Assembly (NCBI GenBank): GCA_022865525.1
Contig: JALHSV010000264.1
Location: 1-52,111, forward strand
Source: Thermodesulfovibrionales bacterium
Lineage (GTDB): Bacteria > Nitrospirota > Thermodesulfovibrionia > Thermodesulfovibrionales > SM23-35
Direction of reading: 5' to 3'
Length of the DNA: 52,111 nucleotides
Part shown: in pieces, positions 1-52,111 of the stretch
Layout of the letters: the number at the start of each line of letters is the position of its first letter
Position numbering within the stretch: the stretch's first letter is position 1
Program-made: the position numbers and the translations under genes
The notes under the pieces: model-generated
What the model saw: the letters and a program-made list of their open reading frames with translations, nothing else
Told to the model about the DNA's origin: nothing
Databases searched by the model: none

Positions 1-123
1 AGGATATTCTGGTATCTCGCCCGAAAATTGGAATATGGCGTTGTACTAAAAGTAGGGAAACACTTTCATTACACCGAGATTAAAGAATATATGCCGGATA
101 CGATGATTGTATATTTTGGATAG
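1..123 (+). CDS. 3' part of the 47-aa ORF that starts at 51950 (same gene seen twice because of the overlap)
   Basis: In-frame ...IFWYLARKLEYGVVLKVGKHFHYTEIKEYMPDTMIVYFG with stop TAG at 121-123. Duplicate of 51971-52093. Confidence 0.5.
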   Translation, partial: RIFWYLARKLEYGVVLKVGKHFHYTEIKEYMPDTMIVYFG

Positions 124-141
124 GGGAAAGAAATGAATGAA
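1..141. repeat. terminal overlap copy 1 (identical to 51971-52111)
   Basis: First and last 141 nt of the window are base-for-base identical. This is either a circular-assembly overlap or a direct terminal repeat. Unique length is 51970 bp. Confidence 0.95.
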
Positions 142-345
142 GAACTACTCAAAGTATTAGATATGAGCGAGGACGAACAATGGAATTGGTTATATGAAAA
201 TAAACATTTACCAAATATGTCCTTAATGGCGAATACTACAAGAGGCCAGATTCTTGCCGACCTCGCCTTCAGGCTTTCTGGTGGGAAAATAGCAGGCAAA
301 AAACCCATTGAATATATCATCGAAGCTTTAGGAGAAGATAAATGA
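133..345 (+). CDS. hypothetical protein (70 aa)
   Basis: ATG preceded by GGGGAAAGAA. Stop overlaps the next start (ATGA). Confidence 0.6.
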   Translation: MNEELLKVLDMSEDEQWNWLYENKHLPNMSLMANTTRGQILADLAFRLSGGKIAGKKPIEYIIEALGEDK

Positions 346-674
346 ACTGTGACAAGCCCTACTCAAATGAACGAGGAGGTAAGCAATCCGCAATAAAAGG
401 CAAGATGACAGAGGTGCCGCCCCTTGCCCTATTAGAGCTATCTAAGGTGATGGGGCAAGGCTCTGAGACATATCCCAGAGAACCTGACGGCACACCGAAC
501 TGGTATAAGATAGGTTGCTATTCCAATCTTGACCACGGCCTCGAACACGCTATCAACTTTCTAATAGAACATAACAAATCCGAACCCGACCAAGCGTATA
601 TGCTCGAAGAACTGAGCCACTTGGCGGCGAGGTCAATGATGGCATTAGAACAATTTTTAAGGAGAGATTTATGA
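342..674 (+). CDS. dATP/dGTP diphosphohydrolase N-terminal-domain-like protein
   Basis: 110 aa. GGKQSAIKGK..PPLALLELSKVMGQG..NWYK resembles the phage dNTP pyrophosphohydrolase N-domain pattern. Recognised by eye only. Confidence 0.55.
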   Translation: MNCDKPYSNERGGKQSAIKGKMTEVPPLALLELSKVMGQGSETYPREPDGTPNWYKIGCYSNLDHGLEHAINFLIEHNKSEPDQAYMLEELSHLAARSMMALEQFLRRDL

Positions 675-1078
675 ATAGAGGATTATATTATTTTGCACAT
701 CCATACACCTGTGTAGATGCTGACGGGAATTATGTATCCGAAGGTGAGGATGCTAATTTCCGTATCTGTAATTATCGTGCCGGACGGCTTATGTCGATGG
801 GATATAACTTGTATTCGCCAATATCACACACTCATCCGATACACCGGGCATCGCCCATATTCCTTGCAAGACACGAACACGAGGCTTGGTATTATCTTGA
901 TTTGGAGTTTATAGCCCGAACAAACTTTGATGGTATTATCTTGGCACCTGCATGGGAACTGTCCAAAGGATGTCAAATGGAACGAGAAGCCTTTGAAAGA
1001 AAAAATTTACCGGTGTACTTATATACCGATATTATCAATGCTCCAGCCGAGCCGATAGAGGAAGAATGCGAAAGCTGA
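671..1078 (+). CDS. DUF1937 / nucleoside 2-deoxyribosyltransferase-like fold protein
   Basis: 135 aa. YYFAHPYT...GYNLYSPISHTHP matches the YxAxPY...SPI.H pattern of that family. ATGA coupling to the upstream ORF. Confidence 0.5.
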   Translation: MNRGLYYFAHPYTCVDADGNYVSEGEDANFRICNYRAGRLMSMGYNLYSPISHTHPIHRASPIFLARHEHEAWYYLDLEFIARTNFDGIILAPAWELSKGCQMEREAFERKNLPVYLYTDIINAPAEPIEEECES

Positions 1079-1329
1079 AGACCCATACATTCAACGGCAG
1101 GAAGTACAGGATAGACATTAAGGACTATCACATTGACGGTGTGTGTGACCAGTACAAACCTGAGCGGATGATTATGTTATGTGCAGACCTGAAAACCAGA
1201 ACGGGCCTGATAACCGCCATACACGAAGCCCTGCACGCCGAGAACTGGTGCAAGGACGAAGGTACAGTAGATAACGTAAGCAAGGAAATAGGGACGTTTT
1301 TATGGAGACTGGGATACAGGATTAGATGA
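1066..1329 (+). CDS. small protein with HExxH motif (possible Zn-metallopeptidase-like)
   Basis: 87 aa containing AIHEALHAENW. Overlaps neighbouring ORFs by a few nt, consistent with operon packing. Confidence 0.5.
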   Translation: MRKLKTHTFNGRKYRIDIKDYHIDGVCDQYKPERMIMLCADLKTRTGLITAIHEALHAENWCKDEGTVDNVSKEIGTFLWRLGYRIR

Positions 1330-1526
1330 CCTATAAATTCCAATGCACCTGCGGCAAACAAGGGGCGGTAGATGTAGGCACTACCGTCCCAGATGACGAC
1401 AATAGATACCCATGTTGGGACTGCTGGAAGAGGTATCCGTATTATCTAAAACATAAGGAGAGAAATGAAGACATCGGCAGTAGCAAACGACTTCCACTTC
1501 ACGTTCCACGAACCGAAGGCGGTTAG
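1326..1526 (+). CDS. small Cys-rich protein
   Basis: 66 aa with CTCG and CWDCW motifs. ATGA coupling at the start. The 3' end overlaps the next gene by 62 nt, so the extent is uncertain. Confidence 0.4.
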   Translation: MTYKFQCTCGKQGAVDVGTTVPDDDNRYPCWDCWKRYPYYLKHKERNEDIGSSKRLPLHVPRTEGG

Positions 1527-2190
1527 GCTATTTCTGGGCTTTGTGAAGGAACACCAGCCAAGGCAGGTTATTATCAATGGTGACCTCTGTGATTTCTATA
1601 AGATAAGCAAGTTTGATAAAGACCCGAACCGCATTGAGTCCCTACAAATAGAGATAGACGCTGCTTCGGACTTTTTAGGAGAACTAAGGGATGCCGCTAC
1701 TGGGGCTGATGTCATCTTTGATGAGGGCAACCACGAACACAGACTCAGGAAGTACCTATGGCGCAAGGCTGAGGCTCTCGCAAGCCTGAAGTGCCTTGAA
1801 CTGCCAAAGCTGTTAAAGTTAGACAAGTACCACATCAAGCATGTCCCTTACGGTGAGGGCGTTCAGGTAGGCAAGATATTCGTCTATCACGGCACAATAG
1901 TCAGGCAGGACTCCTCTTATACTGCTAAGGCTGAGTTCCTGAAGAATGGCTGCTCAGGGATGTCAGGACACACCCACAGGGACGGTAAGTACGTCAAAAG
2001 GAATAGGGGCGGTCAGTTTGCATGGTGGGAGAATTTTTGCATGTGCAAATTAGACCCCGAATACGTCGATGGCATAGTCAACTGGAGTCAGGGCTTCAGC
2101 CTAATCCACTCAGTAGGCTCAAAGCAATACGTAGAACAAATCCACATTAACAAAGGCTCGTATGTATATGGCGGGCAAATCCATAAATAA
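1465..2190 (+). CDS. calcineurin-like metallophosphoesterase
   Basis: 241 aa. Motifs INGDLCD, DEGNHEHR and GHTHRDG are in canonical order. Strong SD AAGGAGAGAA. Confidence 0.8.
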   Translation: MKTSAVANDFHFTFHEPKAVRLFLGFVKEHQPRQVIINGDLCDFYKISKFDKDPNRIESLQIEIDAASDFLGELRDAATGADVIFDEGNHEHRLRKYLWRKAEALASLKCLELPKLLKLDKYHIKHVPYGEGVQVGKIFVYHGTIVRQDSSYTAKAEFLKNGCSGMSGHTHRDGKYVKRNRGGQFAWWENFCMCKLDPEYVDGIVNWSQGFSLIHSVGSKQYVEQIHINKGSYVYGGQIHK

Positions 2191-2202
2191 AGGAGAACCA
2201 AA

Positions 2203-2721
2203 ATGAAGAAGTACGTTTTAATTGCAGTATTGTTACTAACGTTACTATGCACTGGCTGTATGCCAGCAACGCAGGCCGAGGTAAAGACCCTCACAGGCAA
2301 CGTATCCACCTTATTAGAGGCCGTAGATGCCTTACAGGGTACTACGTCACAGATGGCCGCAGACGGCCTGATTAACAAGGAGAAAGTCGATAAGATAAAT
2401 ACTTCCATCGACAAGGTACAAGAAACAGTCGTAAAGGTAGCTAAGGAGGTCGAGACTGCCCCGGATACAATGACGGCTATAGAAGCGGGATGGGAGGCCA
2501 CAAAGAATATAAATCCGTGGTATGTCTATGGCACTATGGCTATCGGAGTCCTGAAACTACTCCAAAAGAACAAAGAGACTAATAATTCACTCGAAGAAAT
2601 CGTCTTGGGAGTTGCAGACATCGCCAAATCCAATGGAGGATTAACAAAAGAACAGAAGGCGGCATTTAATGCTTCTGAATCTGTCGCAACCCGCAGAAAA
2701 GTAGCAAAGATTCTTGCATAG
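2203..2721 (+). CDS. secreted / lipoprotein-like protein
   Basis: 172 aa. N-terminal MKKYVLIAVLLLTLLCTGC signal/lipobox-like segment. SD AAAGGAGAA. Confidence 0.65.
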   Translation: MKKYVLIAVLLLTLLCTGCMPATQAEVKTLTGNVSTLLEAVDALQGTTSQMAADGLINKEKVDKINTSIDKVQETVVKVAKEVETAPDTMTAIEAGWEATKNINPWYVYGTMAIGVLKLLQKNKETNNSLEEIVLGVADIAKSNGGLTKEQKAAFNASESVATRRKVAKILA

Positions 2722-2753
2722 AAATAACAAACTTATCATTCCTCTCCTCCGAA

Positions 2754-2788
2754 GGGGTGGTGACTTCGCGTCACTGCCCCTTTTTTTT
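2754..2788 (+). terminator. rho-independent terminator ending the early operon
   Basis: 11-bp stem GGGGTGGTGAC/GTCACTGCCCC (two G-U pairs), 5-nt loop, followed by T8. Confidence 0.85.
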
Positions 2789-3026
2789 CGCTTGTAAGTG
2801 TTTGTGGTTACTATACTTGAAAAATACTTGAAAATTCTCTAAAGATTTATCTTCCCAAAGCCGATACATTAGTTATACTTATTAGTGAAGTTACAAGTAA
2901 ATAGAGGACGCAAATGAGACATGCAAAACTATCCAACTTAGAACAACTACCGGAGGCCGGTACGTTCTCCTCCTCAGAAGCGTGTCTCAGCCGGTCTTCG
3001 GTTTTTATCTCTTGAAAGAATATAGA

Positions 3027-3254
3027 ATGAGATACCAATTACATCATCAGCCAAAAGATTACAATCGAAGCGGGGAGACGATATTTATTTCTCAGTCTGA
3101 GGAAATAACTTCCGCTGCCACTTACGACAAATGGCTGGCCGACAACAGGAAAGCCAACCCCCTGCCCGAGGGGTATCAATGGTTAGTATGTAACGAAAAG
3201 TCGGAGTATTTTGAATGTACGTTCAACAATGATAGTTTGGTAGAAAGGAAATAG
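3027..3254 (+). CDS. hypothetical protein (75 aa from first ATG)
   Basis: The track ORF begins at GTG 2982. First ATG is at 3027 with a weak SD, so the start is uncertain. Confidence 0.45.
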   Translation: MRYQLHHQPKDYNRSGETIFISQSEEITSAATYDKWLADNRKANPLPEGYQWLVCNEKSEYFECTFNNDSLVERK

Positions 3255-3256
3255 AG

Positions 3257-3994
3257 ATGGACAATGAACTACAAACAATCGAAAATAGCATAAGGCATTG
3301 GACATTTATGGCCGAGACGGGAACTCGCGATAAGCGTGATTACCCGCCCATAAGCAAAGCCGACATACTTGAAAATTGCTACCTTTGCGAGTATAGTTGC
3401 GAGATAACCGGAGAGGCCGCAGTTCGTCCAGACCATCACAGGTGCCAACCCTGTCCGTATTTCAAAAAGTACGGATTCTGTAACGACACAGGCAAGCCTT
3501 TTAATAAGTGGAGCGAATCTACATCCGATACCGACCGCCAAAAGCACGCAAATGCCTTTGTCGAGCAACTCAAAGCCTTGGTATGGGAAGTGAGCAAAGA
3601 CGAAGTGAGGAAAGAGGCCGCCGAGGCTGAGAAGCCGAAGCTGAAACTGAAAGATTGGGATTACGGGAATAATATCGCAAAATGTCCGTACATTGTTATA
3701 AATGGGAAAATTATGTGGGTGAATGAGGGTGAATTTACTGACAGCTTCAAGCCTACAGACTCGGCATTTACCGATACTTATCTGGGTCATAATCTTGCCA
3801 AAGACCTCAAAGCCCTTGGCAAGCCGCTGGAAACCTTTACAATAGATACGGGCGGAAATAGAGTTAAAGGATACATTGCTAAAAGCGGGAAGATATGTTT
3901 AGCATCCTACGGAGGTTTTATGGACATTGAGGTCGCCGAAGAAATCAGTATGAACCTCCGCCGCTTAATCCACGCGGCCAAGGCCAGGTTGTAG
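3257..3994 (+). CDS. hypothetical protein with Cys-rich N-terminal domain
   Basis: 245 aa with CYLCEYSC...CQPCP...C. SD AAAGGAAA. No family recognised. Confidence 0.65.
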   Translation: MDNELQTIENSIRHWTFMAETGTRDKRDYPPISKADILENCYLCEYSCEITGEAAVRPDHHRCQPCPYFKKYGFCNDTGKPFNKWSESTSDTDRQKHANAFVEQLKALVWEVSKDEVRKEAAEAEKPKLKLKDWDYGNNIAKCPYIVINGKIMWVNEGEFTDSFKPTDSAFTDTYLGHNLAKDLKALGKPLETFTIDTGGNRVKGYIAKSGKICLASYGGFMDIEVAEEISMNLRRLIHAAKARL

Positions 3995-4024
3995 GCAGTA
4001 CCGCTCTTTTACAAATGAATATCG

Positions 4025-4136
4025 GACTGGCGGCGGCGAAGTGGAAGAAAATGTCTGGTAGTAGATGAACAGACGGGGCCATGCAGGTGAACGGTGGGGA
4101 ATCCTGCCCGCCAGTCTTTGAACCACTGGGGCGGGC
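4025..4136 (+). ncRNA. structured non-coding segment with mutually exclusive helices
   Basis: GACTGGCGG (4025-4033) pairs with CCGCCAGTC (4108-4116). Alternatively, GCCCGCCAGT (4106-4115) pairs with ACTGG-gg-CGGGC (4125-4136), followed by a T/C-rich tract. Confidence 0.35.
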
Positions 4137-4180
4137 TTCCTCCTTTCTATAGCTAATTTTTCATAGCCTGCCCCAATTAT

Positions 4181-4264
4181 GGCCGAGTAGCTTAAAGGGC
4201 AAAGCGTGGGGCGGCTGCCAGAAAACTCGACACCAAGTTGCAGGTTCAAATCCTGCCTCGGCCA
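4181..4264 (+). tRNA. tRNA-like element with non-canonical anticodon arm (pseudo-tRNA or tRNA mimic)
   Basis: Three arms are perfect. They are the acceptor stem GGCCGAG/CTCGGCC plus discriminator A, the D arm GCTT-AAAGGGCA-AAGC, and the T arm GCAGG-TTCAAAT-CCTGC. The 33 nt at 4207-4239 do not give a 5-bp stem with a 7-nt loop. The best fold is TGGGG/CACCA (4 of 5 pairs) around a 19-nt loop, so no anticodon can be assigned. Confidence 0.5.
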
Positions 4265-4367
4265 ATGCGATTAACGACGTTAAAAAATGAGGGTAGAGTA
4301 TGCTGGTGTAATCTATCTCTGTCGAATATCGCAGCCAGTCCCGTACGCGGGGTCACAAGGCGCGACA

Positions 4368-4392
4368 GCTCGGAGAGAACGAGCATTTTTTT
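4368..4392 (+). terminator. rho-independent terminator downstream of the tRNA-like element
   Basis: GCTCG-gagagaa-CGAGC hairpin followed by ATTTTTTT. Confidence 0.7.
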
Positions 4393-4432
4393 AACTAAAG
4401 TAGGTAACAGTTTAAGACGAAAGGAGAGTATT

Positions 4433-4711
4433 ATGGCAAAAAAAACATTACCTTCACCTTTGTGTGTAGATATTCGAGAGGCGAAACCCAATAAGCTGTT
4501 TACTGAAGAGCAAAGGGAATTAGTACGTTTTCTTGTTTATAATAAAAAAGTACATTGTCGGCGCTGCAACCGCAAGGTGAAAATAATGTGGACTATGCTC
4601 TGTGAATTTTATGCAATGAATATGGGGCAACATTCAATGGATAAAGGTGAAAAATATATGCCTCTAACGCCGGTTTGTAGTGAACATCCATTAAAGCCGG
4701 GCATTGATTAA
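4433..4711 (+). CDS. hypothetical zinc-ribbon-like protein (92 aa)
   Basis: ATG at 4433 with SD AAGGAGAG. Contains HCRRCNRK and CSEH. The 5' part of track ORF 4238-4711 crosses the tRNA-like element and the terminator, so it is rejected. Confidence 0.6.
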   Translation: MAKKTLPSPLCVDIREAKPNKLFTEEQRELVRFLVYNKKVHCRRCNRKVKIMWTMLCEFYAMNMGQHSMDKGEKYMPLTPVCSEHPLKPGID

Positions 4712-4743
4712 CCCAGCGAGGGGAAAAAGAGAGGAAACGAATT

Positions 4744-5070
4744 ATGAACAATACGAAAAAGACAATCGAGTATGTGAACAAAACAAAGCAGGATGCAATG
4801 AGATTTCTGGCCGAGGCACAGGAAGATGTGGCTCTGTGGACGATGGTAGTCAATGAATGTGATGAGGACATCAGAGATGCCAGTAATCGCAAGCCCATGT
4901 ACGGCAAGGCCAGATTGAAGGTCATGGCTGCGATAGCCCTGATAATCCTGATGGTGGCGTTGTTCGGCTGTCGCTCGACTATCACTGGTTGTGGTATGAT
5001 ATTACAGGGCGGGGCGCATATAGTTAAAGGCACGGGAGATTATCTCGTCGCAGAAGGAACGGAGAAATAG
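4744..5070 (+). CDS. membrane protein (one TM helix)
   Basis: 108 aa with hydrophobic MAAIALIILMVALFGC segment. SD GAGAGGAAA. Confidence 0.6.
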   Translation: MNNTKKTIEYVNKTKQDAMRFLAEAQEDVALWTMVVNECDEDIRDASNRKPMYGKARLKVMAAIALIILMVALFGCRSTITGCGMILQGGAHIVKGTGDYLVAEGTEK

Positions 5071-5072
5071 AA

Positions 5073-5291
5073 ATGGACAGAACAGAACATCTACAGTGGT
5101 GCAAGGACAGAGCGTTAGAATATGTAAAGATGGGCGACATGGCACAAGCAGTAGCTTCTATGACATCAGACCTATCAAAACATCCCGAAACAGCAAGCCA
5201 TCCAGCAATACATCTGGGAACAATGCTACTGTTTGGTGGCCACATGAACAACGCCGCCGAAACAGAAAAATGGATAAAAGGTTTTAATTGA
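5073..5291 (+). CDS. hypothetical protein (72 aa)
   Basis: SD GGAGAAATAGAA before the ATG. Follows directly after the previous stop. Confidence 0.6.
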   Translation: MDRTEHLQWCKDRALEYVKMGDMAQAVASMTSDLSKHPETASHPAIHLGTMLLFGGHMNNAAETEKWIKGFN

Positions 5292-5308
5292 GAAATAGAG
5301 TACGGACG

Positions 5309-5558
5309 GGCGGTGGTCGATAGGCAGGGATAGGCCAAACTGAAGATTAACCTCATCGAAAATGAGACTTTGATTGACGTAAAGTAAACAGTGAATTACG
5401 GATTTCCACCGCCTTTATATAAACAAACGGGCGGGAAGGCATTTATGAAACTATAACCTAAAAGCATCAAGGATGCAGAAAATGCTTACACAATCCCTCG
5501 ATTTTCAGGCAGAGTTAATTGGGGAAGGTTAGAAACGTAAAAACGTGGCTTTCCCGCC
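5309..5558 (+). ncRNA. two-domain structured leader / ncRNA candidate
   Basis: Long-range helix GGCGGTGG (5309-5316) / CCACCGCC (5406-5413). Second helix GGCGGGAAGGC (5430-5440) / GCTTTCCCGCC (5548-5558; 11 bp, one G-U). Lies in a 288-nt ORF-free gap ending at the SD of the 5580 gene. Confidence 0.35.
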
Positions 5559-5579
5559 TATTTATAGGAGAATAAGATT

Positions 5580-5915
5580 ATGAGTACATTTCCAAAATGC
5601 AAACACGGCATTGGTGACGCAAACAACCTCACCGAATGTAAGGAATGTCAATTAGATGACCTGCAAGCCGAACTCGATAAGCTCAAGGCAAGCCACGACA
5701 GGCAAGAGGAAGCATTGCGAAAGATTGATAATTGGGCCAAAGCATATCCGCTCGAAGTATTCCCAGAGCCGGATTTTAAGAAAGTAGCAGAAGTGTTAAA
5801 GGCGGCAGGGATCAGTTTAGACGCTGTTTCTGCAAGCAATATGCGGCATGTTATCAAGGGTGTAAAAGGTATTGCAGAGCAAGCCCTCAAAGAGGCTGAG
5901 AAGATAGGAGAATGA
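5580..5915 (+). CDS. small coiled-coil protein, paralog family member 1
   Basis: 111 aa. Shares the box LDKLKASHDR with the next ORF (near-identical DNA). SD TAGGAGAA. Confidence 0.65.
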   Translation: MSTFPKCKHGIGDANNLTECKECQLDDLQAELDKLKASHDRQEEALRKIDNWAKAYPLEVFPEPDFKKVAEVLKAAGISLDAVSASNMRHVIKGVKGIAEQALKEAEKIGE

Positions 5916-5919
5916 GATT

Positions 5920-6183
5920 ATGGACATGAATGAAGTAATGCAAGTATTAGACAAAGGACTCAGATACGACAAGCTGTGGGCTGCGTATTGTAAGTTGGAA
6001 AGCTCTGAACAAGCACGGTTACAACGAACCGATTACGACAAGCTCAAGGCAAGCCACGACAGGCTGGTGGAAACATTAGGCAGTAAGTTTATCAAGACCT
6101 TCGTACCTTACGACAAAGATTCTGAATGTTACCGAGCATATAACGAACTCAAGCAAGCCCTTGCAGAAGCGGAGAAGATATGA
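5920..6183 (+). CDS. small coiled-coil protein, paralog family member 2
   Basis: 87 aa. YDKLKASHDR box (shared with 5580 ORF) and FIKTFVPYDKDSECYRAYNELKQAL box (shared with 6592 ORF). Confidence 0.65.
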   Translation: MDMNEVMQVLDKGLRYDKLWAAYCKLESSEQARLQRTDYDKLKASHDRLVETLGSKFIKTFVPYDKDSECYRAYNELKQALAEAEKI

Positions 6184-6590
6184 AAACAACAACCAGTGTA
6201 ATAATAGTCGGCTTATTCTATGTTTTGTTGGTGTGGATTTACGGAGGATGGGTCAGGGATGACCACCACGCCTCGATAAAGGCCCCCCAGGCGGCCCAGG
6301 ATGGACGAAGTGCCGTATATAAGGTTACGGCCTATTGCCCCTGTGAGAAGTGCTGTGGGGCGTTTGCGGACGGAATAACGGCCTCTGGCGCACTGGCTAA
6401 AGGAAAACTAATCGCCGCCCCCAAGTCGATACCTTTTGGAACATGGATTGAAATTGAAGGCTACGGATGGGCAGAGGTACTCGACCGGGGCGGCAGTATT
6501 AAGGGAAGGCGACTTGATTTACTGTTCCCGACACATCAGGAAGCCCTGAACTGGGGCGTTAAATATCTGGAAATCAATTTAGGAGACTGA
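6180..6590 (+). CDS. membrane-anchored 3D-domain (MltA/RlpA-like double-psi barrel) protein, candidate murein hydrolase
   Basis: 136 aa. N-terminal TM SVIIVGLFYVLLVWIYGGW. VTAYCPCEKCCG...GITASG...VLDRGGSIKG.RLDL matches the 3D-domain pattern. Confidence 0.7.
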   Translation: MKTTTSVIIVGLFYVLLVWIYGGWVRDDHHASIKAPQAAQDGRSAVYKVTAYCPCEKCCGAFADGITASGALAKGKLIAAPKSIPFGTWIEIEGYGWAEVLDRGGSIKGRRLDLLFPTHQEALNWGVKYLEINLGD

Positions 6591-6591
6591 A

Positions 6592-6873
6592 ATGGAACAT
6601 ACAAAGTTAAAAATTAGAGACGAAATAGAACCTACCAGTTTTTATGCTATTGTTGACGAGGAAACAGATGGAAAGAAGATTTACGAAGAAGTGTCTTCTC
6701 TCTTAATGGCCCTCCGCCTCGTCAAGTGCTGGAACGGCTGGGACGAGCTTGTGGAGGCAGGGAACGAGTTTATCAAGACGTTTACCCCTCACGATATAAG
6801 GTCTGAATGTTTCCGAGCATATACTAAATTATTAAAGCTTCTCGCCGCAGAGAGTAAAGAGGTGAAAGAATGA
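6592..6873 (+). CDS. small protein, paralog family member 3
   Basis: 93 aa. FIKTFTPHDIRSECFRAYTKLLKLL box shared with the 5920 ORF. Confidence 0.65.
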   Translation: MEHTKLKIRDEIEPTSFYAIVDEETDGKKIYEEVSSLLMALRLVKCWNGWDELVEAGNEFIKTFTPHDIRSECFRAYTKLLKLLAAESKEVKE

Positions 6874-7226
6874 TACTTGAACCGGATAAATGTGAGAAAT
6901 GTGATGAGCAGAGCGATACCTTGATTAAATGTCAGGGTTGTGGCACGATGTTCTGCCCGGACTGCGACAAAACAAAGAAATGTGAAATGTGCGGGTTGAG
7001 TTTTTGTAATAAGTGCTACGTAATAGACGTCTGTGCTTCCCCGATATGTCACGGCTGCTTTGACCATCTGTTTGTCATCAAGGCCAATTACGAAAGCCTA
7101 ACGAAACAACTGGCTGATATTACAAATGAGGCCAGTAACGTCGAGGACAGTTCGGTTAGTTATGTAATAATGCTCGGCAGGGTAACGGCAAGATTAGAAT
7201 TTCTAAAGGCTCAATTTGAGTATTGA
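6870..7226 (+). CDS. multi-CxxC zinc-finger protein
   Basis: 118 aa with CEKCD, CQGCG, CPDCD, CEMCG, CNKC and CHGC pairs. ATGA coupling. Confidence 0.65.
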   Translation: MILEPDKCEKCDEQSDTLIKCQGCGTMFCPDCDKTKKCEMCGLSFCNKCYVIDVCASPICHGCFDHLFVIKANYESLTKQLADITNEASNVEDSSVSYVIMLGRVTARLEFLKAQFEY

Positions 7227-7238
7227 AGGAGAAGAATA

Positions 7239-7724
7239 ATGAAGATTGAACAATTACTAATTCAACCGCACGGCACAAAGATAGGCGGCTTTAATCTTTG
7301 CGTTAAGACATTTAAGAAAACGTGGCAGGTCGGCGAGACTCATTGGCAACAGGTTATTTGCATGGACGAAACCGGTGAAATACCTGTAGATGTCAAGTTA
7401 GGCAACAAATACAATCCTTTGCGAGGCCGTACAACAGAATTAGATGTAATCGTAGCCGAAGTCAGAGACGCCGAGTACCTTAATAAGCCCCGCAAGATAC
7501 TTGTAGTTGACCAGTTTACTATACCTACACAGATGATTGCCGATTACTACGCCGAACCTGACCAGGCATACCAGGCCAATATGAAAGAAATCAGGGGCAA
7601 GATAAGGCACGGTCTTATTTGCAGCGACAGAAGTGCGGGGTATAGAGTTACTGGTAAAAAAGAAGTAGAAAATTACCAGTTGGAAATAGCTTTTTGGGCA
7701 GAGTTTATTATGACTGGAGAATGA
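7239..7724 (+). CDS. hypothetical protein (161 aa)
   Basis: Strong SD GAAGGAGAAG. No family recognised. Confidence 0.65.
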   Translation: MKIEQLLIQPHGTKIGGFNLCVKTFKKTWQVGETHWQQVICMDETGEIPVDVKLGNKYNPLRGRTTELDVIVAEVRDAEYLNKPRKILVVDQFTIPTQMIADYYAEPDQAYQANMKEIRGKIRHGLICSDRSAGYRVTGKKEVENYQLEIAFWAEFIMTGE

Positions 7725-7725
7725 G

Positions 7726-7902
7726 ATGAAACTTATTAAAATAGAAAGTGCTAAACATCCGGGGGATATATTTCTCAAAATCGTGGGAACTAAAGCATTT
7801 CTCGGTAAAATATATGCAAGTGAAAACGCTGAACTTTACGCAGATATGATAATAAAAACGATGAAAGAACTTAAACAAGAACAAGAAAGGAAACAAGTAT
7901 GA
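7726..7902 (+). CDS. hypothetical protein (58 aa; not in the ORF track)
   Basis: ATG at 7726, 2 nt after the previous stop. Reads MKLIKIESAKHPGDIFLKIVG...ERKQV. Its stop overlaps the next start. Confidence 0.5.
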   Translation: MKLIKIESAKHPGDIFLKIVGTKAFLGKIYASENAELYADMIIKTMKELKQEQERKQV

Positions 7903-8270
7903 GAAGTTGGGACAAGTACAAAAACACGACGTTTATCCAAAAAAGTGATGTAGAAAGAGGTGCATTAGTAACAATCGACAGAGTTACCGAGGAAAATGTG
8001 GCACCCGATTCTCAACCCGAAGAAATAAAGTATGTAATACACTTCAAAGAGGACTACAAGCCGTGGTCGCCGGGCATTACAACTTTGGATATTATCGGTC
8101 AAATTGCAGGCATTGGTGATGTGGATAAATGGCCGGGAACGAAGCTCGTGCTATATCTTGACCAGAATGTTGCTTATAAGGGCAAAATTACCGGCGGTAT
8201 TCGCTGTCGAGCGCCTAAAGGCCAGCCGGAAGCCGAACCGGAAATAACAGATGACGATATTGGGTTCTAA
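7899..8270 (+). CDS. hypothetical protein (123 aa)
   Basis: Coupled start, coherent + strand packing. Confidence 0.6.
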   Translation: MRSWDKYKNTTFIQKSDVERGALVTIDRVTEENVAPDSQPEEIKYVIHFKEDYKPWSPGITTLDIIGQIAGIGDVDKWPGTKLVLYLDQNVAYKGKITGGIRCRAPKGQPEAEPEITDDDIGF

Positions 8271-8281
8271 GGAGAGAACAA

Positions 8282-8761
8282 ATGCGAAAAATGCCTTTTT
8301 ACACAGCGATTAAAGCCGGAATACTTCGATGGAAAGCCAAGAAGGTATTTGACGCGTGGTGTCTAATGCAGGAGGACGGTGACTACACGATGTGGATGGA
8401 AAAGACAATCTGCCCGAAAACTAACGAGCAACTCGGATACTTTCACGCAGTCATCGTCCCTACTGCATTTAACCAGATTAAGGAATTTGCCGGTGAAGGC
8501 GAATGGGTTGACGGCAAGAAGCGTTTCCCGACCATCGGTTTTATGGTCAAGGATAAATACAAAGAGATTCCGATGACCGAAGAAGTAGTCGTGAGCCTGC
8601 TCAAGCAGGTCTGGGCAACCAATAATGGATGTGAAGTTAAGTCAAAGGCCGATATGAGTATTGAGGAATGCTCAGACCTGATAGAAATATCAAAACAATG
8701 GTGCGAGCGATATTTGGGCTGTAAATTCCCGAAGCTGGAAGAAAAGGAGACTAACCAATGA
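8282..8761 (+). CDS. NinB/Orf-like recombination mediator (weak)
   Basis: 159 aa. TNEQLGYFHAVI... and C-terminal KSKADMSIEECSDLIEISKQW resemble the lambda Orf RSxDQN...STSxM..EF..L pattern. By eye only. Confidence 0.4.
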   Translation: MRKMPFYTAIKAGILRWKAKKVFDAWCLMQEDGDYTMWMEKTICPKTNEQLGYFHAVIVPTAFNQIKEFAGEGEWVDGKKRFPTIGFMVKDKYKEIPMTEEVVVSLLKQVWATNNGCEVKSKADMSIEECSDLIEISKQWCERYLGCKFPKLEEKETNQ

Positions 8762-8928
8762 GCAAGATGGATGATTTAGTACAGCAAATAGCCGACCTCC
8801 AGGCCGAGAATAAGCGGTTGAAAGAAGAAATGAACCAATTAATAGATGTTGCTATGAAAATTCGCAGAGAAGTTATTGCTCAAACGGATAGAATAATTAG
8901 CAGGCCAAACGAGTCTATGTATCGCTAA
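8758..8928 (+). CDS. small coiled-coil protein (56 aa; not in the ORF track)
   Basis: ATGA coupling at 8758. Reads MSKMDDLVQQIADLQAENKRLKEEMNQL... Confidence 0.5.
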   Translation: MSKMDDLVQQIADLQAENKRLKEEMNQLIDVAMKIRREVIAQTDRIISRPNESMYR

Positions 8929-8945
8929 AGTGCTAAAGGAGTTTA

Positions 8946-9260
8946 ATGAACAAATACACCAGCACCGCCGACCTGCTGAGAGACCGGTTAGCCAAGACTA
9001 AAGTGTGTTCCGGCTGCTCACGTCTCCTGCCGAAATCGGACTTCCAGCACGGGCAGAGCCGCTGCAAACTATGCCAGAACAACAGCACTCCGTCCTGCGG
9101 CTGCGGCTGTGGGCGGCATCCAGAGACCTTCTACGAACTATACGTTGTAAGGGTGGACAGCAGGCACGAGGATAGTGGGAGCTACTGGTGCAGTCAGGAG
9201 ATGTTCGACAAAGTCAATGGCATAAAAAGGATTTATAAATATCAAGGAGTAGAAAAATGA
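8946..9260 (+). CDS. Cys-rich protein (104 aa)
   Basis: CSGCS, CKLCQ and CGCGCG motifs. SD AAAGGAG. Confidence 0.6.
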   Translation: MNKYTSTADLLRDRLAKTKVCSGCSRLLPKSDFQHGQSRCKLCQNNSTPSCGCGCGRHPETFYELYVVRVDSRHEDSGSYWCSQEMFDKVNGIKRIYKYQGVEK

Positions 9261-9427
9261 AACGAGAAGTACCTATAAAGTATCAAGGATTGTATGATAG
9301 ACGAGCCAAGAGCCGAAAGGCTGCAATCCGCAGCCAGTGTTTAGAGTGTGTTGGTTACGCTATAATCGAAGTTAAGCTCTGTACGGATATTGGTTGCCCT
9401 TTGTACCGTTATCGCATTACAGGATGA
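9257..9427 (+). CDS. small Cys-rich protein (56 aa; not in the ORF track)
   Basis: ATGA coupling. Reads MKREVPIKYQGLYDRRAKSRKAAIRSQCLECVGY...CTDIGCPLYRYR. Confidence 0.5.
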   Translation: MKREVPIKYQGLYDRRAKSRKAAIRSQCLECVGYAIIEVKLCTDIGCPLYRYRITG

Positions 9428-9462
9428 TTTAGCCCCGATAAAGCGGGGTAAAGGAGTATCTA

Positions 9463-9876
9463 ATGGCTAAGACTGCTAAAAAGACTGCGTGGGAATGGTG
9501 TTCAAAGTATATCAGGCTCAGGGACGCCATTGAATATCAAGAGAAACATCCGGACGTACCATTTGGCTATGTCCAGTGCTGTACCTGTAACCACATTATC
9601 GAGTACAATCGAAATTGCGATGCGGGGCATTATATCTCAAAGGGCAGCGGTGGGGGCAGTGGCGTATATTTCGACGAGAGAAATATCCACGCCCAATGTA
9701 AATCCTGTAATGGCTTTCATCAGGGCAGGCAAGTGGTCTATCACCAGTTTATGCTCGAAAAGTACGGGCAGAAAGTTGTTGACGAGCTTGAATTTCTCGA
9801 CAAAAACCAGTCGTATCACGGTAAGATAGTCGGAATAGGATTGATGTATAAACAGATGTTAGAGGAACTGAAATGA
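9463..9876 (+). CDS. ninG: NinG/Rap-like recombination endonuclease
   Basis: 137 aa. WEWCSKYIRLRDA...CCTC...DAGHYISKG....FDERNIHAQCKSCN matches the lambda NinG family pattern. Confidence 0.7.
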   Translation: MAKTAKKTAWEWCSKYIRLRDAIEYQEKHPDVPFGYVQCCTCNHIIEYNRNCDAGHYISKGSGGGSGVYFDERNIHAQCKSCNGFHQGRQVVYHQFMLEKYGQKVVDELEFLDKNQSYHGKIVGIGLMYKQMLEELK

Positions 9877-10484
9877 AAATTCTGGTGGCGTGCGAATTTT
9901 CTGGAATAGTCCGGGATGCTTTTGCGGCAAGAGGCCACGATGCCTGGAGTTGTGATATACTGCCGACCGAGAGTCCCGGGCAACATATTCAAGGTGATGT
10001 GCTTGAGATACTTGGCGATGGATGGGATATGATGATAGCACACCCGCCTTGTACTTATCTGAGTTACGCAGCCGTAAGAAGTTGGGATGATAAGGGGCGT
10101 GTTTTTAAGCGACTTGAGGCTTTGAAGTTCTTTGCAGATTTATGGGAAGCGCCTATTGAGAAGATATGTATAGAAAATCCAAGAGGTTGCGCAAGTCCTA
10201 CGGTAGCAAAATTCTCACAGATGATACAACCGTACTATTTCGGGGACGATGCAGTTAAGACAACTTGGTTATGGCTAAAAAACTTACCACAGTTAATATC
10301 ATACGAGCAGGATTGTTTATTTGGGAAAAGTAAGAATCGGACACAAAAGCCGACTCCGTCATATTATAAACCTGATGGGACTCCAAGGTATTTCAACGAA
10401 GTGGCAAGTGGGAAAGACAGAGCAAAAACGAGAAGCGTATTCTGGCCTTCAATAGCAAAAGCAATGGCAGAACAATGGGGATAA
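9873..10484 (+). CDS. short DNA (cytosine-5)-methyltransferase-like protein
   Basis: 203 aa. Motif I-like ACEFSG, motif IV PPCTYLS, motif VI-like ENPRG. Too short for a classical TRD. Confidence 0.6.
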   Translation: MKILVACEFSGIVRDAFAARGHDAWSCDILPTESPGQHIQGDVLEILGDGWDMMIAHPPCTYLSYAAVRSWDDKGRVFKRLEALKFFADLWEAPIEKICIENPRGCASPTVAKFSQMIQPYYFGDDAVKTTWLWLKNLPQLISYEQDCLFGKSKNRTQKPTPSYYKPDGTPRYFNEVASGKDRAKTRSVFWPSIAKAMAEQWG

Positions 10485-10499
10485 ACTAAAGGAGTTAAA

Positions 10500-10778
10500 A
10501 TGAATGAAAAATACCTGCCAAAACGGGGCGATAAATTCACGGCCTACGTCACCAGAACTAAGAAAATCAAAGACGAGGACGGCAAGCCCTGCGATATACA
10601 GACAAGGAACGGCCCGTATTGGTGCTGTAAACGGCATACGGTAAACAACGGCAGATTCGTAGTTAGCATTGCCGCCGTTGACAGTGCCGCCGACTACCGG
10701 AAATTCCTGAAAAGCAAAGAGAATAAGGATACAACTTTCACTTTTTCAACTTCAGTGTATAGGTTTGAGCAGATATGA
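10500..10778 (+). CDS. hypothetical protein (92 aa)
   Basis: SD AAAGGAG. Stop overlaps the next start. Confidence 0.6.
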   Translation: MNEKYLPKRGDKFTAYVTRTKKIKDEDGKPCDIQTRNGPYWCCKRHTVNNGRFVVSIAAVDSAADYRKFLKSKENKDTTFTFSTSVYRFEQI

Positions 10779-11932
10779 CAGATAAATGGACAAAATGTTA
10801 CGACGATAGTTGGAAAGACCACATCGTGCCGGAGGCATTCAGTCATCCGGCGAAGATGGCTTACGGCCTATTAAAACGCATCCTCGACCACGTTAAGGGC
10901 AATGGATGGCTGGTGGACGTTATAGTTGACCCGTTCGGGGGAATCGGCTCTACGGGCATTCTGGGTGCTTACGACGGCTTTCAGGTGATATGCGTAGAGC
11001 TTGAGCAGAAATTCGTTGACCTTGCTAAACAGAACTTCGCCCTTCACGCCAACGCTTTCGAGCAGTTCGGATGTCCATATCCCGTAATCATTCAGGGCGA
11101 CAGTCGCCGACTGTCCGAAATCATCGGACGGACGGATTTAATAGTGTCGAGTCCGCCCTATGCAGAATTAGGTGCAAACACAAAAGGTCATGGAATAAAA
11201 GGCGCAAAAGGCTCAATAGGACATGGATGTAAAGCAGATAATGCCGAATATGGTCAGACTCCCGGCCAGTTAGGTTCTATGAAGGCCGGTAAGGTGGATT
11301 TGGTCATAAGCTCGCCGCCGTTTCAGGGGAGCCTAACCGATAAGCCAAGTGATTCAGTTAGGAAAATGCACGGTGCTAATATGGGAAGAAGTGCTTTAGG
11401 TGATGGTTACGGCCATACTCCCGGTAATCTCGGCAATCTCAAGGCCGGGGACGTATCGCTGATAGTGTCGAGTCCGCCGTATGAAGAAGGAATCGGACAC
11501 GGCGGAAAGCCAACGGCCATTGATAAAGAAAAAGCTCTGCATATTGCCAATTCAAAGCGTTATTCAGACGGAGACGAAAACCTGGGAAACCAAAGGGGCG
11601 ACTGCTTTTGGAAAGCGGCTCGTGAGATACTTGAGCAATGCTACCAGATACTAAGGCCGGGCGGTCACGCTATATGGGTCTGCAAGGACTTCGTGCGAAA
11701 AGGCCAGCGAGTGCCGTTCTCGGATGACTGGCTCAAATTATGCGAGGCCGTAGGCTTTAAGCTGACCTGTCGCCACAAGGCGATGCTGGTTAAAGAAGAA
11801 ACAAAAGACGACCTGTTCGGCGGCACGATAACCAAAAAGACAGAGCGTAAATCGTTCTTTAGAAGGCTTGCCGAGGCCAAAGGAAGCCCGGCGATAGACC
11901 ACGAGGACGTAATATGTGTAATAAAGAATTGA
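10775..11932 (+). CDS. amino (N6-A/N4-C type) DNA methyltransferase with triplicated SPP[YF] box
   Basis: 385 aa. AdoMet motif VDPFGGIGSTG, then LIVSSPPY, LVISSPPF and LIVSSPPY. The last two are each preceded by YG.TPG.LG..KAG. Confidence 0.75.
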   Translation: MTDKWTKCYDDSWKDHIVPEAFSHPAKMAYGLLKRILDHVKGNGWLVDVIVDPFGGIGSTGILGAYDGFQVICVELEQKFVDLAKQNFALHANAFEQFGCPYPVIIQGDSRRLSEIIGRTDLIVSSPPYAELGANTKGHGIKGAKGSIGHGCKADNAEYGQTPGQLGSMKAGKVDLVISSPPFQGSLTDKPSDSVRKMHGANMGRSALGDGYGHTPGNLGNLKAGDVSLIVSSPPYEEGIGHGGKPTAIDKEKALHIANSKRYSDGDENLGNQRGDCFWKAAREILEQCYQILRPGGHAIWVCKDFVRKGQRVPFSDDWLKLCEAVGFKLTCRHKAMLVKEETKDDLFGGTITKKTERKSFFRRLAEAKGSPAIDHEDVICVIKN

Positions 11933-11950
11933 AAGGACAGAGTAAAGATG
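11906..11950 (+). repeat. 45-bp junction repeat, copy 1
   Basis: gacgtaatatgtgtaataaagaattgaaaggacagagtaaagatg is identical to 12131-12175 at 43 of 45 positions. Confidence 0.9.
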
Positions 11951-12157
11951 TGGATATGGAAGAAAAAGCCTAAACAACGATACGTATGCCCTTGCTGTTC
12001 GAGGCCATTTTCCGATTGGTTTTGGTGGCCGGGCAAAGGTCTATATTGTTGGCCTTGCCGCAAGACCTATGATGTGATAATTACGTTAGATATGGCAAAG
12101 GCTATGGCAGGAGAAAGAATGACCTTAAATGACGTAATATGTGTAATGAAGAACTGA
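11948..12157 (+). CDS. small Cys/Trp-rich protein (69 aa) bracketed by the 45-bp repeats
   Basis: Contains CPCCSRPF...CWPC. Its C-terminus LNDVICVMKN copies the methyltransferase C-terminus EDVICVIKN. Confidence 0.6.
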   Translation: MWIWKKKPKQRYVCPCCSRPFSDWFWWPGKGLYCWPCRKTYDVIITLDMAKAMAGERMTLNDVICVMKN

Positions 12158-12175
12158 AAGGACAGAGTAAAGATG
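12131..12175 (+). repeat. 45-bp junction repeat, copy 2
   Basis: See 11906-11950. Confidence 0.9.
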
Positions 12176-12289
12176 GAATATAGAATATGGGAAATATTAA
12201 CTGAAAAGATTGACCGTTACGATGAGTATGGCTTTCCGGCCATTGACGGTGAATACGATATTAACGGATGGCCTTTGCCAATATTATGA
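12173..12289 (+). CDS. possible 38-aa ORF
   Basis: The ATG sits in the same SD context (AAAGGACAGAGTAAAGATG) as the 11948 ORF. Overlaps the next gene by 22 nt. Short, so uncertain. Confidence 0.3.
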   Translation: MEYRIWEILTEKIDRYDEYGFPAIDGEYDINGWPLPIL

Positions 12290-12735
12290 ACCTACAGGAC
12301 TTTGACATATTCTGGGAAGCCTATCCTTGCAAGAAGGGTAAATCTGAAGCCGAAAGGCACTGGCTAAGGATTAAACCTGTTTTATCCGAGGTAATGGCCG
12401 CCTTAGAGCTTCAGAAGCAGGAAAAGGTATGGCTCGAACAGCACAAGAAATTTGTCTCTGAATGGCCTCACGGCTCGACGTGGGTAAATCAGAAGCGATG
12501 GCGGGACGGATACAACAAAGACTTTGAGGACTATCTGAAAAACAAACTCTTACAACCGGCCAGAGAACAGAGGGAACGGGAAAAATACGAAATGCGTATT
12601 CGGGATGAACACCAAGAATACCTTGAAGGCAAATCAATCCAAGCCTTGCAGGACTTAAGGAAAGATGGTGGCCATCTCGCTGGTCTTTGCGGGTGGCTGA
12701 TAGACGAAGTAATAGAGGCCAAAACAGGCAAATGA
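12268..12735 (+). CDS. hypothetical protein (155 aa)
   Basis: The F.IFWEAYPCKKGK..AE..W pattern recurs in phage replication-region proteins. Function unknown. Confidence 0.55.
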   Translation: MAFANIMNLQDFDIFWEAYPCKKGKSEAERHWLRIKPVLSEVMAALELQKQEKVWLEQHKKFVSEWPHGSTWVNQKRWRDGYNKDFEDYLKNKLLQPAREQREREKYEMRIRDEHQEYLEGKSIQALQDLRKDGGHLAGLCGWLIDEVIEAKTGK

Positions 12736-12748
12736 AAGGATTGGGATT

Positions 12749-12904
12749 ATGACGGGCGAAAAATGCACATGGAAATTTAACGAGAACGCCTTTTATTGGG
12801 AAACCGCTTGCGGCAACGCTAATCAATTCATGGATGAGGGGCCAAAGGAAAACCATTATATATACTGCCCGTATTGCGGCAAGAAAATCGAGGAGACAAA
12901 ATGA
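12749..12904 (+). CDS. small zinc-ribbon protein (51 aa; not in the ORF track)
   Basis: MTGEKCTWKF...YCPYCGKKIEETK. Ends in the GGAGACAAAATGA junction. Confidence 0.5.
   Translation: MTGEKCTWKFNENAFYWETACGNANQFMDEGPKENHYIYCPYCGKKIEETK
12892..12904 (+). repeat. GGAGACAAAATGA junction, copy 1
   Basis: Identical 13-mer at 13107-13119 and 13310-13322. Each encodes ...ETK, a stop, and the SD and ATG of the next gene. Confidence 0.85.
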
Positions 12905-13119
12905 AAGAAAGAGATGCCAAAAAATTGAAAGTGGGCCAAACAGTCACCCATGACAGGTACGGCGAGTGCAAAGTTAAAGAAGTCATGATGTCTTTCGGTG
13001 TGGTAATCTCACCCACAACAGACGAAGGCAAGGCTATTTTGAAGATAGATTCCAATACTGAGATACTTGATTTCTTAGAAGATTCACCACGTCATTTAAC
13101 TGTTAAGGAGACAAAATGA
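12901..13119 (+). CDS. hypothetical protein (72 aa)
   Basis: ATG at 12901 with SD GGAGA. The track ORF starting at 12874 lacks an SD. Confidence 0.55.
   Translation: MKERDAKKLKVGQTVTHDRYGECKVKEVMMSFGVVISPTTDEGKAILKIDSNTEILDFLEDSPRHLTVKETK
13107..13119 (+). repeat. GGAGACAAAATGA junction, copy 2
   Basis: See 12892-12904. Confidence 0.85.
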
Positions 13120-13322
13120 CAGCAAAGACGCGAATAATTGAATTGCATAGATATTATAGCAAAGGACGATGTAAATTGTCAGGGAAATATTGGGCTACGG
13201 AATTTTGTTGGGATGGCTTTAAGCGGCTCAATCCTGCAATCTGCAAAGGCCTGCGTAAAGGCAAGAAGCGCATGCTCAAGCGTACACAACTTAAAAATGG
13301 ATTCAAACTGGAGACAAAATGA
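13116..13322 (+). CDS. basic small protein (68 aa)
   Basis: ATGA coupling at both ends. Confidence 0.55.
   Translation: MTAKTRIIELHRYYSKGRCKLSGKYWATEFCWDGFKRLNPAICKGLRKGKKRMLKRTQLKNGFKLETK
13310..13322 (+). repeat. GGAGACAAAATGA junction, copy 3
   Basis: See 12892-12904. Confidence 0.85.
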
Positions 13323-13882
13323 CCGAAAAAGAAAAACAGACTAAAGCAGGATTAAATAATGCGTTAAAGGCTCATTATGATAATGACTGGGCGGGAACTT
13401 TCTGGGCTATAAGTAAGGCGATAACCCTGCTCGAAGAGCCTGCCGAGAAGCCGTTTGAGCCAGAGCGCAATGAAGAATTTAAGCGAAAAGAGGGAAAACA
13501 TAAATTGGTTTACGATAAAAAGCTACGAACAATAGTAGGTTACTGTAAAACACACAAGGTATATTATCAACCAAGCGGTAATTGTTATAAGTGTTGTCCT
13601 GAGCCTGCCGAGAAGCCGGAGAGCGAGTCAAACACAGATTTTATAGATGGAGCAAGAGCACTATTACGGCAAGGAGCAGATGACCGACAATGGGCGTTTG
13701 CAACACTTCTTAGAAAAGCCTGCGACCGCCTCGAAGAACTCAAAGACAGAGAAGAACAAATTCTGGCTAAAGCGTCAGCCGCCACCAAGCGGGCAGAGCA
13801 GGCAGAGGCCAAACTCGAAGGGTTATTGAAAGAGAACTCAGAACTGCGTAAAAGGCAACGACAACCTGACCCATATTCCTGA
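13319..13882 (+). CDS. hypothetical coiled-coil protein (187 aa)
   Basis: Last gene of the + strand block before the convergent terminator region. Confidence 0.6.
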   Translation: MTEKEKQTKAGLNNALKAHYDNDWAGTFWAISKAITLLEEPAEKPFEPERNEEFKRKEGKHKLVYDKKLRTIVGYCKTHKVYYQPSGNCYKCCPEPAEKPESESNTDFIDGARALLRQGADDRQWAFATLLRKACDRLEELKDREEQILAKASAATKRAEQAEAKLEGLLKENSELRKRQRQPDPYS

Positions 13883-13936
13883 CATCGGGGAAAAGGTCGA
13901 GCAGCTATTAAGTAGTCCTTAATAACTCAAAATAAA

Positions 13937-13990
13937 GCCCGCCCAACGCTTTTAACCGACGCCAATCGGCAGGAGATACGCGGGGCGGGC
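13937..13990 (-). terminator. hairpin in the convergent gap, terminator-like for the minus-strand cassette
   Basis: GCCCGCCC (13937-13944) pairs with GGGCGGGC (13983-13990). On the minus strand it is followed by CTTTATTTT. The long loop contains an inner CCGA/TCGG hairpin. Confidence 0.45.
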
Positions 13991-13997
13991 AGGAATG

Positions 13998-14015
13998 CTA
14001 TTCTTTATTTTCGGC
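13998..14015 (-). repeat. 3'-end repeat ctattctttattttcggc, copy 1
   Basis: The same 17-18-mer occurs at 14325-14342 and 14521-14538. Confidence 0.85.
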
Positions 14016-14282
14016 CTTTGCAATAGCTTGTAGAATTGGCAAAACGGGGAATGCTTTTCCTTTTACATCCCTGAGTTTTTCTATTGCGTATTTGCACGCT
14101 GCCAAAAGCTCATTGTAGTTATTGATTTTAATGAGCTTATAACTTTCAAGTCGTCTTTCAAGCTCATTGTGGTTCACTCCAGATGTATCGTCTTCACAAA
14201 GCCCTTGCTTATTTGCTCCTGCTTCCAACATCATCTTTAATGTCTTATAGCATACATCAATACATTTTATTGTATGTTCCAT
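13998..14282 (-). CDS. small protein ending AIAKAENKE (paralog A)
   Basis: 94 aa. The C-terminus is shared with the 14521-14838 ORF. Confidence 0.6.
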   Translation of the reverse strand: MEHTIKCIDVCYKTLKMMLEAGANKQGLCEDDTSGVNHNELERRLESYKLIKINNYNELLAACKYAIEKLRDVKGKAFPVLPILQAIAKAENKE

Positions 14283-14324
14283 TTTAATATCCTCACTTTC
14301 AACTCTTATGCCCGTACAGAGCTA

Positions 14325-14342
14325 CTATTCTTTATTTTCGGC
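14325..14342 (-). repeat. 3'-end repeat, copy 2 (here just downstream of the stop codon)
   Basis: ctattctttattttcggc lies immediately 3' of the TGA of the 14345-14497 ORF. Confidence 0.85.
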
Positions 14343-14344
14343 TT

Positions 14345-14497
14345 TCAGGGCAGGTTCTCTTCGGCCTCTTCCAGTGTGTCAAACGGCCCCCAGACCTCTG
14401 TATAGCCGCTATATTCTGGCGTTGCGTCTTGGGCGTTGTCCGATGCGAATGTATCGCTTTTGCCGTTTTCGTCAATTCCTACGTAATACTTATCCAT
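14345..14497 (-). CDS. small acidic protein (50 aa; not in the ORF track)
   Basis: Reverse-strand ATG at 14497 with SD AAGGAGAATAGAA. Reads MDKYYVGIDENGKSDTFASDNAQDATPEYSGYTEVWGPFDTLEEAEENLP. Confidence 0.5.
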   Translation of the reverse strand: MDKYYVGIDENGKSDTFASDNAQDATPEYSGYTEVWGPFDTLEEAEENLP

Positions 14498-14520
14498 TTC
14501 TATTCTCCTTGTTTTACTTG

Positions 14521-14538
14521 TTATTCTTTATTTTCGGC
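14521..14538 (-). repeat. 3'-end repeat, copy 3
   Basis: ttattctttattttcggc encodes the ...KAENKE stop. Confidence 0.85.
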
Positions 14539-14838
14539 TTTGGCGATAGCCTGTTCAAACTTTGGGCCGAGTACCTTGCCCGCACCGCACCAATCAGTCT
14601 TGCTTTTCATGTAATCACTAATTAAAAGGCCATAGGCTTGTTTTACACACACCAAAAGCTCGGGCGCAGCCGCCATCAGCCGGGCGTTAGCCTCGGCTAT
14701 CTGTCTCACATTACCTTCTGGGTAATAGCTTTCAACCATCTCGGCAATAGCATGTTCTTTGTTTTGTACCATGACCTTTGATTCTGTACTATGCACATAT
14801 TTCCAGATTTTCACTTCCCATTTACCTTGTGTAATCAT
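14521..14838 (-). CDS. small protein with ANARLMAAAPELL motif, ending AIAKAENKE (paralog B)
   Basis: 105 aa. SD AAAGGAGA. The NARL.AAAPELL motif is common in small phage proteins of unknown function. Confidence 0.65.
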   Translation of the reverse strand: MITQGKWEVKIWKYVHSTESKVMVQNKEHAIAEMVESYYPEGNVRQIAEANARLMAAAPELLVCVKQAYGLLISDYMKSKTDWCGAGKVLGPKFEQAIAKAENKE

Positions 14839-14913
14839 AATAATCTCCTTTGTTTATATTTGTGCGCCAAAGCTGTATATTATACAGTAAATCTGCACAT
14901 ATTGTTAACGTTT

Positions 14914-15195
14914 CTACAAAATACTCTTTGAAATATGCGAGATTGTTTCATCTATATCATCGGGAGCATTGTAATAATGCTGGCTATAACAAATGCCGTC
15001 ATCTTCACAAAACACTCCAACCCACACATGAGAAGCCCCTTGCTTTTTATCGCCGTTTGCTATCTTGCGCGCTCTTTGAGCGGCGTCGCGGGGCTGGCAG
15101 AACATGGAATCGCAATATACAGAATAATTAAGAGGTTTTGGGCAGTGAACAGCCATACTCCATACTGAATAATTAAGTGATTTGGTCGTTTCCAT
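14914..15195 (-). CDS. Cys-rich small protein (93 aa)
   Basis: Start context AAGGAGAATGAAATG is shared with two other cassette genes. Confidence 0.6.
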   Translation of the reverse strand: METTKSLNYSVWSMAVHCPKPLNYSVYCDSMFCQPRDAAQRARKIANGDKKQGASHVWVGVFCEDDGICYSQHYYNAPDDIDETISHISKSIL

Positions 15196-15286
15196 TTCAT
15201 TCTCCTTTTAATAAATTGTTAATCGTTTCATAAAGCCCTGCCTGCCTTGCGGCGTACGCCAGGTTCACGAGCAGGGCCGGAGGATT

Positions 15287-15532
15287 TTAACTCTCATATT
15301 TGATAATCTCATCCAATAACTCTTGATTGTAAACCTCATCAAATACCATATCCTTGTCAAAACTACGACCGCCGCCGGTACAATTAAAAACAGGATAATC
15401 TTCTTCTGTTAATTCAGGGACGGCCTCTCGTATCATATCCCAGTAAGCGTAACCACTTAGGTCATAAATGGCATCATCTCCATCATTGTTGAGCATATCT
15501 TCAGCATATTCCGCCAAACTCTGTTCGGTCAT
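15287..15532 (-). CDS. highly acidic small protein (81 aa), DNA-mimic-like composition
   Basis: 22 Asp/Glu versus 4 Arg/Lys. Weak SD. The frame stays open for 24 codons upstream, back to an in-frame TAA. Confidence 0.55.
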   Translation of the reverse strand: MTEQSLAEYAEDMLNNDGDDAIYDLSGYAYWDMIREAVPELTEEDYPVFNCTGGGRSFDKDMVFDEVYNQELLDEIIKYES

Positions 15533-15601
15533 TCCTGCTTTTACGGCCTCTGCCCAATTTTCCCTGCAATAATCTTGGGCATAGTCGCCCTCCGGGTCTG
15601 T

Positions 15602-15769
15602 TTACTCTTCATAAGAGGCCCGAGATACGGGTTCTAATACTGTGGCCGTTGCGCCCTTAAAATCCTTCCCGTATGTAAATAGATAATCACAAACATAATA
15701 AGAGTCTCCGATACGTCCGACCAATTGCTTTTTGTCGATTTGTTTCTTTTCTGTAGTCTCAACTTTCAT
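15602..15769 (-). CDS. small protein (55 aa; not in the ORF track), in frame with the 15287-15532 ORF
   Basis: Start context AAGGAGAATGAAATG. Reads MKVETTEKKQIDKKQLVGRIGDSYYVCDYLFTYGKDFKGATATVLEPVSRASYEE, then TAA. Confidence 0.5.
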   Translation of the reverse strand: MKVETTEKKQIDKKQLVGRIGDSYYVCDYLFTYGKDFKGATATVLEPVSRASYEE

Positions 15770-15805
15770 TTCATTCTCCTTTAATTAAGTTATTATTTGG
15801 CGTTT

Positions 15806-15976
15806 TTAATTATTGGCTTTCATCATACATTGTAAGAGGCTATTATATGGCCCCTTTGATTCATATTGGGGCGGCAGGTGCTTAATATCTGCCGCTGTTA
15901 GTTGATAACCGGCCCAGCGTTTTTTGCCTTTTTTGCGTACAATATACCACTGGATTTTATCGTTGGTGGTTTTCAT
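15806..15976 (-). CDS. small basic protein (56 aa; not in the ORF track)
   Basis: Start context AAGGAGAATGAAATG. Reads MKTTNDKIQWYIVRKKGKKRWAGYQLTAADIKHLPPQYESKGPYNSLLQCMMKANN. Confidence 0.5.
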   Translation of the reverse strand: MKTTNDKIQWYIVRKKGKKRWAGYQLTAADIKHLPPQYESKGPYNSLLQCMMKANN

Positions 15977-16020
15977 TTCATTCTCCTTATTAAGTTTTGG
16001 CGTCTTAACTTATATCATAT

Positions 16021-16049
16021 ATATTACAGTATAACTTTAATGTTTACAA
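16021..16049 (-). promoter_or_regulatory. sigma70-like promoter for the minus-strand cassette
   Basis: On the reverse strand: TTGTAA, 17 nt, TAATAT, about 40 nt upstream of the first cassette gene. Lies within an AT-rich divergent gap. Confidence 0.45.
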
Positions 16050-16210
16050 GATAATTATTCCTTTACACAACACGCTCAAAGCATAAATAGTTATAAGTAA
16101 AAGACTTATGAGCGAAAAAAAACTTTATTCTAATAAATAATAAACTTGTAATAATAGTTCAATATGTTAGTTTGTAATTAAATGATAACTTATTATAAGG
16201 AGTTTATGTT

Positions 16211-16657
16211 ATGGAAAAAATGTGTATAAGCTGCAAAAGGAAGCCCATTAAGATTAAGAAGTGGAGACGTTGTTTAGCTTGTTATCAAAAATACAGGAAA
16301 AAAGAGGGAATGAAAAATTGTAGAAGCGCAGAAGAAAGACCTATCGCTTTTCCGTCCGAGATAGAATTTATTAGAAGTTACTTTACACACAGCAACTGGA
16401 TATATCATCCTGCGAATTTCAAAGTCAACGGCAGCAAATATATGCCTGATTTTTATGACGGCGAACGAAACGTATTTATCGAAGTGGCCGGAACAAGACA
16501 GGCCTATTATAATAATCGGGCGAAATATATAACCTTTGCGGCCACTTTCCCGAAACTACAATTTGAAATACGGTATCCGGATGGCGTTTTATTGCCGCTA
16601 AATGAGACATATAAGGAAAAAATCGGACTTTCTGAAAATAAAAATAAATGTGTTTAA
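16211..16657 (+). CDS. zinc-ribbon protein with PD-(D/E)xK-like C-terminal region (possible nuclease)
   Basis: 148 aa. N-terminal CISCK...CLACY. YMPDFYD...VFIEVAG resembles a PD...ExK core, but the Lys position is Ala. Confidence 0.5.
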   Translation: MEKMCISCKRKPIKIKKWRRCLACYQKYRKKEGMKNCRSAEERPIAFPSEIEFIRSYFTHSNWIYHPANFKVNGSKYMPDFYDGERNVFIEVAGTRQAYYNNRAKYITFAATFPKLQFEIRYPDGVLLPLNETYKEKIGLSENKNKCV

Positions 16658-16671
16658 TTGCGAAATTAGAT

Positions 16672-16699
16672 TTGACATTTGCGAGTTTCCAAATATACT
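16672..16699 (+). promoter_or_regulatory. sigma70-like promoter (TTGACA-16-TATACT)
   Basis: The AGATTTGACAT context is shared with the promoter at 50971. Confidence 0.55.
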
Positions 16700-16776
16700 A
16701 ATGATATTAGGCGTGCGCCCGCCTTGAAAATAGGCGTCGAATATAAGCATATTTTGCAGGGATGTATAATATGATG

Positions 16777-16845
16777 GAAAATAGAATAATTCAGCCAGTC
16801 CAATACTCTTGTAACCACAGGATATATAGGGCTGGCTGTTTTTTT
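16777..16845 (+). ncRNA. candidate short terminated transcript (sRNA or tiny peptide RNA)
   Basis: TG-extended -10 (TGTATAATA, 16763-16771), followed about 20 nt later by a 10-bp hairpin (16792-16801 / 16829-16838) and T7. Confidence 0.3.
16792..16845 (+). terminator. terminator-like hairpin plus T7
   Basis: CAGCCAGTCC pairs with GGGCTGGCTG (one G-U), 27-nt loop, then TTTTTTT. Confidence 0.5.
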
Positions 16846-17161
16846 ATATCTAATTCTTAGTCTGGCACGGATAACGGCCTGAGTGAGTGGCAGTGCAAGA
16901 GTATAGTGTGTAAAGTGCTATGCAAATATATCAGTGGTTATAGGTGCGCTTGACTGAAATCCCGGCGCATCGGCTCATAAGAGTTTAGAGAGAGTTTCAC
17001 TGCTACTCGTAGTCCACATATTAAAACTATTATAACAAGGCTGAAACAGTGAAAGAAACGGAAAACCGCAACTCATCGGACTTCAGGTTTTTAAGTTTCT
17101 CCCTTTGGGCTGGGGGGAAACTCTACCAACAATCTATCGTCCTTCAGGAGTTGAAAGTAAT

Positions 17162-17707
17162 ATGAATAGAGACCATAAAACACAGAAAAAAGACAAAGAA
17201 AAGGCAATAACGCTTTATGCTTCAGGTGCTTCGATGCGTCAAATACAAATAGAATGCGGAAAAAACGCTACTGTAGAACGAGTTAAGCGATGGGGCATTG
17301 AAAAGATTAAAGAGCAAGGTTCTTGGAAGCCCACAAAGTTAACTAAAAAAGAGAGAAGAAAAGCATTAAACACTTTCCGGAAGCCAAAAAAGAGAAAAAC
17401 AAAGAAAACCGCTGAAAGTTGGAAGAAACGAGTATTTGCAAGTTGGGCCGATACGCCAGAGCAGGCAGCTTTTAGACGTTCACCGGCCTATCAAGAATGG
17501 CGTATAATAGTATTAGAACGCGATAAGTACACTTGCCAGCATTGTGAACAGACAGGCGGTCGATTAGTGGTACATCATGTAAAGACGTTCAAAATGCACC
17601 TAGAGTTAAGATTAGAGCCTGATAATGGGATAGTATTGTGTAATGACTGCCACGAAAAACTGCATTTAAGCAGGGTTAAACAGCCTAAAATACTAAAGAT
17701 AGCATAA
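17162..17707 (+). CDS. HNH endonuclease (packaging-associated)
   Basis: 181 aa from ATG 17162 (SD AGGAG). CQHCE...VVHHV...NGIVLCNDCHEKLH is an HNH core. Located immediately upstream of TerS. Confidence 0.8.
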   Translation: MNRDHKTQKKDKEKAITLYASGASMRQIQIECGKNATVERVKRWGIEKIKEQGSWKPTKLTKKERRKALNTFRKPKKRKTKKTAESWKKRVFASWADTPEQAAFRRSPAYQEWRIIVLERDKYTCQHCEQTGGRLVVHHVKTFKMHLELRLEPDNGIVLCNDCHEKLHLSRVKQPKILKIA

Positions 17708-17741
17708 ATGACCAATATAAAACGCACCAGGATGACCCAGG

Positions 17742-18209
17742 ATGGACGAACTCGACCAAATGAATACTAAACCACTAACAGATAAACAAAAACGCTTCTG
17801 CGAAGAGTATATACTTGACCTGAATGCTACACAAGCAGCTTTAAGAGCTGGATATTGCGCAAACACAGTAAATCAAACAGGTCCGGCTAACTTGGTAAAA
17901 GTTGGTATAAAGAAAGAGATAGATAGACTAAAGGCCATTAAGAGTAAAGAAATAGGGTTAACGGCTGAATTTATTATCAATAATCTCCGAAGCATAGCCG
18001 TAAACAACGCTGAATCAAGCCCTGCTGTATCTGTAAGGGCCTTCGAGTTATTAGGTAAGGTGAAGGGCATATTCGAGCCTGACAACCGGCAAAAGGCCCC
18101 TCAGACGGCTCAAATAACGTTTATTGACGGTACAAGGACGGCCGAAGAGGTTGAGCTGGCGCTGATACAGCGTAGGAAGCAGCTTGGAAACGCCATTTGT
18201 GAAGGATAA
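17742..18209 (+). CDS. terS: terminase small subunit (Terminase_2/P27-like)
   Basis: LTDKQKRFCEEYILDLNATQAALRAGY is a hallmark N-terminal HTH of this family. Confidence 0.85.
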   Translation: MDELDQMNTKPLTDKQKRFCEEYILDLNATQAALRAGYCANTVNQTGPANLVKVGIKKEIDRLKAIKSKEIGLTAEFIINNLRSIAVNNAESSPAVSVRAFELLGKVKGIFEPDNRQKAPQTAQITFIDGTRTAEEVELALIQRRKQLGNAICEG

Positions 18210-18211
18210 AC

Positions 18212-18463
18212 ATGTATAAGAACGAAGAGAAGCAAAGGGAAGCGAACGCAGAACGGCAAAGGCGTTACAGGGAAAAGGACAAGGCGTTACATGGCAAGCG
18301 TAGAGGCAAGGACATCAAGTGCTTTGCTGACCTGCCGTATGATGTCCGAGCTACCATTGACAGACTGAGTGCAGATGAGCAAGAGCACAACAGGCGGACA
18401 GGCATAGCCATTAGTTATCAGCACACGTTCCCTGATAGGTATTACTCAACTGGATGCTGTTAG
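18212..18463 (+). CDS. basic small protein (83 aa)
   Basis: Arg/Lys-rich N-terminus REANAERQRRYREKDK. Follows directly after TerS. Confidence 0.55.
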   Translation: MYKNEEKQREANAERQRRYREKDKALHGKRRGKDIKCFADLPYDVRATIDRLSADEQEHNRRTGIAISYQHTFPDRYYSTGCC

Positions 18464-18525
18464 TATAATAAGCAAAGACAATGACAATGAGTATATTATA
18501 TAATTATCTAATAAAGTCGAAGGTA

Positions 18526-18551
18526 GGGGGGCGGGGGTTGGGGTGATGGGG
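18526..18551 (+). other. G-quadruplex-type G-tract cluster (candidate cos/pac landmark)
   Basis: GGGGGG-c-GGGGG-tt-GGGG-tgat-GGGG in an ORF-free gap, followed by three GGTAC repeats (18550-18577). Confidence 0.6.
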
Positions 18552-18616
18552 TACTATGGTACCTAAAAGGATGGTACACTCTCTCTCACTGCCCAGGCCT
18601 AATTTTAGGGATTGAT

Positions 18617-18832
18617 ATGTTAAACAACCCATATTACTGGATTTCGTATTATAGTGTTTTGGGTGAATTTGATAAGGTTGAATATTGGACTGGGAAGATT
18701 TCGGAATATAAGGAGTCCTATAATGAGTGGAAGGATATTGAGGACGCTTACATCGAGTCTCAGATAATAAAGAATCGCAAGTGGCACAGTTTTTATTATT
18801 TTCTAAGATACTTAATTACGGGCAGGGACTGA
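18617..18832 (+). CDS. hypothetical protein (71 aa)
   Basis: Trp/Tyr-rich. + strand packing. Confidence 0.5.
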   Translation: MLNNPYYWISYYSVLGEFDKVEYWTGKISEYKESYNEWKDIEDAYIESQIIKNRKWHSFYYFLRYLITGRD

Positions 18833-18833
18833 T

Positions 18834-19025
18834 ATGAATAATGTTACCCAAACCAATACTTCGTCCACTACAGGCGATTCTGAGGCGTCTAAGGGGCACG
18901 TATATACACAGGAAGAGTTACGAAAGATGTATGGATTACCAAAGAGGGGTTGGAACAGTTATTTTGGTCATCCTGAAAAAGAGTTACCTCAACCCAAGTC
19001 TCCCACAGAAGGGCGAGAAGAATGA
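18834..19025 (+). CDS. hypothetical protein (63 aa)
   Basis: Chosen over the overlapping 18841 frame because its stop forms ATGA with the next start. Confidence 0.5.
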   Translation: MNNVTQTNTSSTTGDSEASKGHVYTQEELRKMYGLPKRGWNSYFGHPEKELPQPKSPTEGREE

Positions 19026-19279
19026 TAGCACACATAAATAGAATAAAGACAAGTCAGCCACATAGTCGTTCAGGTTGGTGTGATAGTTGCGATAGAGCGT
19101 CCGTAAGGTATGGTGCGAAATGTCCGGCTTGCGGAAATAAGCAAAAGACAAATAGAGCGAAGAAGCCGAGTCCTATGTTTGAGGGGCATGTATGGCTTCG
19201 TTACAATCCAAGAGACCCCAACAGGTATGGTTCGAGATATATACCGGCTCACATTCCCGTAGAAGGGCAGGAAGAATAA
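19022..19279 (+). CDS. zinc-ribbon protein (85 aa)
   Basis: CDSCD...CPACG. Confidence 0.55.
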   Translation: MIAHINRIKTSQPHSRSGWCDSCDRASVRYGAKCPACGNKQKTNRAKKPSPMFEGHVWLRYNPRDPNRYGSRYIPAHIPVEGQEE

Positions 19280-19282
19280 CTA

Positions 19283-19495
19283 ATGGCGCGTATAACGACT
19301 AAATTTGGATGTGGCGATAATGTAAATTGCAAGGGCATTCCCGGTCAGGTTACCGCCATATTCATTCGTGGTAAGGGCAGGGCTTATGAGTTTAGCTATC
19401 TTAACGGCGAAGGCGAACCAACTTGTGTAAATGCTGAGGAATGCGAACTAAGTAAAGAAAAGCAGCAAAGGATAGGATATAAGCATAATGAGTGA
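19283..19495 (+). CDS. hypothetical protein (70 aa)
   Basis: + strand packing. Confidence 0.55.
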   Translation: MARITTKFGCGDNVNCKGIPGQVTAIFIRGKGRAYEFSYLNGEGEPTCVNAEECELSKEKQQRIGYKHNE

Positions 19496-19658
19496 AAAAG
19501 AAAGACCTATTTGGGAACAATACGGAATTGGCATTGCCGAATATGCTCGTGCGTTTAATAAAGAATTATCGAATGCCGCTGAAAGATTGGGTATTACAAT
19601 GGTAGAAAAGTGCAAAGGTGGCCGCAGAGGTGGTAAAAAAGGTGGTAAGCGTAAATGA
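19488..19658 (+). CDS. small protein with Gly/Lys/Arg-rich tail (56 aa; not in the ORF track)
   Basis: MSEKERPIWEQYGIG...KGGRRGGKKGGKRK. Overlaps both neighbouring ORFs by a few nt. Confidence 0.45.
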   Translation: MSEKERPIWEQYGIGIAEYARAFNKELSNAAERLGITMVEKCKGGRRGGKKGGKRK

Positions 19659-20083
19659 GAGCATTAGTTATATTAATTTTAGCATTACTTACTTTTGTTC
19701 CTACTCCGGTGGTAGTTCCCGGCGACCCGTTTATATTTGACCCTGCTTTATGTCCGAGTCCGGCGATGTTGGCGGTAGTAGTTCCGGTGGGTGGTTCTTA
19801 CGCCGGCAGTCTGGACGTTTACGAGCGAGACGGAGAGGGCGTTGTTGTTACGGCTTCCAAGATAACGGTTGATTCGGTACCGATTACTATTAAGGATTCT
19901 ACTGACCCGTTAGGTTTGGCGGTTATTCATACGTTTAACTGGGGTTGGGCGCCTACTATTGACGATATAGGTCTGCATTATATAAATGTGGTGGTCTCTG
20001 ACCCATTAGGCGCAAAGGATGCAAGGACGTTGGTATTATTGATAAAGGTAAATAGTCCGCCCGTTATAGTGGGGTGTAGATGA
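19655..20083 (+). CDS. secreted protein with Ig/cadherin-like beta-sandwich signature
   Basis: Signal-like MRALVILILALLTFVP. YINVVVSDPLGAKDARTLVLLIKVNSPPVI resembles putative-Ig-domain repeats. Confidence 0.5.
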   Translation: MRALVILILALLTFVPTPVVVPGDPFIFDPALCPSPAMLAVVVPVGGSYAGSLDVYERDGEGVVVTASKITVDSVPITIKDSTDPLGLAVIHTFNWGWAPTIDDIGLHYINVVVSDPLGAKDARTLVLLIKVNSPPVIVGCR

Positions 20084-20115
20084 GGTTTTTGAGAAGGAAG
20101 AAACGGACGCATTAA

Positions 20116-21792
20116 TTGGGGGTTAGTACAAGATTAGGCTGGATAGCCGAAAATCTTAAAATCCAGAACAAGGCTGGCCGGTTAGTTCATTTAGTAGCTA
20201 ACGACGGTCAGATTCTGCTCAACGATACTATGGAGGAGCAGCGGAGGCGTTCTCTGCCTGTCCGGATAGTATTATTGAAGCCCCGCCAGGTGGGTTGGAC
20301 TACGTGGAGCGAGGCCGAGGGTTTTTACGACGCATATTTTCGTCCCAACTGGCAGGTTTTCATAGGTTCATTGGACACCGATTCGACCGACCACGTATTT
20401 TCGATGACGAAGTTATTTTTGAGTGAGATTGCCGACCCTAAACCTACGGACGCTACGAACCGCAAGGAAATTATCTTTTCCGCCCCTCACAGGAGCAAGA
20501 TTATTGCTCAGACGGCCGGTAAAGAGGGTTTTGGCCGAGGTTATACCCCGCATTATTTTCACGCTTCCGAGGTTGCTTTCTGGCCTAACGCCAAGAAGCA
20601 GCTTGCCGGTATTTATCAGGGCATTCCGCAGGGCAGGGACACTACGATTATCCTTGAGAGCACTGCAAACGGTGTCGGTGGCGCGTTTTACGATACATTC
20701 TGGGAGGCTGTCGAGCGAAGGAAGAGGAATCCGAACGATTATTCCGGTTATTTACCGGTCTTTTTCCCGTGGTACAGATTTTCCGAGTATTCCATTGACC
20801 CGCCGAAGGGTTTTCAGATGACTTCGGACGAGCGGGAGGAGTCTGACCAGTACGATTTAAGGCCCGGCCAGATATACTGGCGAAGATTGAAGATAGACGA
20901 GGTAAACGGGGACATATCCATCTTCCGTCAGGAGTATCCGGCTACCGCCTTGGAGGCTTTTCAGGCGTCCGGGAACCCGGTTTTCACTCAGCAGATGATA
21001 AAATCACAGGAATCTCAAGTCTGTCCTCATCCGAGGTACTGCATCATGGCCGGAGAGATTGAAAATGTCGACCGGATATTCAACTGCTGGCAGATAGTTC
21101 GATTACCGCAGATTAATCACGACTATTGTATGGGAATCGATACGATGGAGGGCCGCGTTTCCGATATTAACGACGTTAAGAGTAATCTTGACTGCGACGC
21201 CATCGCCATAATTGACCGTGCCGCCTGTGAGGTAGTGGCGATTTATCACGGCAGGGGCAATCAAGCCGATTTAGGTGAGCAGGCTCTCAGAATGGCCGAA
21301 TTTTACAACGATGCGTGGGTGGCCCCCGAGATTCCGGCCGGAATGGTGGTTTTAGGCAAGTTTAAGGACGCCGGTTACGACAATATCTACAATCGCCAGC
21401 AGCATGACGAGCGGTTAGAGACCTCCGACAGTGAGAATCTCGGCTGGCGTACTACTATGATTACCCGCGACTACATGATAAACCAGTTCATAACCTGCAT
21501 GAGGGACAATTCCCTGACGGTCAATTTCATGCCGGTAGTTGAAGAGATGAAGACTTTCATTCGAGATAAGACGGGCAAGAAGGTCCACATGCCGAGCAAG
21601 CACGACGACCTTCTCTTTGCCGTTATGATTGCTTTGCAGGTTCATTTAAGATGTCCGGTAACACAACCGTACCCCGACTCGCATACTACGAGTTACGTTC
21701 CGGACTACAGGGAAGACAATATAGTTTACGCAGGTGCGGTTGACTGTGAATACGAAAACGAAGAAGACGAAGAACAGATAAGGACAATATGA
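20116..21792 (+). CDS. terL: terminase large subunit
   Basis: 558 aa. P-loop-like LKPRQVGWTT, HASEVAFW, and an Asp-rich C-terminal nuclease half (GIDTMEG, DCDAIAIID, HDDLLFA). TTG start as in the track, so the exact start is uncertain. Confidence 0.85.
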   Translation: MGVSTRLGWIAENLKIQNKAGRLVHLVANDGQILLNDTMEEQRRRSLPVRIVLLKPRQVGWTTWSEAEGFYDAYFRPNWQVFIGSLDTDSTDHVFSMTKLFLSEIADPKPTDATNRKEIIFSAPHRSKIIAQTAGKEGFGRGYTPHYFHASEVAFWPNAKKQLAGIYQGIPQGRDTTIILESTANGVGGAFYDTFWEAVERRKRNPNDYSGYLPVFFPWYRFSEYSIDPPKGFQMTSDEREESDQYDLRPGQIYWRRLKIDEVNGDISIFRQEYPATALEAFQASGNPVFTQQMIKSQESQVCPHPRYCIMAGEIENVDRIFNCWQIVRLPQINHDYCMGIDTMEGRVSDINDVKSNLDCDAIAIIDRAACEVVAIYHGRGNQADLGEQALRMAEFYNDAWVAPEIPAGMVVLGKFKDAGYDNIYNRQQHDERLETSDSENLGWRTTMITRDYMINQFITCMRDNSLTVNFMPVVEEMKTFIRDKTGKKVHMPSKHDDLLFAVMIALQVHLRCPVTQPYPDSHTTSYVPDYREDNIVYAGAVDCEYENEEDEEQIRTI

Positions 21793-22097
21793 AACACGCT
21801 TTTACGCTTATAAACGCTACTATACCCAGACCTAATATAGCAAATCTTGAAATGCAGTTGGAATTATGGGACGACGCCGACCCTACTACCGGTGCGGCCG
21901 AAGATATACGTATATTCAGTAAAGAGACCAAGACTTCCGTTGCCGGAATGACTATAGAACAGCTTCTCGCCCGGATTCAACCTCAGATAAAACTGGAAGT
22001 GCAGGGTTATATAGACGCCTACGAGAAGGGCGAGAACATAGAAAATAACACTTTGGTCTTACAAATGGTATCTAATATAGATGGAGGATTAGTATAG
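21789..22097 (+). CDS. hypothetical virion-module protein (102 aa)
   Basis: ATGA coupling to terL. Confidence 0.6.
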   Translation: MKHAFTLINATIPRPNIANLEMQLELWDDADPTTGAAEDIRIFSKETKTSVAGMTIEQLLARIQPQIKLEVQGYIDAYEKGENIENNTLVLQMVSNIDGGLV

Positions 22098-22741
22098 TGG
22101 CAGCTACGATAACACTGGAACGCACAGTAACAGAACTACAGGCATGGACGGTGCTCGACGATAACGCTTCCGGAACGCCGTTCCTGTTAACTCCGGAGGT
22201 TGATATAAGTTCCGAAGTGGCCTGTCTTCTCAATATATCTATGGCGGCCTGCAATACTAATGCTATTGCTATAGCCGGCGAATGGATAGCTTACGGTAAG
22301 AGCGGAAGCACTGCGGACGACTGGAACGAGTTCGCACGAGGCAATTACGGAACAACGGCAAACGGCAAGATAGATATGTCGGCGGGTATAAATTCCGGTG
22401 AGATTTCTTGTTCGATGGGCGATACGACCGGAATTGCTACAAGGGGCCAGAGGGTATTAATCTACGATACGTCAACTGCGGCGAACTCGATGGTAAATAT
22501 GTTAGTGGATGTCTCCACTGGCGTAGCTTTATACTTTTGCTTTTCATCGAGCAAGGACTTTTCCACTCACTGTGACGTTTTGTGCCCGACCGGGGCTACC
22601 CTCCACGGCGTGAATCAATGGCCTGTAAGAGTTCCGGAAGAATACTGGACGGCAAGAGTGGTGTTTCTTAACGACGACGCCGATGTAAACTATTTGTGCC
22701 GGGTACAATATAACTTTATTACGGACTATACGAGTGTCTAA
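22097..22741 (+). CDS. hypothetical virion-module protein (214 aa)
   Basis: GTG start with SD GGAGGA 7 nt upstream. Confidence 0.6.
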   Translation: MAATITLERTVTELQAWTVLDDNASGTPFLLTPEVDISSEVACLLNISMAACNTNAIAIAGEWIAYGKSGSTADDWNEFARGNYGTTANGKIDMSAGINSGEISCSMGDTTGIATRGQRVLIYDTSTAANSMVNMLVDVSTGVALYFCFSSSKDFSTHCDVLCPTGATLHGVNQWPVRVPEEYWTARVVFLNDDADVNYLCRVQYNFITDYTSV

Positions 22742-23543
22742 TCGAAAACCATTATTAGGTGAATTATTAGATTACGGCGACCCCTTCACCAAGGGTCTCG
22801 TCGGCTGCTGGCTGATGAATGAAGGCTCAGGCAATACCGTTCAGGATTTGAGCGGGAATGGGAATGCGGGGACGTTAGTTGGAAATACCTATTGGGCAGG
22901 AGGTAAATTTGGGCCTGCTTTGGATTTTGATGGTACAACTGATTATGTGACTGTTAGCCCATTCAATAAAGGCCCAGTTACAGCGGGGACATATTCATTC
23001 TGGTTAAATTATCATACAGTCGTTGCGAATGATGGTTTCATTACATCATGGGAAACAGCCGCAAAAGTTGGAAATGGAATACTTATTTTCAACTATGGAG
23101 CAAAATTACGATTCAGTCTTTATAATGATGCACAAACAGAGGTCTATAAAGTATCCCTATTTGACCTCGGAGGGCCCGCATATACTTTGAATACATGGCA
23201 GCACTGGGTATGCACGTTTGACAGCAGTAGTGCTATTGTGTATCTCAACAGTATAGAGGTAGGCAGGGATGACGGCCCTGCTGGAGTTTTAGATATAGCT
23301 CCTCCACAGTTATACTTTGGTTCAGATAGAGAATTTGCAAATCGTGATATTGATGGACAACTTGATGTTATTTCTATTTATAACCGAGCCTTATCAGCAA
23401 GCGAAATACAGCAACAGGACCGAGAGCCGTTCAGATTTATAGGTAGAAAAAGAAGAAGGATAATTTACGACGAAATAGCGGGCGGTGTGCCGACGACATT
23501 CCCGTATTACTATAGAGAAATAGCAAGCAGGAGAATTGCCTGA
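22734..23543 (+). CDS. LamG / concanavalin-A-like lectin domain protein
   Basis: GNGNAGTLVGNTYWAGGKFGPALDFDGTTDYV...WQHWVCTFD...YLNS...GQLDVISIYNRALSASEI is the Laminin_G_3 pattern. Confidence 0.75.
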   Translation: MSNRKPLLGELLDYGDPFTKGLVGCWLMNEGSGNTVQDLSGNGNAGTLVGNTYWAGGKFGPALDFDGTTDYVTVSPFNKGPVTAGTYSFWLNYHTVVANDGFITSWETAAKVGNGILIFNYGAKLRFSLYNDAQTEVYKVSLFDLGGPAYTLNTWQHWVCTFDSSSAIVYLNSIEVGRDDGPAGVLDIAPPQLYFGSDREFANRDIDGQLDVISIYNRALSASEIQQQDREPFRFIGRKRRRIIYDEIAGGVPTTFPYYYREIASRRIA

Positions 23544-23544
23544 T

Positions 23545-25368
23545 ATGGCCATACTCGTTCAACAATCCGAAGCAACGGCGGCGTATAGAAGAATGTACTT
23601 TCACTGCGTTGACGCTACCGACGGCATTACTGCCGAGGCGGGCGAAGTAGGCGGCCAGCCGCAGTGGTCTCTTAACGGCGTCGCCTGGGGCAATACTACC
23701 GGTGTTCTCGTGGCAATGGGCAATGGAAGATATTACGTCGAACTCGTAGCTGCAACTGAAGTCAATAATCTCGGTGTTATCGAGGGCAGGTATAAGAGCG
23801 CGAATACCGCCGAGTCGGTCGGAACGACCTTGCAGGTAGTGCCTTACGACCCCTACGACGGCGTTAGAATGGGTTTGACCGCACTACCCAATGCTATACC
23901 TCAGGCTGCTGGCGGAATCGTAACAAGTACATTAGGCGCCGAGTTTGATTCGAGAACATTGCCTTCGGCTGATTATGTAGTAGTCGGCGATACGATAGCC
24001 GCTGTTACTACCGTAACTACCGTAACGAATGGCCTTACGACAGGTAACGTAAATGTGGCCGCAGGGGTCATCGAAAGTAACGTAATCCAGATTGACGGTA
24101 GTGCTACGAACGGCAATAACGCTACGTTAAACCTGCTTTCACTCAATATTCAAAATAACCTCGGTGACGCGGTGGTAATAGCTGCTACCGGCGCTAACGG
24201 AGACGGCGTTTCGGTACTTGGAAACGGGACTGGTCATGGAATCAAGTCAACTGGCGGTGCTACCAGCGGTAACGGAATATCGCTTGCGGGCGGCGCTCCT
24301 AACGGGCAGGGTTTGTATTCCCAGGGAGTCGGAACTGGTTCCGGCATTCGTGCCGACGGCGGTACGGACGGTTTTTATGGTGCCGGCGCAAGTAACGGTC
24401 ATGGTATGCTGCTTGCCGGTAACGGTACGGGCGATGGCCTTTCTATCACCGGCGGGGCCACCGGTCATGGAATACACTCATCGGGCGGCGCGACGAGCGG
24501 GAATGGAATTACCGCCGAGGCCGCAACCGAAGGCGATGGCATTTACGCCTTAGCTAAAGGAACGGACGAACATGGTATCTACGCGGTAGGCGGAAATACG
24601 ACAGGAGATGGAATTAAAGCTGTAGCTGCAACCGAAGGTATGGGTATCCACGCCTCGGCGATAGGTACGGCCAAGCATGGAATCTATTCGATAGGTGGAA
24701 GTGTTTCCGGAGACGGCATTTACGCTACCGCTGGAACTGATGGCGATGGCATATCCGCTACGGCGACAGGAAATAATAGTGGTATGCTCTTGACTGGGGC
24801 GGGAACCGGAGACGGTCTTTCGGCCGTAGCAGGGGCTACCGGTCATGGAATCGAATGCAGTGCTACTTCCGGGGACGGTATAAAATCGACCGGAGCGACT
24901 AACGGTCACGGAATGGAACTTATAGGAGCAGGAACGGGCGAGGGTATTTTGCTTAACGGTGCCAATACCGGTAAGGGCGGTGCTGTGAACGTGGCCGTTT
25001 ATACTACCGTGGCTGCCGTTACGACTCCGGACACCGTATTTACATTGACGGCCGGTGTTGCTACTAACGATGCCTACGTCAATATGATTTGTGCGATATA
25101 TGACGTTTCCGGCGGATTTTGGGAAGCGAGAAAGATTGACGCTTACGTAGGTGCTACCAGAACGGTTACTGTAGATACCGACTACTCGTTTACTATACAG
25201 GCGGGCGTCGATTTAGTGAGATTATTTTATAGTGCTTATGCCCCTACTGTTGCGGCCGGCGGTGGTGCTACGGCGGCCCAGGTATGGGAATATGACGTTG
25301 ATGCAATAATAACGGCGGGACAGGCCGGAGACTACCAGAAAATGTTCGGGGGCGGACGATATGGCTAA
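23545..25368 (+). CDS. glycine-rich repeat fibre/decoration protein
   Basis: 607 aa from ATG 23545 (SD AGGAGA; the track uses TTG 23536). About two dozen ~11-residue G..G.G[IML] repeats in the central part. Confidence 0.7.
   Translation: MAILVQQSEATAAYRRMYFHCVDATDGITAEAGEVGGQPQWSLNGVAWGNTTGVLVAMGNGRYYVELVAATEVNNLGVIEGRYKSANTAESVGTTLQVVPYDPYDGVRMGLTALPNAIPQAAGGIVTSTLGAEFDSRTLPSADYVVVGDTIAAVTTVTTVTNGLTTGNVNVAAGVIESNVIQIDGSATNGNNATLNLLSLNIQNNLGDAVVIAATGANGDGVSVLGNGTGHGIKSTGGATSGNGISLAGGAPNGQGLYSQGVGTGSGIRADGGTDGFYGAGASNGHGMLLAGNGTGDGLSITGGATGHGIHSSGGATSGNGITAEAATEGDGIYALAKGTDEHGIYAVGGNTTGDGIKAVAATEGMGIHASAIGTAKHGIYSIGGSVSGDGIYATAGTDGDGISATATGNNSGMLLTGAGTGDGLSAVAGATGHGIECSATSGDGIKSTGATNGHGMELIGAGTGEGILLNGANTGKGGAVNVAVYTTVAAVTTPDTVFTLTAGVATNDAYVNMICAIYDVSGGFWEARKIDAYVGATRTVTVDTDYSFTIQAGVDLVRLFYSAYAPTVAAGGGATAAQVWEYDVDAIITAGQAGDYQKMFGGGRYG
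24157..24981 (+). repeat. in-frame degenerate tandem repeat (~33 nt unit) encoding GxxxGxG[IML]xx units
   Basis: Example units are GNGTGHGIKST, GGATSGNGISL, GNGTGDGLSIT, GGATGHGIHSS and GGATSGNGITAE. DNA segments such as ggtcatggaat recur. Confidence 0.8.
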
Positions 25369-25654
25369 ATATACAGTTGAGAAGACTATGAAGAAAAAAT
25401 GGGTAATGTGGTGCGACAGGTGCGGTCACGGTTTTAAGGTGGACGCCGACAATCCCGAAGAGATTACTACTACGAACGAAGTTAAGCCTACGCTTCTGCA
25501 AAGGCTCAAACTTAAAAAAATGGAAACTAAAACTTCAAAAGAGATTATTAAGCCGGAACCTTTGTCATGCCCGGTATGTGGTAAGACGGACGAAGTTACT
25601 GTTATAAAGTTACAGGAGTGTGTCGTTGAATCAATTACACGTAATAGCGATTAG
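25361..25654 (+). CDS. zinc-ribbon protein (97 aa)
   Basis: WCDRCGH...CPVCGK. Confidence 0.55.
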   Translation: MAKYTVEKTMKKKWVMWCDRCGHGFKVDADNPEEITTTNEVKPTLLQRLKLKKMETKTSKEIIKPEPLSCPVCGKTDEVTVIKLQECVVESITRNSD

Positions 25655-25835
25655 TTTTGTTTCCGGATGTTTAGTGACTGCCGTATTCATCCGTTACGGC
25701 ATGTCATTAGGAACTAATATAGTCCGCAGGACACAGGAAGGTCTTCCGGCGTTCGGTAAGGACGAGCCGGTAATGACACAGATAAATACTATCGGCATGA
25801 CGGACGAAGAAGAAGATTACGAGGACCAATTATGA
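25620..25835 (+). CDS. small membrane protein
   Basis: TM segment VIAISFVSGCLVTAVFI and an acidic tail. Start is GTG 25620 or TTG 25626. Confidence 0.5.
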   Translation: MSLNQLHVIAISFVSGCLVTAVFIRYGMSLGTNIVRRTQEGLPAFGKDEPVMTQINTIGMTDEEEDYEDQL

Positions 25836-26098
25836 GAGACAGATACGACGGTTACTTAGAGGCAAGTGCGGACTGGAATCCCGGTGATTTAGCTACGGCT
25901 GATATTACAAGCACTACGGTTACGGTCGGAGGTGCGCAGGTCGGCGACCTTGCAGTAGCAAGTCTTTCTACGGATATTGTAGATTTAATATTAGATGCTC
26001 AGGTTACGGCAGCTAATACCGTTACCTGCATACTACACAACCAGACCGGCGGAAATATAAATATTGGCGCATCCGTTATTAAAGTAAAAGTATTTTAG
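25832..26098 (+). CDS. hypothetical virion-module protein (88 aa)
   Basis: ATGA coupling. Confidence 0.55.
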   Translation: MRDRYDGYLEASADWNPGDLATADITSTTVTVGGAQVGDLAVASLSTDIVDLILDAQVTAANTVTCILHNQTGGNINIGASVIKVKVF

Positions 26099-26109
26099 GA
26101 GAATAAACA

Positions 26110-26613
26110 ATGTTAAACACATATCAGGGCAGTTACGAGCTGTTAGCGGATTATTCTGCTGATGTATCTATATTTGATGGCTCGTCAGATGGCTATACTT
26201 ATAGATGGGACGATTTCAGTAGAAAAGCGTTTCTATCAGAAATTACTCTCGGTACAACCGAAGTAGGTACAGAATGTAACGGTATCGAAATCATAGGCAT
26301 AATCACCGGAACGGCAGAAAACGAAGATGGTGCTATGAAATTGTATGGACGAACTGAGGGTGGCCCCGCAGAGTTGCTTTATGATATATCTATGACGGCA
26401 GGAACAGCACGCGCGAGTGCTGATAATACTACTTCTCTGTATATAGATACTTTTGTTGTCGCTGATACTGCGCATTTCAAGGCCGCTACCGTTAAATCTC
26501 CTGCTGATAATATAGCAAAATTACAGTTCGACTTCGCAGGTTATAAGTACCTGACGGCCGAGTTATACGACGTTTCAGACGGCAAATTTAAGATATATCA
26601 CAGAGTTTACTAA
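26110..26613 (+). CDS. hypothetical virion-module protein (167 aa)
   Basis: SD TAGGAGAA. Stop overlaps the portal start. Confidence 0.6.
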   Translation: MLNTYQGSYELLADYSADVSIFDGSSDGYTYRWDDFSRKAFLSEITLGTTEVGTECNGIEIIGIITGTAENEDGAMKLYGRTEGGPAELLYDISMTAGTARASADNTTSLYIDTFVVADTAHFKAATVKSPADNIAKLQFDFAGYKYLTAELYDVSDGKFKIYHRVY

Positions 26614-28787
26614 TGGAAATATCCCAAAAAGACCTTGAGCTTCTTAAGGACTTAAAGACTAAAGAAGAGAACGGTATGAAGATTACCGAATCATATACCT
26701 CTATGTTTCAGGAGTCTTTGCGTTACTTCTTCAGCGACCAGCTTCACGGCAAGGCTCTTCACAAGGACTGGGACTGGATAATAGTCAATTATATCTGGCC
26801 GTCCGCCATGCAGGAGATAGCCAAATTAGCCAAGAACTATCCGAAGATTCTTGCCCATCCGCAGAGCGACGACGACTCGGACGCCGCCGAAGTATGGCAG
26901 AGTGCCTTACAGTGGATTTGGGAGAAAGGTCTTCATCACGAAGGTATGCGCATGCAGCAGATACGCGCGTGCCTGTGTGGTAAACTGTTCGGGTACAGGG
27001 TCTCTAAAGTGTTCTGGGAAGACCAGCCGGACGGTGCGTGGGACGAGGAAAAACAGGAATGGGTAGGTGATGTAAAACACAGGATATGGCATCCTTCCGA
27101 GTTCTGGGCTTCCGATAAAGAGTACATTCAGGACGGTGACTGCGGTACGGTCAGGTACGTCGATTTGGACTGGGCGGTACAGAGATGGCCGAAGTTCGAG
27201 AAACAACTCAAAGAGCAGGCGGTAAGTTATAAGAGCGCCGCTAAGGGCGGATATACGATAAGGGGCCAGACGGGTAGTACGGCAACGTATCCGCTGGACG
27301 GAACGGGCGATAGTGACCCCGGAATCCAGACTAATCGACCGACCCAGCTACTTACGTTAATACAGGGCGCTGATAAGATGTCCGGTCAGCAGTATCCCGG
27401 CGATGAGGAACGAAAGTTCATTAAACTCTCTGAAACCTATTTTAAGGACAATGAGACTAACCACGAAAAACAGGAAGAGGACGTACCTCCGCAGGAACTG
27501 CTCCAGCAGGGCGTAATCCTTCCCGACAGTATGGGCGGTTTCCTTGACCAGGGCGGCCAGTCGATGCCGTCGGACAAGTGGCCGCGAAGGACTGTAAGGG
27601 AGTGGGACAGGCCGTTATATCCTAACGGAAGATTCGTTATAAGATGTGAAGACATAATACTTAATCCGGACAATCAGGTATATCCGTATAAGAGATGGCC
27701 TTTTGTCGTAACGCCTCATTACATGCTCCCGTTCATGTGGCAGGGCGTTGACTCCGTTCAGATGTATAAGACTTCGCAGGACATGATTAATGTAACCGTA
27801 TCCCATTTAGTCAATGCGATGAAGATGTTCGGCGACCCCCGAATAGCGATAGAACGCGGTGCGATAGACGTTCAGGCTGGAAGGAAAAAGAAATACTTCA
27901 AGATATTCTCCGGTGCCGGTTCTATTATAAGGCTTGCCAAGGGTGCTATCAGTGGGAAGAAATTCCAGATTATACCGCCTCAGAACTTAGGTTCGGCACT
28001 GCCCCTGTACCAGTTATTCGCACAGGAGTACAAGAATATTTCCGGTATGCAGGACGTTGCCCAGGGCCAGAAGAGTCCGGGTGAAATGTCCGCTACCCAG
28101 GCAAACTACCTTGCAATTTCATCCAACGACCGAATCTACTTACAGAGTATCTTCGAGGACCACTGGGTACTCGGAATAGCGCAGTTGGCCGCAGAGATAA
28201 CTCAGAAGAACTATGCGATAGACAGGTTCATCAGGATAGTAGGCGAAGATAAGGTAATCGGCGCACAGCAGATAACCCAGAAATTAAAGACCTTGAAGTA
28301 CGACGTGGATATAGAGCCGGGCCAGACTTTGCCGTTCGACCCTGTCCAGAAGGAAACACGCTACGAGAAGGCTTATGCAATGCTGGCCTCTCCGCAGGTC
28401 AATCCGATGCTGCCTGATATGCTGAGGGTTTATGAGATAACTAACTGGCGGAAGATACTAAAGACTCACGAGTCATGGCAGTTATTCATGCAGTTCAACC
28501 AACTGTATCAGGCCGTCCTTGAAAAGCAGGTAACGCCTGAACAGGCACTGGAGATAATTGTGAATAAGGCCAAAGAGCGTTTCGCCCAGCAGCAACAGTC
28601 TTTGGGCGGAATATCCGCAAGGAATATGGAGAAGGGCGATTTCGATAAGAAACAACTGAATATCGACCGTCAGCAGGGCGACCTCGATATACAGAAAACT
28701 ATATTCAAGATAGAAGTAAATGCCGAGAAGGAACGTGAACAAAGAGCAAAACAAGATAGTGCCAAAGCCAATAAGACAAAGAGCTGA
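26613..28787 (+). CDS. portal protein
   Basis: 724 aa ORF directly upstream of scaffold-like and capsid-like ORFs, with a charged C-terminal tail. Assigned by size and position. Confidence 0.7.
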   Translation: MEISQKDLELLKDLKTKEENGMKITESYTSMFQESLRYFFSDQLHGKALHKDWDWIIVNYIWPSAMQEIAKLAKNYPKILAHPQSDDDSDAAEVWQSALQWIWEKGLHHEGMRMQQIRACLCGKLFGYRVSKVFWEDQPDGAWDEEKQEWVGDVKHRIWHPSEFWASDKEYIQDGDCGTVRYVDLDWAVQRWPKFEKQLKEQAVSYKSAAKGGYTIRGQTGSTATYPLDGTGDSDPGIQTNRPTQLLTLIQGADKMSGQQYPGDEERKFIKLSETYFKDNETNHEKQEEDVPPQELLQQGVILPDSMGGFLDQGGQSMPSDKWPRRTVREWDRPLYPNGRFVIRCEDIILNPDNQVYPYKRWPFVVTPHYMLPFMWQGVDSVQMYKTSQDMINVTVSHLVNAMKMFGDPRIAIERGAIDVQAGRKKKYFKIFSGAGSIIRLAKGAISGKKFQIIPPQNLGSALPLYQLFAQEYKNISGMQDVAQGQKSPGEMSATQANYLAISSNDRIYLQSIFEDHWVLGIAQLAAEITQKNYAIDRFIRIVGEDKVIGAQQITQKLKTLKYDVDIEPGQTLPFDPVQKETRYEKAYAMLASPQVNPMLPDMLRVYEITNWRKILKTHESWQLFMQFNQLYQAVLEKQVTPEQALEIIVNKAKERFAQQQQSLGGISARNMEKGDFDKKQLNIDRQQGDLDIQKTIFKIEVNAEKEREQRAKQDSAKANKTKS

Positions 28788-28864
28788 CAGGAAACAGGCA
28801 TTATATGAAACCTTGTTCGGTAAAAACAGATAAATGCTGAAAAATGAATCGAAGGAGTTAAACA

Positions 28865-29581
28865 ATGGAAACAGTAGTCAAAGAAGTGAAAACAGAAACC
28901 AAACCAGAAGAGGTTCAAGAGAAGTGGGACAAGGAGCGCCAGCGCGCCGACCAGGCCGAGAGCGTGGCCGCAAAAGCACGCACAGAGGCCCAGCAGTACG
29001 CGTCTATGCTGGAAGAATCGAAGACCCAGCTTGCCGCGGCTCAATCGAAGCTTGAGACTTCCCAGAAGGAAACTCAGACTAAGAAAGATGAACTGCTTCA
29101 GATGGACACTGCTCTGGTTGACCAGAACGTAATCACAAACCTTGAAAAGCTCGAAGCAAGGGACAGGGCCAACGCCCAGAAACTCGATGAAATGTCCAGA
29201 AAGCTATCGACTTACGAAGCCGACCGAACGGAGCGTATCCGCCAGGAGAATATAAACAAGGCCCGTGAATCGGTACTGTCTCAATGCGATGAAGAGTTTA
29301 GTCCCAAGTACCGCACCGAAGCTCTTAAGATAGCCGACGAACTCGTTGATACCGGCAAGGAAAAGAGGCCGAACGACAAGTTCGAAGGTTATATCTTGAT
29401 GAAGAAATGCTACCGTCAGGTCTCTGAAAAAGAAACTTCTAAAGAAAAGGCTACCGTCAACATTGATACTGGTAAGGGCGGAGCGCCTGTAGTTAAAAAA
29501 GAAGCCAGAAAATCCGGCTCTATGAAAGAGGTGCTCGCCGATATGAAAATAAACCAGTCATGGCGGAACGAACCGTTATGA
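28865..29581 (+). CDS. scaffolding protein
   Basis: 238 aa, highly charged, coiled-coil composition. Located between the portal and capsid genes. Confidence 0.65.
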   Translation: METVVKEVKTETKPEEVQEKWDKERQRADQAESVAAKARTEAQQYASMLEESKTQLAAAQSKLETSQKETQTKKDELLQMDTALVDQNVITNLEKLEARDRANAQKLDEMSRKLSTYEADRTERIRQENINKARESVLSQCDEEFSPKYRTEALKIADELVDTGKEKRPNDKFEGYILMKKCYRQVSEKETSKEKATVNIDTGKGGAPVVKKEARKSGSMKEVLADMKINQSWRNEPL

Positions 29582-29607
29582 CTATAACATCAAAATAGGA
29601 GTAAGAC

Positions 29608-30645
29608 ATGAGTACATCTGATGTCACTAAAGCGACGAGGGAACTGTTCGACAGGACTCTCGTTGACCAGGTTCACATGCGAACGCCTGTCGTTGAAGCA
29701 CTTATGCGCAACGGTCAGGTCACCAAGAGTTTCAAAGGTGGTAAATATATTGAAAAACTAATTGATACGGACACAATCGAATCACTGGTACAGGAGTACA
29801 CCAACAACAGCGCCTTAACGGACGCCAAGAAGACTACTCTTGAAAAACCGAGGTTTACGTGGAAGTATGCACAACTGCCCCTTAGATACGACCTCGACGA
29901 ATACATTCAGAACGCCGACGCCGGTACCGAAGAGCAGTTACTCGACCTTCCTTCACATCTTGTGAGTAAGGCCCATAAAGACCTGAGATTATGGCAATGC
30001 GCCAAAATCTTTAATTCAGGCTCGACTACGGGCGTAGCTGACGGGGCGACGGCATTTCAGTCGCTGGTATCGGCATTAGACGTTGACGTTACCTACGGCA
30101 CGATTACAAGAACTGCCTCAAGTAACACAGCGGACTACTGGCAGGGTGCAGACCCCGCCGGTTTGTGGAGTGGAATTACAGCCGGTACACAGGCTACAGC
30201 GACCAACTTCACTGTCTCTAACGTGAGAAAGTGGGTCCACGAGTCCGACATCGCCCATCACATGGACGGTGAGGACGACCTGATGGTGTTGTGTTGCCCG
30301 ACGCTGTTCAATAAGATGCGTGCCGAGATGGAGTCTAAGCTCATCTATAAGGCGGGACTCAAGCAGTCTCAGGGCATTAACTCGATGCTGCTTGATGGTG
30401 GAATCGAGTTCGTGAGCGTTCCTTATCTCCAGACGACTTCGACAATGAAGACATGGGTCTTCATTATCAATCTCAGGCACTGGGAATGGCGTATGTCGAG
30501 TAAGAGAAACTTCTCTCAGACCGGCTTTGTGTGGCAGGGCGACCGTTCCAACGGTTATGATATGTGGCTTGCCAGAATAATGATGTGCGGGAACTTCTTC
30601 TGCTGGAAACCAAATAGTTCGATGTGGCTAAGTAACGTATCTTAA
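29608..30645 (+). CDS. major capsid protein
   Basis: 345 aa ORF after the scaffold gene. SD TAGGAGTAAG. The portal-scaffold-capsid order is typical. Confidence 0.7.
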   Translation: MSTSDVTKATRELFDRTLVDQVHMRTPVVEALMRNGQVTKSFKGGKYIEKLIDTDTIESLVQEYTNNSALTDAKKTTLEKPRFTWKYAQLPLRYDLDEYIQNADAGTEEQLLDLPSHLVSKAHKDLRLWQCAKIFNSGSTTGVADGATAFQSLVSALDVDVTYGTITRTASSNTADYWQGADPAGLWSGITAGTQATATNFTVSNVRKWVHESDIAHHMDGEDDLMVLCCPTLFNKMRAEMESKLIYKAGLKQSQGINSMLLDGGIEFVSVPYLQTTSTMKTWVFIINLRHWEWRMSSKRNFSQTGFVWQGDRSNGYDMWLARIMMCGNFFCWKPNSSMWLSNVS

Positions 30646-30683
30646 AAGACTTATGAAAAACAATTTAATTAAGGAGTAAAAAA

Positions 30684-31400
30684 ATGACTTTAATAAACTT
30701 GGGATATATAACCCTTAACGATGGTTTTCCGGGTGGTATCAATCCTAATCGTAGTGTTCCTACTGATGGTTGGGACAATACCGTTGATAATATCACTACA
30801 ACTTCTGCGGACCAGGAACCTCCAGTACCTGTTGGTACGAAGGTAATGGCGTACTCGGATAACCCGCACGCACCCGGATACTACACGATGCAGTATCTGA
30901 TGTTCCACGACTATTCATCTGCCCCGATTAACGCGACAGACTATAGCATAAATGGTGCATGGTGCGCACATTGTGATATTTCCGATGCGGAAAAGTACAC
31001 TACTGATTTCTCAGCAGTTCCCTGGTATGTTGTATCGAAGTGTTATACGGCGGTATCTTCGGATATTACACAGGGTTTTCCTGTTGCGTTGCCTTGCGCT
31101 ACTCTCGATGGCGATGGTTCTGTTGTTTTTGTAACCGGTTACGGCGATACCTACGGTTGGTTCTGGGTTGGTGGTGTTTGTCCATTAGATGATGTGAGTC
31201 ATTTCAGAGGCCAGTCAGATACCTCTCAGGGCTTTGATTTCTCTGTAGATACTTTGATGAGAAACGGCCCGATAATGGCGTGTATGTCAGCGGCATGGAT
31301 GAAGATTGCAAGTGCGGATATGTCCGATGTTGCTGATGCGACAGGAAATATCGGCCTGCCGCCCTATGCTTTCGGTCATGCTTGCACAAGTGCAGCTTAA
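30684..31400 (+). CDS. hypothetical head-associated protein (238 aa)
   Basis: Strong SD AAGGAG. Follows the capsid gene. Confidence 0.6.
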   Translation: MTLINLGYITLNDGFPGGINPNRSVPTDGWDNTVDNITTTSADQEPPVPVGTKVMAYSDNPHAPGYYTMQYLMFHDYSSAPINATDYSINGAWCAHCDISDAEKYTTDFSAVPWYVVSKCYTAVSSDITQGFPVALPCATLDGDGSVVFVTGYGDTYGWFWVGGVCPLDDVSHFRGQSDTSQGFDFSVDTLMRNGPIMACMSAAWMKIASADMSDVADATGNIGLPPYAFGHACTSAA

Positions 31401-31415
31401 TGAAAGGAGCTTAAT

Positions 31416-31706
31416 ATGGCTGGAATAGACTTAGCATCACAGTATGCAGGAACTATACCCGGTGCAGGCCGGACAGAACTTGGCTATTTCGATGTAAGCT
31501 CCGGCTCGTGGACTGTCGAAGTACCAACAAGATTGGTCACCTGTTTTTTCGGACTCGGCATAGCCGATTACGATACCGGTGGCGATAACAATACGCTTAT
31601 ATTTCCGACCGACTGCATAATAACGTCGGGTGCGGTTACGTTTAGGCGTACAGGCCCGTATAACCTCGAAGACGAGCGTTTTCGATATATGTTATGCGGA
31701 TTTTAA
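31416..31706 (+). CDS. hypothetical head-associated protein (96 aa)
   Basis: SD AAAGGAG. Confidence 0.6.
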   Translation: MAGIDLASQYAGTIPGAGRTELGYFDVSSGSWTVEVPTRLVTCFFGLGIADYDTGGDNNTLIFPTDCIITSGAVTFRRTGPYNLEDERFRYMLCGF

Positions 31707-31717
31707 TTTAGTCCTTC

Positions 31718-31754
31718 TCAGGTTGGGTGTGGGGTCACGTGGCCTCACACCTGA
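31718..31754 (+). terminator. imperfect stem-loop after the capsid block
   Basis: TCA..GGTGTG..GG / CC..CACACC..TGA hairpin. There is no T-run, so it may be an attenuator or processing site rather than a terminator. Confidence 0.3.
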
Positions 31755-31768
31755 CTTTAAGGTGAATT

Positions 31769-32464
31769 ATGACAGGCGCAGAACTAACAGATGAAGTTAG
31801 AGAGATAGTAGGCCGGCCGGGTGCTGCGGCTTCGGGTGTTATTACCGATGCCCGCGTGACCAGATGGCTTAATGATGCACAGGCGGCAATAGTAGAGGGG
31901 TGCGTAGGTCTTCATGGAATGTCCTTTAAGAATACGGACTCTCTGGATACTACCGCCGTACTCAAGTATGCGTTAGCCGATATAACCGTAGGCGATGTTT
32001 CCGTCTCGGACGCCGTATGCAGGATATACGACGTATGGTACCTGAACGGTCTTGAGACGAAAAAGCTGAACTTCCTGACTACCGACGAATTTGACGAGTT
32101 GTATCCCGACCCTACCCACAGTGATATTCCATTAACTATACCGTCTGTGTGGACGAGAAGGGGCGCTTATATAGAGATAATGCCGATAGGCGTTACCGCT
32201 TACTATGATAAGGACTTGCGATTCGACGGAGACAGGTACGCGCGTGATTTGACGACTAACGACGCTACCGTTTCGGATATTACCGGGGCCGACGAAGGTC
32301 TGATTGCTTACGGTGCATGGAAGGCGTGGGGTGCTATCGGAGGCCCGAAAGCTACCCTGGAAGAGTTGAAATGGAAGAGAAACTGGGAAGACTGGTTAGA
32401 TGACTTCCGTTCACAGAATGACGACTTGGATGAATGGGATGGTAAAATGTTCGGAGATATTTAG
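31769..32464 (+). CDS. head-tail adaptor / tail-tubular-A-like protein
   Basis: 231 aa. N-terminal LTDEVREIVGR......ITDARVTRWLNDAQAAI resembles head-tail connector families. Position is equivalent to T7 gp11. Confidence 0.4.
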   Translation: MTGAELTDEVREIVGRPGAAASGVITDARVTRWLNDAQAAIVEGCVGLHGMSFKNTDSLDTTAVLKYALADITVGDVSVSDAVCRIYDVWYLNGLETKKLNFLTTDEFDELYPDPTHSDIPLTIPSVWTRRGAYIEIMPIGVTAYYDKDLRFDGDRYARDLTTNDATVSDITGADEGLIAYGAWKAWGAIGGPKATLEELKWKRNWEDWLDDFRSQNDDLDEWDGKMFGDI

Positions 32465-32478
32465 AGAAGGGAAAAACA

Positions 32479-32865
32479 ATGGTCAGTGAGAAGGTCGGGT
32501 CTTTTATAAGTAAAGATGGGTGTAAATATAGTATAGATTGTCCCTTGTTGCCTCGTAATGGCGTTCCATACTGTTGCCGTCATTGTCATAAAAGCCGTAA
32601 GGATTACGTGACAGACTCCAACAGGCATTTATGGACTGATAAGGGCGGCTTTCATTCTCCGGATAACGGGTGCAGACTTCCTCGCGAAGATATGCCCAAA
32701 GAGTGTCTGGACTATGACTGCCGCAATTATTGGTTCTTTCTGGTATCGGCGTATTTTGATGGCAAGTGGATGTCTAATAGCGGCGCTCCGTTAAAAAGTG
32801 AAAATGAAGTTATAACAGTAGTAAAGTCTGTTAATGCAACTTTGTGGATGAATAGAAATGGTTAA
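32479..32865 (+). CDS. Cys/His-rich protein (128 aa), first ORF of the sugar island
   Basis: CKYSIDCP...CCRHCH...C...C..DC. No family recognised. Confidence 0.55.
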   Translation: MVSEKVGSFISKDGCKYSIDCPLLPRNGVPYCCRHCHKSRKDYVTDSNRHLWTDKGGFHSPDNGCRLPREDMPKECLDYDCRNYWFFLVSAYFDGKWMSNSGAPLKSENEVITVVKSVNATLWMNRNG

Positions 32866-33688
32866 AATTATAGCCGAAATGAGTGCTTCTCATCAGCAGT
32901 CTTTTCAAAAGGCTCTTGCGATAGTATGGGCGGCGGCCGAAGCAGGTGCCGACGCCCTTAAGGTACAAATGTTCACACCCGACGACATGACAGTCAATAG
33001 CAACGATAAAATGTATAGGATTGGAACTGGTCAGTGGTCGGGTATGACTTTGTACGAACTCTATCAGAAGGCTTGTATGCCCTACGATTGGATTCCCGCT
33101 ATAAAAGACCATGCGGAATCACGTGGAATGGAATTTATCGCTACGGTCTATCATCCGAGGACCGTGCCGATAGCCGTGGAAATGGGTATAAAGTCTCTGA
33201 AGATTTCGTCTTTTGAAATAAATTTTGAAAAATTATTAATTAGTGTTGACAAAACAAATTTACCCGTTATAGTTTCGACAGGTTCGGCTACTGAAAAGGA
33301 AATAAGTTATGTAGTTAATCTTTTGAGAAGGAACTTAACTTTGCTGAAATGCACATCACAATATCCAGCCCCTGCGGAATCGCTTAATATCAGAACTATT
33401 CCCGACATGTGCGAACGGTGGGGAGTTCCCGTAGGTCTTTCAGACCATTCTTTAGGCATGATAGGTGCTATAAGTGCGGTATCTTCAGGTGCATCTGCAA
33501 TCGAGAAGCACATTACGATTGACGGCAAAGGTCTGGACAAAGACTTTGCTATCCTTCCCGACAGGTTCAATATGATGGTACAGCTTGTTCGCGAGACCGA
33601 AAAGGCTTTAGGTGAAGTGGAGTATGGTGGTAAGAAGACTTATCATCGTGAACTCGTAGGTGGACAAATGCAGAGGACGGTAAAATGA
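32858..33688 (+). CDS. neuB: nonulosonic acid synthase (NeuB/PseI/LegI family), short form
   Basis: IIAEMSASHQQSFQKAL..AAEAGADALKVQMF, LKISS, VIVSTG, LLKCTSQYPAP and GLSDHS match the NeuB TIM-barrel domain. 276 aa, with no room for the C-terminal SAF domain. Confidence 0.85.
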   Translation: MVKIIAEMSASHQQSFQKALAIVWAAAEAGADALKVQMFTPDDMTVNSNDKMYRIGTGQWSGMTLYELYQKACMPYDWIPAIKDHAESRGMEFIATVYHPRTVPIAVEMGIKSLKISSFEINFEKLLISVDKTNLPVIVSTGSATEKEISYVVNLLRRNLTLLKCTSQYPAPAESLNIRTIPDMCERWGVPVGLSDHSLGMIGAISAVSSGASAIEKHITIDGKGLDKDFAILPDRFNMMVQLVRETEKALGEVEYGGKKTYHRELVGGQMQRTVK

Positions 33689-33690
33689 AA
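33648..33690 (+). repeat. junction repeat (..GQMQRTVK stop/ATGA), copy 1
   Basis: The core ggacaaatgcagaggacggtaaaatgaaa is identical to 34061-34089 at 27 of 29 positions. A weaker match extends 14 nt upstream. Confidence 0.85.
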
Positions 33691-33885
33691 TGTTTTCAAT
33701 GTAATAATATTATCGAAGGAATCTACAAAAATAATATGCAGATGCCGTTTGCAGAAAAAGAAGGGGATATGTTTAGGATTCTCGTAATATTTCCGGAAAA
33801 TATTCCGTTATGTACGAAATGTAAATGTGAAATTCTTATTAAAGGTTTCGAGAAAACACTCAGTGAAACGCAGAGAATGTCTTAA
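33685..33885 (+). CDS. small zinc-ribbon protein (66 aa)
   Basis: CFQCNN...CTKCKC. ATGA coupling to neuB. Confidence 0.55.
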   Translation: MKCFQCNNIIEGIYKNNMQMPFAEKEGDMFRILVIFPENIPLCTKCKCEILIKGFEKTLSETQRMS

Positions 33886-33922
33886 ACTATTATGTATATC
33901 ACCTATTGTGCCAAGTGTGTTA

Positions 33923-34087
33923 ATGGCTAAAGAAGTAGTGCCTTTTATAGACCCGCAACCATATTTAATTGATGAGTGGCATTGGCATGGGATAGGTTAT
34001 ATGGTGCCAGAAGATTATACCAAGGGTGGTTTTAGTTGGGTTCAATGTGAACTTGTGAACGGTCAAATGCAGAGAACGGTAAAATGA
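33923..34087 (+). CDS. small protein ending ELVNGQMQRTVK (copy of the NeuB C-terminus)
   Basis: Track ORF 33827-34087. First non-overlapping ATG is at 33923 and the start is uncertain. Confidence 0.45.
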   Translation: MAKEVVPFIDPQPYLIDEWHWHGIGYMVPEDYTKGGFSWVQCELVNGQMQRTVK

Positions 34088-34089
34088 AA
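34047..34089 (+). repeat. junction repeat, copy 2
   Basis: See 33648-33690. Confidence 0.85.
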
Positions 34090-34353
34090 CGAAAGACCGG
34101 AAAATTATATAAATACGTATTTCTATCCGTATTATTTACTTCTGTTTTTGTTTTATCCTGGTATATTATCCTGGTAAGATATTCGACTTGTAACCCGCTA
34201 TTGTTGATGGTAGCTATTCTCTGTGTTCTCATTTTACCCTTATTTATTATAGCGTGTTTATGTTCGTTATATGATTATTTAATATATTTCATTAAGAATT
34301 CCAGCCGTAAGTGTCAAATAGACCGAATAGAAAGTATATTAAAAGGACGGTAA
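34084..34353 (+). CDS. small membrane protein (2 TM)
   Basis: 89 aa with hydrophobic segments VFLSVLFTSVFVLSWYIILV and LLLMVAILCVLILPLFIIACL. Confidence 0.55.
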   Translation: MKRKTGKLYKYVFLSVLFTSVFVLSWYIILVRYSTCNPLLLMVAILCVLILPLFIIACLCSLYDYLIYFIKNSSRKCQIDRIESILKGR

Positions 34354-34359
34354 AATGAA
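34344..34359 (+). repeat. junction repeat, partial copy 3 (aggacggtaaaatgaa)
   Basis: 16-nt identity with the end of copy 1. Confidence 0.7.
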
Positions 34360-34456
34360 TGGATGGATAATGTTAGGAATAGGTTTTGTTTGTGGATTAT
34401 CTACTCGATATGTATGTCGTTTTTATTGGATGCTATTTACCCATAATGTTGAATAA
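34355..34456 (+). CDS. possible 33-aa membrane peptide
   Basis: MNGWIMLGIGFVCGLSTRYVCRFYWMLFTHNVE. Short, so uncertain. Confidence 0.3.
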   Translation: MNGWIMLGIGFVCGLSTRYVCRFYWMLFTHNVE

Positions 34457-35288
34457 CAAGACAATACTTATCTCAGGCGGAAGTGGTTCTTTGGGCCACG
34501 CTCTTGTCGAGAGGATATGCACAGAGTATTCGCCTAAAAAACTATTCATCTTCTCTCGTGACGAATACAAGCAATCTCTTATGCAGAAGCAATACGACTA
34601 CGACTGCCTGAGATATTTTATAGGTGACGTAAGGGACGTAAGAAGGCTCAAGCAGGTATGCCGGGGCGTTGACATAGTAATACACGCCGCAGCACTTAAA
34701 AGGGTAGATACGCTCGAATACAATCCCACAGAGGCCATCAGGACCAACGTGGACGGCACTATGAATGTAATTGAGACTTGTATCGAATGTGACGTAAAGA
34801 GTGCTGTTTTCATATCGACGGACAAGGCTTACGCCCCCGTGAATCTCTATGGCGCTACTAAGTTGGCAGCCGAGAAGATATGGCTGGCGGCAAACTCGTT
34901 CAATAAGACCGTCTTTACATTGGTAAGGTACGGTAACGTCATAAACTCAAGAGGTTCGGTAATCGAGTTATTCCTGAAGTTGAAAGAAAAGGGTATAAAG
35001 GAATTTCCGATAACCGATAAGAATATGAGTCGCTTCTGGATAACTCTGGACGAAGCGGTTGACCTTATAATAGTAGCTCTGGAACATCGAGGCGATTCGG
35101 ATATATATATCCCGAAAGTGCCTTCGATGTTGATAACCGAAGTGGCAAGGGCGATAGACCCCGACTGTACGTTTAATGAAATAGGAATACGTCCGGGCGA
35201 GAAGTTACACGAAACCTTATGTGACGGTTACTCCTCGAATACCAACGAGGACTGGATGACGCCGGAAGAGTTACTGGAGAAATTATGA
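34446..35288 (+). CDS. pseB: UDP-GlcNAc 4,6-dehydratase (PseB/FlaA1/CapD family)
   Basis: KTILISGGSGSLGHAL, FIGDVRD, IHAAALKRV..EYNPTEAIRTNVDGTMNV and ISTDKAYAPVNLYGATKLAAEK. ATG 34446 chosen (the track starts at TTG 34386). Confidence 0.85.
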   Translation: MLNNKTILISGGSGSLGHALVERICTEYSPKKLFIFSRDEYKQSLMQKQYDYDCLRYFIGDVRDVRRLKQVCRGVDIVIHAAALKRVDTLEYNPTEAIRTNVDGTMNVIETCIECDVKSAVFISTDKAYAPVNLYGATKLAAEKIWLAANSFNKTVFTLVRYGNVINSRGSVIELFLKLKEKGIKEFPITDKNMSRFWITLDEAVDLIIVALEHRGDSDIYIPKVPSMLITEVARAIDPDCTFNEIGIRPGEKLHETLCDGYSSNTNEDWMTPEELLEKL

Positions 35289-35494
35289 AAGTTACAATAC
35301 CAACAACAATTATTGAACTTACAGATGACGAAAGGCTCATACTCGAAAAAGCGTTATGTATTGCCGAAGAGTTAGGAAACGATGCAGTGCGGAAAGAATG
35401 CGTGAGTAGCCTTATGATTCGTGCAGGTTTTGATAATGCAAGAGAAGTTGGTAAAATGAGAGATTTAGTTTCTGAATTGAGGGAGAAATTATGA
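35285..35494 (+). CDS. hypothetical protein (69 aa)
   Basis: ATGA coupling at both ends. Confidence 0.55.
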   Translation: MKVTIPTTIIELTDDERLILEKALCIAEELGNDAVRKECVSSLMIRAGFDNAREVGKMRDLVSELREKL

Positions 35495-35634
35495 AACGCG
35501 TACTTGCTCTTATTATTACAAGCCCGGTATGGCTTACGGCGGTAGTTCTGATGAGTTTTGTTTGTATTCCCGTGTGGATTGCTCTTGGTATTGTCCGATT
35601 AATAATGTATGGTTTCAATGGAGAGTGGGAATAA
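35491..35634 (+). CDS. small membrane protein (47 aa; not in the ORF track)
   Basis: MKRVLALIITSPVWLTAVVLMSFVCIPVWIALGIVRLIMYGFNGEWE. Confidence 0.45.
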   Translation: MKRVLALIITSPVWLTAVVLMSFVCIPVWIALGIVRLIMYGFNGEWE

Positions 35635-35639
35635 TTTCG

Positions 35640-36266
35640 ATGATATTTGACAGACTCGCAATAGGCACGGCTAACTGGGGCAGGGAATACAACGGGGCGA
35701 AAGTCTCCGAAGATGACCAGAAGCGTATTCTCGACTACTGTCAATGCTCAGGTATAGACATGATAGATACGGCCACGGCTTATGGTTGGGACTGGACTAA
35801 AGTTAGTTCTTACTTCAATATTATAGTGAAGGTTAAGAGTAATGATAAAGTTGATAATGTAATAAAGATGGCACATAGCCTTGAAGATTACAAAGCCATA
35901 GACCCGGTTTGTAATGGTTGTTCTATATATTCGCCTGAAGAACGCATGTATGTTTACGGTGGTTCTGTGATACAAATACCTTATTCTATATATGACAGAC
36001 GATTTGAACCTTATTTGGAATCAATGCGATATGAATGTAATAATACTATCCACGTCCGTTCTATCTTCTTACGGGGCAAAATCTTAAAGGAATTTTCACC
36101 TCAGCAGTGTATATCCTTTTGCCTGATGAATCCTAATATAGACCGGGTAATTATAGGTGCGGACTCTTACAAACAGTTCAAAGAGAACCTGCGGCCTTTC
36201 CACGATATGAACGTAGCCGAGAAGCACGATATAAACTTATTAGATTGCCGAAAATGGGAGACATAA
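35640..36266 (+). CDS. aldo/keto reductase-like protein (short)
   Basis: LAIGTANWGREY......ILDYCQCSGIDMIDTATAYG is the AKR N-terminal signature. 208 aa from ATG 35640. Confidence 0.55.
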   Translation: MIFDRLAIGTANWGREYNGAKVSEDDQKRILDYCQCSGIDMIDTATAYGWDWTKVSSYFNIIVKVKSNDKVDNVIKMAHSLEDYKAIDPVCNGCSIYSPEERMYVYGGSVIQIPYSIYDRRFEPYLESMRYECNNTIHVRSIFLRGKILKEFSPQQCISFCLMNPNIDRVIIGADSYKQFKENLRPFHDMNVAEKHDINLLDCRKWET

Positions 36267-37531
36267 TGAATTGGCTTAAAACATGCGAGTTAATACCTGA
36301 CGGCGTTCAGACGTTATCCAAGATGCCGGAGAAACACATCAACGGCGTATATCCTAAGTACATCACACACGGAAAGGGTGCTTATGTTTACGGTGACGAT
36401 GGCAAACGGTACATAGATTACCCCTGTGGGCTGGGTGCCATCCTTTTAGGTTACGCAAACGACAGGGTTAATCAGGCCGTTAAGGAACAACTTAACAGGG
36501 GTTCTATTTTTTCACTGCCTAACTATCTGGAAACAGAACTCGCCGAGCGGATAGTTGACCTTATCCCAAGCGCTGAGAGAGTGCGCTTCTTAAAAACTGG
36601 CTCTGAGGCAACGTCCGCTGCGGTAAAGATTGCCCGTGCCTATACCGGTAAGGAAGGAATAATCTGTATAGGTTATCACGGCTGGCACGACTGGTACTGT
36701 TCTACGACCTCTAAGAAGGCCGGAGTACCCGAACAGCCGGTAGTCCAGTGTAAATATAACAGTATCACCGAGATAATCGACGCCTTTGAATTTAATGAGC
36801 AGGAGGACATGACCGGTATTGCGGCGGTAATAATGGAGCCGTACATCCTTGACGAACCCAACTTCGGGTACCTGACGAAGATACGTAAACTTTGTGATAG
36901 GTACAATGCAGTTTTGATATTCGATGAAGTAGTTACGGGATTCAGGACTACCGGTTACTCTGCACAGAAGATGTTCGGGATAATGCCGGATTTGACCTGT
37001 CTGGGTAAGGCGATGGCTAATGGCCTTCCGATTTCAGTAGTATGCGGTAAAAAGGAACTGATGGACGTTCTAAGGGGCGACTGTTTCGTTTCATCTACTT
37101 TCGGCGGCGAACTGCTCTCGATAACAGCGGCACTGGAAGTCTTGAAGATTCTCGATGAAGAGAATATTATCAGCAGGATTTGGGACAACGGCAACCTGTT
37201 CAAGGAAGGGTTCAGGCAGATAGTGGATTCCTGCAAGATGAATGACCATATAGGAATAAGGGGTTATCCGCCGAGGACATTCTTCACGTTCTCATCCGAA
37301 GTACACAAGAGCCTGTTCTGGCAGGAATGCCTTAGTAAGGGCGTCCTGTTCGGTTATGCCCAGTTTATCAGTGCCTCGCACGGCAGGGACGAAATAGACC
37401 AGACCCTGCTTGCGATGAAGCATGGTGTCCAGATGGTATCGAAGTATTTCGATAATCCGCTGGCGGCATTGAGGGGCGAGGTTGCACAGGAAACATTCAG
37501 AACACCGGGATTAGAGAAGGGCAAAAAATGA
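36266..37531 (+). CDS. class-III PLP aminotransferase (glutamate-1-semialdehyde aminomutase-like)
   Basis: GKGAYVYGDDGKRYIDY, FLKTGSEATSAAVKIARAYTG, IMEP, IFDEVVTGFR and LGKAMANGLP (PLP Lys). Start is at 36266 or 36254. Confidence 0.85.
   Translation: MNWLKTCELIPDGVQTLSKMPEKHINGVYPKYITHGKGAYVYGDDGKRYIDYPCGLGAILLGYANDRVNQAVKEQLNRGSIFSLPNYLETELAERIVDLIPSAERVRFLKTGSEATSAAVKIARAYTGKEGIICIGYHGWHDWYCSTTSKKAGVPEQPVVQCKYNSITEIIDAFEFNEQEDMTGIAAVIMEPYILDEPNFGYLTKIRKLCDRYNAVLIFDEVVTGFRTTGYSAQKMFGIMPDLTCLGKAMANGLPISVVCGKKELMDVLRGDCFVSSTFGGELLSITAALEVLKILDEENIISRIWDNGNLFKEGFRQIVDSCKMNDHIGIRGYPPRTFFTFSSEVHKSLFWQECLSKGVLFGYAQFISASHGRDEIDQTLLAMKHGVQMVSKYFDNPLAALRGEVAQETFRTPGLEKGKK
37513..37531 (+). repeat. 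junction repeat agagaagggcaaaaaatga (..EKGKK stop/ATGA), copy 1
   Basis: The same 19-mer occurs at 37683-37701 and 37868-37886. Confidence 0.9.
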
Positions 37532-37701
37532 GCATAAAAGGAGAAAAAAAGAGCGAAGATAAATGTGGTGTTTGCGGTAAAGTTATAGATTGGGATTTAT
37601 GTGACCCAATAATTAGGTGTGGCGAGGGAGATGTAATATTATCTTGTGGCCACATGGGATTGGAAAGCGGAAATGCGGATGAAGAGAAGGGCAAAAAATG
37701 A
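37528..37701 (+). CDS. small zinc-ribbon protein (57 aa; not in the ORF track)
   Basis: MSIKGEKKSEDKCGVCGK...RCGEGDVILSCGH...DEEKGKK. Bracketed by junction repeats. Confidence 0.5.
   Translation: MSIKGEKKSEDKCGVCGKVIDWDLCDPIIRCGEGDVILSCGHMGLESGNADEEKGKK
37683..37701 (+). repeat. junction repeat, copy 2
   Basis: See 37513-37531. Confidence 0.9.
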
Positions 37702-37886
37702 AGCTATTAAAAAAGTCAATCGATAAATATAAATGTAAATGGATTGAGCCTTGGGAAGGCGCACCTTGGGAGTACCAAGAATGTCGTTGTCCCGAGATAT
37801 TTGATGTGTCTTGTGTTCATCAAGCAAACGCAGGCCCAGACATTGGTAAGGATTATACCTGTTTCGAAGAGAAGGGCAAAAAATGA
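37698..37886 (+). CDS. small Cys-rich protein (62 aa) ending EEKGKK
   Basis: Bracketed by junction repeats. Confidence 0.55.
   Translation: MKLLKKSIDKYKCKWIEPWEGAPWEYQECRCPEIFDVSCVHQANAGPDIGKDYTCFEEKGKK
37868..37886 (+). repeat. junction repeat, copy 3
   Basis: See 37513-37531. Confidence 0.9.
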
Positions 37887-38440
37887 AACTTGAAGCACTA
37901 ACTTTAGACCAATGCGAGCAAGTCCGTATCTGGCGTAACGCCGAGATGGAATGCTGGCGAACGCCGTTCATGCTGACTAAACAGATGCAGGATGAGTTCT
38001 ATGAAGGGTGTTGCAACAGGGAATCGCCGCATAGATACTTTGCATTAGTAAGGACGACAGACGACCCAATTCAAGGCGTAGTGCCTGAATCAGGATTTAT
38101 CGGCATGGGTGGCATCACCTATATCCAGTGGGAGAACCGTATAGGCGAGATAACGCTTATCATCAATCCTGTCGAACGCGGGGACGGCTTAGGTGAGAAG
38201 GCGGTTGACCTACTCTTAGACCATGCTTTTAATCACTTGAATTTACAGACGGTATTCGGAGAATGTTATCATTGCAACGATGCTTGGGAGTTTTGGGGAG
38301 ATATAACAGATAAATATGATAGCCCTAATACAATACAAACGCTGTTGCCGAAACGAAAATATTGGAACGGAGACTACTGGGATAGTACGTATTTCTCAAT
38401 AGACAAAGATGACTTCAACAAAATCCATAATAGTAAGTAA
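37883..38440 (+). CDS. GNAT N-acetyltransferase (PseH-like)
   Basis: LTLDQCEQVRIWRNAE at the N-terminus and ...RGDGLGEKAVDLLLDHAF.HLNLQTV in the acetyl-CoA-binding region. Confidence 0.7.
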   Translation: MKLEALTLDQCEQVRIWRNAEMECWRTPFMLTKQMQDEFYEGCCNRESPHRYFALVRTTDDPIQGVVPESGFIGMGGITYIQWENRIGEITLIINPVERGDGLGEKAVDLLLDHAFNHLNLQTVFGECYHCNDAWEFWGDITDKYDSPNTIQTLLPKRKYWNGDYWDSTYFSIDKDDFNKIHNSK

Positions 38441-38957
38441 CCGATTGGTTAATCCCGACGACGAAGCCGATATAACCGGTAAGCTCGACTTTACCGCCGA
38501 AAGGCTGAAGGTCTATGGCAGGCTGGACTATATCTTCGTACCGTTCTGGAGTTGGTACATACCGGCTGATATTTACAAGAAGTGGAACGTAGTAATATTC
38601 CACATGACCGCACTTCCGTTCGGCAGGGGCGGCAGTCCGTTACAGAACTTAATCGTAAGGGGCTTTACGAAGACGAAGATAAGCGCCTTGAAATGCACGA
38701 AAGGCATAGACGCCGGGCCGTTATACTGTCAATCACCGCTCAGTCTCGAAGGTACTGCGGACAACATATATGACCGGGCCGACGATATTATAAGAAAAGC
38801 AATGATACCATTTATCAAGGTGCAGCAGCCCGAACCGAGTCCTCAGAGGGGCAAGGTCGTTTACTTCGATAAGTGGGTATGTACGAAGAAAGACATATTA
38901 AGGTGTATTAACTCAGATTATGAATGGAAAGATACTGACAATATCCGCACATCCTGA
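38409..38957 (+). CDS. formyltransferase-family protein
   Basis: FHMTALPFGRGGSPLQNLIVRG...KCTKGIDAGPL matches the H.SLLP..RG...D.G core of Formyl_trans_N. Confidence 0.6.
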   Translation: MTSTKSIIVSNRLVNPDDEADITGKLDFTAERLKVYGRLDYIFVPFWSWYIPADIYKKWNVVIFHMTALPFGRGGSPLQNLIVRGFTKTKISALKCTKGIDAGPLYCQSPLSLEGTADNIYDRADDIIRKAMIPFIKVQQPEPSPQRGKVVYFDKWVCTKKDILRCINSDYEWKDTDNIRTS

Positions 38958-39492
38958 CGATTGGGAATTGGGCTGTGCAGGAACGATAGAGCGACTGAAG
39001 CGTGAAGGGTGTGAATGTAATCATGCCGTATTAGGCTTAGGGCGTGGCGATGAAACTGATAATAAGTTCGATTCCTTACCTTTGTTGCATTGGGTAGGGC
39101 AGGTTGAACTGCATATAGCAATTCACAGGCCCGACATCATCCTCACTCACTACGCACACGACCTGAACATAGACCATAGGATAACTTATCAGGCCGTTAT
39201 TACGGCGGCACGACCGCTTCCCGACTATTGCGTCAGGGAGATATACTCATTCGAGGTCTTGAGTAGTACCGAGTGGTCGGACATACCGTTTAGGCCGGAT
39301 ATGTTCGTAGCCTTGACTTTGGATGATATGGAAACAAAAGAAAAGATATTGAGAGACGGATATGATAGCGAGATGAGAGACATGCCTCATGCCCGAAGTT
39401 ATCAGGCAGTTGAGTCTCTTGCAATGGTCAGAGGTATGACGGTAGGCGAGAAATACGCCGAAGCGTTTAAGACCGTGAGAAGGATAATATGA
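38920..39492 (+). CDS. PIG-L/LmbE family de-N-acetylase
   Basis: ILTISAHPDDWELGCAGTI and a downstream HxDH (NIDHR). Confidence 0.8.
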   Translation: MNGKILTISAHPDDWELGCAGTIERLKREGCECNHAVLGLGRGDETDNKFDSLPLLHWVGQVELHIAIHRPDIILTHYAHDLNIDHRITYQAVITAARPLPDYCVREIYSFEVLSSTEWSDIPFRPDMFVALTLDDMETKEKILRDGYDSEMRDMPHARSYQAVESLAMVRGMTVGEKYAEAFKTVRRII

Positions 39493-39737
39493 AAGAAGAC
39501 GAAAAACAGTTTCTTCGGATGATTTATGAAAAATGTGTACCTTTTGGTAATAAAAATTATTCTGTTAGAGATGTTATAAATAACCCTAAATGCCCCATAG
39601 TAAGTTACAAGAGAGCTTGGTATGTATTGGGTAAATGGTCAAGTGCTAAAATGGGGTTATATGATTATGGCGTTACTATTGATTTAGGTTGGTTGACTGA
39701 AAAAGGGATAGATTTTGCTAAAAATAATGAAACTTGA
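39489..39737 (+). CDS. hypothetical protein (82 aa)
   Basis: ATGA coupling. Confidence 0.55.
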   Translation: MKEDEKQFLRMIYEKCVPFGNKNYSVRDVINNPKCPIVSYKRAWYVLGKWSSAKMGLYDYGVTIDLGWLTEKGIDFAKNNET

Positions 39738-40506
39738 AGAACTAACAGCCTTATACAGTCCACTGGACATCGAATACGCCCAGGTAATGAGTGGGCCTTA
39801 CGAAGACCTGTCATTCCACGACGGCGATACCAAAGTCGTAGCGGGACTGAAAGACGGCAGGATAAGTGGTTTCTGGCGTCCTGTAGTGGCTGTGGGCGAC
39901 GATAAGGACTTGAAACTACATATTGAGCGTTTGTACGATATATGCCCTAATATCTATTATATGGACTTCCTGATAGACGGCAGGTTATCGGTGATAAGCC
40001 AGTTCTTATTGGAACGGGGCCATAAGGCACGGCCTTATTTCACGCAGATAATAGATTTGACAAAGACCGAAGAAGAATTGCACGCTGATTTGAGGAAGTC
40101 ATATAAGAGTTTAGTGAATAAAGGATTTGGCGGCATTGATACTGCATTAGGTGTTCTTAGAAAATTACACAAGGACACAAGAAGTAATGAAACTTGGCAT
40201 ATACAGTCGAAGATAATCGGAATGCAACAGGCGTTTATCTCAGATGACGAAGGAAAGTCGGCATGTCTTATATATCACAATAGATATACTGCATATTATT
40301 TTAGCGGTGTCTCTGAGGATGGCGTTAATTCTCATCCCTGTTTATGGATGGCCATATTGCAAGCAAAAGCATTAGGCTGTAAGACTTTTGAAATGGGCGA
40401 GCAGGTCTTTGACGGCGACCCCAAGTTAGTAAATATATCCAAATTCAAACGTGGATTTGGAGGAAAAACCGTAACTCGAATAATATTAGAGAAGGATACT
40501 AAATGA
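39727..40506 (+). CDS. FemAB/BioF2-like acyl(aminoacyl)transferase-fold protein
   Basis: IDLTKTEEELHADLRKSYKSLVNKG and the C-terminal ISKFKRGFGG are typical of the FemAB / Acetyltransf_6 family. By eye only. Confidence 0.5.
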   Translation: MKLEELTALYSPLDIEYAQVMSGPYEDLSFHDGDTKVVAGLKDGRISGFWRPVVAVGDDKDLKLHIERLYDICPNIYYMDFLIDGRLSVISQFLLERGHKARPYFTQIIDLTKTEEELHADLRKSYKSLVNKGFGGIDTALGVLRKLHKDTRSNETWHIQSKIIGMQQAFISDDEGKSACLIYHNRYTAYYFSGVSEDGVNSHPCLWMAILQAKALGCKTFEMGEQVFDGDPKLVNISKFKRGFGGKTVTRIILEKDTK

Positions 40507-41852
40507 AGAAAATACTCATCCTGACAGCATCACCCCGCAGAGATTTACTCATTGACGAGCAGATAGCCAAGAAACTCAAAGAGCTGGGTAACGAGACCAA
40601 GATAGCCCCCTGCCTTCGAGAGGGCAGGGATACGGTATTGGAGTACCAGCCTGACGTCGTGGTAGTTCCTCCTGTACGCAATATGTATTCGAGGGACTTC
40701 TGTGAGGACATCAAGCGATTCGGTTGCGGTTTGGTTTCAAGGCATACCGAGCCGTCCTGCGACTGGCCCGACTATAAAGCGATGAACCAGAAGCAGCAGA
40801 GTGAAATATGCGGTCTTATCCAATACTACGTCGATAGTGAACTGGTCTGGTCTGAAGATGAGGCACAAATACTGAATCGCCGAGGTGCAAAGTTCAAAGC
40901 TGTTAGTGTGGGGGCCGTCGGCGTAGATAAGTACCTTAACCCGGAATATAAGAAAAGGTATAAGGACAAGGCTAAATTCAAGAAAAAGTACAAGTTCACT
41001 AATAATAAGACCATTCTTATCCAGTCGCCGTGGGGGTTTGCAGACCATTCACCCGACCTGCGAATAGAGGAGGTTGACGAGTTCGTTAAGGACAACAAAG
41101 GCCGGGACAGGCACTTGGATATGATAGAGGCACTGCACAAGGAATTGCCGGATTATAATATCATCGTAACTACCCATCCGGGCGTAGTTACGAAGCCCTA
41201 CATTCAAAGACTCGGCAAGTTGGGGATACCGCTGGATACGGTATCGACCTCGCTTGAGTTAATGCTGAACTCTGATATTCTTATCCACGCCGGTTCGACA
41301 ATGGCTATCGGGGCGCACTTCCTGAAGATGCCCGCTTTCCAGTTCGGGGACGTTAATCTGAAGGATTCTACGAACTGGTGGCACCAATCGGGCAAGATAA
41401 TGGCAGAGATGTCGTTGAACTGCAAGAACCCAGAGATGCTGGCAAAGCTTATAAAAAAGGCAGAACCGAAGTCCAATATCAATAAGGAAGCCCTGGAGAA
41501 GCTCAGGGAAGGCCGTTACGGAATAATGGACGGTAAGGCCACCGACCGTGCGGCGGAGATAATCAATAAAATCGAAGGCAAGTTCAAGTTCGCCTGGCCG
41601 AGGTCAACTCACGACTATTCTCAGTTAACTATATTACAACACCCATCCAAGGCAATAGCAGATGCTAATTGTGGTATCTGTAAAGAGGCGTTCGGTATAA
41701 TGCGCCCCGAATATAAGGAAATGATTCGAGTAAACGTAGCAAACGTAGTTAAGGAAGCAGAGTTAGTAAATAAGATAATGCTGATATTTGAGCCGGTACG
41801 AGGCACTTACTGCCCGCACTGCGGTTCAAGATTTATGCCGGTAATGCCATGA
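40503..41852 (+). CDS. GT-B-like glycosyltransferase/hydrolase (PseG- or CMP-sugar-transferase-like) with C-terminal zinc ribbon
   Basis: 449 aa. Rossmann-like MKKILILTASP.., IIVTTHPG, and SDILIHAGSTMAIGAHFLKMPAF resembling the GT28/MurG-PseG C-terminal motif. CGICK...CPHCGSRF at the C-terminus. Confidence 0.5.
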   Translation: MKKILILTASPRRDLLIDEQIAKKLKELGNETKIAPCLREGRDTVLEYQPDVVVVPPVRNMYSRDFCEDIKRFGCGLVSRHTEPSCDWPDYKAMNQKQQSEICGLIQYYVDSELVWSEDEAQILNRRGAKFKAVSVGAVGVDKYLNPEYKKRYKDKAKFKKKYKFTNNKTILIQSPWGFADHSPDLRIEEVDEFVKDNKGRDRHLDMIEALHKELPDYNIIVTTHPGVVTKPYIQRLGKLGIPLDTVSTSLELMLNSDILIHAGSTMAIGAHFLKMPAFQFGDVNLKDSTNWWHQSGKIMAEMSLNCKNPEMLAKLIKKAEPKSNINKEALEKLREGRYGIMDGKATDRAAEIINKIEGKFKFAWPRSTHDYSQLTILQHPSKAIADANCGICKEAFGIMRPEYKEMIRVNVANVVKEAELVNKIMLIFEPVRGTYCPHCGSRFMPVMP

Positions 41853-42508
41853 TTTCAGCGATAATTCAAGCAAGGTTAGGTAGTACGAGACTGCCCCGCA
41901 AGGTACTCTTAGAGATACCCAAAGGCAGTGGCGCTACCTGTCTGGACAGAGTTATCGAAGCGGTCAAGAAGAGTATGATAGACCGTATCTCGCTTACCAC
42001 ACCCGATAAGGAACTCTTCGAAATGTTATGGGGAAGGTGGCCCTTAAGGGTGCATCATTACGCCGGTAAAGAGAGGAACGTAATTGCCGAGTTCTTCAGT
42101 ATAGCGATAGAAGGTGATACTATAGTCAGGATAACCGCCGACTGCCCGATGCTGGACTCCGACCAGATAGATAAGTGCATAGACGAGTTTTTAGACGGCG
42201 ATTACGATTTAGTTTACAATACGGACGAGTCTATTACAATGGACGGCGACGGTACCGACGTTGAGGTATTTTCGTACAAGGCCCTGAGAGAGGTTTACTT
42301 GAATGCGACGGGAAACGAGAAAGAGCATGTGACTTTATGGATGAGAAGGAACTTGAAATGTAAATATGTACCTGTGACCTTTAACGGTTGCAGTTTGAAC
42401 AATATCGAAGATTACGAGCGTATTTGCAAGCTCTGGACTGAGAAGGAAGAAAGCGATAAAATATGTCAGTCCACCCAGACGGCTCCGGCACAGGCTGGAC
42501 AAATGTAG
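41849..42508 (+). CDS. acylneuraminate/SpsF-type cytidylyltransferase (CMP-nonulosonate synthetase-like)
   Basis: MISAIIQARLGSTRLPRKVL and RITADCPMLD match CTP_transf_3. Confidence 0.8.
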   Translation: MISAIIQARLGSTRLPRKVLLEIPKGSGATCLDRVIEAVKKSMIDRISLTTPDKELFEMLWGRWPLRVHHYAGKERNVIAEFFSIAIEGDTIVRITADCPMLDSDQIDKCIDEFLDGDYDLVYNTDESITMDGDGTDVEVFSYKALREVYLNATGNEKEHVTLWMRRNLKCKYVPVTFNGCSLNNIEDYERICKLWTEKEESDKICQSTQTAPAQAGQM

Positions 42509-43386
42509 AGGCGGTAGATGTTAATCAGCCGCACGGCAAGGATTACTTATACTGTCAGCACATAGCAAAGGGCGTTCGCAAGCGGATGAACGCCGAACAC
42601 GCGGCATTCGCAGACGCTACGGTAGGAGGGATTCACGTTCCCGGCGGTTGTGCGGTTCTCGGCATCGAGGACGGTACGGCCACTGTCATAGCGGACGGCA
42701 CTCTCGTAGGTCATGGTATCGTATGGGACAATACCGAAGCGTTATGGTGTTGTACCAAAGCCGCTGGCGCTTCGACTACAGGCGACTGGACAATCCTCCA
42801 GATGAATCCCAATACCCAATGGAAGGGCGGCGATGTAACGTGGGCGGGCAATCACCAGTTCGATTCGAGTGTGGACTTCTCAGATGTAGATATAACAGGA
42901 AGTCTATTAGTCGATAGCTCTGCCGACTTCTCTCACGCCTTCTTTGATGGCACAGTAATAGCCACTAATCTTGAAGTTACGGGGGCTGCAATCTTTGATG
43001 GAACCTCCAATTTTTATGATGAAATAGATTTTTCTTCTTTTAATGTTTCTGGATTAGCGGGTATATACGGCAGTTTCAAAACGCAAGATAGTGATGCCGC
43101 AGCTTTAGTTGGTGATGTTACTTATAAAGCATCATCTGATGGATTACTTATAATGTGTACTTCGGGTTCAACAAATAATAAATGGAAATTCAAACAAGCG
43201 TCGGCGGCAAATGTCGTGACAGTTATGGGACAAGGTTATTATGCGGCGGCCGGTACTATAAGAGTAGAAGTAGCAACTTTTCCTATTAAGAAAGATTATT
43301 ATTGGTGCATAAGTTTAGAAGCCGCTACTTTATCTACTTGTTATTGGATTCCTTTTGGTGATGGTTCTTGTGATAAGAATATATAA
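42463..43386 (+). CDS. tail fibre/spike-like structural protein
   Basis: 307 aa, Gly/Thr/Asp-rich with beta-rich composition. Its start lies 46 nt inside the cytidylyltransferase gene and it directly precedes the nozzle-like gene. Confidence 0.4.
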   Translation: MSVHPDGSGTGWTNVEAVDVNQPHGKDYLYCQHIAKGVRKRMNAEHAAFADATVGGIHVPGGCAVLGIEDGTATVIADGTLVGHGIVWDNTEALWCCTKAAGASTTGDWTILQMNPNTQWKGGDVTWAGNHQFDSSVDFSDVDITGSLLVDSSADFSHAFFDGTVIATNLEVTGAAIFDGTSNFYDEIDFSSFNVSGLAGIYGSFKTQDSDAAALVGDVTYKASSDGLLIMCTSGSTNNKWKFKQASAANVVTVMGQGYYAAAGTIRVEVATFPIKKDYYWCISLEAATLSTCYWIPFGDGSCDKNI

Positions 43387-45437
43387 TGGCAGATATACAA
43401 ATAATTAGCCCCGATATGGGATTAAATTCGCTTGTTCCGGCCAATGCCTTGAGTCCTAAAGAGGCGGCTAAGGGCAGCGAGAACTTCACTTACGATTACG
43501 GCCTTCTTTCGACTCCGCAGGGATTTGCTAAATTGGACTTAGCGGCTGCTCTTAACTCCGGCGATACTGTTCTGTCGGTCTTTCAGTGGACGGAATTTGA
43601 TGGTGAGACCCATTTAACGGCTGTTACTACCAAGAAGATATATGAAAACGACAGGGTAAATGCAATGTGGTCTGATAAAACTCAAAGCGGCGTTACAATG
43701 TCTTCTGATATTGTTAATCCCGTATCTTGGGCGGAAGTAGGCCATAACGATACGGCCATTTATATAGACGACGACGCTACTAAGGTGAAGGCATACCATC
43801 ATCTTATAGTCTGTGACGGCGGTCTGTCGAATATCCAGAGATGGGCCGGCAAGTGGGAAGTTGACTTCGCAGACCTCGTAGGGGCGGGCGGTTATCACGA
43901 CGGTACTCAGCACAGGGCGTTACAGGTAAGTCTATCGAAACAGAACCGCCTAATCCTTCTGAGTGCAAAGGAATACTCTACCGCTACTAAGTCATGGATA
44001 GAAAACAACCAAAGGGTTAGATGGCCGACGATAGCCAAAATAGAGACTTGGACGGGTACGGGTTCCGGATTCGCTGACCTGCTCGATACGGGCGGGTTAA
44101 ACGTATGGTCGGCCCCTCTTGGCTCTGACCACATTATATACCAGACCCGCGGAATCTGGTCATTAAATTATGTAGGCGGTACGACCGTGTTCAGTCCCGT
44201 ACCTGTCATTCCCGACCTTGGCCTTTTATCGTATCATCTGCTCACAAGTTATAATAACGTCCACTATTTCTTAGGGACGGACTACAACATTCACGCCTAT
44301 TACGGCGGTTCGGTCAAGGAGACTATCGGCGATAAGATACACAAGTATTTACAGGACGACCTTGACCCTCAGTATAAGTATAAATGCTGGATGCAAATGG
44401 GGCCGAACGGTAAGTTCTTATGGGTATTAATCGTTCCGCAAGGTGCTACGGCCATAACAAAAGCCTATCGTATGAATATACAGACTAAGGCATGGATGGT
44501 CAGGGACTACTCGTCCAAATACACTTCGGGCGGAATAACGGCGGTAACTTTGGCGGGTGCAACTTCGTATATTATAGGCGATACTTATGCTACCGCCCTG
44601 AATACAACCAGTGCTTACGACGTTTCTAATGCCGGTGATATTACTGTAAGATACGGAGACTACCTCATCGATACGAGCAGGACATTAACGAAAGACTATT
44701 CTTCCGGCGTTTGGAGTGCCGGGGGCGTTGACTACTCGTTGGCGGCGGAGGCGTTTACAGCGGACTTTACGAACAATGATATTCTAATGGTAATTGACGG
44801 CTCTAACGGTACTAATACCAGATACGGAACTCATTACTATACGGCCTATGACGTTTCCGCCAACGGGTTCTCGATTCACTGGACGGAAGATAAAACGACT
44901 AACCAATGGCACGGTGTTGCGGACACTTCCATTAGCGTTCCCGCCGATATGTCTATCGGTGGTACGGACTTTCTGCGTGCCTATTCGGCATGCTCATCCG
45001 ACCTTCCCGGCGCTACTTATAACCAGAGCCTTGAGAACGTGCAGGTAAGCGATAGAATGATAATTGCCGACGCCGCAGGCTTTGTTTATAAGGTTGACGC
45101 TACTTATAGCGACGATGACGGCAATGCTATCGTTCAGAGGCACTTAACGCCGGTGATAGACGCTGGTACTCCGGGCCAGAATAAGAGATGGCCGGGTGCG
45201 GAACTGACGGCCAAGGGTACGGCACTGACCGTTTCGTACAGGACGGCCAGCTTCGATACCTCCGATACCGGCTGGACGGATTACACCCAAGCCCTAACAA
45301 GTGAATATATAAACTATGATTTCTTTATAAACGATACGTCTAAGAAGATTCAGTGGATGATAAGTGATTTTTCAGGTGCGGGTATGCAGATAAGTGATTT
45401 CGTACTTAAAGAGCCTTTAATGCTGGAGAGCAGATGA
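43386..45437 (+). CDS. tail tubular protein B / nozzle-like protein
   Basis: 683 aa. The N-terminus ...SPDMGLNSLVPANALSPKEAAKGSENFTYDYGLLSTPQGF resembles the T7 gp12-type start. Also assigned by position. Confidence 0.45.
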   Translation: MADIQIISPDMGLNSLVPANALSPKEAAKGSENFTYDYGLLSTPQGFAKLDLAAALNSGDTVLSVFQWTEFDGETHLTAVTTKKIYENDRVNAMWSDKTQSGVTMSSDIVNPVSWAEVGHNDTAIYIDDDATKVKAYHHLIVCDGGLSNIQRWAGKWEVDFADLVGAGGYHDGTQHRALQVSLSKQNRLILLSAKEYSTATKSWIENNQRVRWPTIAKIETWTGTGSGFADLLDTGGLNVWSAPLGSDHIIYQTRGIWSLNYVGGTTVFSPVPVIPDLGLLSYHLLTSYNNVHYFLGTDYNIHAYYGGSVKETIGDKIHKYLQDDLDPQYKYKCWMQMGPNGKFLWVLIVPQGATAITKAYRMNIQTKAWMVRDYSSKYTSGGITAVTLAGATSYIIGDTYATALNTTSAYDVSNAGDITVRYGDYLIDTSRTLTKDYSSGVWSAGGVDYSLAAEAFTADFTNNDILMVIDGSNGTNTRYGTHYYTAYDVSANGFSIHWTEDKTTNQWHGVADTSISVPADMSIGGTDFLRAYSACSSDLPGATYNQSLENVQVSDRMIIADAAGFVYKVDATYSDDDGNAIVQRHLTPVIDAGTPGQNKRWPGAELTAKGTALTVSYRTASFDTSDTGWTDYTQALTSEYINYDFFINDTSKKIQWMISDFSGAGMQISDFVLKEPLMLESR

Positions 45438-45829
45438 GTTTAATAACCCAACAGATACCATCTATGCCAAAAGGTCTTCGGCCTGAAGACATCGAGCGGA
45501 TACTTCGTTCCATGCACGAAGATATAAAGCAACTAACTTTCGGTGTAAAGGGCGTTATTGTTAATACGAAGGATATTTCTTCGGCTTATACGGTATCCGA
45601 AAGCGATGATATTCTTATGTGCTGGGGCGATACTACCATATCTCTCGGATTAGCAAGTGATATTACAGGAAAGATGTATTGGATTAAAGATATAAGCACG
45701 TCTCAGGTTACTATAGATGCGAGCGTTCAGGTAGATGATGTTACAAGAGTTAATATCGATGCTTCTCAGTCTTTGTGTATTGTCAGTAACGGCAGTGAAT
45801 GGCGTATTGTTTCCGGGTACCAGATATGA
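45434..45829 (+). CDS. hypothetical tail-module protein (131 aa)
   Basis: ATGA coupling. Confidence 0.55.
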   Translation: MSLITQQIPSMPKGLRPEDIERILRSMHEDIKQLTFGVKGVIVNTKDISSAYTVSESDDILMCWGDTTISLGLASDITGKMYWIKDISTSQVTIDASVQVDDVTRVNIDASQSLCIVSNGSEWRIVSGYQI

Positions 45830-46071
45830 AAGTGGAAGTCCTTAATAAAATTAAGAAGTCGGGTGATAAGTGGGAATACCTGGGCCGCTTTCAGTTCAAG
45901 CAGCAGTGGATTCCCGTAACGGGCAAGATAAGCGATATGAAGACCGAATCACAGATAAAGAAGGCCATCTTAAAGAGGATAAAATCTCAGGCCGATACTT
46001 TTAAGGCGGAGTCGGAGATACCGCAGGAAAAGACTTTATCGCCGGACGCTGTATTTAAGGATATATTATGA
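45826..46071 (+). CDS. hypothetical protein (81 aa)
   Basis: The ATGA-coupled ATG at 45826 is preferred over track start 45799. Confidence 0.5.
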   Translation: MKVEVLNKIKKSGDKWEYLGRFQFKQQWIPVTGKISDMKTESQIKKAILKRIKSQADTFKAESEIPQEKTLSPDAVFKDIL

Positions 46072-46466
46072 GGTTCTTGAAAGCAGATAATCCCAATGTG
46101 GCTATGAGCCTGGTACCGTGGTTCGTACCGACCAATCAGAATCCAATCCGGATGGGATGGGAACTGCACGAAAGGCTGGCAAATAAACCCGAAGATACGT
46201 TCTGCCTGATAGCTTTGAAGGGACGTATTATACAGGCCATCCTCATAGCGTATAAGAGGAAGAGGGACGTCTGGTTATGGCAGGCTCACGGGCGCAAGGA
46301 TTTTGGATATTCAAAACTCTGCTTTGAGGGATTAAAGCACTGGGCGAGGTTTGTAGGTAGAAGTAAATTGAGAATGGGAACAGATAAAAGATATAGAGCA
46401 TACCAGCGAAAATGGGGTTTTAAGAAGTGTCGCTGGAACATCAATACGATGGAGATATTATTATGA
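46068..46466 (+). CDS. GNAT-fold-like small protein (weak)
   Basis: 132 aa. ..AHGRKDFGYSKLCFEGLKHWARFVG...YRAYQRKWGFKK resembles the GNAT beta4-alpha3 and C-terminal Y..GF motifs. Confidence 0.35.
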   Translation: MRFLKADNPNVAMSLVPWFVPTNQNPIRMGWELHERLANKPEDTFCLIALKGRIIQAILIAYKRKRDVWLWQAHGRKDFGYSKLCFEGLKHWARFVGRSKLRMGTDKRYRAYQRKWGFKKCRWNINTMEILL

Positions 46467-47287
46467 GTGCAAGCGGCGGTCAAACCGAATCAAAAGAGTC
46501 TTCAGTAGCAAAAACTCCTGAACAAACAAAATGGCTGACTCAGGCCCTTGATATTTACGGTCCAACTCTCGGTAAGGGTCAGCAGTCGTTTCCTGGCGAC
46601 CGGGTAGCGCCCTTAACGGAGACCCAGACACAGGCGACTGACGTTCAGGGCTTTCTGGACAAGTTTTCTCCCTACAGGGATATGCCCATGTTCGGGGAGA
46701 CGGGTCAGGCGTTGGGGGGGTTACTGTCCGGAACCACAGGTGCTTCGCCGATAACACCCGGTCAGGCGGATGAGTATTTTACGAAGACGGTTGCTCAACC
46801 AGCGGGCGCTCAGTGGGAAAAATTTACTAAGCCCGGCATTCAGGAAGAGTTTGCAGGTCCGGGCTACTGGGGCGGAGCAAGGGCTAATGCCGTTACTCAG
46901 GCCGGTACGGAGTTATCCAACTGGCTCGGAACGGAAAGGGCGAACCTTAACTGGGACGTTCTTCAGGCCAATCAGGGTATCGAAGAGGCCAAGGCGGGCC
47001 GTGCGTTATCTGCAATAGGTCCGGGTATGCAATACGCCCAGTTACCTACTCAGGAGGCACAGCAGAAACTACAGGGCCGTCAGGACATATTCAATCTTGC
47101 CTCTGCCCCGCAGCAGCAGCAGCAGGCCGAAATCAATGCGGCAATGCAGGCATTTGCCGAGGCCAACGCAATTACAGACCCATCAGACCTTCAAACATTA
47201 ATGACACTACTCGGCCTTAACTTCAGTACGGCGTCAGGCAGCAGCAGCGGCTGGAACGCCGGTATAGGCTTACCATCGACAGCATAG
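46463..47287 (+). CDS. internal virion (ejection) protein-like, Gln/Gly-rich
   Basis: 274 aa from the ATGA-coupled ATG at 46463. Contains a QQQQQ tract. Position is equivalent to T7 gp14. Confidence 0.4.
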   Translation: MSASGGQTESKESSVAKTPEQTKWLTQALDIYGPTLGKGQQSFPGDRVAPLTETQTQATDVQGFLDKFSPYRDMPMFGETGQALGGLLSGTTGASPITPGQADEYFTKTVAQPAGAQWEKFTKPGIQEEFAGPGYWGGARANAVTQAGTELSNWLGTERANLNWDVLQANQGIEEAKAGRALSAIGPGMQYAQLPTQEAQQKLQGRQDIFNLASAPQQQQQAEINAAMQAFAEANAITDPSDLQTLMTLLGLNFSTASGSSSGWNAGIGLPSTA

Positions 47288-47296
47288 GAGTAAATT

Positions 47297-48631
47297 ATGG
47301 CGAAAAAGAAAAACTTATTCGATTATTTTGGTGATGTAATTAAGGCTCCTATCCGACTTGCCGGTGATATATCCAATGAATACTACTACGGCGGTACCGA
47401 GGAAAAGAACCGAAGGCGTGGCATTGAAGAGCGAATGGCCGAACGGACGATGTCTTTGAAAGAACAACAGTATGGACTCGAACAGGGTCAGTTTGGTCTG
47501 GAGGGAATGAAAGCCGATGAGGTCCAGAGACAGAATCGTGCATCCAATATTGTTAAGGCCTTAGAAGATACTACACCACCGGAATTCGGAGGGAGGCCGG
47601 TAGAAGAAAATTACAAGTTACGTCAGGAATTAAATGGTATCATCAAGGCGCAAAGACAATATCAAGAGCAACAGTCAAAACAGATGACCGGCGGTTGGTC
47701 TGGTGCTATGGCTCCTCAACAGGGTTCTGTAGGAACCGGTGGGGCATTAAGTAATATGGCAGAACCCTTACCGGAAGGTACGGAAGAGCGAAGACAAATA
47801 CTCCGGGAACCGGACAGGGAACTTTCCGAACTGGAAACGAAGAGACTTGGATTGCGAACTTCCGGGGCCGATTTCAGCAAGGGGTATAAACAGTTTCAAT
47901 ACGAATCAACGGCAGGCAAAGACCGTTGGGGCGTTGTCGAAAAGAAGAGTGCGGACGGGAATGTAATCCAAAAGCCATACCAATACGGTACACCTATCGA
48001 ACCGGGTTTCAATATAGTCAAGGAAGCGGCGTCCCAATTTACTGTTAATACCGGAGATATGGGACAAACCACAAAAAACAAGGTAGAAGAAGAGTTCAAG
48101 GAGGGTGCAAAGTCTATTGGGGAGATGAAGAATGTCCTAAAGAGTTACAGGCCGGAATTTTCCCAATGGCAATTCAGAGGTAAAGACTGGCTTGGCGATG
48201 TGGCGGAGAAGGCGGGCATGAAACGGCCCGACCAGGAAACGGCACTTAGAACTTCCAAAGAACAATCGGCGGCCTATACGCAATGGTATCAACCTGCTGA
48301 AGCGTCCTTCTTATCATTCAGGAAGTGGGCTACGGGTGTTGCGGGCGGCGAAAAGGAAATGACTCAGATGCGGCAGGCATTTCCAGAACCGAGAGATATG
48401 TCACCGACGGATTTCGTTGCGGCTATGGAAAAAGCAATACAGTACAAAGAGATGTATCAGGATATTCTAAGAGGGTATTTAGAGTCAGGTACGCTTATCG
48501 ATAAGAATGTCCAGAGCGAGATAGCGATGAAGGTGCTTACTGAGATAGAAGGAAAGAAACAAAAGGCACCAGCCAAGAGCGTCAAGGATATGTCTTTGGA
48601 AGAACTTACGCGAATAGCAGAGGGTAAATAA
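47297..48631 (+). CDS. internal virion (ejection) protein-like
   Basis: 444 aa, charged and coiled-coil rich. Position is equivalent to T7 gp15. Confidence 0.4.
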   Translation: MAKKKNLFDYFGDVIKAPIRLAGDISNEYYYGGTEEKNRRRGIEERMAERTMSLKEQQYGLEQGQFGLEGMKADEVQRQNRASNIVKALEDTTPPEFGGRPVEENYKLRQELNGIIKAQRQYQEQQSKQMTGGWSGAMAPQQGSVGTGGALSNMAEPLPEGTEERRQILREPDRELSELETKRLGLRTSGADFSKGYKQFQYESTAGKDRWGVVEKKSADGNVIQKPYQYGTPIEPGFNIVKEAASQFTVNTGDMGQTTKNKVEEEFKEGAKSIGEMKNVLKSYRPEFSQWQFRGKDWLGDVAEKAGMKRPDQETALRTSKEQSAAYTQWYQPAEASFLSFRKWATGVAGGEKEMTQMRQAFPEPRDMSPTDFVAAMEKAIQYKEMYQDILRGYLESGTLIDKNVQSEIAMKVLTEIEGKKQKAPAKSVKDMSLEELTRIAEGK

Positions 48632-50731
48632 ATGACAATTACCACTGAACAAGCTCGTAAAGAAATAACTCGCCGCGAAGCTATGGCCGAAATAGAAAGG
48701 CGAAAGGGTTTAGAATCTAAACCGGAAGGTATAGTGGCGGAACCCGTAGATTGGAAGGGAGATTTCTATCCCGACTTAGACCTTACCAGACCGGCGGACA
48801 GAAAGATTCTTGAATACCGCAGGATAAATGAAGAAGGTCTGGCCGAGCAAGATAGAATAGCCAAACTTGACTGGAGGCTAAAGGGTGTTGAAGCCAGAAT
48901 GAGGGCCAAGCGGATTGAAAGCAGTCTCGAACAGGCTTCTCCTTATGACTTTGGGCCGGGGGCATATAAACCCGTAGCTGGCAAGATTTCTGCTATGGGA
49001 AACATACCCTCTGAAACTCGACGGCAGGCAGTACAGGACGTAGGCGGTATGTTAGGCGGTATGGCTACGGGCAAACCTCCGGTACCCGGCGCCGCACCAA
49101 CTCCTTATTCTAAAATAGGCGCGGGCTTAGGTGGTGCAATAGGGGAAGCCGGTTATCAGATAGGCCAACAGCTTACGGGTTCGCCCGAAAGACCGCAAGA
49201 CTGGAAAGAGGCAGGGAAAAGAATATTAAAAGCCGGAGGCAGACAATTTGCAGAAGAGGGAATTAGTAATGTCGCGTCCGGTCTAATATCTCCCGGCGGA
49301 AAGATTCCTAAAGAAAGACAGGCGACAATAAAATGGATGAGAGAAAGGGGCATTAATCCTACGCTGGGTCAGGCGACAGGTTCCAAGGGGGCTATAGGAA
49401 TTTTAGAAAATATTGTAGAGTCCTCATTTACCGGCGGACCTGGCATGGCTGCTCATCATGCAGTAAACGAAAAACTATTGAGCAGTTACGGCGATGATAT
49501 AGTTAAGTCTCTTGGCGGCATGTCCAAGATAGACGCCGGACGGGTAATACAACAAGTAATAACGGATAAAGCTACTGCTCGCAAAGCTATTGCCAAACCT
49601 ATTTATGAAGAGGCTAAACGTATATCTCGTAATAAACTTATTAAAGCCAATCCCCTCAAATCCGCATTACTTAAAATACAAAAAGAAGTGCTTGTGGAGG
49701 GTATGCCATCACTGAATCCCACTGGCTTGGGCAGGATAGTAGAACAAGGGCTTGAACTTGGCGATAATATTACTTATGAAGAGTACAATAAGATAGTAAA
49801 AGCATTGGGCGACCTTGCATACCCCCAATCCGAGGCGGGAAAGATATTTGGTACGAATGCTTCGAGGGTATTAAAGGAGGCCCATCATGAAATAAAGGGT
49901 GCATTACTAAATCCTCAAAACGGTTTACCTCAAATGGCAATCGACCTTACGAAAAAAGGCGACTTCTTAACTTCGGACGCTCATGCAGTCTGGGACACAG
50001 ACCTTATTAAGAAGATAGTGAAAAAGTATCCGGAGCATGTGACTAATACGATATTCAAAAAATCGGGTGGAGAAATATCACAGGTCGGCGAAATTGTGAG
50101 GGCGGGCAGGTTATTTGAAAGTATGCCTTCCGGTACCAAAAAAGCCCTGCAGGGTGCTTTTGTTCAGGACCTGATAACTAACGAGGGGTTGTCGAAGATG
50201 GCTGGCGAACAGGTATTGGATGGTACTAAGATATTAGATATTGTCAATAACAAACAAGGCCGGGAAGTATTGGAACAGTTTATGCCCGCAAAGAACATAG
50301 ACGAGATAATAGATTTTGCCGATGCTTTGCGCGTTCATAGAGAAAAACCCATTGCTTTGGGTGGCGGTATGACAATAAAGATTCTTCAGGCCGGTGCGCT
50401 ATTGGGCCTGTTTCAGGCGGCCATTCCCGGTGACAGTTCAGCCACAGACAAAGCCATAGGCGGTGGGGCGGGTATGGTGCTCTTGGGGCCAAAGGCTATT
50501 GAAGTCTTATTTACAAACGATGTTTTAGTAAGACAGTTCACTAATACGCTTTTGCAGGAGGGTGGCCCGAAACAAGTCACTCGGCTATTGACGAGACTAT
50601 TATCTAATAAGGCATTAAAGAAGGCTATCGGCGAAGATAGACAAGACAGGGAGCGTGCGGCGAAGGCAGAACAGGAACGGTACAAAACCAATCCAAGAGA
50701 ACTTGGAGGTTCGGGTGGTCGAGGGTATTAA
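48632..50731 (+). CDS. large internal virion (ejection) protein-like
   Basis: 699 aa. Last large ORF of the late operon, at a position equivalent to T7 gp16. No lysozyme motif seen. Confidence 0.4.
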   Translation: MTITTEQARKEITRREAMAEIERRKGLESKPEGIVAEPVDWKGDFYPDLDLTRPADRKILEYRRINEEGLAEQDRIAKLDWRLKGVEARMRAKRIESSLEQASPYDFGPGAYKPVAGKISAMGNIPSETRRQAVQDVGGMLGGMATGKPPVPGAAPTPYSKIGAGLGGAIGEAGYQIGQQLTGSPERPQDWKEAGKRILKAGGRQFAEEGISNVASGLISPGGKIPKERQATIKWMRERGINPTLGQATGSKGAIGILENIVESSFTGGPGMAAHHAVNEKLLSSYGDDIVKSLGGMSKIDAGRVIQQVITDKATARKAIAKPIYEEAKRISRNKLIKANPLKSALLKIQKEVLVEGMPSLNPTGLGRIVEQGLELGDNITYEEYNKIVKALGDLAYPQSEAGKIFGTNASRVLKEAHHEIKGALLNPQNGLPQMAIDLTKKGDFLTSDAHAVWDTDLIKKIVKKYPEHVTNTIFKKSGGEISQVGEIVRAGRLFESMPSGTKKALQGAFVQDLITNEGLSKMAGEQVLDGTKILDIVNNKQGREVLEQFMPAKNIDEIIDFADALRVHREKPIALGGGMTIKILQAGALLGLFQAAIPGDSSATDKAIGGGAGMVLLGPKAIEVLFTNDVLVRQFTNTLLQEGGPKQVTRLLTRLLSNKALKKAIGEDRQDRERAAKAEQERYKTNPRELGGSGGRGY

Positions 50732-50752
50732 TAAATAGAGGAAAAAGCAACT

Positions 50753-50968
50753 ATGCCAAACAAACTGAACGGTAACGCCAAGTGGATAGGCTTGGGAATA
50801 CTCATTATTACAAACGTAGCGGCGATAGCCTACAACGTGGGCGTAACGAATACGAGGATAGCCCACCTGACCGAAGAGGTTGTCCTTATGCGGGCGGACA
50901 TAAAAGACCTCCGCAATATGATAGGTATAATACCTGCCGCAAAAATATTTGCAGAAACTCCAAAATAG
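50753..50968 (+). CDS. small single-TM protein (holin-like candidate)
   Basis: 71 aa with WIGLGILIITNVAAIAYNVGV TM segment and a charged C-terminus. Last gene before the early promoter. Confidence 0.45.
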   Translation: MPNKLNGNAKWIGLGILIITNVAAIAYNVGVTNTRIAHLTEEVVLMRADIKDLRNMIGIIPAAKIFAETPK

Positions 50969-50970
50969 AT

Positions 50971-50999
50971 TTGACATATCGCCTATGATGGCTTATCTT
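50971..50999 (+). promoter_or_regulatory. sigma70-like early promoter (TTGACA-17-TATCTT)
   Basis: Lies in the 54-nt gap before the early genes. The AGATTTGACAT context is shared with 16672. Confidence 0.55.
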
Positions 51000-51022
51000 G
51001 CAGTTTATTTAGGAGATGAGAA

Positions 51023-51331
51023 ATGAATAAGAAGGAATTATTAAGAGACTTTGGATGGGCGGGGGGGCTATATTTAAGGCAATGTCAAGTCTGTAAGAGA
51101 TTACACGCCGCCGACAAGCGAGCTATTGCTTGTGAGTCTTGTGCAACAGGTGCGGCTTTTGAACACCTCGAATCAGAGAACGCCCGCCTGACCACTAAAG
51201 TCAAACTCCTGAATAACGACAGGACTAATCTCGTAAAGATGTTAAAGGAACGAGACTTATTCCCACCTGACGCGGGGTGTGCGAGCCTTGCGTGGGTAGT
51301 AGAGTGGGCATTAAAGGAGAATGAGAAATGA
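51023..51331 (+). CDS. early protein with CxxC...CxxC (102 aa)
   Basis: SD TAGGAGATGAG. Contains CQVCKR...CESC. Confidence 0.6.
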   Translation: MNKKELLRDFGWAGGLYLRQCQVCKRLHAADKRAIACESCATGAAFEHLESENARLTTKVKLLNNDRTNLVKMLKERDLFPPDAGCASLAWVVEWALKENEK

Positions 51332-51561
51332 ATGAACAAGCCCGCATAAAAGATAAACAGACAGATGAGATTGCCGGTGTTATCAGTACAATATCTTTCG
51401 TGTGCGGTATATTTTCAGCGATATTTGGCAATTACGGACTTGCGATATTTTGTGCTATCATATTCGCTGCTATGGTAGTAGGTCTGGAATTAAGTGCTAT
51501 TAAAAAGGCCATCTGGGATGAAGAAGCTAACCAAAAAAGAACTAATCGACGAGAGGCATGA
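51328..51561 (+). CDS. early membrane protein (77 aa, 2 TM)
   Basis: ISTISFVCGIFSAIFG and LAIFCAIIFAAMVVGL segments. ATGA coupling. Confidence 0.6.
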   Translation: MNEQARIKDKQTDEIAGVISTISFVCGIFSAIFGNYGLAIFCAIIFAAMVVGLELSAIKKAIWDEEANQKRTNRREA

Positions 51562-51688
51562 GATATACCTGAAACTGATAAAGGGTATGGGTGATGGTAT
51601 TGATATGAGTACGGCGGAGTACGCCAAGCTCAACGACAGGTATCACTGGTTAAATGACAGAATAATTAAGGTACAAAAAAAGAAATGA
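51518..51688 (+). CDS. early small protein (56 aa; start uncertain)
   Basis: Track ORF 51494-51688. The ATG at 51518 reduces overlap with the upstream gene. Confidence 0.4.
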   Translation: MKKLTKKELIDERHEIYLKLIKGMGDGIDMSTAEYAKLNDRYHWLNDRIIKVQKKK

Positions 51689-51939
51689 TATTATTAGAAG
51701 GATACGTATTAGGTCAAGACCGTAATGATATGAATGTGGTTACTCACATATACAAAGGTGATTTTAATGACCCCGGTCTGCCAATGTGTGCAAGGGGGTG
51801 GAATCGGGCAAATGGTAAGGAGTATTCAATATTCAGGGGCAATGTAGGCAATGTCGATGTGTGCAGGGTATGTATAAGACGTATGTGTGCCGGTAAACCC
51901 GGAATTAAATCAAGAAAGCGAAAGACTAAGTGGTTATAA
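51685..51939 (+). CDS. early Cys-rich protein (84 aa)
   Basis: ATGA coupling. Contains CARGW...CRVCIRRMC. Confidence 0.6.
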   Translation: MILLEGYVLGQDRNDMNVVTHIYKGDFNDPGLPMCARGWNRANGKEYSIFRGNVGNVDVCRVCIRRMCAGKPGIKSRKRKTKWL

Positions 51940-51949
51940 GGGGAAAGAA

Positions 51950-52093
51950 ATGAAACACAAAATAATGCAGAGGATATTCTGGTATCTCGCCCGAAAATTG
52001 GAATATGGCGTTGTACTAAAAGTAGGGAAACACTTTCATTACACCGAGATTAAAGAATATATGCCGGATACGATGATTGTATATTTTGGATAG
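51950..52093 (+). CDS. early small protein (47 aa)
   Basis: ATG at 51950 preceded by AAGGGGAAAGAA. The same GGGGAAAGAAATGAA context recurs at 123-137. Confidence 0.55.
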   Translation: MKHKIMQRIFWYLARKLEYGVVLKVGKHFHYTEIKEYMPDTMIVYFG

Positions 52094-52111
52094 GGGAAAG
52101 AAATGAATGAA
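51971..52111. repeat. terminal overlap copy 2 (identical to 1-141)
   Basis: Direct comparison with bases 1-141. Confidence 0.95.

Follow-up and report, generated by a model that had tools for sequence, protein, structure and literature searches.

The window, that is, the whole stretch of 52,111 nucleotides analyzed here, is a 52-kb phage that uses the standard genetic code with a normal coding density (94%), which rules out a recoded genetic code in need of a suppressor. None of the 36 phage proteins scanned was a tRNA-related enzyme. A single noncoding cassette of ca. 440 bases (positions 3995 to 4432) lies between the gene at 3257 to 3994, whose stop codon abuts the cassette start, and the next gene on the + strand (4433 to 4711, with its ATG at 4433 and the Shine-Dalgarno sequence AAGGAG at 4421 to 4426). 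The sole ORF that crosses this gap on the + strand, 4238 to 4711 with a TTG start, extends the gene starting at 4433 upstream in the same frame. A second copy of the cassette was found in C391, a second phage contig of the same assembly that is otherwise unrelated, the two phages having almost no proteins in common. The C391 copy of ORF 4238 to 4711 contains a 2-nt indel and the gap is therefore noncoding, in agreement with the initial annotation, which had described it as free of ORFs.

The cassette begins with a conserved patch (3995 to 4039, + strand), in which 41 of 45 positions are identical to C391 (33486 to 33441) although the upstream genes are unrelated. This patch holds the 5′ strand of a helix described below and a boxA-like motif, GCUCUUUUACAA (4003 to 4014, + strand), of the type that serves as the NusB/NusE loading site in rRNA-operon and nut antitermination, which was the single match to GYTCTTTNAMAA within the window. 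The homologous site of C391, GCTCTTTGAAAA, agrees at 12 of 12 positions with the rrn-leader boxA of a genome of the same family (G004). Relatives of the host have G[CT]TCTTTGAAAA in the rrn leader and GTTCTTTGACAA in the 16S-23S spacer, and the rrn leaders of the binned host itself, located at the ends of contigs C569 and C146, bear GTTCTTTGAAAA. Each of the two phage copies has one mismatch to the published boxA consensus, GYTCTTTAANA (PMC5725501). A loose boxA pattern matched once per ca. 370 kb of strand in the assembly; ca. 0.003 matches were expected in the two cassettes, and one was observed in each, at the homologous place. The predicted site thus resembles boxA by both the consensus and the host rrn sequences and also by context, since it lies on the transcribed strand, 5′ of an untranslated RNA and a terminator, in a phage whose host bin contains both NusB and Rho. 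A captured fragment of a host rrn operon was ruled out, as there was no similarity past boxA.

[quoted passage not shown] The site in the window is comparable in motif, in orientation, in lying at the head of a long untranslated transcript with terminators downstream, and in having a host with NusB and Rho. Unlike the rrn boxA, it precedes a tRNA look-alike instead of rRNA and, as GCTCTTTTACAA, departs from the host leader type at 2 of 12 positions. Neither a hairpin resembling boxB nor an N-like protein was identified.

Within the rest of the leader (up to 4180), the initial annotation had pointed to two helices that compete for the same strand, and both of these GC-rich helices exist as described. 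Helix a:b (4025 to 4033, GACUGGCGG, with 4108 to 4116, CCGCCAGUC; + strand) is a perfect 9-bp pairing that closes a 74-nt variable domain; it is present in the minimum-free-energy fold, and both of its strands are identical in C391, around an unalignable insert. The alternative hairpin b:c (4106 to 4115, GCCCGCCAGU, with 4125 to 4136, ACUGGGGCGGGC, then UUCCUCCUUUCU; + strand) has 10 bp and a 2-nt bulge and would compete not only with a:b but also with a third helix, c:d; its strands are 130 nt apart in C391, so that the local hairpin is not conserved. Given that a perfect helix of at least 9 bp arises in 6% of dinucleotide shuffles and that the fold z-score of 3995 to 4180 is −0.02, the two helices are barely beyond chance and, taken alone, do not exceed it. 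Stronger than either is hairpin c:d (4127 to 4137 with 4165 to 4175, + strand), absent from the initial annotation, with an 11-bp stem, a 27-nt loop, and pair probabilities of 0.86 to 1.0 in the local fold. It ends 5 nt before the 5′ end of the tRNA-like element, and both of its stem strands are identical in C391, with the differences confined to the loop.

The tRNA-shaped element itself spans 84 nt (4181 to 4264, + strand). The Rfam tRNA model (RF00005) recognized it with 52.4 bits, compared with a gathering score of 29 (E value of 1.8e-08 over the whole window), and ARAGORN reported it as “tRNA-???” with a 2-nt anticodon. The acceptor stem is formed by 4181 to 4187 and 4257 to 4263 (GGCCGAG/CUCGGCC), the D arm (4190 to 4205, GCUU-AAAGGGCA-AAGC) has a 4-bp stem and an 8-nt loop, and the T arm (4240 to 4256) reads GCAGG-UUCAAAU-CCUGC. 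All 19 arm pairs are intact, with pair probabilities of at least 0.97 for the acceptor and T arm in the local fold, as are all of the elbow and tertiary nucleotides (U8, A14, G18G19, A21, G53:C61, U54, U55, C56, and A58). The discriminator is A4264 (A73), A9 follows U8, a U occupies position −1, and CCA, which most host tRNAs encode, is not encoded. The perfect acceptor, D, and T arms that had been claimed for this stretch were therefore borne out by the Rfam score as well as by reading of the sequence. A cmscan search of 3950 to 4450 with E values up to 10 retrieved the tRNA model and chance-level matches only, with no other catalogued RNA, Bacterial Y RNA/YrlA included. A tmRNA could be ruled out, since ARAGORN placed a tmRNA on host contig C199 only and 84 nt is too short.

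Where the anticodon and variable arms would be expected, the element has a weakly structured interior of 33 nt (4207 to 4239, + strand) that holds the heptamer CUGCCAG. Its length and its failure to form a canonical arm, both stated in the initial annotation, were confirmed: no 5-bp stem closing a 7-nt loop that has U33 and a readable anticodon was found in the interior, and the 34-nt middle, folded with the arms constrained, had a minimum free energy of −4.0 kcal/mol versus a shuffle mean of −6.7, with 89.5% of the shuffles folding as well or better. A domain of an RNA under selection would not usually be so unstructured. The Rfam alignment passes over the interior by means of a 23-nt insert, compared with 11 nt in the model, so that the covariance model matches only by skipping the anticodon region and defines no anticodon. 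The view that this is not a decoding tRNA was thereby upheld, and the outcome that had been named as evidence against it, a covariance match amounting to a normal tRNA with a defined anticodon, was not obtained. We also looked for antisense targets of the interior in the host and phage, but the best match, of 15 nt, was equalled in 3 of 30 shuffles, and none rose above chance.

Downstream, a conserved 3′ trailer of 103 nt (4265 to 4367, + strand), near-identical in C391, is predicted to form two long-range helices (4266 to 4271 with 4328 to 4333 and 4275 to 4279 with 4320 to 4324) and a hairpin, CCCG-UACG-CGGG (4340 to 4351); the z-score of the trailer fold is −0.75. It is followed by a hairpin resembling an intrinsic terminator (4368 to 4392, + strand; GCUCG-GAGAGAA-CGAGC and then AUUUUUUU), found by consensus scan and identical in C391. 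The stem-loop (4368 to 4384) and the T run up to 4392 are present as had been proposed, but the stem has only 5 bp, and for this reason the terminator is probably leaky. The ATG at 4433 lies 40 nt past the T run, and no promoter-like site was detected downstream of the terminator by consensus scan; expression of this gene would thus require read-through. Nor was a sigma-70-type promoter found by consensus scan and inspection between 3995 and 4180, where boxA comes right after the upstream stop codon. Two parts of the initial proposal, a dedicated noncoding transcript and its closure by a clean terminator, were consequently not supported in that form. Given the boxA at its start and the lack of room for a promoter before the gene at 4433, the region reads best, as far as the sequence indicates, as a Nus-protected untranslated segment of an early operon rather than as a free-standing gene.

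The comparison with C391 was informative about which parts of the cassette are kept. The stretch from 4117 to 4444 is the longest that the two phages have in common; from 4265 to 4432, 162 of 170 aligned positions are identical (95%), and the stretch from about 4320 to 4423 is free of differences. The four differences in 4266 to 4392 all sit at unpaired columns of the consensus fold, and no covariation was seen in leader or trailer base pairs between the two copies. The region is therefore kept as noncoding sequence in a second phage; a lack of conservation would have counted against the reading of the initial annotation. The tRNA body of C391, on the other hand, is different and longer, also devoid of a canonical anticodon arm and nondecoding, and the Rfam tRNA model gave no match to it. 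Between copies, the D-stem pair 12:23 changes from U:A to G:C, and the T-stem pair 50:64 changes from C:G to U:G. Homology between the two interiors was rejected because they were unalignable and their similarity was not significant (19% of shuffles score as high). The near-identical flanks point to a recent exchange, so that the intact arms of the window copy would by themselves be no proof of purifying selection. No partner protein next to the cassette is common to both phages.

These two were the only copies in all the collections searched. There was no close relative of the cassette among the INPHARED phages (blastn), in the GTDB genomes of the family and order of the host, in IMG/VR with exact patterns from the trailer, leader, and D arm, in metagenomes with a pattern spanning the leader and acceptor, or in genome contigs with the trailer pattern. 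Neither the neighboring proteins (245 and 108 amino acids) nor the translated antisense ORF, used as a query for spurious gene calls, retrieved one. Relatives of the terminase led to a single 23-kb contig without the early region, and among relatives of the phosphoesterase, one (L093) was syntenic but stops before the cassette, the others lacking it.

A pattern combining the T arm and acceptor retrieved unrelated true tRNAs, oversize Leu-like RNAs, and archaeal intron-bearing tRNA-Asn genes, all of which were rejected as homologues of the window interior and are considered here as context only. Metagenome contigs carried genuine tRNA-Leu genes with the same acceptor stem, T stem, and discriminator (one T-loop base differs), along with at least 10 distinct oversize derivatives (95 to 195 nt) without normal anticodon arms. 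One of these contigs, L023, has a genuine tRNA-Leu(UAA) and, ca. 2.4 kb downstream of it, a 40%-identical homologue of the window gene at 7239 to 7724, the corresponding distance in the window being 3.0 kb. Because Phe, Asn, and Cys tRNAs with this top half exist as well, the link to leucine is only a lead. The oversize tRNA-Leu-derived group is characterized by a Leu-type D arm (3-bp stem, loop of ca. 11 nt, GUGGCGRAAYUGG) together with A73, a combination that the window element does not have; it shares with these RNAs only the acceptor/T-arm half, A73 included. No boxA was found 5′ of the other oversize tRNA-like loci and no conserved partner gene beside the tRNA-like elements.

Set against known systems, the element resembles canonical tRNAs and the phage tRNA-Leu of L023 and L014 in its 7-bp acceptor (GGCCGAG), A73, D arm, T arm (GCAGG-UUCRAAU-CCUGC in the latter two, with the window one T-loop base off), and elbow nucleotides, but it differs from phage tRNA-Leu in lacking an anticodon stem-loop and in having a 4-bp class-I D arm, not one of the Leu type. 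The oversized “tRNAs” of Lak megaphages have been interpreted as decoding tRNAs that carry introns and whose anticodons can be assigned (Devoto et al. 2019, PMC6784885). Like these, the window element is phage borne, tRNA shaped, and unclassifiable by standard finders, with a variable body and preserved arms; unlike them, it has no drawable anticodon arm and only 12 extra nt, and it stands alone in a boxA-led cassette instead of in a tRNA array. Phage T4 species 1 and 2 RNAs (rnaC and rnaD) are stable small RNAs coprocessed with the T4 tRNA cluster. Likened by description, they are also phage encoded, tRNA associated, and nondecoding, with tRNA-processing machinery and stability being predicted for the window element; they differ from it in sitting in a tRNA cluster, with no known link to boxA. 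Ponchon and Dardel reportedly engineered tRNA scaffolds in which arbitrary sequence stands in for the anticodon region and the top half gives processing and stability. Likewise, leucyl-tRNA synthetase does not read the anticodon, and minimal tRNA-Leu substrates without an anticodon arm exist. Both are laboratory constructs, unlike the window element, whose D arm, moreover, is not Leu-like.

On balance, and with moderate confidence, we regard the element as a nondecoding tRNA mimic that is excised by RNase P and RNase Z. In the proposed scheme, boxA would load NusB/NusE and allow RNA polymerase to cross the long untranslated stretch without Rho-dependent termination and to read partly through the weak terminator into the gene at 4433. 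Nus/boxA complexes are known mainly for countering Rho, not intrinsic terminators. RNase P (at U-1/G+1), RNase Z, and the CCA-adding enzyme, the CCA not being encoded, would excise the tRNA-shaped domain, which would also part the upstream mRNA from the trailer and downstream mRNA. The product would be a stable tRNA look-alike unable to pair with codons. It may exert its effect by way of the acceptor/T-arm top half and the elbow, serving as ligand or decoy for a factor, of the host or of a defense system, that recognizes tRNAs by that side. A candidate target is leucyl-tRNA synthetase, because environmental phage tRNA-Leu genes share the acceptor stem, T stem, and discriminator; toxins aimed at the acceptor end are another.

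Two alternatives, each of which we judge unlikely yet worth weighing, would deprive the RNA of such a role. It could be a tRNA gene recently inactivated by an insertion or rearrangement in the anticodon region and now decaying, its arms intact merely for lack of time. The unstructured interior, the absence of close relatives that keep it, and flanks 95 to 100% identical to those of C391, which indicate that the copies share a recent ancestor and have had little time to decay, are what one would expect of such a gene. Nevertheless, the body in C391 differs, is also nondecoding, and retains paired D, T, and acceptor stems through compensatory changes, and a nondecoding state under selection is likelier than two genes having died independently at one conserved locus; the complete set of 19 arm pairs and tertiary nucleotides and the many oversize nondecoders among environmental relatives of the top half argue in the same direction. 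With a similarly low probability, the element could act purely in cis, as a cutting site for RNase P and RNase Z that parts early mRNAs (tRNA punctuation), the excised RNA being functionless. Its place between two coding blocks of one operon without a promoter of its own, a body freely exchangeable within preserved arms and flanks, and the failure to find a partner protein or antisense target are consistent with this. A minimal RNase P/RNase Z substrate, however, consists of the acceptor stem and T arm, whereas the D arm and elbow are kept too in both copies, with a compensatory change in the D stem, and some 250 nt of additional conserved noncoding sequence would be left unexplained.

Much less probable is an element acting at the DNA level, such as a tRNA-mimicking attachment site, a replication origin, or protein-binding inverted repeats. 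Three of the eight TGGGGCRG motifs of the window, at 4127 (+), 4168 (−), and 4207 (+), fall inside 88 bp in alternating orientation, and the variable inserts are bordered by conserved islands in the manner of recombination sites. Other control regions, though, do not carry the motif, and the direction of boxA, the terminator, and a cloverleaf that keeps its pairing through compensatory changes are strand-specific features of an RNA. An attachment site over a tRNA gene was rejected, as phage contigs C82 and C391 have no tyrosine integrase (PF00589) and no host tRNA has the 3′ half in common with the element. A decoding tRNA is, if anything, even harder to credit, whether by removal of 12 intervening nucleotides or by use of an enlarged 12-nt loop, CUGCCAGAAAAC (anticodon GCC), on top of an extended stem. 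CUGCCAG (4215 to 4221) does resemble the loop of Gly-GCC, ARAGORN yields a model in intron mode, and oversized phage tRNAs with unexplained inserts occur in Lak megaphages (PMC6784885). But the heptamer has no flanking stem, and the best extended arm needs a G·A mismatch and a bulge and is absent from the minimum-free-energy and best suboptimal folds. The sole intron-mode solution, “Ser-GCU,” has G33, a mismatched stem, and a Ser anticodon without the Ser variable arm, and it shows no bulge-helix-bulge; 12 nt is also too short for a self-splicing intron or group I core, and thus an intron-containing tRNA of either the archaeal bulge-helix-bulge or the bacterial group I kind was rejected. In addition, the only similar insert found (L060/L083) comes from an archaeon, and the standard code and normal coding density of the phage speak against a special decoder.

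A broader version of the tRNA-mimic reading, which we hold to be rather improbable, is that of a mobile Nus-protected leader cassette common to the phages of this host, whose payload would be a scaffold made of the top half of a tRNA and fitted with a body that can be swapped, the body acting as the decoy or ligand specificity part in phage-host or phage-phage conflict. The scaffold would supply processing, CCA addition, and stability. Such a design would explain how two unrelated phages have identical flanks and arms, yet wholly different interiors.

The usual explanations offered for phage tRNA genes are codon supply or evasion of defenses that cut tRNAs. If the RNA were a mere processing site or a dying gene, the finding would be ordinary. 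Neither of the usual explanations fits a phage RNA in which the elbow and acceptor end are complete and the anticodon arm is missing; such an RNA points to functions for which the top half of a tRNA suffices. BoxA provides a concrete handle on the transcription of a long untranslated stretch inside an operon, in a nonlambdoid phage that apparently borrows the rRNA antitermination signal of its host. Finally, the body has been exchanged between unrelated phages in the manner of a cassette, a pattern that suggests rapid diversification of the sort typically seen in conflict systems.

The window phage (C82, one contig of a 683-contig assembly) has a coding density of 94%, carries nearly all of its genes on the + strand, and uses the standard genetic code. 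Its gene complement includes a terminase, a portal protein, a capsid protein, a methyltransferase, and HNH. Its tRNA-like element (4181-4264, + strand) sits in the early region, within the noncoding cassette (3995-4432) between genes 3257-3994 and 4433-4711, to neither of which a function could be assigned. Of all Rfam families, tRNA alone exceeded its threshold in the window, scoring 52.4 bits (cut-off, 29) at this position. As the initial annotation had stated, the arms are perfect (19/19 Watson-Crick pairs): the sequence reads as an acceptor stem GGCCGAG/CUCGGCC, U8 A9, a D arm GCUU-AAAGGGCA-AAGC, and a T arm GCAGG-UUCAAAU-CCUGC, with a discriminator A, a U at -1, and no encoded CCA. All elbow-building nucleotides are there (U8, A14, G18 G19, A21, G53:C61, U54 U55 C56, and A58).

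From G26 to the T stem (4207-4239), there are 33 nt, versus ca. 21 in a class I tRNA. Here, the covariance model skipped 23 nt, and no more than the three outer pairs (UGG/CCA) were aligned. When the arms were held fixed, the folding energy of the middle was -4.0 kcal/mol versus a shuffle mean of -6.7, 89.5% of shuffles being at least as stable, and ARAGORN returned "tRNA-???" with an anticodon of two bases. Therefore, this tRNA-shaped element cannot act as an ordinary decoder; the lack of a canonical arm, first noticed by inspection, was borne out by Rfam and ARAGORN, neither of which gave a normal anticodon. Two alternative models were discarded: the best extended anticodon arm (UGGGG-CGG / UCG-A-CACCA) is not favored, since it requires both a bulge and a G.A mismatch, and the only intron-mode ARAGORN model is a "Ser-GCU" with G33 whose body lacks the variable arm of serine tRNAs.

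A second phage contig of the same assembly (C391; 42 kb, its second largest contig) holds a sister copy of the cassette. The two phages have nearly no proteins in common and share DNA only in short patches, the longest being 4117-4444. Within the cassette, 41/45 nt after the upstream stop codon are identical; helix 4025-4033/4108-4116 retains its two strands on either side of an insert that cannot be aligned; hairpin 4127-4137/4165-4175 is identical in both stem strands, with changes confined to the loop; the acceptor stem plus T arm and the terminator (4368-4392) are kept as islands; and from the trailer (4265-4367) to the next start codon, 162/170 nt are identical, with zero differences at ca. 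4320-4423. The C391 tRNA-like body is 27 nt longer and not alignable with that of the window (19% of shuffles reach the same score). Its interior folds as a long hairpin with no anticodon arm. In its D arm, which is kept, pair 12:23 differs by a compensatory U:A-to-G:C change, and its T stem has a C:G-to-U:G change. It gave no ARAGORN call and no Rfam tRNA model match, and it is nondecoding. The near identity of the flanks means that the exchange was recent, and the fact that the window copy has intact arms is thus, taken alone, no proof of selection. The stronger argument is that one conserved locus holds two differing bodies, both without an anticodon arm and with D, T, and acceptor pairing kept. 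The leader and trailer showed no covariation between the two sequences compared.

The two competing leader helices described initially (4025-4033/4108-4116 and 4106-4115/4125-4136) both exist, but when 3995-4180 (fold z-score, -0.02) is shuffled with its dinucleotide composition kept, 6% of the shuffles contain a 9-bp perfect helix. The stronger feature, overlooked in that description, is the 11-bp hairpin 4127-4137/4165-4175 (pair probability, ca. 1.0), which ends 5 nt 5' of the tRNA-like element. Likewise, the terminator hairpin is real, but its stem of only 5 bp is less than the "clean" terminator claimed; the terminator/Shine-Dalgarno geometry is directly visible. Since the trailers differ by a 2-nt indel, the open reading frame 4238-4711 is noncoding upstream of 4433. 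Three of the eight TGGGGCRG sites of the window lie at 4127, 4168, and 4207 (spacing, 40 nt; orientation, + / - / +), the last within the tRNA-like interior; the middle one is able to pair with either neighbor, the upstream site being its partner in local folds.

Both cassettes begin with a match to boxA, the NusB/NusE loading motif of antitermination: GCUCUUUUACAA at 4003-4014, within the conserved patch 3' of the stop codon, and GCUCUUUGAAAA at the homologous place in C391 (33466-33477, - strand), directly 3' of the stop codon. In the rRNA operons of three same-family genomes, leaders have G[CU]UCUUUGAAAA and spacers have GUUCUUUGACAA. The C391 motif is 12/12 identical to one of these leaders, and that of the window is nearest to the spacer type, the phage variants paralleling the leader (GAAAA) and spacer (GACAA) types of the host family. 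In the binned host, boxA was found at contig ends where rRNA assembly failed (C569:12781-12792 and C146:166-177), followed by the 16S rRNA 5' end. The two phage copies each differ at one position from the published consensus GYTCTTTAANA, which is gammaproteobacterial (PMC5725501). A loose pattern matches 16 times in the 3-Mb assembly, counting both strands, which gives an expectation of ca. 0.003 for the two cassettes together. Twelve nucleotides 3' of the window boxA lies CUGGCGGCG (4026-4034), the 9-mer that, within the 5' end of the 16S rRNA (GAACGCUGGCGGCGUGCC), follows boxA in host rrn operons. It has 21 copies on both strands of the assembly; the match may be coincidental, or the phage may partly mimic the start of the rrn leader/16S.

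No sigma-70-like promoter was found within 3995-4180, and none was predicted, nor is there room for one, between the end of the T run (4392) and the ATG (4433). With boxA following a stop codon, no such promoter in 3995-4180, and none for gene 4433 downstream of the terminator, the cassette reads better as a segment of an early operon than as the self-contained transcription unit originally proposed. We infer that it would be transcribed from an upstream early promoter, that boxA would render the polymerase Rho resistant across ca. 440 untranslated bases, and that part of the transcripts would pass the weak terminator into gene 4433. Rho and NusB are encoded in the bin.

No close relative of the cassette appeared in any collection searched. 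The nearest early-region relative found was a 7.5-kb metagenome contig (L093; JAANSW010673593.1). It shows synteny to window 1300-3400, with 75% identity in the phosphoesterase and a terminator region in common, and stops just short of the expected cassette start. Among metagenome contigs, the pattern of T arm plus 3' acceptor strand retrieved 62 loci, including genuine tRNA-Leu(UAA) with the same acceptor stem, T stem, and A73 (L023 and L014); Phe, Asn, and Cys tRNAs; and at least 10 distinct oversize RNAs (95 to 195 nt) that have a D arm of the Leu type but lack a normal anticodon arm. Because a homologue of window gene 7239-7724 (40% identity) lies on the L023 contig ca. 2.4 kb 3' of its tRNA (3.0 kb in the window), the element may descend from a phage tRNA-Leu locus, although its D arm is not Leu-like and its top half is not leucine specific. 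Four oversize tRNA-Leu-like genes (L041, L045, L056, and L062; 141 to 195 nt), from related phages with neighboring genes in common, have a 45- to 60-nt hairpin insert in the D loop (GGCGGAAYUGGCAAGC...GCUUGCCAUUGGUAGACGC) and a large replacement in the anticodon/variable region. L024 (Ga0180433_10418050; 75 nt) combines anticodon CAA, A73, and a D arm of the Leu type with a variable loop of only 5 nt; a tRNA of leucine type that lacks the long variable arm is unusual for bacteria or phages. L060 and L083, considered as parallels for their enlarged anticodon loop, were rejected as archaeal tRNA-Asn (DPANN-type MAG) with an ordinary intron of ca. 16 nt; an intronless Asn-GUU gene (L012/L081) has the same arms. 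All match the phage element exactly in the acceptor and T stems and in most of the T loop, which is evidently a chance resemblance. Lak megaphages are known to have oversized tRNAs with "enigmatic introns" (PMC6784885), and other phage tRNAs escape anticodon nucleases (PMC10264068, PMC11464382, and PMC11555353); we found no description in the literature of anticodon-less tRNA look-alikes linked to boxA.

On balance, we lean toward a functional nondecoding tRNA mimic within a boxA-led early-operon cassette. A recent pseudogene, with which the recent exchange has to be weighed against the pairing kept around two differing bodies, seems unlikely, and we would give similarly little credence to a pure processing signal. 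A DNA-level element such as an attachment site is very improbable, with a tyrosine integrase on neither phage and no matching host tRNA. Hardly credible is an unusual decoder: CUGCCAG in the interior resembles a Gly-GCC anticodon loop, but without a stem.

In the proposed mechanism, Nus factors would load on the cassette transcript, RNase P, RNase Z, and the CCA-adding enzyme would excise the tRNA-like RNA, and this RNA would act in trans via its acceptor/T-arm half. The RNA may serve as a decoy or ligand, or its role may lie mainly in processing in cis; no antisense target scored above chance, and no conserved partner protein was found by the tRNA-like elements. C82 and C391 also share short patches of 90 to 96% identity at or near gene boundaries (window 2839-3011, 4891-4941, 5292-5420, 6709-6873, and 13310-13441), as if regulatory or boundary cassettes were moving between unrelated phages of one host.

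What the first reader, a model, noticed from the sequence alone, without database searches (positions are those of the whole stretch)
31769..43386. The sugar island splits the head-tail/tail module and is coupled into the late virion operon
The island lies exactly between the adaptor-like gene (31769-32464) and the fibre-like and nozzle-like genes (42463, 43386). I found no terminator or promoter at either edge. The fibre-like ORF starts 46 nt inside the cytidylyltransferase gene. Expression together with virion proteins argues for a late function. That function could be glycosylation of the fibre, capsid or LamG-associated proteins, or of the host envelope at assembly or lysis. A classical early host-takeover role seems less likely.
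Basis: inference. Interest (0 to 1): 0.7.

Follow-up and report, generated by a model that had tools for sequence, protein, structure and literature searches.

The report
Phage tail operon carries sialic-acid-like sugar pathway
An uncultured tailed phage, and every close relative sampled, carries a ten-kilobase gene set between its head-to-tail adaptor gene and its tail-fibre gene that should make a sialic-acid-like sugar (pseudaminic-acid type) and attach it to some target, so the sugar probably serves the virus particle or its release; this has not been described for phages.

Summary
Genes 32479-42508 lie between a SU10-type adaptor gene (31769-32464) and a fibre-like (42463-43386) and nozzle (43386-45437) gene. 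All are on one strand. The gap at the 5' edge is 14 nt and the overlap at the 3' edge is 46 nt.

The block encodes a pseudaminic-acid-type nonulosonic-acid (NulO) pathway: PseB, a PseI without its SAF domain, a class-III aminotransferase, GNAT, formyltransferase-like, PIG-L, FemAB-like and cytidylyltransferase proteins. It also encodes a GT-B transferase remotely related to the Tannerella forsythia Pse/Leg transferase.

It is not a recent island. About 22 metagenomic relatives (nozzle 39-71% identical) carry it, and all 13 whose whole slot is visible have it in the same slot. Its enzymes co-diverge with the nozzle. Relatives without it join adaptor, fibre and nozzle directly.

Two corrections apply. 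The strongest hairpin in the genome lies 10 nt upstream of the adaptor start and recurs in relatives. Sigma-70-like sites are also enriched just upstream of the fibre gene in relatives.

Best reading: a late-expressed, phage-encoded system that adds a Pse-like sugar to a conserved acceptor, most likely a virion protein. Host-envelope modification is the main rival. The acceptor and the timing are inferred, not shown.

The parts
31720..31757 (+). 17-bp GC-rich hairpin in the 62-nt spacer between the head genes and the adaptor gene. It is probably an attenuator or an RNA-processing or stability element.
   Evidence: Strongest 44-nt fold in the genome (-26.8 kcal/mol; z about -5.5). Hairpins of -20 to -32 kcal/mol end 6-25 nt before the adaptor ATG in 10 of 12 other island-bearing relatives, with different stem sequences. 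L006 has one 142 nt upstream, followed by a U-run. It is absent in the island-less L044 and L036.
31769..32464 (+). Head-to-tail adaptor (SU10 type)
   Evidence: Pfam PF24175, 38.6 bits. Homologues sit in the same position in relatives.
32479..32865 (+). Cys-rich 128-aa protein, a probable partner of the transferase
   Evidence: No family hit. Conserved in most relatives. In L007 it is fused to the N-terminus of an AAA_33 kinase-transferase protein (BLASTP E = 2e-16).
32858..33688 (+). Nonulosonic acid synthase, PseI type, lacking the C-terminal SAF domain
   Evidence: Pfam NeuB 220 bits. TIGR03586 PseI 267 bits (cut-off 340) against NeuB 189 bits. The five relatives with called genes have 269-287 aa NeuB-only proteins.
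33685..34353 (+). Three small AT-rich ORFs (66, 86 and 89 aa) bounded by junction repeats. They are probably secondary insertions.
   Evidence: GC 0.30-0.38 against 0.44-0.48 for the enzymes. A 48-nt repeat occurs at 33643 and 34042 and a 24-nt repeat family D1 recurs at the junctions.
34386..35288 (+). UDP-GlcNAc 4,6-dehydratase, inverting (PseB type). The true start is probably the ATG at 34446.
   Evidence: TIGR03589 PseB 379.6 bits (cut-off 407.75) against LegB 56 bits. Pfam Polysacc_synt_2 291 bits.
35529..36266 (+). Aldo/keto-reductase-like protein of unknown step
   Evidence: Pfam Aldo_ket_red 29.6 bits over the N-terminus only. Conserved in most relatives.
36245..37531 (+). Class-III (GSA-aminomutase-like) PLP aminotransferase. 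The start is probably the ATG at 36266.
   Evidence: Pfam Aminotran_3 193.8 bits; NF004856 321 bits. No DegT/PseC-type aminotransferase is present in the block.
37528..37886 (+). Two tandem small Cys-rich ORFs (57 and 62 aa), each ending EEKGKK and joined by ATGA overlaps
   Evidence: Exact 16-nt repeat AGAAGGGCAAAAAATG three times, at 37515, 37685 and 37870; no shuffle of 100 reached the observed number of matches.
37883..38440 (+). GNAT N-acetyltransferase (PseH-like role inferred)
   Evidence: Pfam Acetyltransf_3 47 bits. TIGR03585 PseH only 19.5 bits.
38409..38957 (+). Formyltransferase-like protein (variable in relatives)
   Evidence: PDB 1zgh E = 1.8e-36. A similar gene lies inside a canonical bacterial Pse operon.
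38920..39492 (+). PIG-L/LmbE-family deacetylase (variable in relatives)
   Evidence: Pfam PIG-L 50 bits.
39715..40506 (+). FemAB-family-like protein, possibly adding an aminoacyl N-acyl group
   Evidence: TIGR04421 39.5 bits (cut-off 250). Found in every relative whose sequenced stretch covers that position.
40503..41852 (+). GT-B transferase of the BFO_1060/TIGR04396 (TagB-like) superfamily with a C-terminal CxxC...CxxC zinc ribbon. Candidate CMP-NulO transferase.
   Evidence: NF046086 94.4 bits, E = 7.5e-27, full-length (cut-off 200). Model pLDDT 86 with a GT-B fold; TagF, TarL and 2-epimerases are the top PDB matches. H225 invariant and P226 nearly invariant (HP motif). The nearest cellular homologues are bona fide family members.
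41849..42508 (+). Cytidylyltransferase (CMP-NulO synthetase role)
   Evidence: Pfam CTP_transf_3 57.9 bits; PDB 6oew E = 3e-12.
42213..42240 (+). Weak sigma-70-like site (TTTACA-16-TACAAT) inside the cytidylyltransferase gene, 223 nt before the fibre ATG
   Evidence: 10/12 in the window. The same codon region scores 12/12 in L001 and 11/12 in L042. L012 and L003 have 12/12 and 11/12 sites 66-84 nt before the fibre gene. Seven of 19 genomes have a site of at least 10/12 within 450 nt of the fibre start, P = 7.5e-4.
42463..43386 (+). Tail-fibre-like protein
   Evidence: N-terminal 135 aa conserved (0.57-0.61) and C-terminal 100 aa variable (0.23), with swapped C-terminal domains in homologues, PF21882 being the most frequent. 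BFVD matches are weak and mostly fibre or collagen-like, and the model confidence is low.
43386..45437 (+). Tail nozzle protein
   Evidence: phrog_3287. 196 metagenomic homologues. tblastn to the Hc3 'head-closure' protein of Vibrio phage 1.262.O and to 7-11/GAP52 proteins.

Best explanation
The block is an old, vertically inherited module of a lineage of uncultured podoviruses, probably of Planctomycetota. It sits at the adaptor|fibre junction of the late structural gene block.

Proposed mechanism:
1. It is transcribed by read-through from the head genes, past a conserved hairpin, together with the adaptor gene. It is translated by stop-start coupling from weak ribosome-binding sites, so the enzymes are made late and in small amounts.
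2. PseB, the class-III aminotransferase, the acyl-modifying enzymes (GNAT, formyltransferase-like, PIG-L, FemAB-like), the SAF-less PseI and the cytidylyltransferase convert UDP-GlcNAc into a CMP-activated pseudaminic-acid-type nonulosonic acid, probably with a non-standard N-acyl group.
3. The BFO_1060/TagB-like GT-B transferase, probably working with the Cys-rich protein, transfers that sugar in the cytoplasm to an acceptor that is conserved across the lineage. I take this acceptor to be most likely a virion surface protein (the fibre's conserved N-terminal part, or a head or tail decoration protein), so that progeny particles carry an acidic Pse-like sugar.

Shown: gene content, position, conservation, tight packing, and the transferase fold and family.
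Inferred: late timing, product identity, transferase activity, and the virion acceptor.
For: - Pathway genes.
- Transferase sequence: a full-length but sub-threshold match to NF046086. That family's founding members are required for Pse/Leg transfer in T. forsythia while the CMP-sugar still accumulates (PMC5420450).
- Transferase structure: GT-B model closest to TagF, TarL and CMP-binding capsule polymerases. HP motif: H225 invariant, P226 nearly invariant.
- The nearest cellular relatives pass the family cut-offs. In Marinomonas the family member follows a complete PseB-PseC-PseF-PseG-PseI operon, so it is additional to PseG.
- Position: all 13 relatives with both flanks visible, and about 22 island-bearing sequences in all, have the block between adaptor and fibre. 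All 19 transferase loci found in IMG/VR come from contigs of this lineage.
- Island-less relatives L044 and L036 have adaptor, fibre and nozzle contiguous.
- The sister clade L034/L043 has another enzyme cassette with a homologous transferase in the same slot.
- Co-divergence with the nozzle, r = 0.58-0.82, similar to or higher than that of the fibre (0.56).
- Composition matches that of the structural genes.
- The transferase N-domain, which usually binds the acceptor in GT-B enzymes, is more conserved than its donor domain (0.55 and 31 invariant residues against 0.49 and 17), although the fibre tips are swapped. This argues for a conserved acceptor.
- Tight packing in relatives: largest gap about 12 nt in L006 and about 10 nt in L008.
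- Precedents: glycosyltransferase genes in mycobacteriophages are linked to glycosylated virions (Freeman 2023, cited in PMC13313380). Archaeal virus HRPV-1 carries host-made legionaminic acid on its spike protein (PMC6137143).
Against: - There is no expression or biochemical data.
- The pathway lacks a recognisable PseC (DegT type) and PseG. PseB and PseI score below the NCBIfam equivalog cut-offs, so the product may not be a classical Pse, or host enzymes may be needed.
- The transferase scores 94 bits against a cut-off of 200. Its top structural matches include UDP-GlcNAc 2-epimerases, so a biosynthetic (hydrolysing epimerase or PseG-like) role is not excluded.
- The characterised homologue transfers to a glycan (ManNAcA), not directly to protein.
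- Sigma-70-like sites are enriched upstream of the fibre gene, and an 11/12 site lies inside PseI. The block may therefore not be one unit with the tail genes.
- Some relatives are temperate (integrase in L002; L044 lies in a 397-kb MAG contig), which fits host-surface conversion.
- Nothing identifies a specific virion acceptor.
Confidence: 0.42

Rival explanations
1. Host-envelope remodelling. The same CMP-Pse-like donor is transferred to a host glycan (LPS, capsule, S-layer or other protein-linked glycan). This would mask the phage's own receptor late in infection, limiting superinfection and loss of progeny on debris, or it would change the surface in lysogens.
For: - The characterised homologue (Tanf_01245/BFO_1060) adds Pse or Leg to a ManNAcA residue of a glycan.
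- TagF/TarL-like enzymes act on lipid-linked polymers.
- Cellular family members sit in polysaccharide clusters.
- The gene lies next to the receptor-binding fibre gene, as conversion genes do in some temperate phages (own knowledge: P22 gtrABC next to the tailspike gene).
- Some relatives are temperate.
- Prophage enzymes that alter Pse in Acinetobacter capsules are known (PMC12053666, PMC6586298).
Against: - No promoter or terminator pair isolates the block, and it sits 15 kb inside a 31-kb co-directional late block. Expression in a lysogen is hard to explain.
- No integrase was detected among the window proteins that were scanned.
- No membrane proteins of the Gtr, Wzy or acyltransferase type are present.
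- The acceptor domain is highly conserved although the fibre tips, and presumably the receptors, vary.
- The block has never moved to the lysogeny module in about 22 genomes.
Confidence: 0.3
2. Donor supply only. The block boosts or alters the host's own CMP-NulO pool, as an auxiliary metabolic gene set. The 449-aa GT-B protein is then the missing PseG- or NeuC-like UDP-sugar hydrolase or epimerase, not a transferase, and host transferases do the attaching.
For: - No PseG is recognisable in the block.
- The top Foldseek hits include UDP-GlcNAc and UDP-ManNAc3NAcA 2-epimerases (E = 1e-10), and PseG itself appears at rank 46.
- The transferase is below the NF046086 cut-off.
Against: - There is no sequence match to PseG, NeuC or WecB models at E <= 1e-3, while the BFO_1060 and TIGR04396 models match end to end.
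- The cellular relatives closest to the phage profile are true family members.
- In Marinomonas the family member coexists with PseG.
- The T. forsythia knock-out still makes the CMP-sugar.
- The sister clade keeps the transferase homologue without any NulO synthesis genes. That makes no sense for a pathway enzyme.
Confidence: 0.12
3. Modification of a non-protein phage component, for example sugar hypermodification of the packaged DNA or of an ejected internal component, timed with packaging.
For: Only the timing and position among the morphogenesis genes. Phage DNA glycosylation exists (own knowledge: T4 glucosyl-hmC).
Against: - No hydroxymethylase, base-modifying or DNA-glycosyltransferase family was found among the window proteins that were scanned.
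- CMP-NulO donors and TagB-like enzymes are not known to act on DNA.
Confidence: 0.04
4. A recently acquired mobile island or moron that merely landed in a permissive slot and has no functional link with the virion genes.
For: - A GC dip at 33-36 kb.
- Repeated junction sequences and small inserted ORFs.
- The slot between adaptor and nozzle holds variable cargo in other podoviruses.
Against: - The block is present in the same slot in genomes whose nozzles are only 39-48% identical.
- Its enzymes co-diverge with the nozzle.
- The enzyme genes are compositionally like the structural genes, and only the small ORFs are AT-rich.
- It has no flanking promoter or terminator.
Confidence: 0.03

Closest known systems
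Bacterial pseudaminic acid operons with a downstream BFO_1060/TIGR04396 transferase (T. forsythia Tanf_01190-01245; Marinomonas CP002583 cluster)
   Same: PseB-type dehydratase, NeuB/PseI synthase, CTP_transf_3 cytidylyltransferase, a formyltransferase-like gene and a roughly 450-aa TagB-like GT-B protein encoded together.
   Different: - A class-III aminotransferase replaces the DegT-type PseC.
- No PseG is present.
- PseI lacks its SAF domain.
- AKR-like, FemAB-like, PIG-L and Cys-rich proteins are extra.
- The transferase is a divergent phage-specific clade with a zinc ribbon.
- The whole set sits inside a phage tail operon, not a chromosomal glycan locus.
Virion glycosylation of mycobacteriophages (Freeman et al. 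2023, as cited in PMC13313380 and PMC11256854)
   Same: Phage-encoded glycosyltransferases are linked to modification of virion proteins in the cytoplasm. That their genes lie among the virion structural genes is my recollection of Freeman 2023, which could not be read here.
   Different: Those phages use host nucleotide sugars and ordinary hexose-type glycans. Here the phage would supply the whole donor pathway for a nine-carbon acidic sugar, and glycosylation of particles has not been shown.
Haloarchaeal virus HRPV-1 spike protein VP4 carrying 5-N-formyl-legionaminic acid (PMC6137143)
   Same: A prokaryotic virus particle decorated with a nonulosonic acid that matters for adsorption.
   Different: In HRPV-1 the sugar and the glycosylation machinery come entirely from the host. 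Here both are virus-encoded, and the virus is a tailed phage.
Virus-encoded glycosylation machineries of chloroviruses and mimiviruses (own knowledge)
   Same: A virus carries both sugar-nucleotide synthesis genes and transferases to decorate its own capsid or fibrils independently of the host.
   Different: Those are giant eukaryotic viruses with different sugars. No NulO pathway was found among 50,697 GenBank phage records apart from one uncultured marine virus.
Serotype-converting prophage cassettes (gtrABC, oac; Acinetobacter prophage epaAB and NulO O-acetyltransferases, PMC12053666, PMC6586298)
   Same: Phage genes that change a surface glycan, sometimes next to the receptor-binding protein gene, sometimes acting on Pse.
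   Different: Those are one to three genes with their own expression signals at prophage ends, and they act on host polymers in lysogens. This is a set of more than 10 genes with no own signals in the middle of the late block.
SU10/phiEco32-type podovirus tails (adaptor, fibres, nozzle)
   Same: Adaptor and nozzle homologues, with fibre genes between them.
   Different: Sequence identity is below 30%. Cultured members have no sugar genes in the slot.

Membership tests
Canonical pseudaminic acid pathway (PseB-C-H-G-I-F) | Inverting UDP-GlcNAc 4,6-dehydratase PseB | tested here: inconclusive
   TIGR03589 379.6 bits, just under the equivalog cut-off of 407.75. It scores far above LegB (56) and FnlA (230).
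Canonical pseudaminic acid pathway (PseB-C-H-G-I-F) | DegT/DnrJ/EryC1-type C4 aminotransferase PseC | tested here: not met
   No DegT hit in any ORF of the block. The only aminotransferase is class III and GSA-like.
Canonical pseudaminic acid pathway (PseB-C-H-G-I-F) | PseH N-acetyltransferase | tested here: inconclusive
   A GNAT is present (Pfam 47 bits), but TIGR03585 scores only 19.5 bits against a cut-off of 93.
Canonical pseudaminic acid pathway (PseB-C-H-G-I-F) | PseG UDP-sugar hydrolase (GT28-like) | tested here: not met
   No Glyco_tran_28_C or PseG hit. The only GT-B protein is closer to TagF and BFO_1060.
Canonical pseudaminic acid pathway (PseB-C-H-G-I-F) | PseI synthase (NeuB TIM barrel plus SAF domain) | tested here: inconclusive
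   TIGR03586 267 bits (cut-off 340). It scores better than NeuB (189). The match covers model positions 3-267 of 327, and no SAF domain is present.
Canonical pseudaminic acid pathway (PseB-C-H-G-I-F) | PseF CMP-Pse synthetase | tested here: inconclusive
   Pfam CTP_transf_3 57.9 bits. The best NCBIfam hits are weak and KdsB-like. There is no PseF equivalog hit.
BFO_1060 / TIGR04396 nonulosonic-acid transferases | Score at or above the curated cut-off of NF046086 (200) or TIGR04396 (125) | tested here: not met
   94.4 and 72.4 bits, though the matches are end to end with E = 7.5e-27 and 4e-20. It is a divergent relative, not a curated member.
BFO_1060 / TIGR04396 nonulosonic-acid transferases | GT-B (TagB-like) fold with a conserved HP motif in the C-terminal domain | tested here: met
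   Model pLDDT 86 with two Rossmann-like domains. TagF and TarL are among the top PDB hits. H225 is invariant and P226 nearly invariant in 38 sequences. The motif is described in PMC5420450.
BFO_1060 / TIGR04396 nonulosonic-acid transferases | Encoded next to CMP-NulO synthesis genes | tested here: met
   It lies next to the cytidylyltransferase gene in the window and in most relatives; a few have extra ORFs in between. The bacterial arrangement is the same.
BFO_1060 / TIGR04396 nonulosonic-acid transferases | Loss abolishes NulO transfer while the CMP-NulO pool persists | not testable with these tools
   This needs genetics or biochemistry. It has been shown only for T. forsythia.
Phage virion-glycosylation systems | Transferase gene embedded among virion structural genes | tested here: met
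   It lies between the adaptor and fibre genes in the window and in every relative.
Phage virion-glycosylation systems | Glycan demonstrated on virion proteins | not testable with these tools
   No particles or mass spectra are available.
Moron / lysogenic-conversion cassette | Own promoter and terminator, location at a module or prophage boundary, atypical composition | tested here: not met
   No signals at the edges. It sits mid-operon. The enzyme genes match the genome in GC and GC3.
SU10-like podovirus tail module | SU10-type adaptor and a nozzle homologue in the order portal-MCP-adaptor-...-nozzle | tested here: met
   PF24175 is above its cut-off. phrog_156 portal, phrog_9953 MCP and phrog_3287 nozzle were found.

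The most novel reading that the evidence does not exclude
A whole lineage of tailed phages makes its own sialic-acid-like sugar (a pseudaminic acid derivative) and uses its own transferase to coat its particles, probably the tail fibre or a head or tail decoration protein, without depending on the host. This would be the first phage-encoded nonulosonic-acid glycosylation system. In sister phages the same slot carries a homologous transferase with different donor-modifying enzymes (methyltransferase plus B12-radical-SAM enzymes). That would point to a general, previously unrecognised 'virion surface chemistry' cassette at the adaptor|fibre junction.
Probability: 0.38. Interest if true: 0.8.

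Novelty: new variant of a known kind. Interest (0 to 1): 0.62.

Why it matters
Nonulosonic acids are key recognition molecules on bacterial, archaeal and animal surfaces. Known phage involvement is limited to binding them, cleaving them or slightly editing host polymers.

A near-complete donor pathway plus a dedicated transferase, fixed inside the tail-gene block of a diverse phage lineage, would show that phages can control an acidic surface sugar themselves. That could affect adsorption, particle stability, sticking to sediment or biofilm matrix, and recognition by host or grazer lectins.

It also supplies three things of wider use:
- a divergent, compact set of Pse-type enzymes (a class-III aminotransferase in place of PseC, a SAF-less PseI, no PseG) that challenges the canonical pathway scheme;
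- a new clade of candidate NulO transferases, an enzyme class for which few examples are known;
- a comparative framework of about 22 genomes with the block, plus relatives without it or with a different cassette, for testing why phages place enzymes among tail genes.

Tried and rejected
- Megablast of 28-47 kb against GenBank phages gave no match.
- A close-relative scan with the adaptor in IMG/VR found nothing. The nozzle and later the profile scans worked.
- PHROGs gave nothing for the adaptor, fibre, Cys128, NeuB, transferase or cytidylyltransferase.
- PDB sequence searches gave nothing for the transferase or the FemAB-like protein, and only marginal hits for the AKR-like protein.
- My greedy ORF tiling of relatives produced artefactual 'gaps' where over-extended ORFs displaced real genes. 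I discarded it and used the database gene calls for L006 and L008.
- The fibre model was poor (pLDDT 63), so its Foldseek matches are only weakly indicative.
- Rfam found only one tRNA-like gene and no riboswitch or leader in the block.
- Freeman et al. 2023 is not held and could be cited only second-hand.
- Six literature searches found no report of a phage-encoded NulO pathway.
- The apparent 352-nt non-coding gap at 37531-37883 is filled by two coupled small ORFs.
- The 11/12 sigma-70-like site inside PseI (33246) overlaps the conserved P-V-I-V-S-T-G codons. It could not drive a complete pathway, so I do not treat it as evidence of independent expression.
- I considered and rejected a recent island or moron.
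- I considered DNA modification and rate it very unlikely.

Full report
**What the window is.** The 52,111-base window is a whole contig. Its first 141 bases are repeated exactly at the end, so it is a complete, circularly assembled genome of about 51,970 bp. One of its proteins is identical to a GenBank protein from a MAG labelled Thermodesulfovibrionales. It has no nucleotide-level relative among 50,697 GenBank phage records.

From about 17.7 kb onwards the + strand carries, in order:
- a small terminase and a large terminase;
- a LamG protein;
- portal 26613-28787 and major capsid protein 29608-30645;
- two small head-region proteins;
- a SU10-type adaptor, 31769-32464;
- the sugar genes;
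- a fibre-like gene, 42463-43386;
- a nozzle gene, 43386-45437;
- further tail or internal proteins up to about 50.7 kb.

**Checking the observation.** Every element of the finding is present at the stated coordinates.
- The spacer between the adaptor and the first gene of the block is 14 nt.
- The fibre ATG at 42463 lies 46 nt inside the cytidylyltransferase ORF. It is the only in-frame start before residue 42, and relatives align to it from residue 1.
- Consensus scans give chance numbers of promoter-like and terminator-like sites, with none at either edge.
- Between 19.5 and 51 kb all genes are co-directional and the largest gap is 77 nt. Inside the block, gaps are at most 34 nt by the ORF list. 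The apparent gap at 37531-37883 is filled by two coupled small ORFs. Nine of 17 junctions are ATGA overlaps.
- Structural genes have canonical AGGAG ribosome-binding sites, while the block's genes have weaker ones. That fits enzymes made in small amounts.

**What the block encodes**.
- A PseI-type nonulosonic acid synthase without the SAF domain.
- A PseB-type inverting UDP-GlcNAc 4,6-dehydratase.
- An AKR-like protein.
- A class-III, GSA-like aminotransferase.
- A GNAT.
- A formyltransferase-like protein.
- A PIG-L deacetylase.
- A FemAB-like protein.
- A 449-aa protein matching the BFO_1060 and TIGR04396 families.
- A CTP_transf_3 cytidylyltransferase.

The dehydratase and synthase clearly prefer the Pse models over the Leg and Neu models but fall just below the equivalog cut-offs. 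No DegT-type PseC and no PseG are present. This is therefore a pseudaminic-acid-type pathway of non-canonical composition, probably yielding a derivative with an unusual N-acyl group (inference).

**The 449-aa protein.**
- BFO_1060 is the strain 92A2 homologue of Tanf_01245/TFUB4_00887. Deleting those genes removes the terminal Pse or Leg derivative from the T. forsythia O-glycan, while the CMP-sugar still accumulates (PMC5420450).
- The phage protein matches that model end to end (E = 7.5e-27) but below the cut-off.
- Its AlphaFold model (pLDDT 86) is a GT-B fold. The closest solved structures are the teichoic-acid polymerases TagF and TarL, CMP-binding capsule polymerases and UDP-GlcNAc 2-epimerases.
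- H225 is invariant and P226 nearly invariant in 38 homologues, giving the sialyltransferase-type HP motif.
- A profile search of 1.84 billion representative proteins found only 610 relatives. Of ten nearest full-length cellular relatives that I scanned, 8 pass the BFO_1060 cut-off and 9 pass the TIGR04396 cut-off.
- In Marinomonas a family member follows a complete PseB-PseC-PseF-PseG-PseI operon. The family is therefore not a PseG substitute.
- I read the protein as a divergent CMP-NulO transferase, with about two-thirds confidence.
- The Cys-rich protein at 32479-32865 is fused to a kinase-transferase protein in relative L007, which links it functionally to the transferase.

**Comparative genomics.** This changes the picture most.
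- The nozzle has 196 metagenomic homologues.
- I fetched about 60 loci from IMG/VR, GTDB genomes and other assemblies and mapped the window's proteins onto them.
- About 22 distinct sequences carry the block. Their nozzles are 39-71% identical to the window's.
- In all 13 where both flanks are visible the order is portal-MCP-p238-p96-adaptor-[Cys128]-PseI-PseB-AKR-aminotransferase-GNAT-[FMT, PIG-L]-FemAB-transferase-cytidylyltransferase-fibre-nozzle.
- A transferase-based scan of IMG/VR recovered contigs of this lineage only.
- Pairwise-identity matrices of the enzymes correlate with that of the nozzle (r = 0.58-0.82), similar to or higher than that of the fibre (0.56). Mean divergence is similar.
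- The enzyme genes have the GC and GC3 of the structural genes.
- More distant relatives define the slot. In L044 (inside a 397-kb Phycisphaerales MAG contig) and in L036, adaptor, fibre and nozzle are contiguous.
- In L034 and L043 the slot holds a methyltransferase, a B12-radical-SAM enzyme, a further radical-SAM enzyme in L034, and a homologous BFO_1060-like transferase, but no NulO synthesis genes.
- In cultured outgroups (Vibrio phage 1.262.O, Cronobacter phage GAP52) the same interval holds ordinary fibre or unknown genes.
- The genome-collection hits within the lineage (21-60% identity range; the four closest) are Planctomycetota MAGs, so that phylum is the likely host. This inference is weak.

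1. The hairpin upstream of the adaptor.
   - The strongest local hairpin of the genome (31720-31757, 17 bp, -26.8 kcal/mol) ends 10 nt before the adaptor ATG.
   - Ten of 12 other island-bearing relatives have a hairpin of -20 to -32 kcal/mol ending 6-25 nt before their adaptor start, with unrelated stem sequences. L006 has one further upstream, followed by a U-run. The two island-less relatives lack it.
   - No promoter can fit between the hairpin and the adaptor, so the adaptor and the block must be read through it. It is most likely an attenuator or an RNA-processing or stability element that lowers expression of everything downstream relative to the capsid genes (inference).
2. Promoter-like sites.
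   - In the window, the only + strand matches of at least 11/12 are at 16672, in the intergenic region ahead of the late block and so a plausible real promoter, and at 33246, inside PseI over the conserved PVIVSTG codons.
   - Across 19 relatives, matches of at least 10/12 are four-fold enriched in the 450 nt before the fibre gene (7 of 19 genomes, P = 7.5e-4).
   - Two perfect 12/12 sites occur, against 0.03 expected. One is at the same codon region of the cytidylyltransferase gene as the window's 10/12 site at 42213. The other is 84 nt upstream of a fibre gene.
   - The relatives are not independent, so this is suggestive only. The tail genes may nonetheless have their own booster promoter at the 3' end of the block.
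   - The block would then lie in an expression trough between the hairpin and that promoter, co-transcribed with the adaptor.

**Mechanism and target.** The donor pathway and the transferase are cytoplasmic and lack recognisable membrane proteins. Virion assembly is also cytoplasmic.
- The transferase's N-terminal domain, which usually binds the acceptor in GT-B enzymes, is more conserved than its donor domain. Yet the fibre C-termini, and presumably the receptors, are swapped among the same genomes. This favours an acceptor that is constant in the lineage, such as a virion protein.
- The block has never moved out of the structural block, and sister phages keep a homologous transferase in the same slot with other enzymes. 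Together with the first point, this makes me favour modification of a virion protein (about 0.4).
- Host-envelope modification is the main rival (about 0.3). The characterised homologue acts on a glycan, family members sit in polysaccharide loci, and some relatives are temperate.
- A pure donor-supply role is less likely (about 0.12). DNA modification and a recent moron are unlikely.

**Comparison with what is known.** The parts are known: Pse-type enzymes, BFO_1060-like transferases and a SU10-like tail. The combination is not.
- A NeuB homologue occurs in only 2 of 50,697 GenBank phage records, and one of those is a bacterial contig. The transferase occurs in none.
- PHROGs has no family for the synthase, the transferase or the cytidylyltransferase.
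- Six literature searches found no report of a phage-encoded NulO pathway, and a large NulO-synthase survey does not mention phages or viruses.
- The nearest concepts are mycobacteriophage virion glycosylation, host-made legionaminic acid on the archaeal virus HRPV-1, giant-virus glycosylation machineries, and prophage enzymes that edit Pse in Acinetobacter capsules.

**Verdict.** I class the block as a new variant of a known kind, namely virus-encoded glycosylation. Interest is moderately high.

**Main weaknesses.**
- There are no expression or chemical data.
- The host is uncultured.
- The pathway is incomplete by canonical standards.
- The acceptor is unknown.

Noticed in passing
window 31720-31757: The strongest hairpin of the whole genome lies 10 nt upstream of the adaptor ATG. 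Equivalent hairpins with unrelated stem sequences occur at the same place in 10 of 12 other island-bearing relatives, but not in island-less ones.
   Followed up: yes
window 42643-42686: The second strongest hairpin of the genome (-25.3 kcal/mol) lies inside the fibre ORF, 179 nt after its start. Moderately stable hairpins recur at +165 to +186 in L002, L003, L012 and L028. This may be a side effect of conserved codons.
   Followed up: partly
window 33643-33690, 34042-34089, 34342-34365, 42496-42511; 37515, 37685, 37870: Repeated gene-junction sequences (GGACAAATGCAGAGGACGGTAAAATGA and AGAAGGGCAAAAAATGA) flank small AT-rich, often Cys-rich ORFs. They look like recombination or translational-coupling cassettes through which small genes were inserted.
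   Followed up: partly
window 1-141 and 51971-52111: An exact 141-nt terminal direct repeat shows that the window is a complete circularly assembled genome of about 51,970 bp.
   Followed up: yes
L034 4045-8849; L043 4586-8710: Sister-clade phages carry, in the same adaptor-fibre slot, a SAM methyltransferase, a B12-binding radical-SAM enzyme (PhpK-like P-methyltransferases are among its best hits), a second radical-SAM enzyme in L034, and a BFO_1060-like transferase. They have no NulO synthesis genes.
   Followed up: partly
L007 4580-6946 (also P0193, P0198, P0206, P0237): In some relatives the transferase is fused to an AAA_33 P-loop kinase. In L007 the Cys-rich domain that is a separate gene in the window (32479-32865) is fused as well.
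   Followed up: partly
window 32858-33688 and homologues in L002, L006 and L008: Where gene calls are available (269-287 aa), the PseI-type synthase lacks the C-terminal SAF (antifreeze-like) domain that bacterial NeuB and PseI enzymes use for substrate binding.
   Followed up: no
window 16672-16699: The only other + strand sigma-70-like site of at least 11/12 in the genome (TTGACA-16-TATACT) lies in the intergenic region just ahead of the HNH/terminase/structural block. It is a plausible promoter for that block.
   Followed up: partly
window 4180-4265: A tRNA-like gene (Rfam tRNA 52 bits) for which ARAGORN cannot assign an amino acid or a normal anticodon.
   Followed up: no
window 22734-25368: A LamG/Laminin_G_3 protein (269 aa) and an unannotated 610-aa protein lie between the terminase and portal genes. 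In relatives, LamG or F5/8-type-C (discoidin) domains are fused to the nozzle C-terminus (P0009, P0012, P0080, P0082).
   Followed up: no
L003 4379-5486: One relative carries an AAA_33 kinase and an RNA ligase inside its sugar block, together with an HNH-AP2 homing-endonuclease-like gene at its start.
   Followed up: no
L007 14021-22025; L003 15771-20678; L005 14042-18436: Very large proteins (1,464 to more than 4,384 aa) lie downstream of the tail genes. They carry LPD38 domains, and in L007 also MutS_I and SNF2 helicase domains. They may be ejected internal proteins.
   Followed up: no
window 11906-11950 and 12131-12175: A 45-nt near-identical direct repeat that includes a ribosome-binding site and start codon lies upstream of two small early-region ORFs.
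   Followed up: no
window 17105-17707: An HNH endonuclease gene lies immediately upstream of the small terminase gene, the arrangement typical of HNH-assisted cos packaging.
   Followed up: no

Follow-up and report, generated by a model that had tools for sequence, protein, structure and literature searches.

A phage-borne island, embedded in the structural operon of a tailed-phage lineage, that very probably synthesizes and transfers a sialic-acid-like sugar

For the GT-B enzyme of the locus reported here, the closest family that has been characterised is BFO_1060. This family comprises transferases of Pse/Leg derivatives from Tannerella, which act on a lipid-linked O-glycan bound for surface proteins. 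Bacillus subtilis pathways for nonulosonic acids (NulOs) use SpsF-type cytidylyltransferases. Acinetobacter prophages are known to encode modification of surface NulOs. In the literature we found no phage described with a sialic-acid-like sugar island of the kind analysed here.

The window, i.e. the whole 52-kb stretch of DNA that was analysed, is the complete genome of an uncultured tailed phage, though it was deposited as a contig of a Thermodesulfovibrionales metagenome-assembled genome. Profile searches identified tailed-phage genes for terminase, portal, major capsid protein, an SU10-type adaptor and a virion structural protein. A terminal repeat of 141 bp indicates that the 52-kb genome is complete and closed. 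The first-pass annotation had called the island phage-borne and unusual, and both points are supported. No integrase or lysogeny genes were seen among the phage proteins scanned. The island covers 10 kb, or 19% of the genome, and its GC content differs little from that of the genome (0.437 vs 0.454). All ten enzyme genes that had been proposed for the + strand were present with the start sites assigned to them. The island and its boundaries are organized as follows.

31769–32464, + strand: SU10-type head-to-tail adaptor, upstream island boundary (PF24175, 38.6 bits)
32479–32865, + strand: Cys-rich 128-aa protein p128, first gene 3' of the adaptor (no family match)
32858–33688, + strand: NeuB/PseI-type nonulosonic acid synthase, 276 aa (PF03102, NeuB, 220 bits)
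33685–34353, + strand: window-specific small ORFs 33685–33885, 33827–34087 and 34084–34353 (no family match; not conserved among relatives)
34446–35288, + strand: PseB/FlaA1-type UDP-GlcNAc 4,6-dehydratase of the inverting type, ~280 aa (PF02719, Polysacc_synt_2, 292 bits)
35285–35494, + strand: window-specific small ORF, 69 aa (no match; not conserved among relatives)
35640–36266, + strand: short aldo/keto-reductase-family (AKR) protein, ~208 aa (Pfam AKR, N-terminus only, 29.6 bits)
36266–37531, + strand: class-III PLP aminotransferase, glutamate-1-semialdehyde aminomutase-like (PF00202, 194 bits; PRK06209, 321 bits)
37528–37886, + strand: small ORFs of ~55 aa and 62 aa in the aminotransferase-GNAT interval (62-aa ORF kept in relative L002 only)
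37883–38440, + strand: GNAT N-acyltransferase, candidate for a PseH-like step (PF13302, 47 bits; PF00583, 31 bits)
38409–38957, + strand: formyltransferase-like protein, 182 aa, accessory (PF00551, 20 bits, below cut-off; TIGR00460 fmt, 28 bits)
38920–39492, + strand: PIG-L/LmbE-family de-N-acetylase, accessory (PF02585, 50 bits; AHPDD motif)
39489–39737, + strand: window-specific small ORF, 82 aa (no match; not conserved among relatives)
39727–40506, + strand: FemABX-fold protein, probable aminoacyl-tRNA-dependent N-aminoacyl transferase (TIGR04421, 39.5 bits)
40503–41852, + strand: GT-B enzyme with C-terminal 4-Cys zinc ribbon, probable CMP-nonulosonate-dependent transferase (NF046086, TIGR04396)
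41849–42508, + strand: SpsF/KdsB/NeuA-superfamily cytidylyltransferase, predicted CMP-activation step (PF02348, CTP_transf_3, 58 bits)
42463–45437, + strand: two virion/tail genes (307 aa and 683 aa), downstream island boundary (683-aa protein matches phrog_3287, virion structural protein)

From the adaptor gene through the tail genes, 13 of 18 junctions overlap by 1–46 nt, so the earlier description of the genes as mostly translationally coupled was fair. The spacing between adaptor and island is 14 nt, and the cytidylyltransferase gene, the last of the island, shares 46 nt at its stop with the first tail-side gene. Promoter-like and terminator-like sites are not in excess, in line with embedding in a late operon. 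The island lies within the late structural, virion-building operon, as part of which it would be transcribed, rather than at an early or moron site. Two small ORFs carry traces of duplication. The 3' end of ORF 33827–34087 is a copy of the final ~45 nt of the synthase gene, and the 3' end of the 62-aa ORF copies the final 19 nt of the aminotransferase gene, with the ATGA junction included in both cases. The product of ORF 34084–34353 is hydrophobic and membrane-like.

Profile searches with the synthase, dehydratase and cytidylyltransferase each gave the best score in the expected family; scores against the equivalog models for PseB, PseI, PseH and BFO_1060 were all below the NCBI cut-offs. The synthase scored 267 bits with TIGR03586 PseI (cut-off 340) vs 190 bits with NeuB_NnaB. 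It spans PseI model positions 3–267 of 327, lacks the C-terminal SAF domain, and contains the metal motifs LSDHS and EKH. The dehydratase scored 379.6 bits with TIGR03589 PseB (cut-off 407.75) vs 230 with FnlA and 56 with LegB. It covers model positions 1–269 of 324, being short at the C-terminus, and its GGSGSLG, STDKA and YGATK motifs are intact. The cytidylyltransferase, with 37–44 bits against KdsB-type models, belongs by sequence to the CMP-Kdo/NeuA/SpsF superfamily.

Twenty related contigs have the island between the adaptor and the tail genes and hold eight core genes in common. These contigs comprise eight fully compared loci (L001, L002 and L009–L014) and 12 further IMG/VR contigs with the same arrangement. 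The adaptor precedes the island in every related locus. Such recurrence of one gene set at one site in 20 independent related contigs is far beyond chance. Among the eight compared loci the synthase (8 of 8), dehydratase, aminotransferase, GNAT, FemABX-fold protein and cytidylyltransferase are core genes. Island proteins share 51–72% identity with their counterparts in L001 and L002, the closest relatives. The adaptor (55%) and portal (67%) give similar values, which indicates that the island evolves as a core gene block without recent pickup. Homologues of the GT-B enzyme (at least 177) and of the FemABX-fold protein (275) lie mostly in other metagenomic contigs, many of them phage-genome-sized. 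In more distant relatives, with major capsid proteins 37–45% identical, the adaptor, 307-aa and 683-aa genes are adjacent; in one of them (L114) the two tail genes directly follow the adaptor on its 3' side. A GT-B orthologue is found there in the head module, between a post-capsid gene and the adaptor. No biosynthetic genes were present in the fetched DNA of these distant relatives; because the contigs are short, such genes could sit elsewhere in the genome. The island is a conserved trait of the whole phage lineage, embedded in its structural operon.

The first-pass annotation had considered the pathway apparently complete, but in NCBIfam scans the island ORFs matched neither a DegT/PseC-type aminotransferase nor a PseG/NeuC-type nucleotide-sugar hydrolase. 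The same result was obtained by tblastn with cellular DegT and PseG-like queries against the whole window and 18 related loci. By these sequence comparisons two textbook steps, the PseC and PseG equivalents, are missing from the island. The PLP aminotransferase that had been noted is present, but as a class-III enzyme and not as a PseC-type (DegT) one. It is the sole aminotransferase of the island and has invariant GK (Schiff-base Lys) and DE motifs. Its cellular homologues (36–44% identity) occur within a CTP-AT3-SDR-HAD-NeuB cassette, and in 67 of 80 loci those of the cytidylyltransferase adjoin AT3 and NeuB. Bacterial homologues of the aminotransferase accompany NeuB and an SpsF-type cytidylyltransferase with or without PseB. 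Furthermore, there are bacterial loci in which the class-III aminotransferase, an AKR-like gene and an SpsF-type cytidylyltransferase are found together with DegT and PseG. Since the homologues coexist with DegT/PseG and also occur without PseB, its role as C4 aminotransferase is a presumed one; the enzyme may instead be a tailoring enzyme, in which case the phage pathway would be host-dependent. The AKR protein, present in 7 of 8 loci, nearly always adjoins the class-III aminotransferase. Its family profile matches AKR structures along the full length (1ynp, 4.5e-8), and its D-x-A-x-x-Y motif has an invariant Tyr.

Four proteins may act on N-acyl groups. The GNAT scored only 19.5 bits with TIGR03585 PseH (cut-off 93). 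The formyltransferase-like protein gave weak matches of 20–28 bits, yet HxxxLP...G and D motifs are present; its gene occurs in 3 of 8 compared relatives. The PIG-L gene is found in 2 of 8 and has moved to another site in L002. For the FemABX-fold protein, the fold proposed earlier was confirmed by an AlphaFold2 model (pLDDT 91) and Foldseek. Nearly all of its top 25 PDB matches are aminoacyl-tRNA-dependent transferases, namely Sba18/Sbb17, FemX/FemA and MprF/aaPGS (best E 3.7e-9, TM 0.64); one of the 25 is an uncharacterised protein. The protein is thus a probable aminoacyl-tRNA-dependent N-aminoacyl transferase, with a presumed sugar substrate.

The GT-B enzyme had been labeled PseG/transferase-like. 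The transferase part of that label is supported by 94 bits against the NF046086 BFO_1060 family (model positions 2–363 of 365) and 72 bits against TIGR04396; the PseG part is not, as the profile scan gave no PseG or NeuC match. The match to the BFO_1060 family implies that the island holds a probable transferase at this position and not the nucleotide-removal step. Invariant residues are H225-P226, H262xGS and four Cys, and an HP motif is typical of CMP-sugar transferases. We consider the enzyme a probable CMP-nonulosonate-dependent transferase on the basis of family likeness. Its AlphaFold2 model (pLDDT 86.5) has a GT-B fold; the best Foldseek matches are UDP-GlcNAc 2-epimerases (E 2e-10), with TagF/TarL nearly as close. 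A functional link between p128 and the transferase is suggested by L010 and L011, in which a single fusion protein joins an N-terminal Cys-rich segment, an AAA_33 kinase and the GT-B enzyme. The segment is 44% identical to p128 over 64 aa (E 2.5e-10), and p128 itself is kept in most related loci.

Judged from these family assignments, the island very probably both produces a nine-carbon sugar of the bacterial, sialic-acid-like kind and transfers it, with predicted product, donor and acceptor. The PseB-type enzyme, of well-supported family, would convert UDP-GlcNAc to a 4-keto-6-deoxy sugar. An amino group would then be added, presumably by the class-III aminotransferase because no other transaminase is present. 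The GNAT and the FemX-like enzyme would acylate the amines, the latter probably taking an amino acid from aminoacyl-tRNA as its fold suggests. In the window phage, the PIG-L deacetylase and formyltransferase-like protein may diversify the N-substituents. Nucleotide removal could be carried out by host PseG or by a non-homologous phage protein. The SAF-less PseI-type synthase would condense the hexose with PEP, the SpsF/KdsB-type enzyme would form the CMP-sugar, and the BFO_1060-like GT-B enzyme with its zinc ribbon would move the sugar onto the acceptor. The NulO product is probably an N-aminoacylated Pse-like sugar.

The reading we prefer, at roughly even chances, is a late-expressed phage module that makes and uses NulO, most likely with a virion protein as acceptor. 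Alternatively, phage-made CMP-NulO could serve the GT-B enzyme in decorating a host glycoconjugate (LPS, capsule, S-layer, flagellin or pilin), which would block superinfection or keep progeny from sticking to cell debris. The Tannerella enzymes, the Acinetobacter prophages and the fact that O-antigen and surface-polysaccharide loci house cellular homologues of the module make such remodelling credible. We nevertheless regard it as unlikely: lysogeny genes were not seen in the scanned proteins, the island lies in the late operon and not in a moron position, distant relatives keep the GT-B gene alone inside the head module, and late expression would leave little time for rebuilding the cell surface before lysis. 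The missing PseC and PseG in the window and 18 loci, and the bacterial loci combining the phage-type enzymes with DegT and PseG, are what would be expected of an incomplete auxiliary pathway that raises or redirects host Pse/Leg synthesis via host PseC and PseG. The class-III aminotransferase, AKR, FemX-like, PIG-L and formyltransferase proteins would then be tailoring enzymes only. It would be odd, however, for 20 diverged genomes to retain PseB, GNAT, synthase and cytidylyltransferase yet borrow two middle steps, and we view this dependence as doubtful.

The UDP-GlcNAc 2-epimerase fold is that of hydrolysing NeuC/LegG enzymes, so the GT-B enzyme could still be the nucleotide-sugar hydrolase, filling the PseG gap in an island devoted to biosynthesis. 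Transfer would fall to a host enzyme or to a conserved ~219-aa protein that adjoins the GT-B enzyme in L001, L002, L009 and L012. That the TagB-like SpsB of B. subtilis is dispensable for Leg transfer also counts against transfer by the GT-B enzyme. A hydrolase role is improbable in our view, since the profiles assign the enzyme to BFO_1060/TIGR04396, TagF/TarL (with CDP-linked donors) are nearly equal in structural closeness, and the HP motif is invariant. In addition, the window, L010, L013 and L014 lack the ~219-aa protein, and distant relatives keep the GT-B enzyme without biosynthetic genes nearby. Deposition within a bacterial bin could also suggest bacterial DNA misassembled onto a phage contig, or a bacterial region. 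We attach almost no probability to such an artefact, which is refuted by the comparative data: the 20 contigs, from different samples and sources, have the same island between the same structural genes. The closed genome, the similar GC content and continuous coding with junctions overlapping into the flanking structural genes likewise argue against it.

Returning to the module as a maker and user of NulO, the acceptor is probably a virion protein, an assignment based on gene position only: across the lineage the module is found between the adaptor and the tail genes, and in distant relatives the GT-B gene alone remains in the head module. Lineage-wide conservation and embedding in the structural operon favor a glycan of the phage's own over reprogramming of the host surface. 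If a virion protein is indeed the acceptor, the particles would be coated with a sialic-acid-like sugar.

The window is a complete phage genome. It begins and ends with an exact 141-bp direct repeat (1-141 = 51971-52111), a sign of either a circular, closed assembly or a complete genome with terminal redundancy, of about 51,970 bp. Its genes include those for both terminase subunits (small and large), a portal, a major capsid protein (29608-30645), an SU10-type head-to-tail adaptor (PF24175) and a virion structural protein. NCBI assigns the identical contig to a 'Thermodesulfovibrionales bacterium' MAG, in which MUO31_06895 corresponds to window 40503-41852; this placement is almost certainly a binning error. 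Relatives carry MAG labels of Planctomycetes or plain 'bacterium', and such labels on phage contigs (Thermodesulfovibrionales, Planctomycetes) are unreliable and no evidence of the host. In searches of 50,697 GenBank phage records nothing matched the candidate nonulosonic acid (NulO) island by megablast, or the phage's capsid protein and GT-B protein by tblastn. The synthase gave two weak matches in these records and the PseB-type dehydratase six, which are probably mostly host-derived or unannotated records.

Window 13000-17000 contains the sole strand switch, several short minus-strand ORFs, a change of GC skew sign and a GC content down to 0.37-0.41, and is probably a regulatory or origin region separating early and late blocks. 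Two DNA methyltransferase genes are present (9873-10484 and 10775-11932; phrog_757; N6_N4_Mtase), and an HNH endonuclease gene (17105-17707) has the small terminase subunit gene (17742-18209) directly downstream. Between the terminase and portal genes lies a gene for a ConA-like lectin/glucanase domain protein (22734-23543; Laminin_G_3, 75 bits), which may be a carbohydrate-binding virion protein. The tRNA scan with ARAGORN made a single call, a tRNA-like element at 4180-4265 with undetermined anticodon, which is probably spurious and gives no host clue.

The island (32479-42508) occupies the interval between adaptor and tail genes, arranged as follows.

31769-32464, + strand, head-to-tail adaptor, upstream flank of the island
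32479-32865, + strand, cysteine-rich protein p128
32858-33688, + strand, synthase
34446-35288, + strand, PseB-type dehydratase
35640-36266, + strand, aldo/keto reductase (AKR)
36266-37531, + strand, class-III aminotransferase
37883-38440, + strand, GNAT
38409-38957, + strand, formyltransferase-like protein
38920-39492, + strand, PIG-L deacetylase
39727-40506, + strand, FemX-like protein
40503-41852, + strand, GT-B protein
41849-42508, + strand, cytidylyltransferase
42463-45437, + strand, two tail-side structural genes (proteins of 307 and 683 aa), downstream flank of the island

Each of the ten enzyme ORFs listed by the first-pass annotation was found at its reported start. Every gene in the adaptor-to-tail interval of about 10 kb is on the + strand, and neighbouring genes overlap by 1-46 nt at 13 of the 18 junctions, which bears out the earlier description 'mostly translationally coupled'. 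The gap between adaptor and island is 14 nt, and at the other end 46 nt are shared by the last gene of the island and the first of the tail genes. The island makes up 19% of the genome and has a GC content of 0.437 (genome mean 0.454). Promoter-like and terminator-like sites around it were not more frequent than in shuffled sequence, and this, together with the overlapping junctions, suggests that the island is part of the late structural operon; the idea that it forms its own, delimited transcription unit was dropped because the scan showed no enrichment. Misassembly was ruled out by comparison with relatives. A role in DNA hypermodification was also set aside: the proteins scanned, a subset of the window's ORFs, included no hydroxymethylase or TET-type enzyme, and the location within the structural module speaks against it.

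Two gene ends in the window are duplicated. The last 45 nt or so of the synthase gene, with its ATGA overlap (33640-33688), recur at 34040-34087, the end of ORF 33827-34087, and the 19-nt end of the aminotransferase gene (37513-37531) recurs at 37868-37886, the end of ORF 37698-37886. The pattern suggests that window-specific small genes were inserted by recombination at translational-coupling junctions, with the junctions kept.

A search with the synthase identified two IMG/VR contigs, 45 and 48 kb long, both with the same island at the equivalent site. Five more long contigs from JGI, NCBI and ENA, including a Hainich groundwater assembly, shared the gene order capsid, 238-aa protein, 96-aa protein, adaptor, island, tail genes. 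A single-protein IMG/VR scan with GT-B gave no match, whereas a capsid-profile scan yielded 12 further loci. The island was found in every relative with a capsid identity of at least 53% and a contig reaching past the adaptor. There are at least 177 GT-B homologues. Identity is at least 44% over almost the whole length for the 119 others listed, most of which are encoded on other metagenomic contigs, many of them the size of a phage genome (about 40-70 kb). The 275 FemX-like homologues are distributed in the same way. Compared with its closest relatives (loci L001 and L002), the window shows 51-72% identity for island proteins, 55% for the adaptor, 67% for the portal and 78-80% for the capsid protein, so that the island diverges like the rest of the genome.

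Among eight compared loci the core genes are those for the synthase, PseB, AKR (seven of the eight), class-III aminotransferase, GNAT, FemX-like protein, GT-B and cytidylyltransferase. Accessory genes encode the formyltransferase-like protein (three of eight relatives), PIG-L (two of eight), an AAA_33 kinase, a protein of about 219 aa, and HAD and APH proteins. In L010 and L011, which are near-identical loci from one contig, a p128-like Cys-rich segment, a kinase and GT-B are fused into one 778-aa protein (10001-12337), and this fusion ties p128 to the transferase. The AAA_33 (P-loop kinase) gene, absent from the window, lies directly upstream of GT-B in many relatives (among them L012 9530-9997, L013 9533-9988 and L014 9531-9989), an arrangement that suggests a transfer-linked phosphorylation step in part of the lineage. 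Also absent from the window is a conserved protein of about 219-241 aa without Pfam match that adjoins GT-B or the cytidylyltransferase in four relatives (L001 18748-19311, L002 16574-17149, L009 9192-9851 and L012 8801-9526) and is a possible candidate for a second transferase or for the hydrolase that the island lacks. Pfam assigned no family to p128, the post-capsid 238-aa protein, the relative-specific protein of about 219 aa or the GT-B orthologue of the distant relative L114. Among the tail genes of L013 (15361-16725) there is a pair of AdoMet_dc (S-adenosylmethionine decarboxylase-like) and DUF3326 genes, which may serve polyamine-related auxiliary metabolism.

Profile searches agreed with the first-pass annotation on the families of synthase, dehydratase and cytidylyltransferase. 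The synthase belongs to the NeuB family and scored 267 bits with the PseI model TIGR03586 (cut-off 340) versus 190 bits with NeuB_NnaB; the shortfall from the PseI cut-off is partly explained by the missing C-terminal SAF domain. For the dehydratase PseB was the best-scoring family (TIGR03589, 379.6 bits, cut-off 407.75), ahead of FnlA (230 bits) and LegB (56 bits). Its SDR motifs are intact and the alignment covers model positions 1-269 of 324, leaving it short by about 55 C-terminal residues, which is why it falls just below the cut-off. The cytidylyltransferase is a member of the CTP_transf_3 superfamily (58 bits). Its best NCBIfam matches were KdsB-type subfamilies with 37-44 bits, and PseF (TIGR03584) was not among its NCBIfam matches. 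Its functional analogue would be SpsF, which is the presumed cytidylyltransferase of legionaminic acid (Leg) synthesis in Bacillus subtilis.

The assignments of the other enzymes were less uniform. The protein described as a PseH-like GNAT is a GNAT (PF13302, 47 bits), but its PseH score is low, at 19.5 bits on TIGR03585 for a cut-off of 93. The aminotransferase is of class III and falls in the glutamate-1-semialdehyde aminomutase-like group (PRK06209, 321 bits). A profile built from seven members of the AKR family matched AKR structures along its length (1ynp, 4.5e-8) and the Tyr of the catalytic motif is invariant; the protein is thus a genuine, though short, aldo/keto reductase. The formyltransferase-like protein had a weak family score, and the product of 38920-39492 is a PIG-L deacetylase. 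The dehydratase, synthase, aminotransferase, deacetylase and cytidylyltransferase show recognisable nucleotide-binding and catalytic motifs.

The claim that the pathway is apparently complete could not be upheld. Neither a DegT/PseC nor a PseG-like gene was detected in the island, the rest of the window or 18 related phage loci. No island ORF matched a DegT or PseC model in Pfam or NCBIfam, or a PseG (TIGR03590) or NeuC model at E ≤ 0.01. Using tblastn, a cellular DegT from L067, an alphaproteobacterial MAG locus, found nothing in the window or the 18 loci; this query had been validated against ArnB and PseC structures. A PseG-like cellular query also found nothing there, and this query is known by position and N-terminal motif alone, with no solved structure matched. 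The island pathway is therefore not demonstrably complete. Outside the island, window 1465-2190 encodes a calcineurin-like metallophosphoesterase. Enzymes of this superfamily, such as LpxH, cut UDP-sugar pyrophosphate bonds, and the protein is a long-shot candidate for the missing nucleotide-removal step.

Compared with the PseB-PseC-PseH-PseG-PseI-PseF pathway of Campylobacter jejuni and Helicobacter pylori, the island has in common a PseB-type inverting 4,6-dehydratase, a GNAT, a PseI/NeuB-type PEP-condensing synthase and a cytidylyltransferase, and its profile scores are higher for Pse models than for Neu or Leg models. Unlike the canonical pathway, it has a class-III aminotransferase in place of a DegT-type PseC, no PseG, an SpsF/KdsB-like cytidylyltransferase rather than PseF, a SAF-less synthase and a dehydratase without about 55 C-terminal residues. 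It adds AKR, FemX-like, PIG-L and formyltransferase genes to the canonical set, and it is phage-encoded. The island thus fails two defining features of the pseudaminic acid (Pse) pathway, PseC and PseG.

The class-III enzyme, the sole aminotransferase of the island, is the only candidate for the amination step. We considered 80 bacterial loci with aminotransferase homologues of 36-44% identity. An SpsF-type cytidylyltransferase adjoined the homologue in 67 of these and a short NeuB was beside it in 63, while PseB occurred in 3. Over 60 of the loci L015-L094, in Ignavibacteria, Bacteroidota and others, carry a cassette of SpsF-type cytidylyltransferase, (split transketolase), class-III aminotransferase, PtmA-like SDR, KdsC/KDN-9-P-type phosphatase and SAF-less NeuB, in addition to these two:

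L019 8109-13499, bacterial cassette, Melioribacter sp.
L063 6945-14113, bacterial cassette, Hymenobacter setariae

The cassette and the phage island have a trio in common, the class-III aminotransferase (36-44% identity), the SpsF-type cytidylyltransferase and the short NeuB. Unlike the island, the cellular cassette usually lacks PseB and uses the SDR and phosphatase. Its product has apparently not been characterised; it may be an amino-ulosonic acid, formed by a route that has no relation to those of Pse and Leg.

In the phage, either the class-III aminotransferase has assumed the C4 amination or PseC and PseG have to come from the host. L067 contains PseB, a DegT aminotransferase and a PseG-like protein, and a published Legionella pneumophila O-antigen locus combines PseG, DegT, a class-III aminotransferase, a cytidylyltransferase and an aryl-alcohol-dehydrogenase-like (AKR) gene; in the NulO-type O-antigen locus of serogroup 6 this AKR-like gene accompanies the shared trio. 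Because DegT and PseG-like proteins coexist with the class-III enzyme where PseB is present, and PseB is found in only 3 of the 80 loci, the cellular class-III aminotransferase and its AKR or SDR partner look, from gene content, like a separate module or tailoring enzymes. That the island makes a nonulosonic acid is very probable. That the sugar is of the Pse type is slightly favoured, and we consider the chance that the island suffices without host enzymes to be a little short of even.

The GT-B protein had been described as PseG/transferase-like. The PseG half of this description found no support, as no PseG or NeuC model matched, and the transferase half was retained: the 449-aa protein scored 94.4 bits with the BFO_1060 family model NF046086 over essentially the full model length (positions 2-363 of 365; cut-off 200), and 72.4 bits with TIGR04396 (cut-off 125). 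An AlphaFold2 model from 39 homologues (pLDDT 86.5) showed a GT-B fold with a C-terminal four-cysteine ribbon. The closest Foldseek matches were UDP-GlcNAc 2-epimerases (E 2e-10), followed by TagF/TarL polymerases, which use CDP-alcohols (E 1e-8), and the top 50 contained no PseG structure. In a profile search of PDB sequences TagF alone was matched (E 0.015). H225-P226 and an HxGS motif are invariant in the 39 sequences, and the nearest D/E-D/E motif is D119-E120-A, not G. BFO_1060 and Tanf_01245 of Tannerella forsythia, genetically implicated as transferases of Pse and Leg derivatives, are proteins of about 445 aa with a TagB-like GT-B domain and HP and D/E-D/E-G motifs, and their acceptor is a lipid-linked oligosaccharide (PMC5420450). 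The phage protein has the size, the GT-B/TagB-like fold, the HP motif and adjoining NulO genes in common with these transferases; unlike them it stays below the 200-bit cut-off, has D-E-A for D/E-D/E-G and carries the extra 4-Cys zinc ribbon. On these grounds the protein does not appear to be PseG, and it is a probable, putative CMP-sugar-dependent transferase. Given the epimerase-like fold matches of the model it may instead be a nucleotide-sugar hydrolase, and the TagB-like SpsB of B. subtilis illustrates that a transferase assignment of this kind can fail.

The FemX-like protein was resolved by structure comparison alone. It scored 39.5 bits with TIGR04421 (cut-off 250), PF02388 was weakly matched by 4 of 37 family members, and the family profile found no match among PDB sequences. 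Its AlphaFold2 model (pLDDT 91.3) showed a tandem-GNAT FemX fold, and the top 25 Foldseek matches in the PDB (E 3.7e-9 to 2e-6, TM 0.53-0.67) were almost all aminoacyl-tRNA-dependent transferases, namely Sba18/Sbb17, FemX/FemA and the MprF/aminoacyl-phosphatidylglycerol synthase domain; one was uncharacterised. With FemX/FemA, the MprF synthase domain and Sba18/Sbb17 the tandem-GNAT fold is shared at TM values up to 0.64-0.67 and sequence identities of 12-16%. Sba18 and Sbb17 aminoacylate an amino-sugar antibiotic core of the streptothricin type, a reaction analogous to the diamino-sugar N-aminoacylation proposed for the phage protein. The FemX-like gene belongs to the core set of the lineage, which makes an N-aminoacylated sugar a plausible product. 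Amino-acid-derived N-acyl groups are known in the Pse and Leg of bacterial glycans. The PIG-L and formyltransferase-like proteins fit as sources of extra variation of the N-substituents.

In this lineage the GT-B gene lies inside the virion structural module, in the adaptor-tail interval. Four distant relatives with capsid proteins of 37-45% identity have a GT-B orthologue including the zinc ribbon (HMM E 1e-54 to 1e-68):

L113 8680-9603, GT-B orthologue, head module
L114 10628-11920, GT-B orthologue, head module
L115 11671-12966, GT-B orthologue, head module
L116 8347-9681, GT-B orthologue, head module

Where the adaptor was fetched, the gene is flanked by it and the post-capsid gene. In L114 and L116, whose contigs extend far enough, the adaptor and tail genes are direct neighbours, those of L114 encoding the adaptor, a 262-aa protein and a 539-aa tail protein. 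No biosynthetic genes occurred in the fetched DNA of the four (contigs of 9.6-24 kb), and they could lie elsewhere in the genome. A virion-protein acceptor is the simplest reading because the transferase stays in the head-morphogenesis module with or without the donor pathway, and from gene position we hold it tentatively, at not quite even odds. A role of the island in lysogenic conversion is weakly disfavoured, as no integrase was seen among the proteins profiled. The variable post-capsid 238-aa protein of the head module (window 30684-31400) is present as four tandem diverged paralogues in L002 (5963-8567), and is a candidate decoration protein or glycan acceptor.

Mycobacteriophage virions are reportedly glycosylated, with glycans on capsid and tail proteins, and phage-encoded glycosyltransferase genes are said to be associated with the structural genes (Freeman and co-workers, 2023, Cell Host Microbe). 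To our knowledge these phages use host sugar-nucleotide pools and encode no multi-step sugar biosynthesis and no NulO. Unlike them, the phage described here, known from its genes alone, pairs a transferase with about 10 kb of biosynthetic genes. Giant viruses offer another parallel: Mimivirus has viosamine and bacillosamine pathways, and CroV and Fadolivirus have a predicted CMP-Kdo pathway, which in CroV is a predicted ulosonic acid route that includes a NeuA-like cytidylyltransferase (PMC9614988). Common to both is a virus-encoded, bacterial-like multi-enzyme route to an activated rare sugar, whose use on the virion is shown or presumed in the giant viruses. Unlike these eukaryotic viruses of 0.6-1.5 Mb, the phage is a 52-kb tailed phage that spends 19% of its genome on the pathway. 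The 2022 review of giant-virus glycans covers the predicted Kdo pathway and makes no mention of nonulosonic acids (PMC9614988), and we found no published phage- or virus-encoded NulO pathway in the open-access literature. NeuB-type genes occur sporadically in other viral contigs. One unrelated viral contig of 155 kb (L004, IMGVR_UViG_3300027792_000307) has a different ulosonic-acid-type cluster at 5758-14070, with NeuB, a CTP_transf_3 cytidylyltransferase, two SDR epimerase/dehydratases, a class-IV aminotransferase, HIT, and radical-SAM and SPASM proteins. NulO genes of viruses are therefore not confined to this lineage.

The interpretation of the island as non-canonical NulO biosynthesis with a probable transferase is partly supported. 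In its most specific form it would describe a widespread lineage of uncultured SU10-like podophages of groundwater and sediment with a self-made NulO virion coat, in which a class-III aminotransferase replaces PseC, no PseG homologue is used, an aminoacyl-tRNA-dependent FemX-like protein N-aminoacylates the sugar, and head or tail proteins receive it from a zinc-ribbon GT-B; that all of this applies together is rather unlikely. Nonulosonic acids (sialic, pseudaminic and legionaminic) are surface sugars of animals and bacteria that govern recognition, charge, and evasion of immunity and phages. If true, both the phage-encoded nonulosonic acid pathway and the phage particle decorated with NulO by viral enzymes would be firsts. 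Virus-encoded glycosylation would extend from giant viruses to ordinary phages, and from the borrowed host sugars of mycobacteriophages to a self-made rare sugar. The trait is lineage-wide, in aquatic and subsurface metagenomes (the named sources are groundwater and marine sediment), and candidate benefits of a negatively charged sialic-acid-like coat are stability, less adsorption to particles or to cells other than hosts, and escape from lectin-like defences. The island also raises the question of how a Pse-type pathway can run without PseC and PseG, and brings to notice a conserved, uncharacterised bacterial cassette of cytidylyltransferase, class-III aminotransferase, SDR, phosphatase and NeuB. 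Its SAF-less synthase, short PseB and possible tRNA-dependent sugar aminoacylase are compact enzymes for chemo-enzymatic NulO synthesis. For the tailed phages themselves, it apparently represents a conserved, sizeable and hitherto undescribed investment in a sialic-acid-like sugar.

Follow-up and report, generated by a model that had tools for sequence, protein, structure and literature searches.

The 52-kb window, that is, the whole stretch of 52,111 nucleotides analysed here, is a complete podovirus genome, as evidenced by an exact 141-bp overlap of its ends. The six genes flagged in the sequence-only reading, encoding an aldo/keto reductase (AKR), a class-III aminotransferase (AT3), a GNAT, a formyltransferase-family protein, a PIG-L de-N-acetylase and a FemAB-like protein, are all real and lie at positions 35640-40506 of the + strand. 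Adjoining open reading frames overlap (TAATG, ATGA) in the way that a single operon would lead one to expect, and the six genes, translationally coupled, belong to one operon within an island of the pseudaminic-acid type. Related phages of 45-52 kb carry this island in the same place, between the SU10-type adaptor and the tail genes.

Table 1 Genes and features of the phage island
Feature	Coordinates	Strand	Basis
NeuB/PseI-like nonulosonate synthase, short form, 276 aa, without C-terminal SAF domain	32858..33688	+	PF03102 3.8e-65
PseB-like UDP-GlcNAc 4,6-dehydratase, 280 aa from ATG at 34446	34446..35288	+	PF02719 7.9e-87
Short aldo/keto reductase, 208 aa	35640..36266	+	PF00248, AKR structure match, conserved tetrad
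Class-III (GSAM-fold) aminotransferase AT3, 421 aa	36266..37531	+	PF00202 5.3e-57
Two small CxxC ORFs (57 and 62 aa) between AT3 and GNAT	37528..37886	+	each bounded by junction repeat
GNAT N-acetyltransferase, RimL/PseH-like Acetyltransf_3 type	37883..38440	+	PF13302 5.5e-12
1ZGH-type formyltransferase-fold protein, shortened, 182 aa, I-F-H for N-x-H	38409..38957	+	family profile match to 1ZGH
PIG-L/LmbE-type de-N-acetylase	38920..39492	+	PF02585 5.3e-13
FemAB-like tandem-GNAT protein, 259 aa	39727..40506	+	AF2 model pLDDT 95, Foldseek matches
GT-B/TagB-like protein, 449 aa, HP motif, C-terminal 4-Cys ribbon	40503..41852	+	NF046086 BFO_1060 family 7.5e-27
CTP_transf_3 cytidylyltransferase, AT3-linked type	41849..42508	+	PF02348 1.6e-15

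PseB and PseI are the best-scoring families for the two core enzymes upstream, and both proteins are C-terminally short. The synthase gave 267.4 bits with the PseI model TIGR03586 (cut-off 340.25) and 189 bits with NeuB, both below their own cut-offs. The PseB-like protein scored 379.6 bits against TIGR03589 (cut-off 407.75), matching profile positions 1-269 of 324.

The AKR is short compared with the typical length of ~290-330 residues, and its PF00248 match (29.6 bits, cut-off 24) is confined to the N-terminus. A profile built with its relatives matches the AKR structure 1ynp at 7e-12, and across ten relatives three residues of the Asp-Tyr-Lys-His tetrad (D44, Y49 and H80) are invariant, with the fourth, K65, present in at least 90%. 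Its ORF is translationally coupled to that of AT3 through a TAATG overlap, and the protein P0016 is an AKR::AT3 fusion. AT3 itself matches PF00202 with 193.8 bits (cut-off 30.5), and the Lys in its CLGKAMANG motif aligns with the PLP lysine of GSAM. Among solved structures it comes closest to GSAM enzymes (3bs8, 5e-52), and a GenB-type C-6' aminotransferase (7lld, 1.6e-44) is also near. An identity as glutamate-1-semialdehyde 2,1-aminomutase (HemL) was rejected, as the scores fall far below the cut-offs (TIGR00713, 253.7 against 527.3 bits; PRK06209, 321.5 against 486) and the gene belongs to a sugar operon rather than standing among haem-synthesis genes.

Of 80 bacterial loci fetched, 67 have an oxidoreductase, nearly always an SDR, no more than 6 kb from AT3, and a CTP_transf_3 cytidylyltransferase lies equally close in 68 of the 78 in which AT3 was detected. 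Pse-type loci pair AT3 with an AKR, and L096 and L107 pair it with a GFO/IDH/MocA protein. Cytidylyltransferase::AT3 fusions of ~680 aa also exist (L101-103, L110, L059, L097). Outside the phage clade, a DegT-type aminotransferase adjoins AT3 in all PseB-linked loci, being a true PseC where scored; that of L104 reaches 463 bits, above the PseC cut-off. The AKR + AT3 pair stands alongside PseC in L017, L075, L081, L101-104, L108 and L110, and likewise in the pseudaminic-acid clusters of Aeromonas group I islands (PMC7874193) and in the pseC/DegT-containing Legionella Sg6/12 locus (PMC3694923). The pair is thus a recurrent accessory of Pse clusters, already noted in Aeromonas and Legionella, and is not peculiar to this phage.

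In the AT3 tree, the window protein and 12 viral relatives form one clade (SH-aLRT 99), in which all members have PseB and none has DegT. The AT3 motifs are invariant across contexts; the phage clade differs by only seven clade-specific substitutions, and the alignment revealed no active-site change in its members. Given the DegT gene beside AT3 outside the phages, the oxidoreductase partner and the unchanged motifs, AT3 and AKR look like a conserved unit for hydroxyl-to-amine tailoring, and by default we would assign AT3 to an extra tailoring step. The sequence-only reading had made AT3 the amination step in place of a DegT/PseC-type enzyme. The lack of any DegT/PseC in the complete genome and five relatives agrees with this proposal, but the three features above speak against it, leaving a takeover of C4 amination by AT3 possible but unproven.

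No DegT-type gene was found in the window, either with PF01041 and TIGR03588 on contig C82 or by tblastn with three DegT queries, and none in five related viral records. PseG (TIGR03590) has no match among the island proteins or in the MAG holding the contig; the absence of a PseG-type hydrolase had been overlooked in the sequence-only reading. An hhalign comparison of the 449-aa GT-B family with PseG-like proteins gave 81% probability, covering the C-terminal Rossmann half only. The MAG, which is a putative host only, also holds no PseC equivalog and no strong NeuB, so supply of these steps by the host is not favoured. With both DegT and PseG missing, a pathway in which AT3 acts in tailoring cannot be host-independent unless AT3 or an unknown protein substitutes.

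The GNAT does not reach the PseH equivalog model (TIGR03585, 19.5 bits against a cut-off of 93.1). The formyltransferase-like protein gave 20.4 bits with PF00551, under the cut-off of 26.1, and its family profile matches the PDB entries 1ZGH at 7e-73 and PseJ at 6e-15. It is missing parts of both termini and keeps the His and Asp of the Asn-His-Asp triad, the Asn being Ile or Val in the window clade, so that it shows neither the full triad nor the PF00551 score of an N-formyltransferase. Since the Asn is also replaced in the L104 paralogue, in L095 and in the crystallised 1ZGH protein, its loss predates the phage clade. PIG-L scores 50 bits with PF02585 (cut-off 28.2) and is shortened by a deletion of ~38 residues relative to bacterial homologues, with invariant AHPDD and LNIDH motifs and invariant H11, D13, D14, H77 and H86. 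Relatives have either both PIG-L and the formyltransferase-like gene or neither, as if the two were an optional pair that is gained or lost jointly, which fits the earlier proposal of de-N-acetylation followed by re-acylation. Because the catalytic Asn is missing, formyl transfer is uncertain.

The FemAB-like protein is barely visible to sequence models, with 39.5 bits for TIGR04421 (cut-off 250) and no match to PF02388. Its AlphaFold model, in contrast, found Sba18/Sbb17 as the best Foldseek matches (6e-11, TM 0.67-0.70), followed by FemX, FemA and MprF, and the best 28 matches are all aminoacyl-tRNA-dependent enzymes or uncharacterised homologues thereof. Like Sba18/Sbb17, FemX/FemA and the MprF domain, which in MprF is the aminoacyl-PG synthase domain, it shows a tandem-GNAT fold (TM 0.6-0.7) and a C-terminal FKxGFGG-type motif, here FKRGFGG. 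Sba18/Sbb17 are tRNA-dependent and acylate the amine of an amino-sugar compound, streptothrisamine. Identity to these transferases is only 11-17%, the protein is shorter than FemX/FemA (335-400 aa), and its predicted secondary structure shows no coiled-coil insert. Judging from the modelled fold, it is probably an aminoacyl-tRNA-dependent aminoacyl transferase. Homologues of its type are confined to ~185 proteins of the phage group, and no FemAB-like gene was found in the 80 bacterial AT3 loci or in L101-L110.

Downstream, the GT-B protein has its best family match in NF046086, nearly end to end with 94.4 bits (cut-off 200), and its AF2 model (pLDDT 88) confirms the GT-B fold. H225-P226 is invariant in 44 sequences, and some homologues carry a fused AAA_33 kinase. 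BFO_1060 has orthologs among the genetically tested Tannerella forsythia Pse/Leg transferases, and knock-out shows that these T. forsythia proteins are needed for adding the Pse/Leg derivative to the O-glycan (PMC5420450). The phage protein shares the TagB/GT-B type and HP motif with Tanf_01245, TFUB4_00887 and BFO_1060 (PMC5420450), but scores below the family cut-off and carries the 4-Cys ribbon; it is a probable CMP-nonulosonate transferase. The adjacent cytidylyltransferase has no match to the PseF equivalog TIGR03584 and only weak KdsB-type matches.

Compared with the canonical CMP-pseudaminic acid pathway of Campylobacter and Helicobacter (PseB, PseC, PseH, PseG, PseI, PseF), the phage has the PseB-like and PseI-like enzymes, a GNAT and a cytidylyltransferase, but lacks PseC and PseG, does not reach the PseH and PseF models, and possesses five extra enzymes. 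A closer likeness is found in the Aeromonas group I polar-flagellin glycosylation islands, with the order pseB-pseC-AKR-pseF-class III aminotransferase-pseG, optionally followed by pseH and a deacetylase, and then by pseI (PMC7874193), an arrangement that the Legionella pneumophila Sg6/12 LPS locus resembles (PMC3694923). As in the phage, AKR and class-III aminotransferase genes are interleaved with the cytidylyltransferase in a Pse cluster, and the deacetylase is optional. These clusters, however, keep PseC and usually PseG and use Maf transferases, whereas the phage has neither PseC nor PseG, carries FemAB-like and TagB-like transferases in addition, and has all its enzymes shortened. Of the individual enzymes, PseJ (PDB 6CI2) takes the place of PseH to give Pse5Ac7Fo (PMC11040635). 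The window protein has its fold in common with PseJ and 1ZGH ('Met-tRNA formyltransferase'), as well as an LPxGRGGSP motif and two residues of the triad, His and Asp. It belongs to the 1ZGH subfamily and not with PseJ, has I-F-H in place of N-x-H, and is missing ~25 N-terminal and 45 C-terminal residues. In aminoglycoside dehydrogenase + GSAM-fold pairs (GenB-type, PDB 7LLD), a class-III enzyme aminates a sugar carbonyl made by its partner oxidoreductase; AT3 is distant from GenB, would act on a different substrate class and has an AKR as partner.

The island holds more N-acyl-modifying enzymes than plain Pse5Ac7Ac requires, and a non-standard sugar is its likely product. The explanation that we favour as a whole, tentatively and with slightly less than even confidence, is that the phage carries a pseudaminic-acid-type nonulosonic acid (NulO) island whose tailoring half is made up of the flagged genes. 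This island would be a reduced form of a widespread cluster variant, composed of PseB-PseC-AKR-cytidylyltransferase-AT3-PseG and, in some cases, of a 1ZGH-type formyltransferase-like gene, PIG-L and further genes. The host or an unrecognised phage protein would supply the steps of PseC (C4 amination) and PseG (UDP release), or AT3 itself would supply the amination. The resulting sugar would be of Pse type and would differ from Pse5Ac7Ac in bearing non-standard N-substituents, some of them aminoacyl. We infer every enzymatic step of the scheme. AKR would dehydrogenate a hydroxyl and AT3 would transaminate the resulting carbonyl, yielding an additional amino group, probably late, on or beside the CMP-activated sugar; that AKRs mostly function as reductases speaks against this step. 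The FemAB-like enzyme would move an amino acid from aminoacyl-tRNA onto a free sugar amine, and GNAT would acetylate an amine of the sugar or of the attached amino acid. Where present, PIG-L would strip the GlcNAc-derived N-acetyl, and the 1ZGH-type protein would attach formyl, or a small acyl group related to it, to the nitrogen thus freed. The TagB-like protein would then pass the CMP-sugar to an acceptor.

It is also conceivable, though less likely, that the island is self-sufficient. AT3 would then have displaced PseC and would turn the UDP-4-keto-6-deoxy sugar made by PseB into the 4-amino sugar, whose amine GNAT and/or the FemAB-like enzyme would acylate. AT3 is the sole aminotransferase of the complete phage genome, the PseB-positive, DegT-negative composition of its clade and the PseC-less binned MAG fit a displacement, and in L096 and L107 AT3 immediately follows PseB, where PseC normally stands. 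AcbV, which belongs to aminotransferase class III, is a precedent for a non-DegT 4-aminotransferase on an NDP-4-keto-6-deoxy sugar. Yet the PseB product is already a ketone, and the phage AT3 nevertheless retains an oxidoreductase partner; its active-site motifs are identical to those of AT3s coexisting with PseC, and the fusions to cytidylyltransferase suggest a late step. With PseG absent too, the island would not be self-sufficient anyway. A further, improbable reading has AT3 and AKR acting after the FemAB-like enzyme, converting an N-aminoacyl group to 2-oxoacyl and then to N-hydroxyacyl, as when seryl becomes glyceroyl or alanyl becomes lactoyl. AKRs usually reduce carbonyls, so this would be their normal activity; the two enzymes are coupled and sometimes fused, and glyceroyl is a known hydroxyacyl N-substituent of natural Pse (Pse5Am7Gra, T. 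forsythia). The AKR/AT3 pair, however, is widespread in clusters devoid of a FemAB-like gene, as in the bacterial loci above, and the FemAB-like homologues are restricted to the phage group.

Finally, the extra genes could be decaying passengers and the product ordinary Pse5Ac7Ac, to which we give very little credence. The shortened AKR, formyltransferase-like protein and PIG-L, the NeuB without SAF, the PseB without its C-terminus and the lost catalytic Asn might all be taken as decay. In sharp contrast, dN/dS is 0.06-0.18 across the three measurable genes, namely AT3 (0.058, compared with a 92%-identical contig), the FemAB-like gene (0.10) and GNAT (0.18); catalytic residues are kept among relatives 45-80% identical, many phages share these shortened forms, and the Asn loss is older than the phage clade. 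These selection and conservation data make decay unlikely. The kept catalytic motifs, the low dN/dS and the recurrence of the island in related phages indicate that the tailoring genes are not inactive remnants but a conserved, catalytically plausible set. As for the two small CxxC ORFs between AT3 and GNAT, the junction repeat flanking each of them is GAAGAGAAGGGCAAAAAATGA, of repeat family D2; in L120, AT3 and GNAT are immediate neighbours, with no ORFs between them.

The window is the whole of contig C82, and an exact 141-bp overlap of its two ends shows that the phage genome is complete; it is circular or terminally redundant and about 51,970 bp long. All of its genes lie on the plus strand. 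A terminase, a portal protein, the major head protein and an SU10-type head-tail adaptor are encoded 5' of the sugar island, and tail proteins 3' of it. The island itself is a roughly 10-kb operon with overlapping gene junctions. It runs from a Cys-rich ORF through a short NeuB/PseI-like synthase, a PseB-like dehydratase, an aldo/keto reductase (AKR), a class-III aminotransferase (AT3), a GNAT, a formyltransferase-like protein, a PIG-L de-N-acetylase, a FemAB-like transferase and a 449-aa GT-B protein to a CTP_transf_3 cytidylyltransferase. The same location is occupied by the island in related phage contigs of 45-52 kb; searches of the phage collection returned no match to the island at the nucleotide level and only distant host-type HemL genes at the protein level.

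Features of the phage genome with their positions
Feature	Position	Strand	Size	Remark
Terminal overlap	1-141 and 51971-52111		141 bp	exact
Patches shared with contig C391	2893-6852; 13310-13441			early region
Head-tail adaptor	31769-32464	+		SU10-type
Cys-rich ORF	32479-32865	+	128 aa	head of island; 35-61% identity in relatives
Junction cassettes	33643-34094; 34342-34365; 35276-35496; 37511-37890			at gene boundaries
AKR-like	35640-36266	+	208 aa	from ATG at 35640
AT3	36266-37531	+
GT-B/TagB-like	40503-41852	+	449 aa
CTP_transf_3 cytidylyltransferase	41849-42508	+
Tail genes	from 42463	+

The rest of the 2.99-Mb parent metagenome bin shows similarity to the window only in C391, the second phage contig of the bin, and no spacer-like matches to the window were found within the bin, which may thus not be the host. 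Some homologues carry Planctomycetota labels, which give no more than a hint as to the host. The patches shared with C391 (42 kb) are 92-100% identical over up to 196 bp, and since C391 has no NeuB, it lacks the sugar island. The two appear to be related mosaic phages of one sample.

All six gene assignments from AKR to the FemAB-like protein made in the sequence-only reading hold by family, profile and structure comparisons. The AKR reaches Pfam with its N-terminus only; a profile built with nine relatives matches AKR structures (1ynp, 7e-12), and the Asp-Tyr-Lys-His tetrad is conserved. AT3 is a class-III aminotransferase with GSAM as nearest structures, the PLP lysine present and a score far under the HemL cut-offs. 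Both GNAT and PIG-L exceed their Pfam thresholds, the latter keeping AHPDD and the conserved histidines. The formyltransferase-like protein falls under its Pfam threshold; its family profile matches most strongly 1ZGH, an uncharacterised structure (7e-73), followed by the Pse formyltransferase PseJ (6e-15). It lacks both termini of longer homologues and retains the catalytic His and Asp, with I-F-H in place of the formyltransferase N-x-H. PIG-L and the formyltransferase-like gene are either both present or both absent in relatives, which marks them as one optional module. The FemAB-like protein lies near the limit of sequence detection, and its AlphaFold model (pLDDT 95) resembles aminoacyl-tRNA-dependent transferases. 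The best fold matches are Sba18/Sbb17 (TM 0.67-0.70), which act on streptothrisamine, an amino-sugar compound, and then FemX, FemA and MprF. A BFVD fold search with this model gave no close viral counterpart (best TM-score 0.51).

Decay of these genes to inactive remnants, one of the two outcomes that would have overturned the sequence-only reading, is contradicted by the conservation of the island, the number of homologues and the dN/dS values. AT3, FemAB-like and GT-B proteins each have well over 100 close homologues, many of them encoded by 40-70 kb contigs, and the latter two families are essentially limited to this phage group. Measured against the nearest contigs, AT3 has a dN/dS of 0.058, GNAT one of 0.18 and the FemAB-like gene one of 0.10, the synonymous sites of AKR and GT-B being saturated.

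Besides PseC, the island lacks PseG, a gap overlooked in that reading. We considered the 449-aa protein as a PseG family member and rejected it: it has no TIGR03590 match, hhalign covers the generic C-terminal half only, and Foldseek places 2-epimerases and TagF above PseG. Its model (pLDDT 88) has a GT-B fold, and its best family match, over nearly the full length, is the BFO_1060 family of T. forsythia nonulosonic acid transferases. Knock-out and complementation of BFO_1060 orthologs, which are TagB-like, showed that they are required for addition of Pse/Leg derivatives to the O-glycan (PMC5420450). Given this match and the HP motif of the T. forsythia proteins, which is invariant in the phage family, the 449-aa protein is more likely a transferase than a hydrolase, the latter function staying conceivable. 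In some TagB-like homologues an AAA_33-type kinase forms part of the same protein or is encoded ahead of it (P0173, P0193, P0198, P0206, P0237; 12591-13046 of contig L117), which hints at a phosphorylation step tied to transfer. With PseC and PseG absent, two canonical steps are missing and would be supplied by the host or by unrecognised phage proteins. The Cys-rich ORF, which has no family match, is among the candidates for a missing function; the bin, which may not be the host, yielded neither a PseC equivalog nor PseG nor a strong NeuB.

The sequence-only reading had assigned amination to a class-III enzyme instead of a DegT/PseC-type one. The exclusion of an island DegT/PseC-type gene is borne out: no DegT-type gene is present in the complete genome or on five related viral records, and in an AT3 tree the window groups with twelve viral relatives in a single supported clade, whose members all have PseB and lack DegT. 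These absences would fit an AKR/AT3 unit that also carries out the PseC reaction in the phage lineage. The positive half of the assignment is less secure, because AT3 elsewhere coexists with DegT/PseC and an oxidoreductase partner. All remaining fetched PseB-linked AT3s, from three bacterial MAGs and seven viral or giant-virus contigs, have a DegT-type aminotransferase nearby. In the 188-kb phage contig L104, where PseC scores 463 bits, above the cut-off, the order is PseB, PseC, AKR, cytidylyltransferase, AT3, PseG-like, 1ZGH-type formyltransferase-like, PIG-L, second formyltransferase-like and NeuB. The same arrangement has been published for the group I flagellin glycosylation islands of 96 Aeromonas strains, in which pseF sits between an 'alpha/keto reductase' and a 'class III aminotransferase', with pseC in all and pseG in most (PMC7874193). 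Likewise, the Legionella Sg6/12 LPS locus carries the AKR/AT3 pair plus DegT and PseG (PMC3694923).

The partnership of AT3 also speaks against a takeover. Among 80 bacterial loci fetched out of about 595 encoding an AT3 relative, 67 have an oxidoreductase within 6 kb, and AT3 stays constant while the partner varies among SDR, AKR and GFO/IDH/MocA families (SDR or GFO-type instead of AKR in at least 65 of the 80). AT3 homologues number about 4,700 in all. For an aminotransferase invariably accompanied by a dehydrogenase, the simplest substrate is the carbonyl which that dehydrogenase makes, whereas the PseB product is a ketone already. The AKR::AT3 and cytidylyltransferase::AT3 fusions, together with the retention of all family-invariant motifs in the phage AT3s, weigh on the same side. 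When we looked for neofunctionalisation in the PseC-less clade, we found seven clade-specific substitutions, none within conserved motifs, which would be compatible with either a changed or an unchanged substrate. We conclude that AKR and AT3 are a conserved tailoring unit, predicted from these gene associations to convert a hydroxyl to an amine; that it also replaced PseC here we regard as possible, though rather unlikely.

The cytidylyltransferase::AT3 fusions are about 680 aa long (L101-L103, L110, L059, L097), some being on contigs labelled as giant-virus MAGs; L110 has a stand-alone cytidylyltransferase as well. Most oxidoreductase-paired bacterial loci belong to a widespread six-gene cluster of TIGR04396-like GT-B, cytidylyltransferase, AT3, PtmA-like SDR, Kdn-9-P-phosphatase-like HAD and short NeuB, seen in L118, L119 and about 60 further loci (L009-L088) of Ignavibacteriota, Bacteroidota and other phyla. 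This cluster appears to encode an uncharacterised CMP-activated amino derivative of a Kdn-type sugar.

For the phage island, we infer the following as the most likely route. PseB, NeuB and the cytidylyltransferase would build the backbone, and AKR and AT3 would add an amino group, probably at or beside the CMP-sugar stage. The FemAB-like enzyme would then aminoacylate a sugar amine from aminoacyl-tRNA, while GNAT may acetylate a sugar amine or the added amino acid. Where present, PIG-L and the 1ZGH-type protein would exchange the GlcNAc-derived N-acetyl group, and the TagB-like enzyme, encoded in the virion-gene block, would transfer the finished sugar. Even relatives that lack PIG-L and the formyltransferase-like gene share a core set with two N-acyl transferases, one above the requirement of Pse5Ac7Ac, so that a non-standard product, as first proposed, is likely. 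The compound itself may or may not be new. N-formyl, N-alanyl and N-glyceroyl nonulosonic acids are known. Examples are Pse5Ac7Fo (PMC11040635) and Pse5Am7Gra of T. forsythia (PMC5420450).

At its most far-reaching, the picture would be a Pse-type sugar made without PseC and PseG and by two steps lacking precedent, with AT3 aminating a nucleotide sugar (alone or besides its ancestral hydroxyl-to-amine role), the FemX-like (FemAB-like) enzyme aminoacylating a sugar nitrogen from host aminoacyl-tRNA, and the TagB-like enzyme attaching the sugar, possibly to the virion. We think it unlikely that all of these parts hold together; if they do, a nonulosonic acid would for the first time be seen to receive an amino acid from tRNA. 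In bacteria, the combination of AKR and class-III aminotransferase genes is already published with no function assigned, and our literature search found no characterisation of the pair and, among the papers listed, no link of FemAB-type enzymes to nonulosonic acids; a 2026 paper on Clostridium flagellar Pse mentions none of the island's accessory genes. What sets the window apart is that a complete genome carries the version free of PseC and PseG, with enzymes of FemX-like and TagB-like type added. The N-acyl groups of Pse/Leg are very diverse, and, as PMC11040635 states outright, only a few of the enzymes that put them in place, PseJ and PseA among them, have been identified. The island holds compact, co-linear, minimal forms of three uncharacterised tailoring units (AKR/AT3, PIG-L/1ZGH-type, FemX-like), and assigning them would close gaps in nonulosonic acid biosynthesis and yield tools for chemo-enzymatic synthesis.

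In a sister group of SU10-like phages (L095, L096, L107), the island lies between major capsid protein and adaptor and has another composition. Taken together, these three contigs contain NeuB, methyltransferase, formyltransferase-like, PIG-L, GT1-family transferase, AKR or GFO, AT3, cytidylyltransferase and PseB, and lack DegT, GNAT, FemAB-like and TagB-like genes. In the window, short junction cassettes recur at gene boundaries and flank every small island ORF. They consist of a 48-nt duplicate of the 3' end of NeuB together with the start that follows, AGAGGACGGTAAAATGAAA (four copies), GAAGAGAAGGGCAAAAAATGA (three copies) and GGAGAAATTATGAAA (two copies); the repeats give three successive proteins a C-terminal EKGKK and two a C-terminal GQMQRTVK. 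The two ORFs that separate AT3 from GNAT are missing in L120, the closest relative, and the small ORFs look like cassettes inserted by recombination at the repeated junctions.
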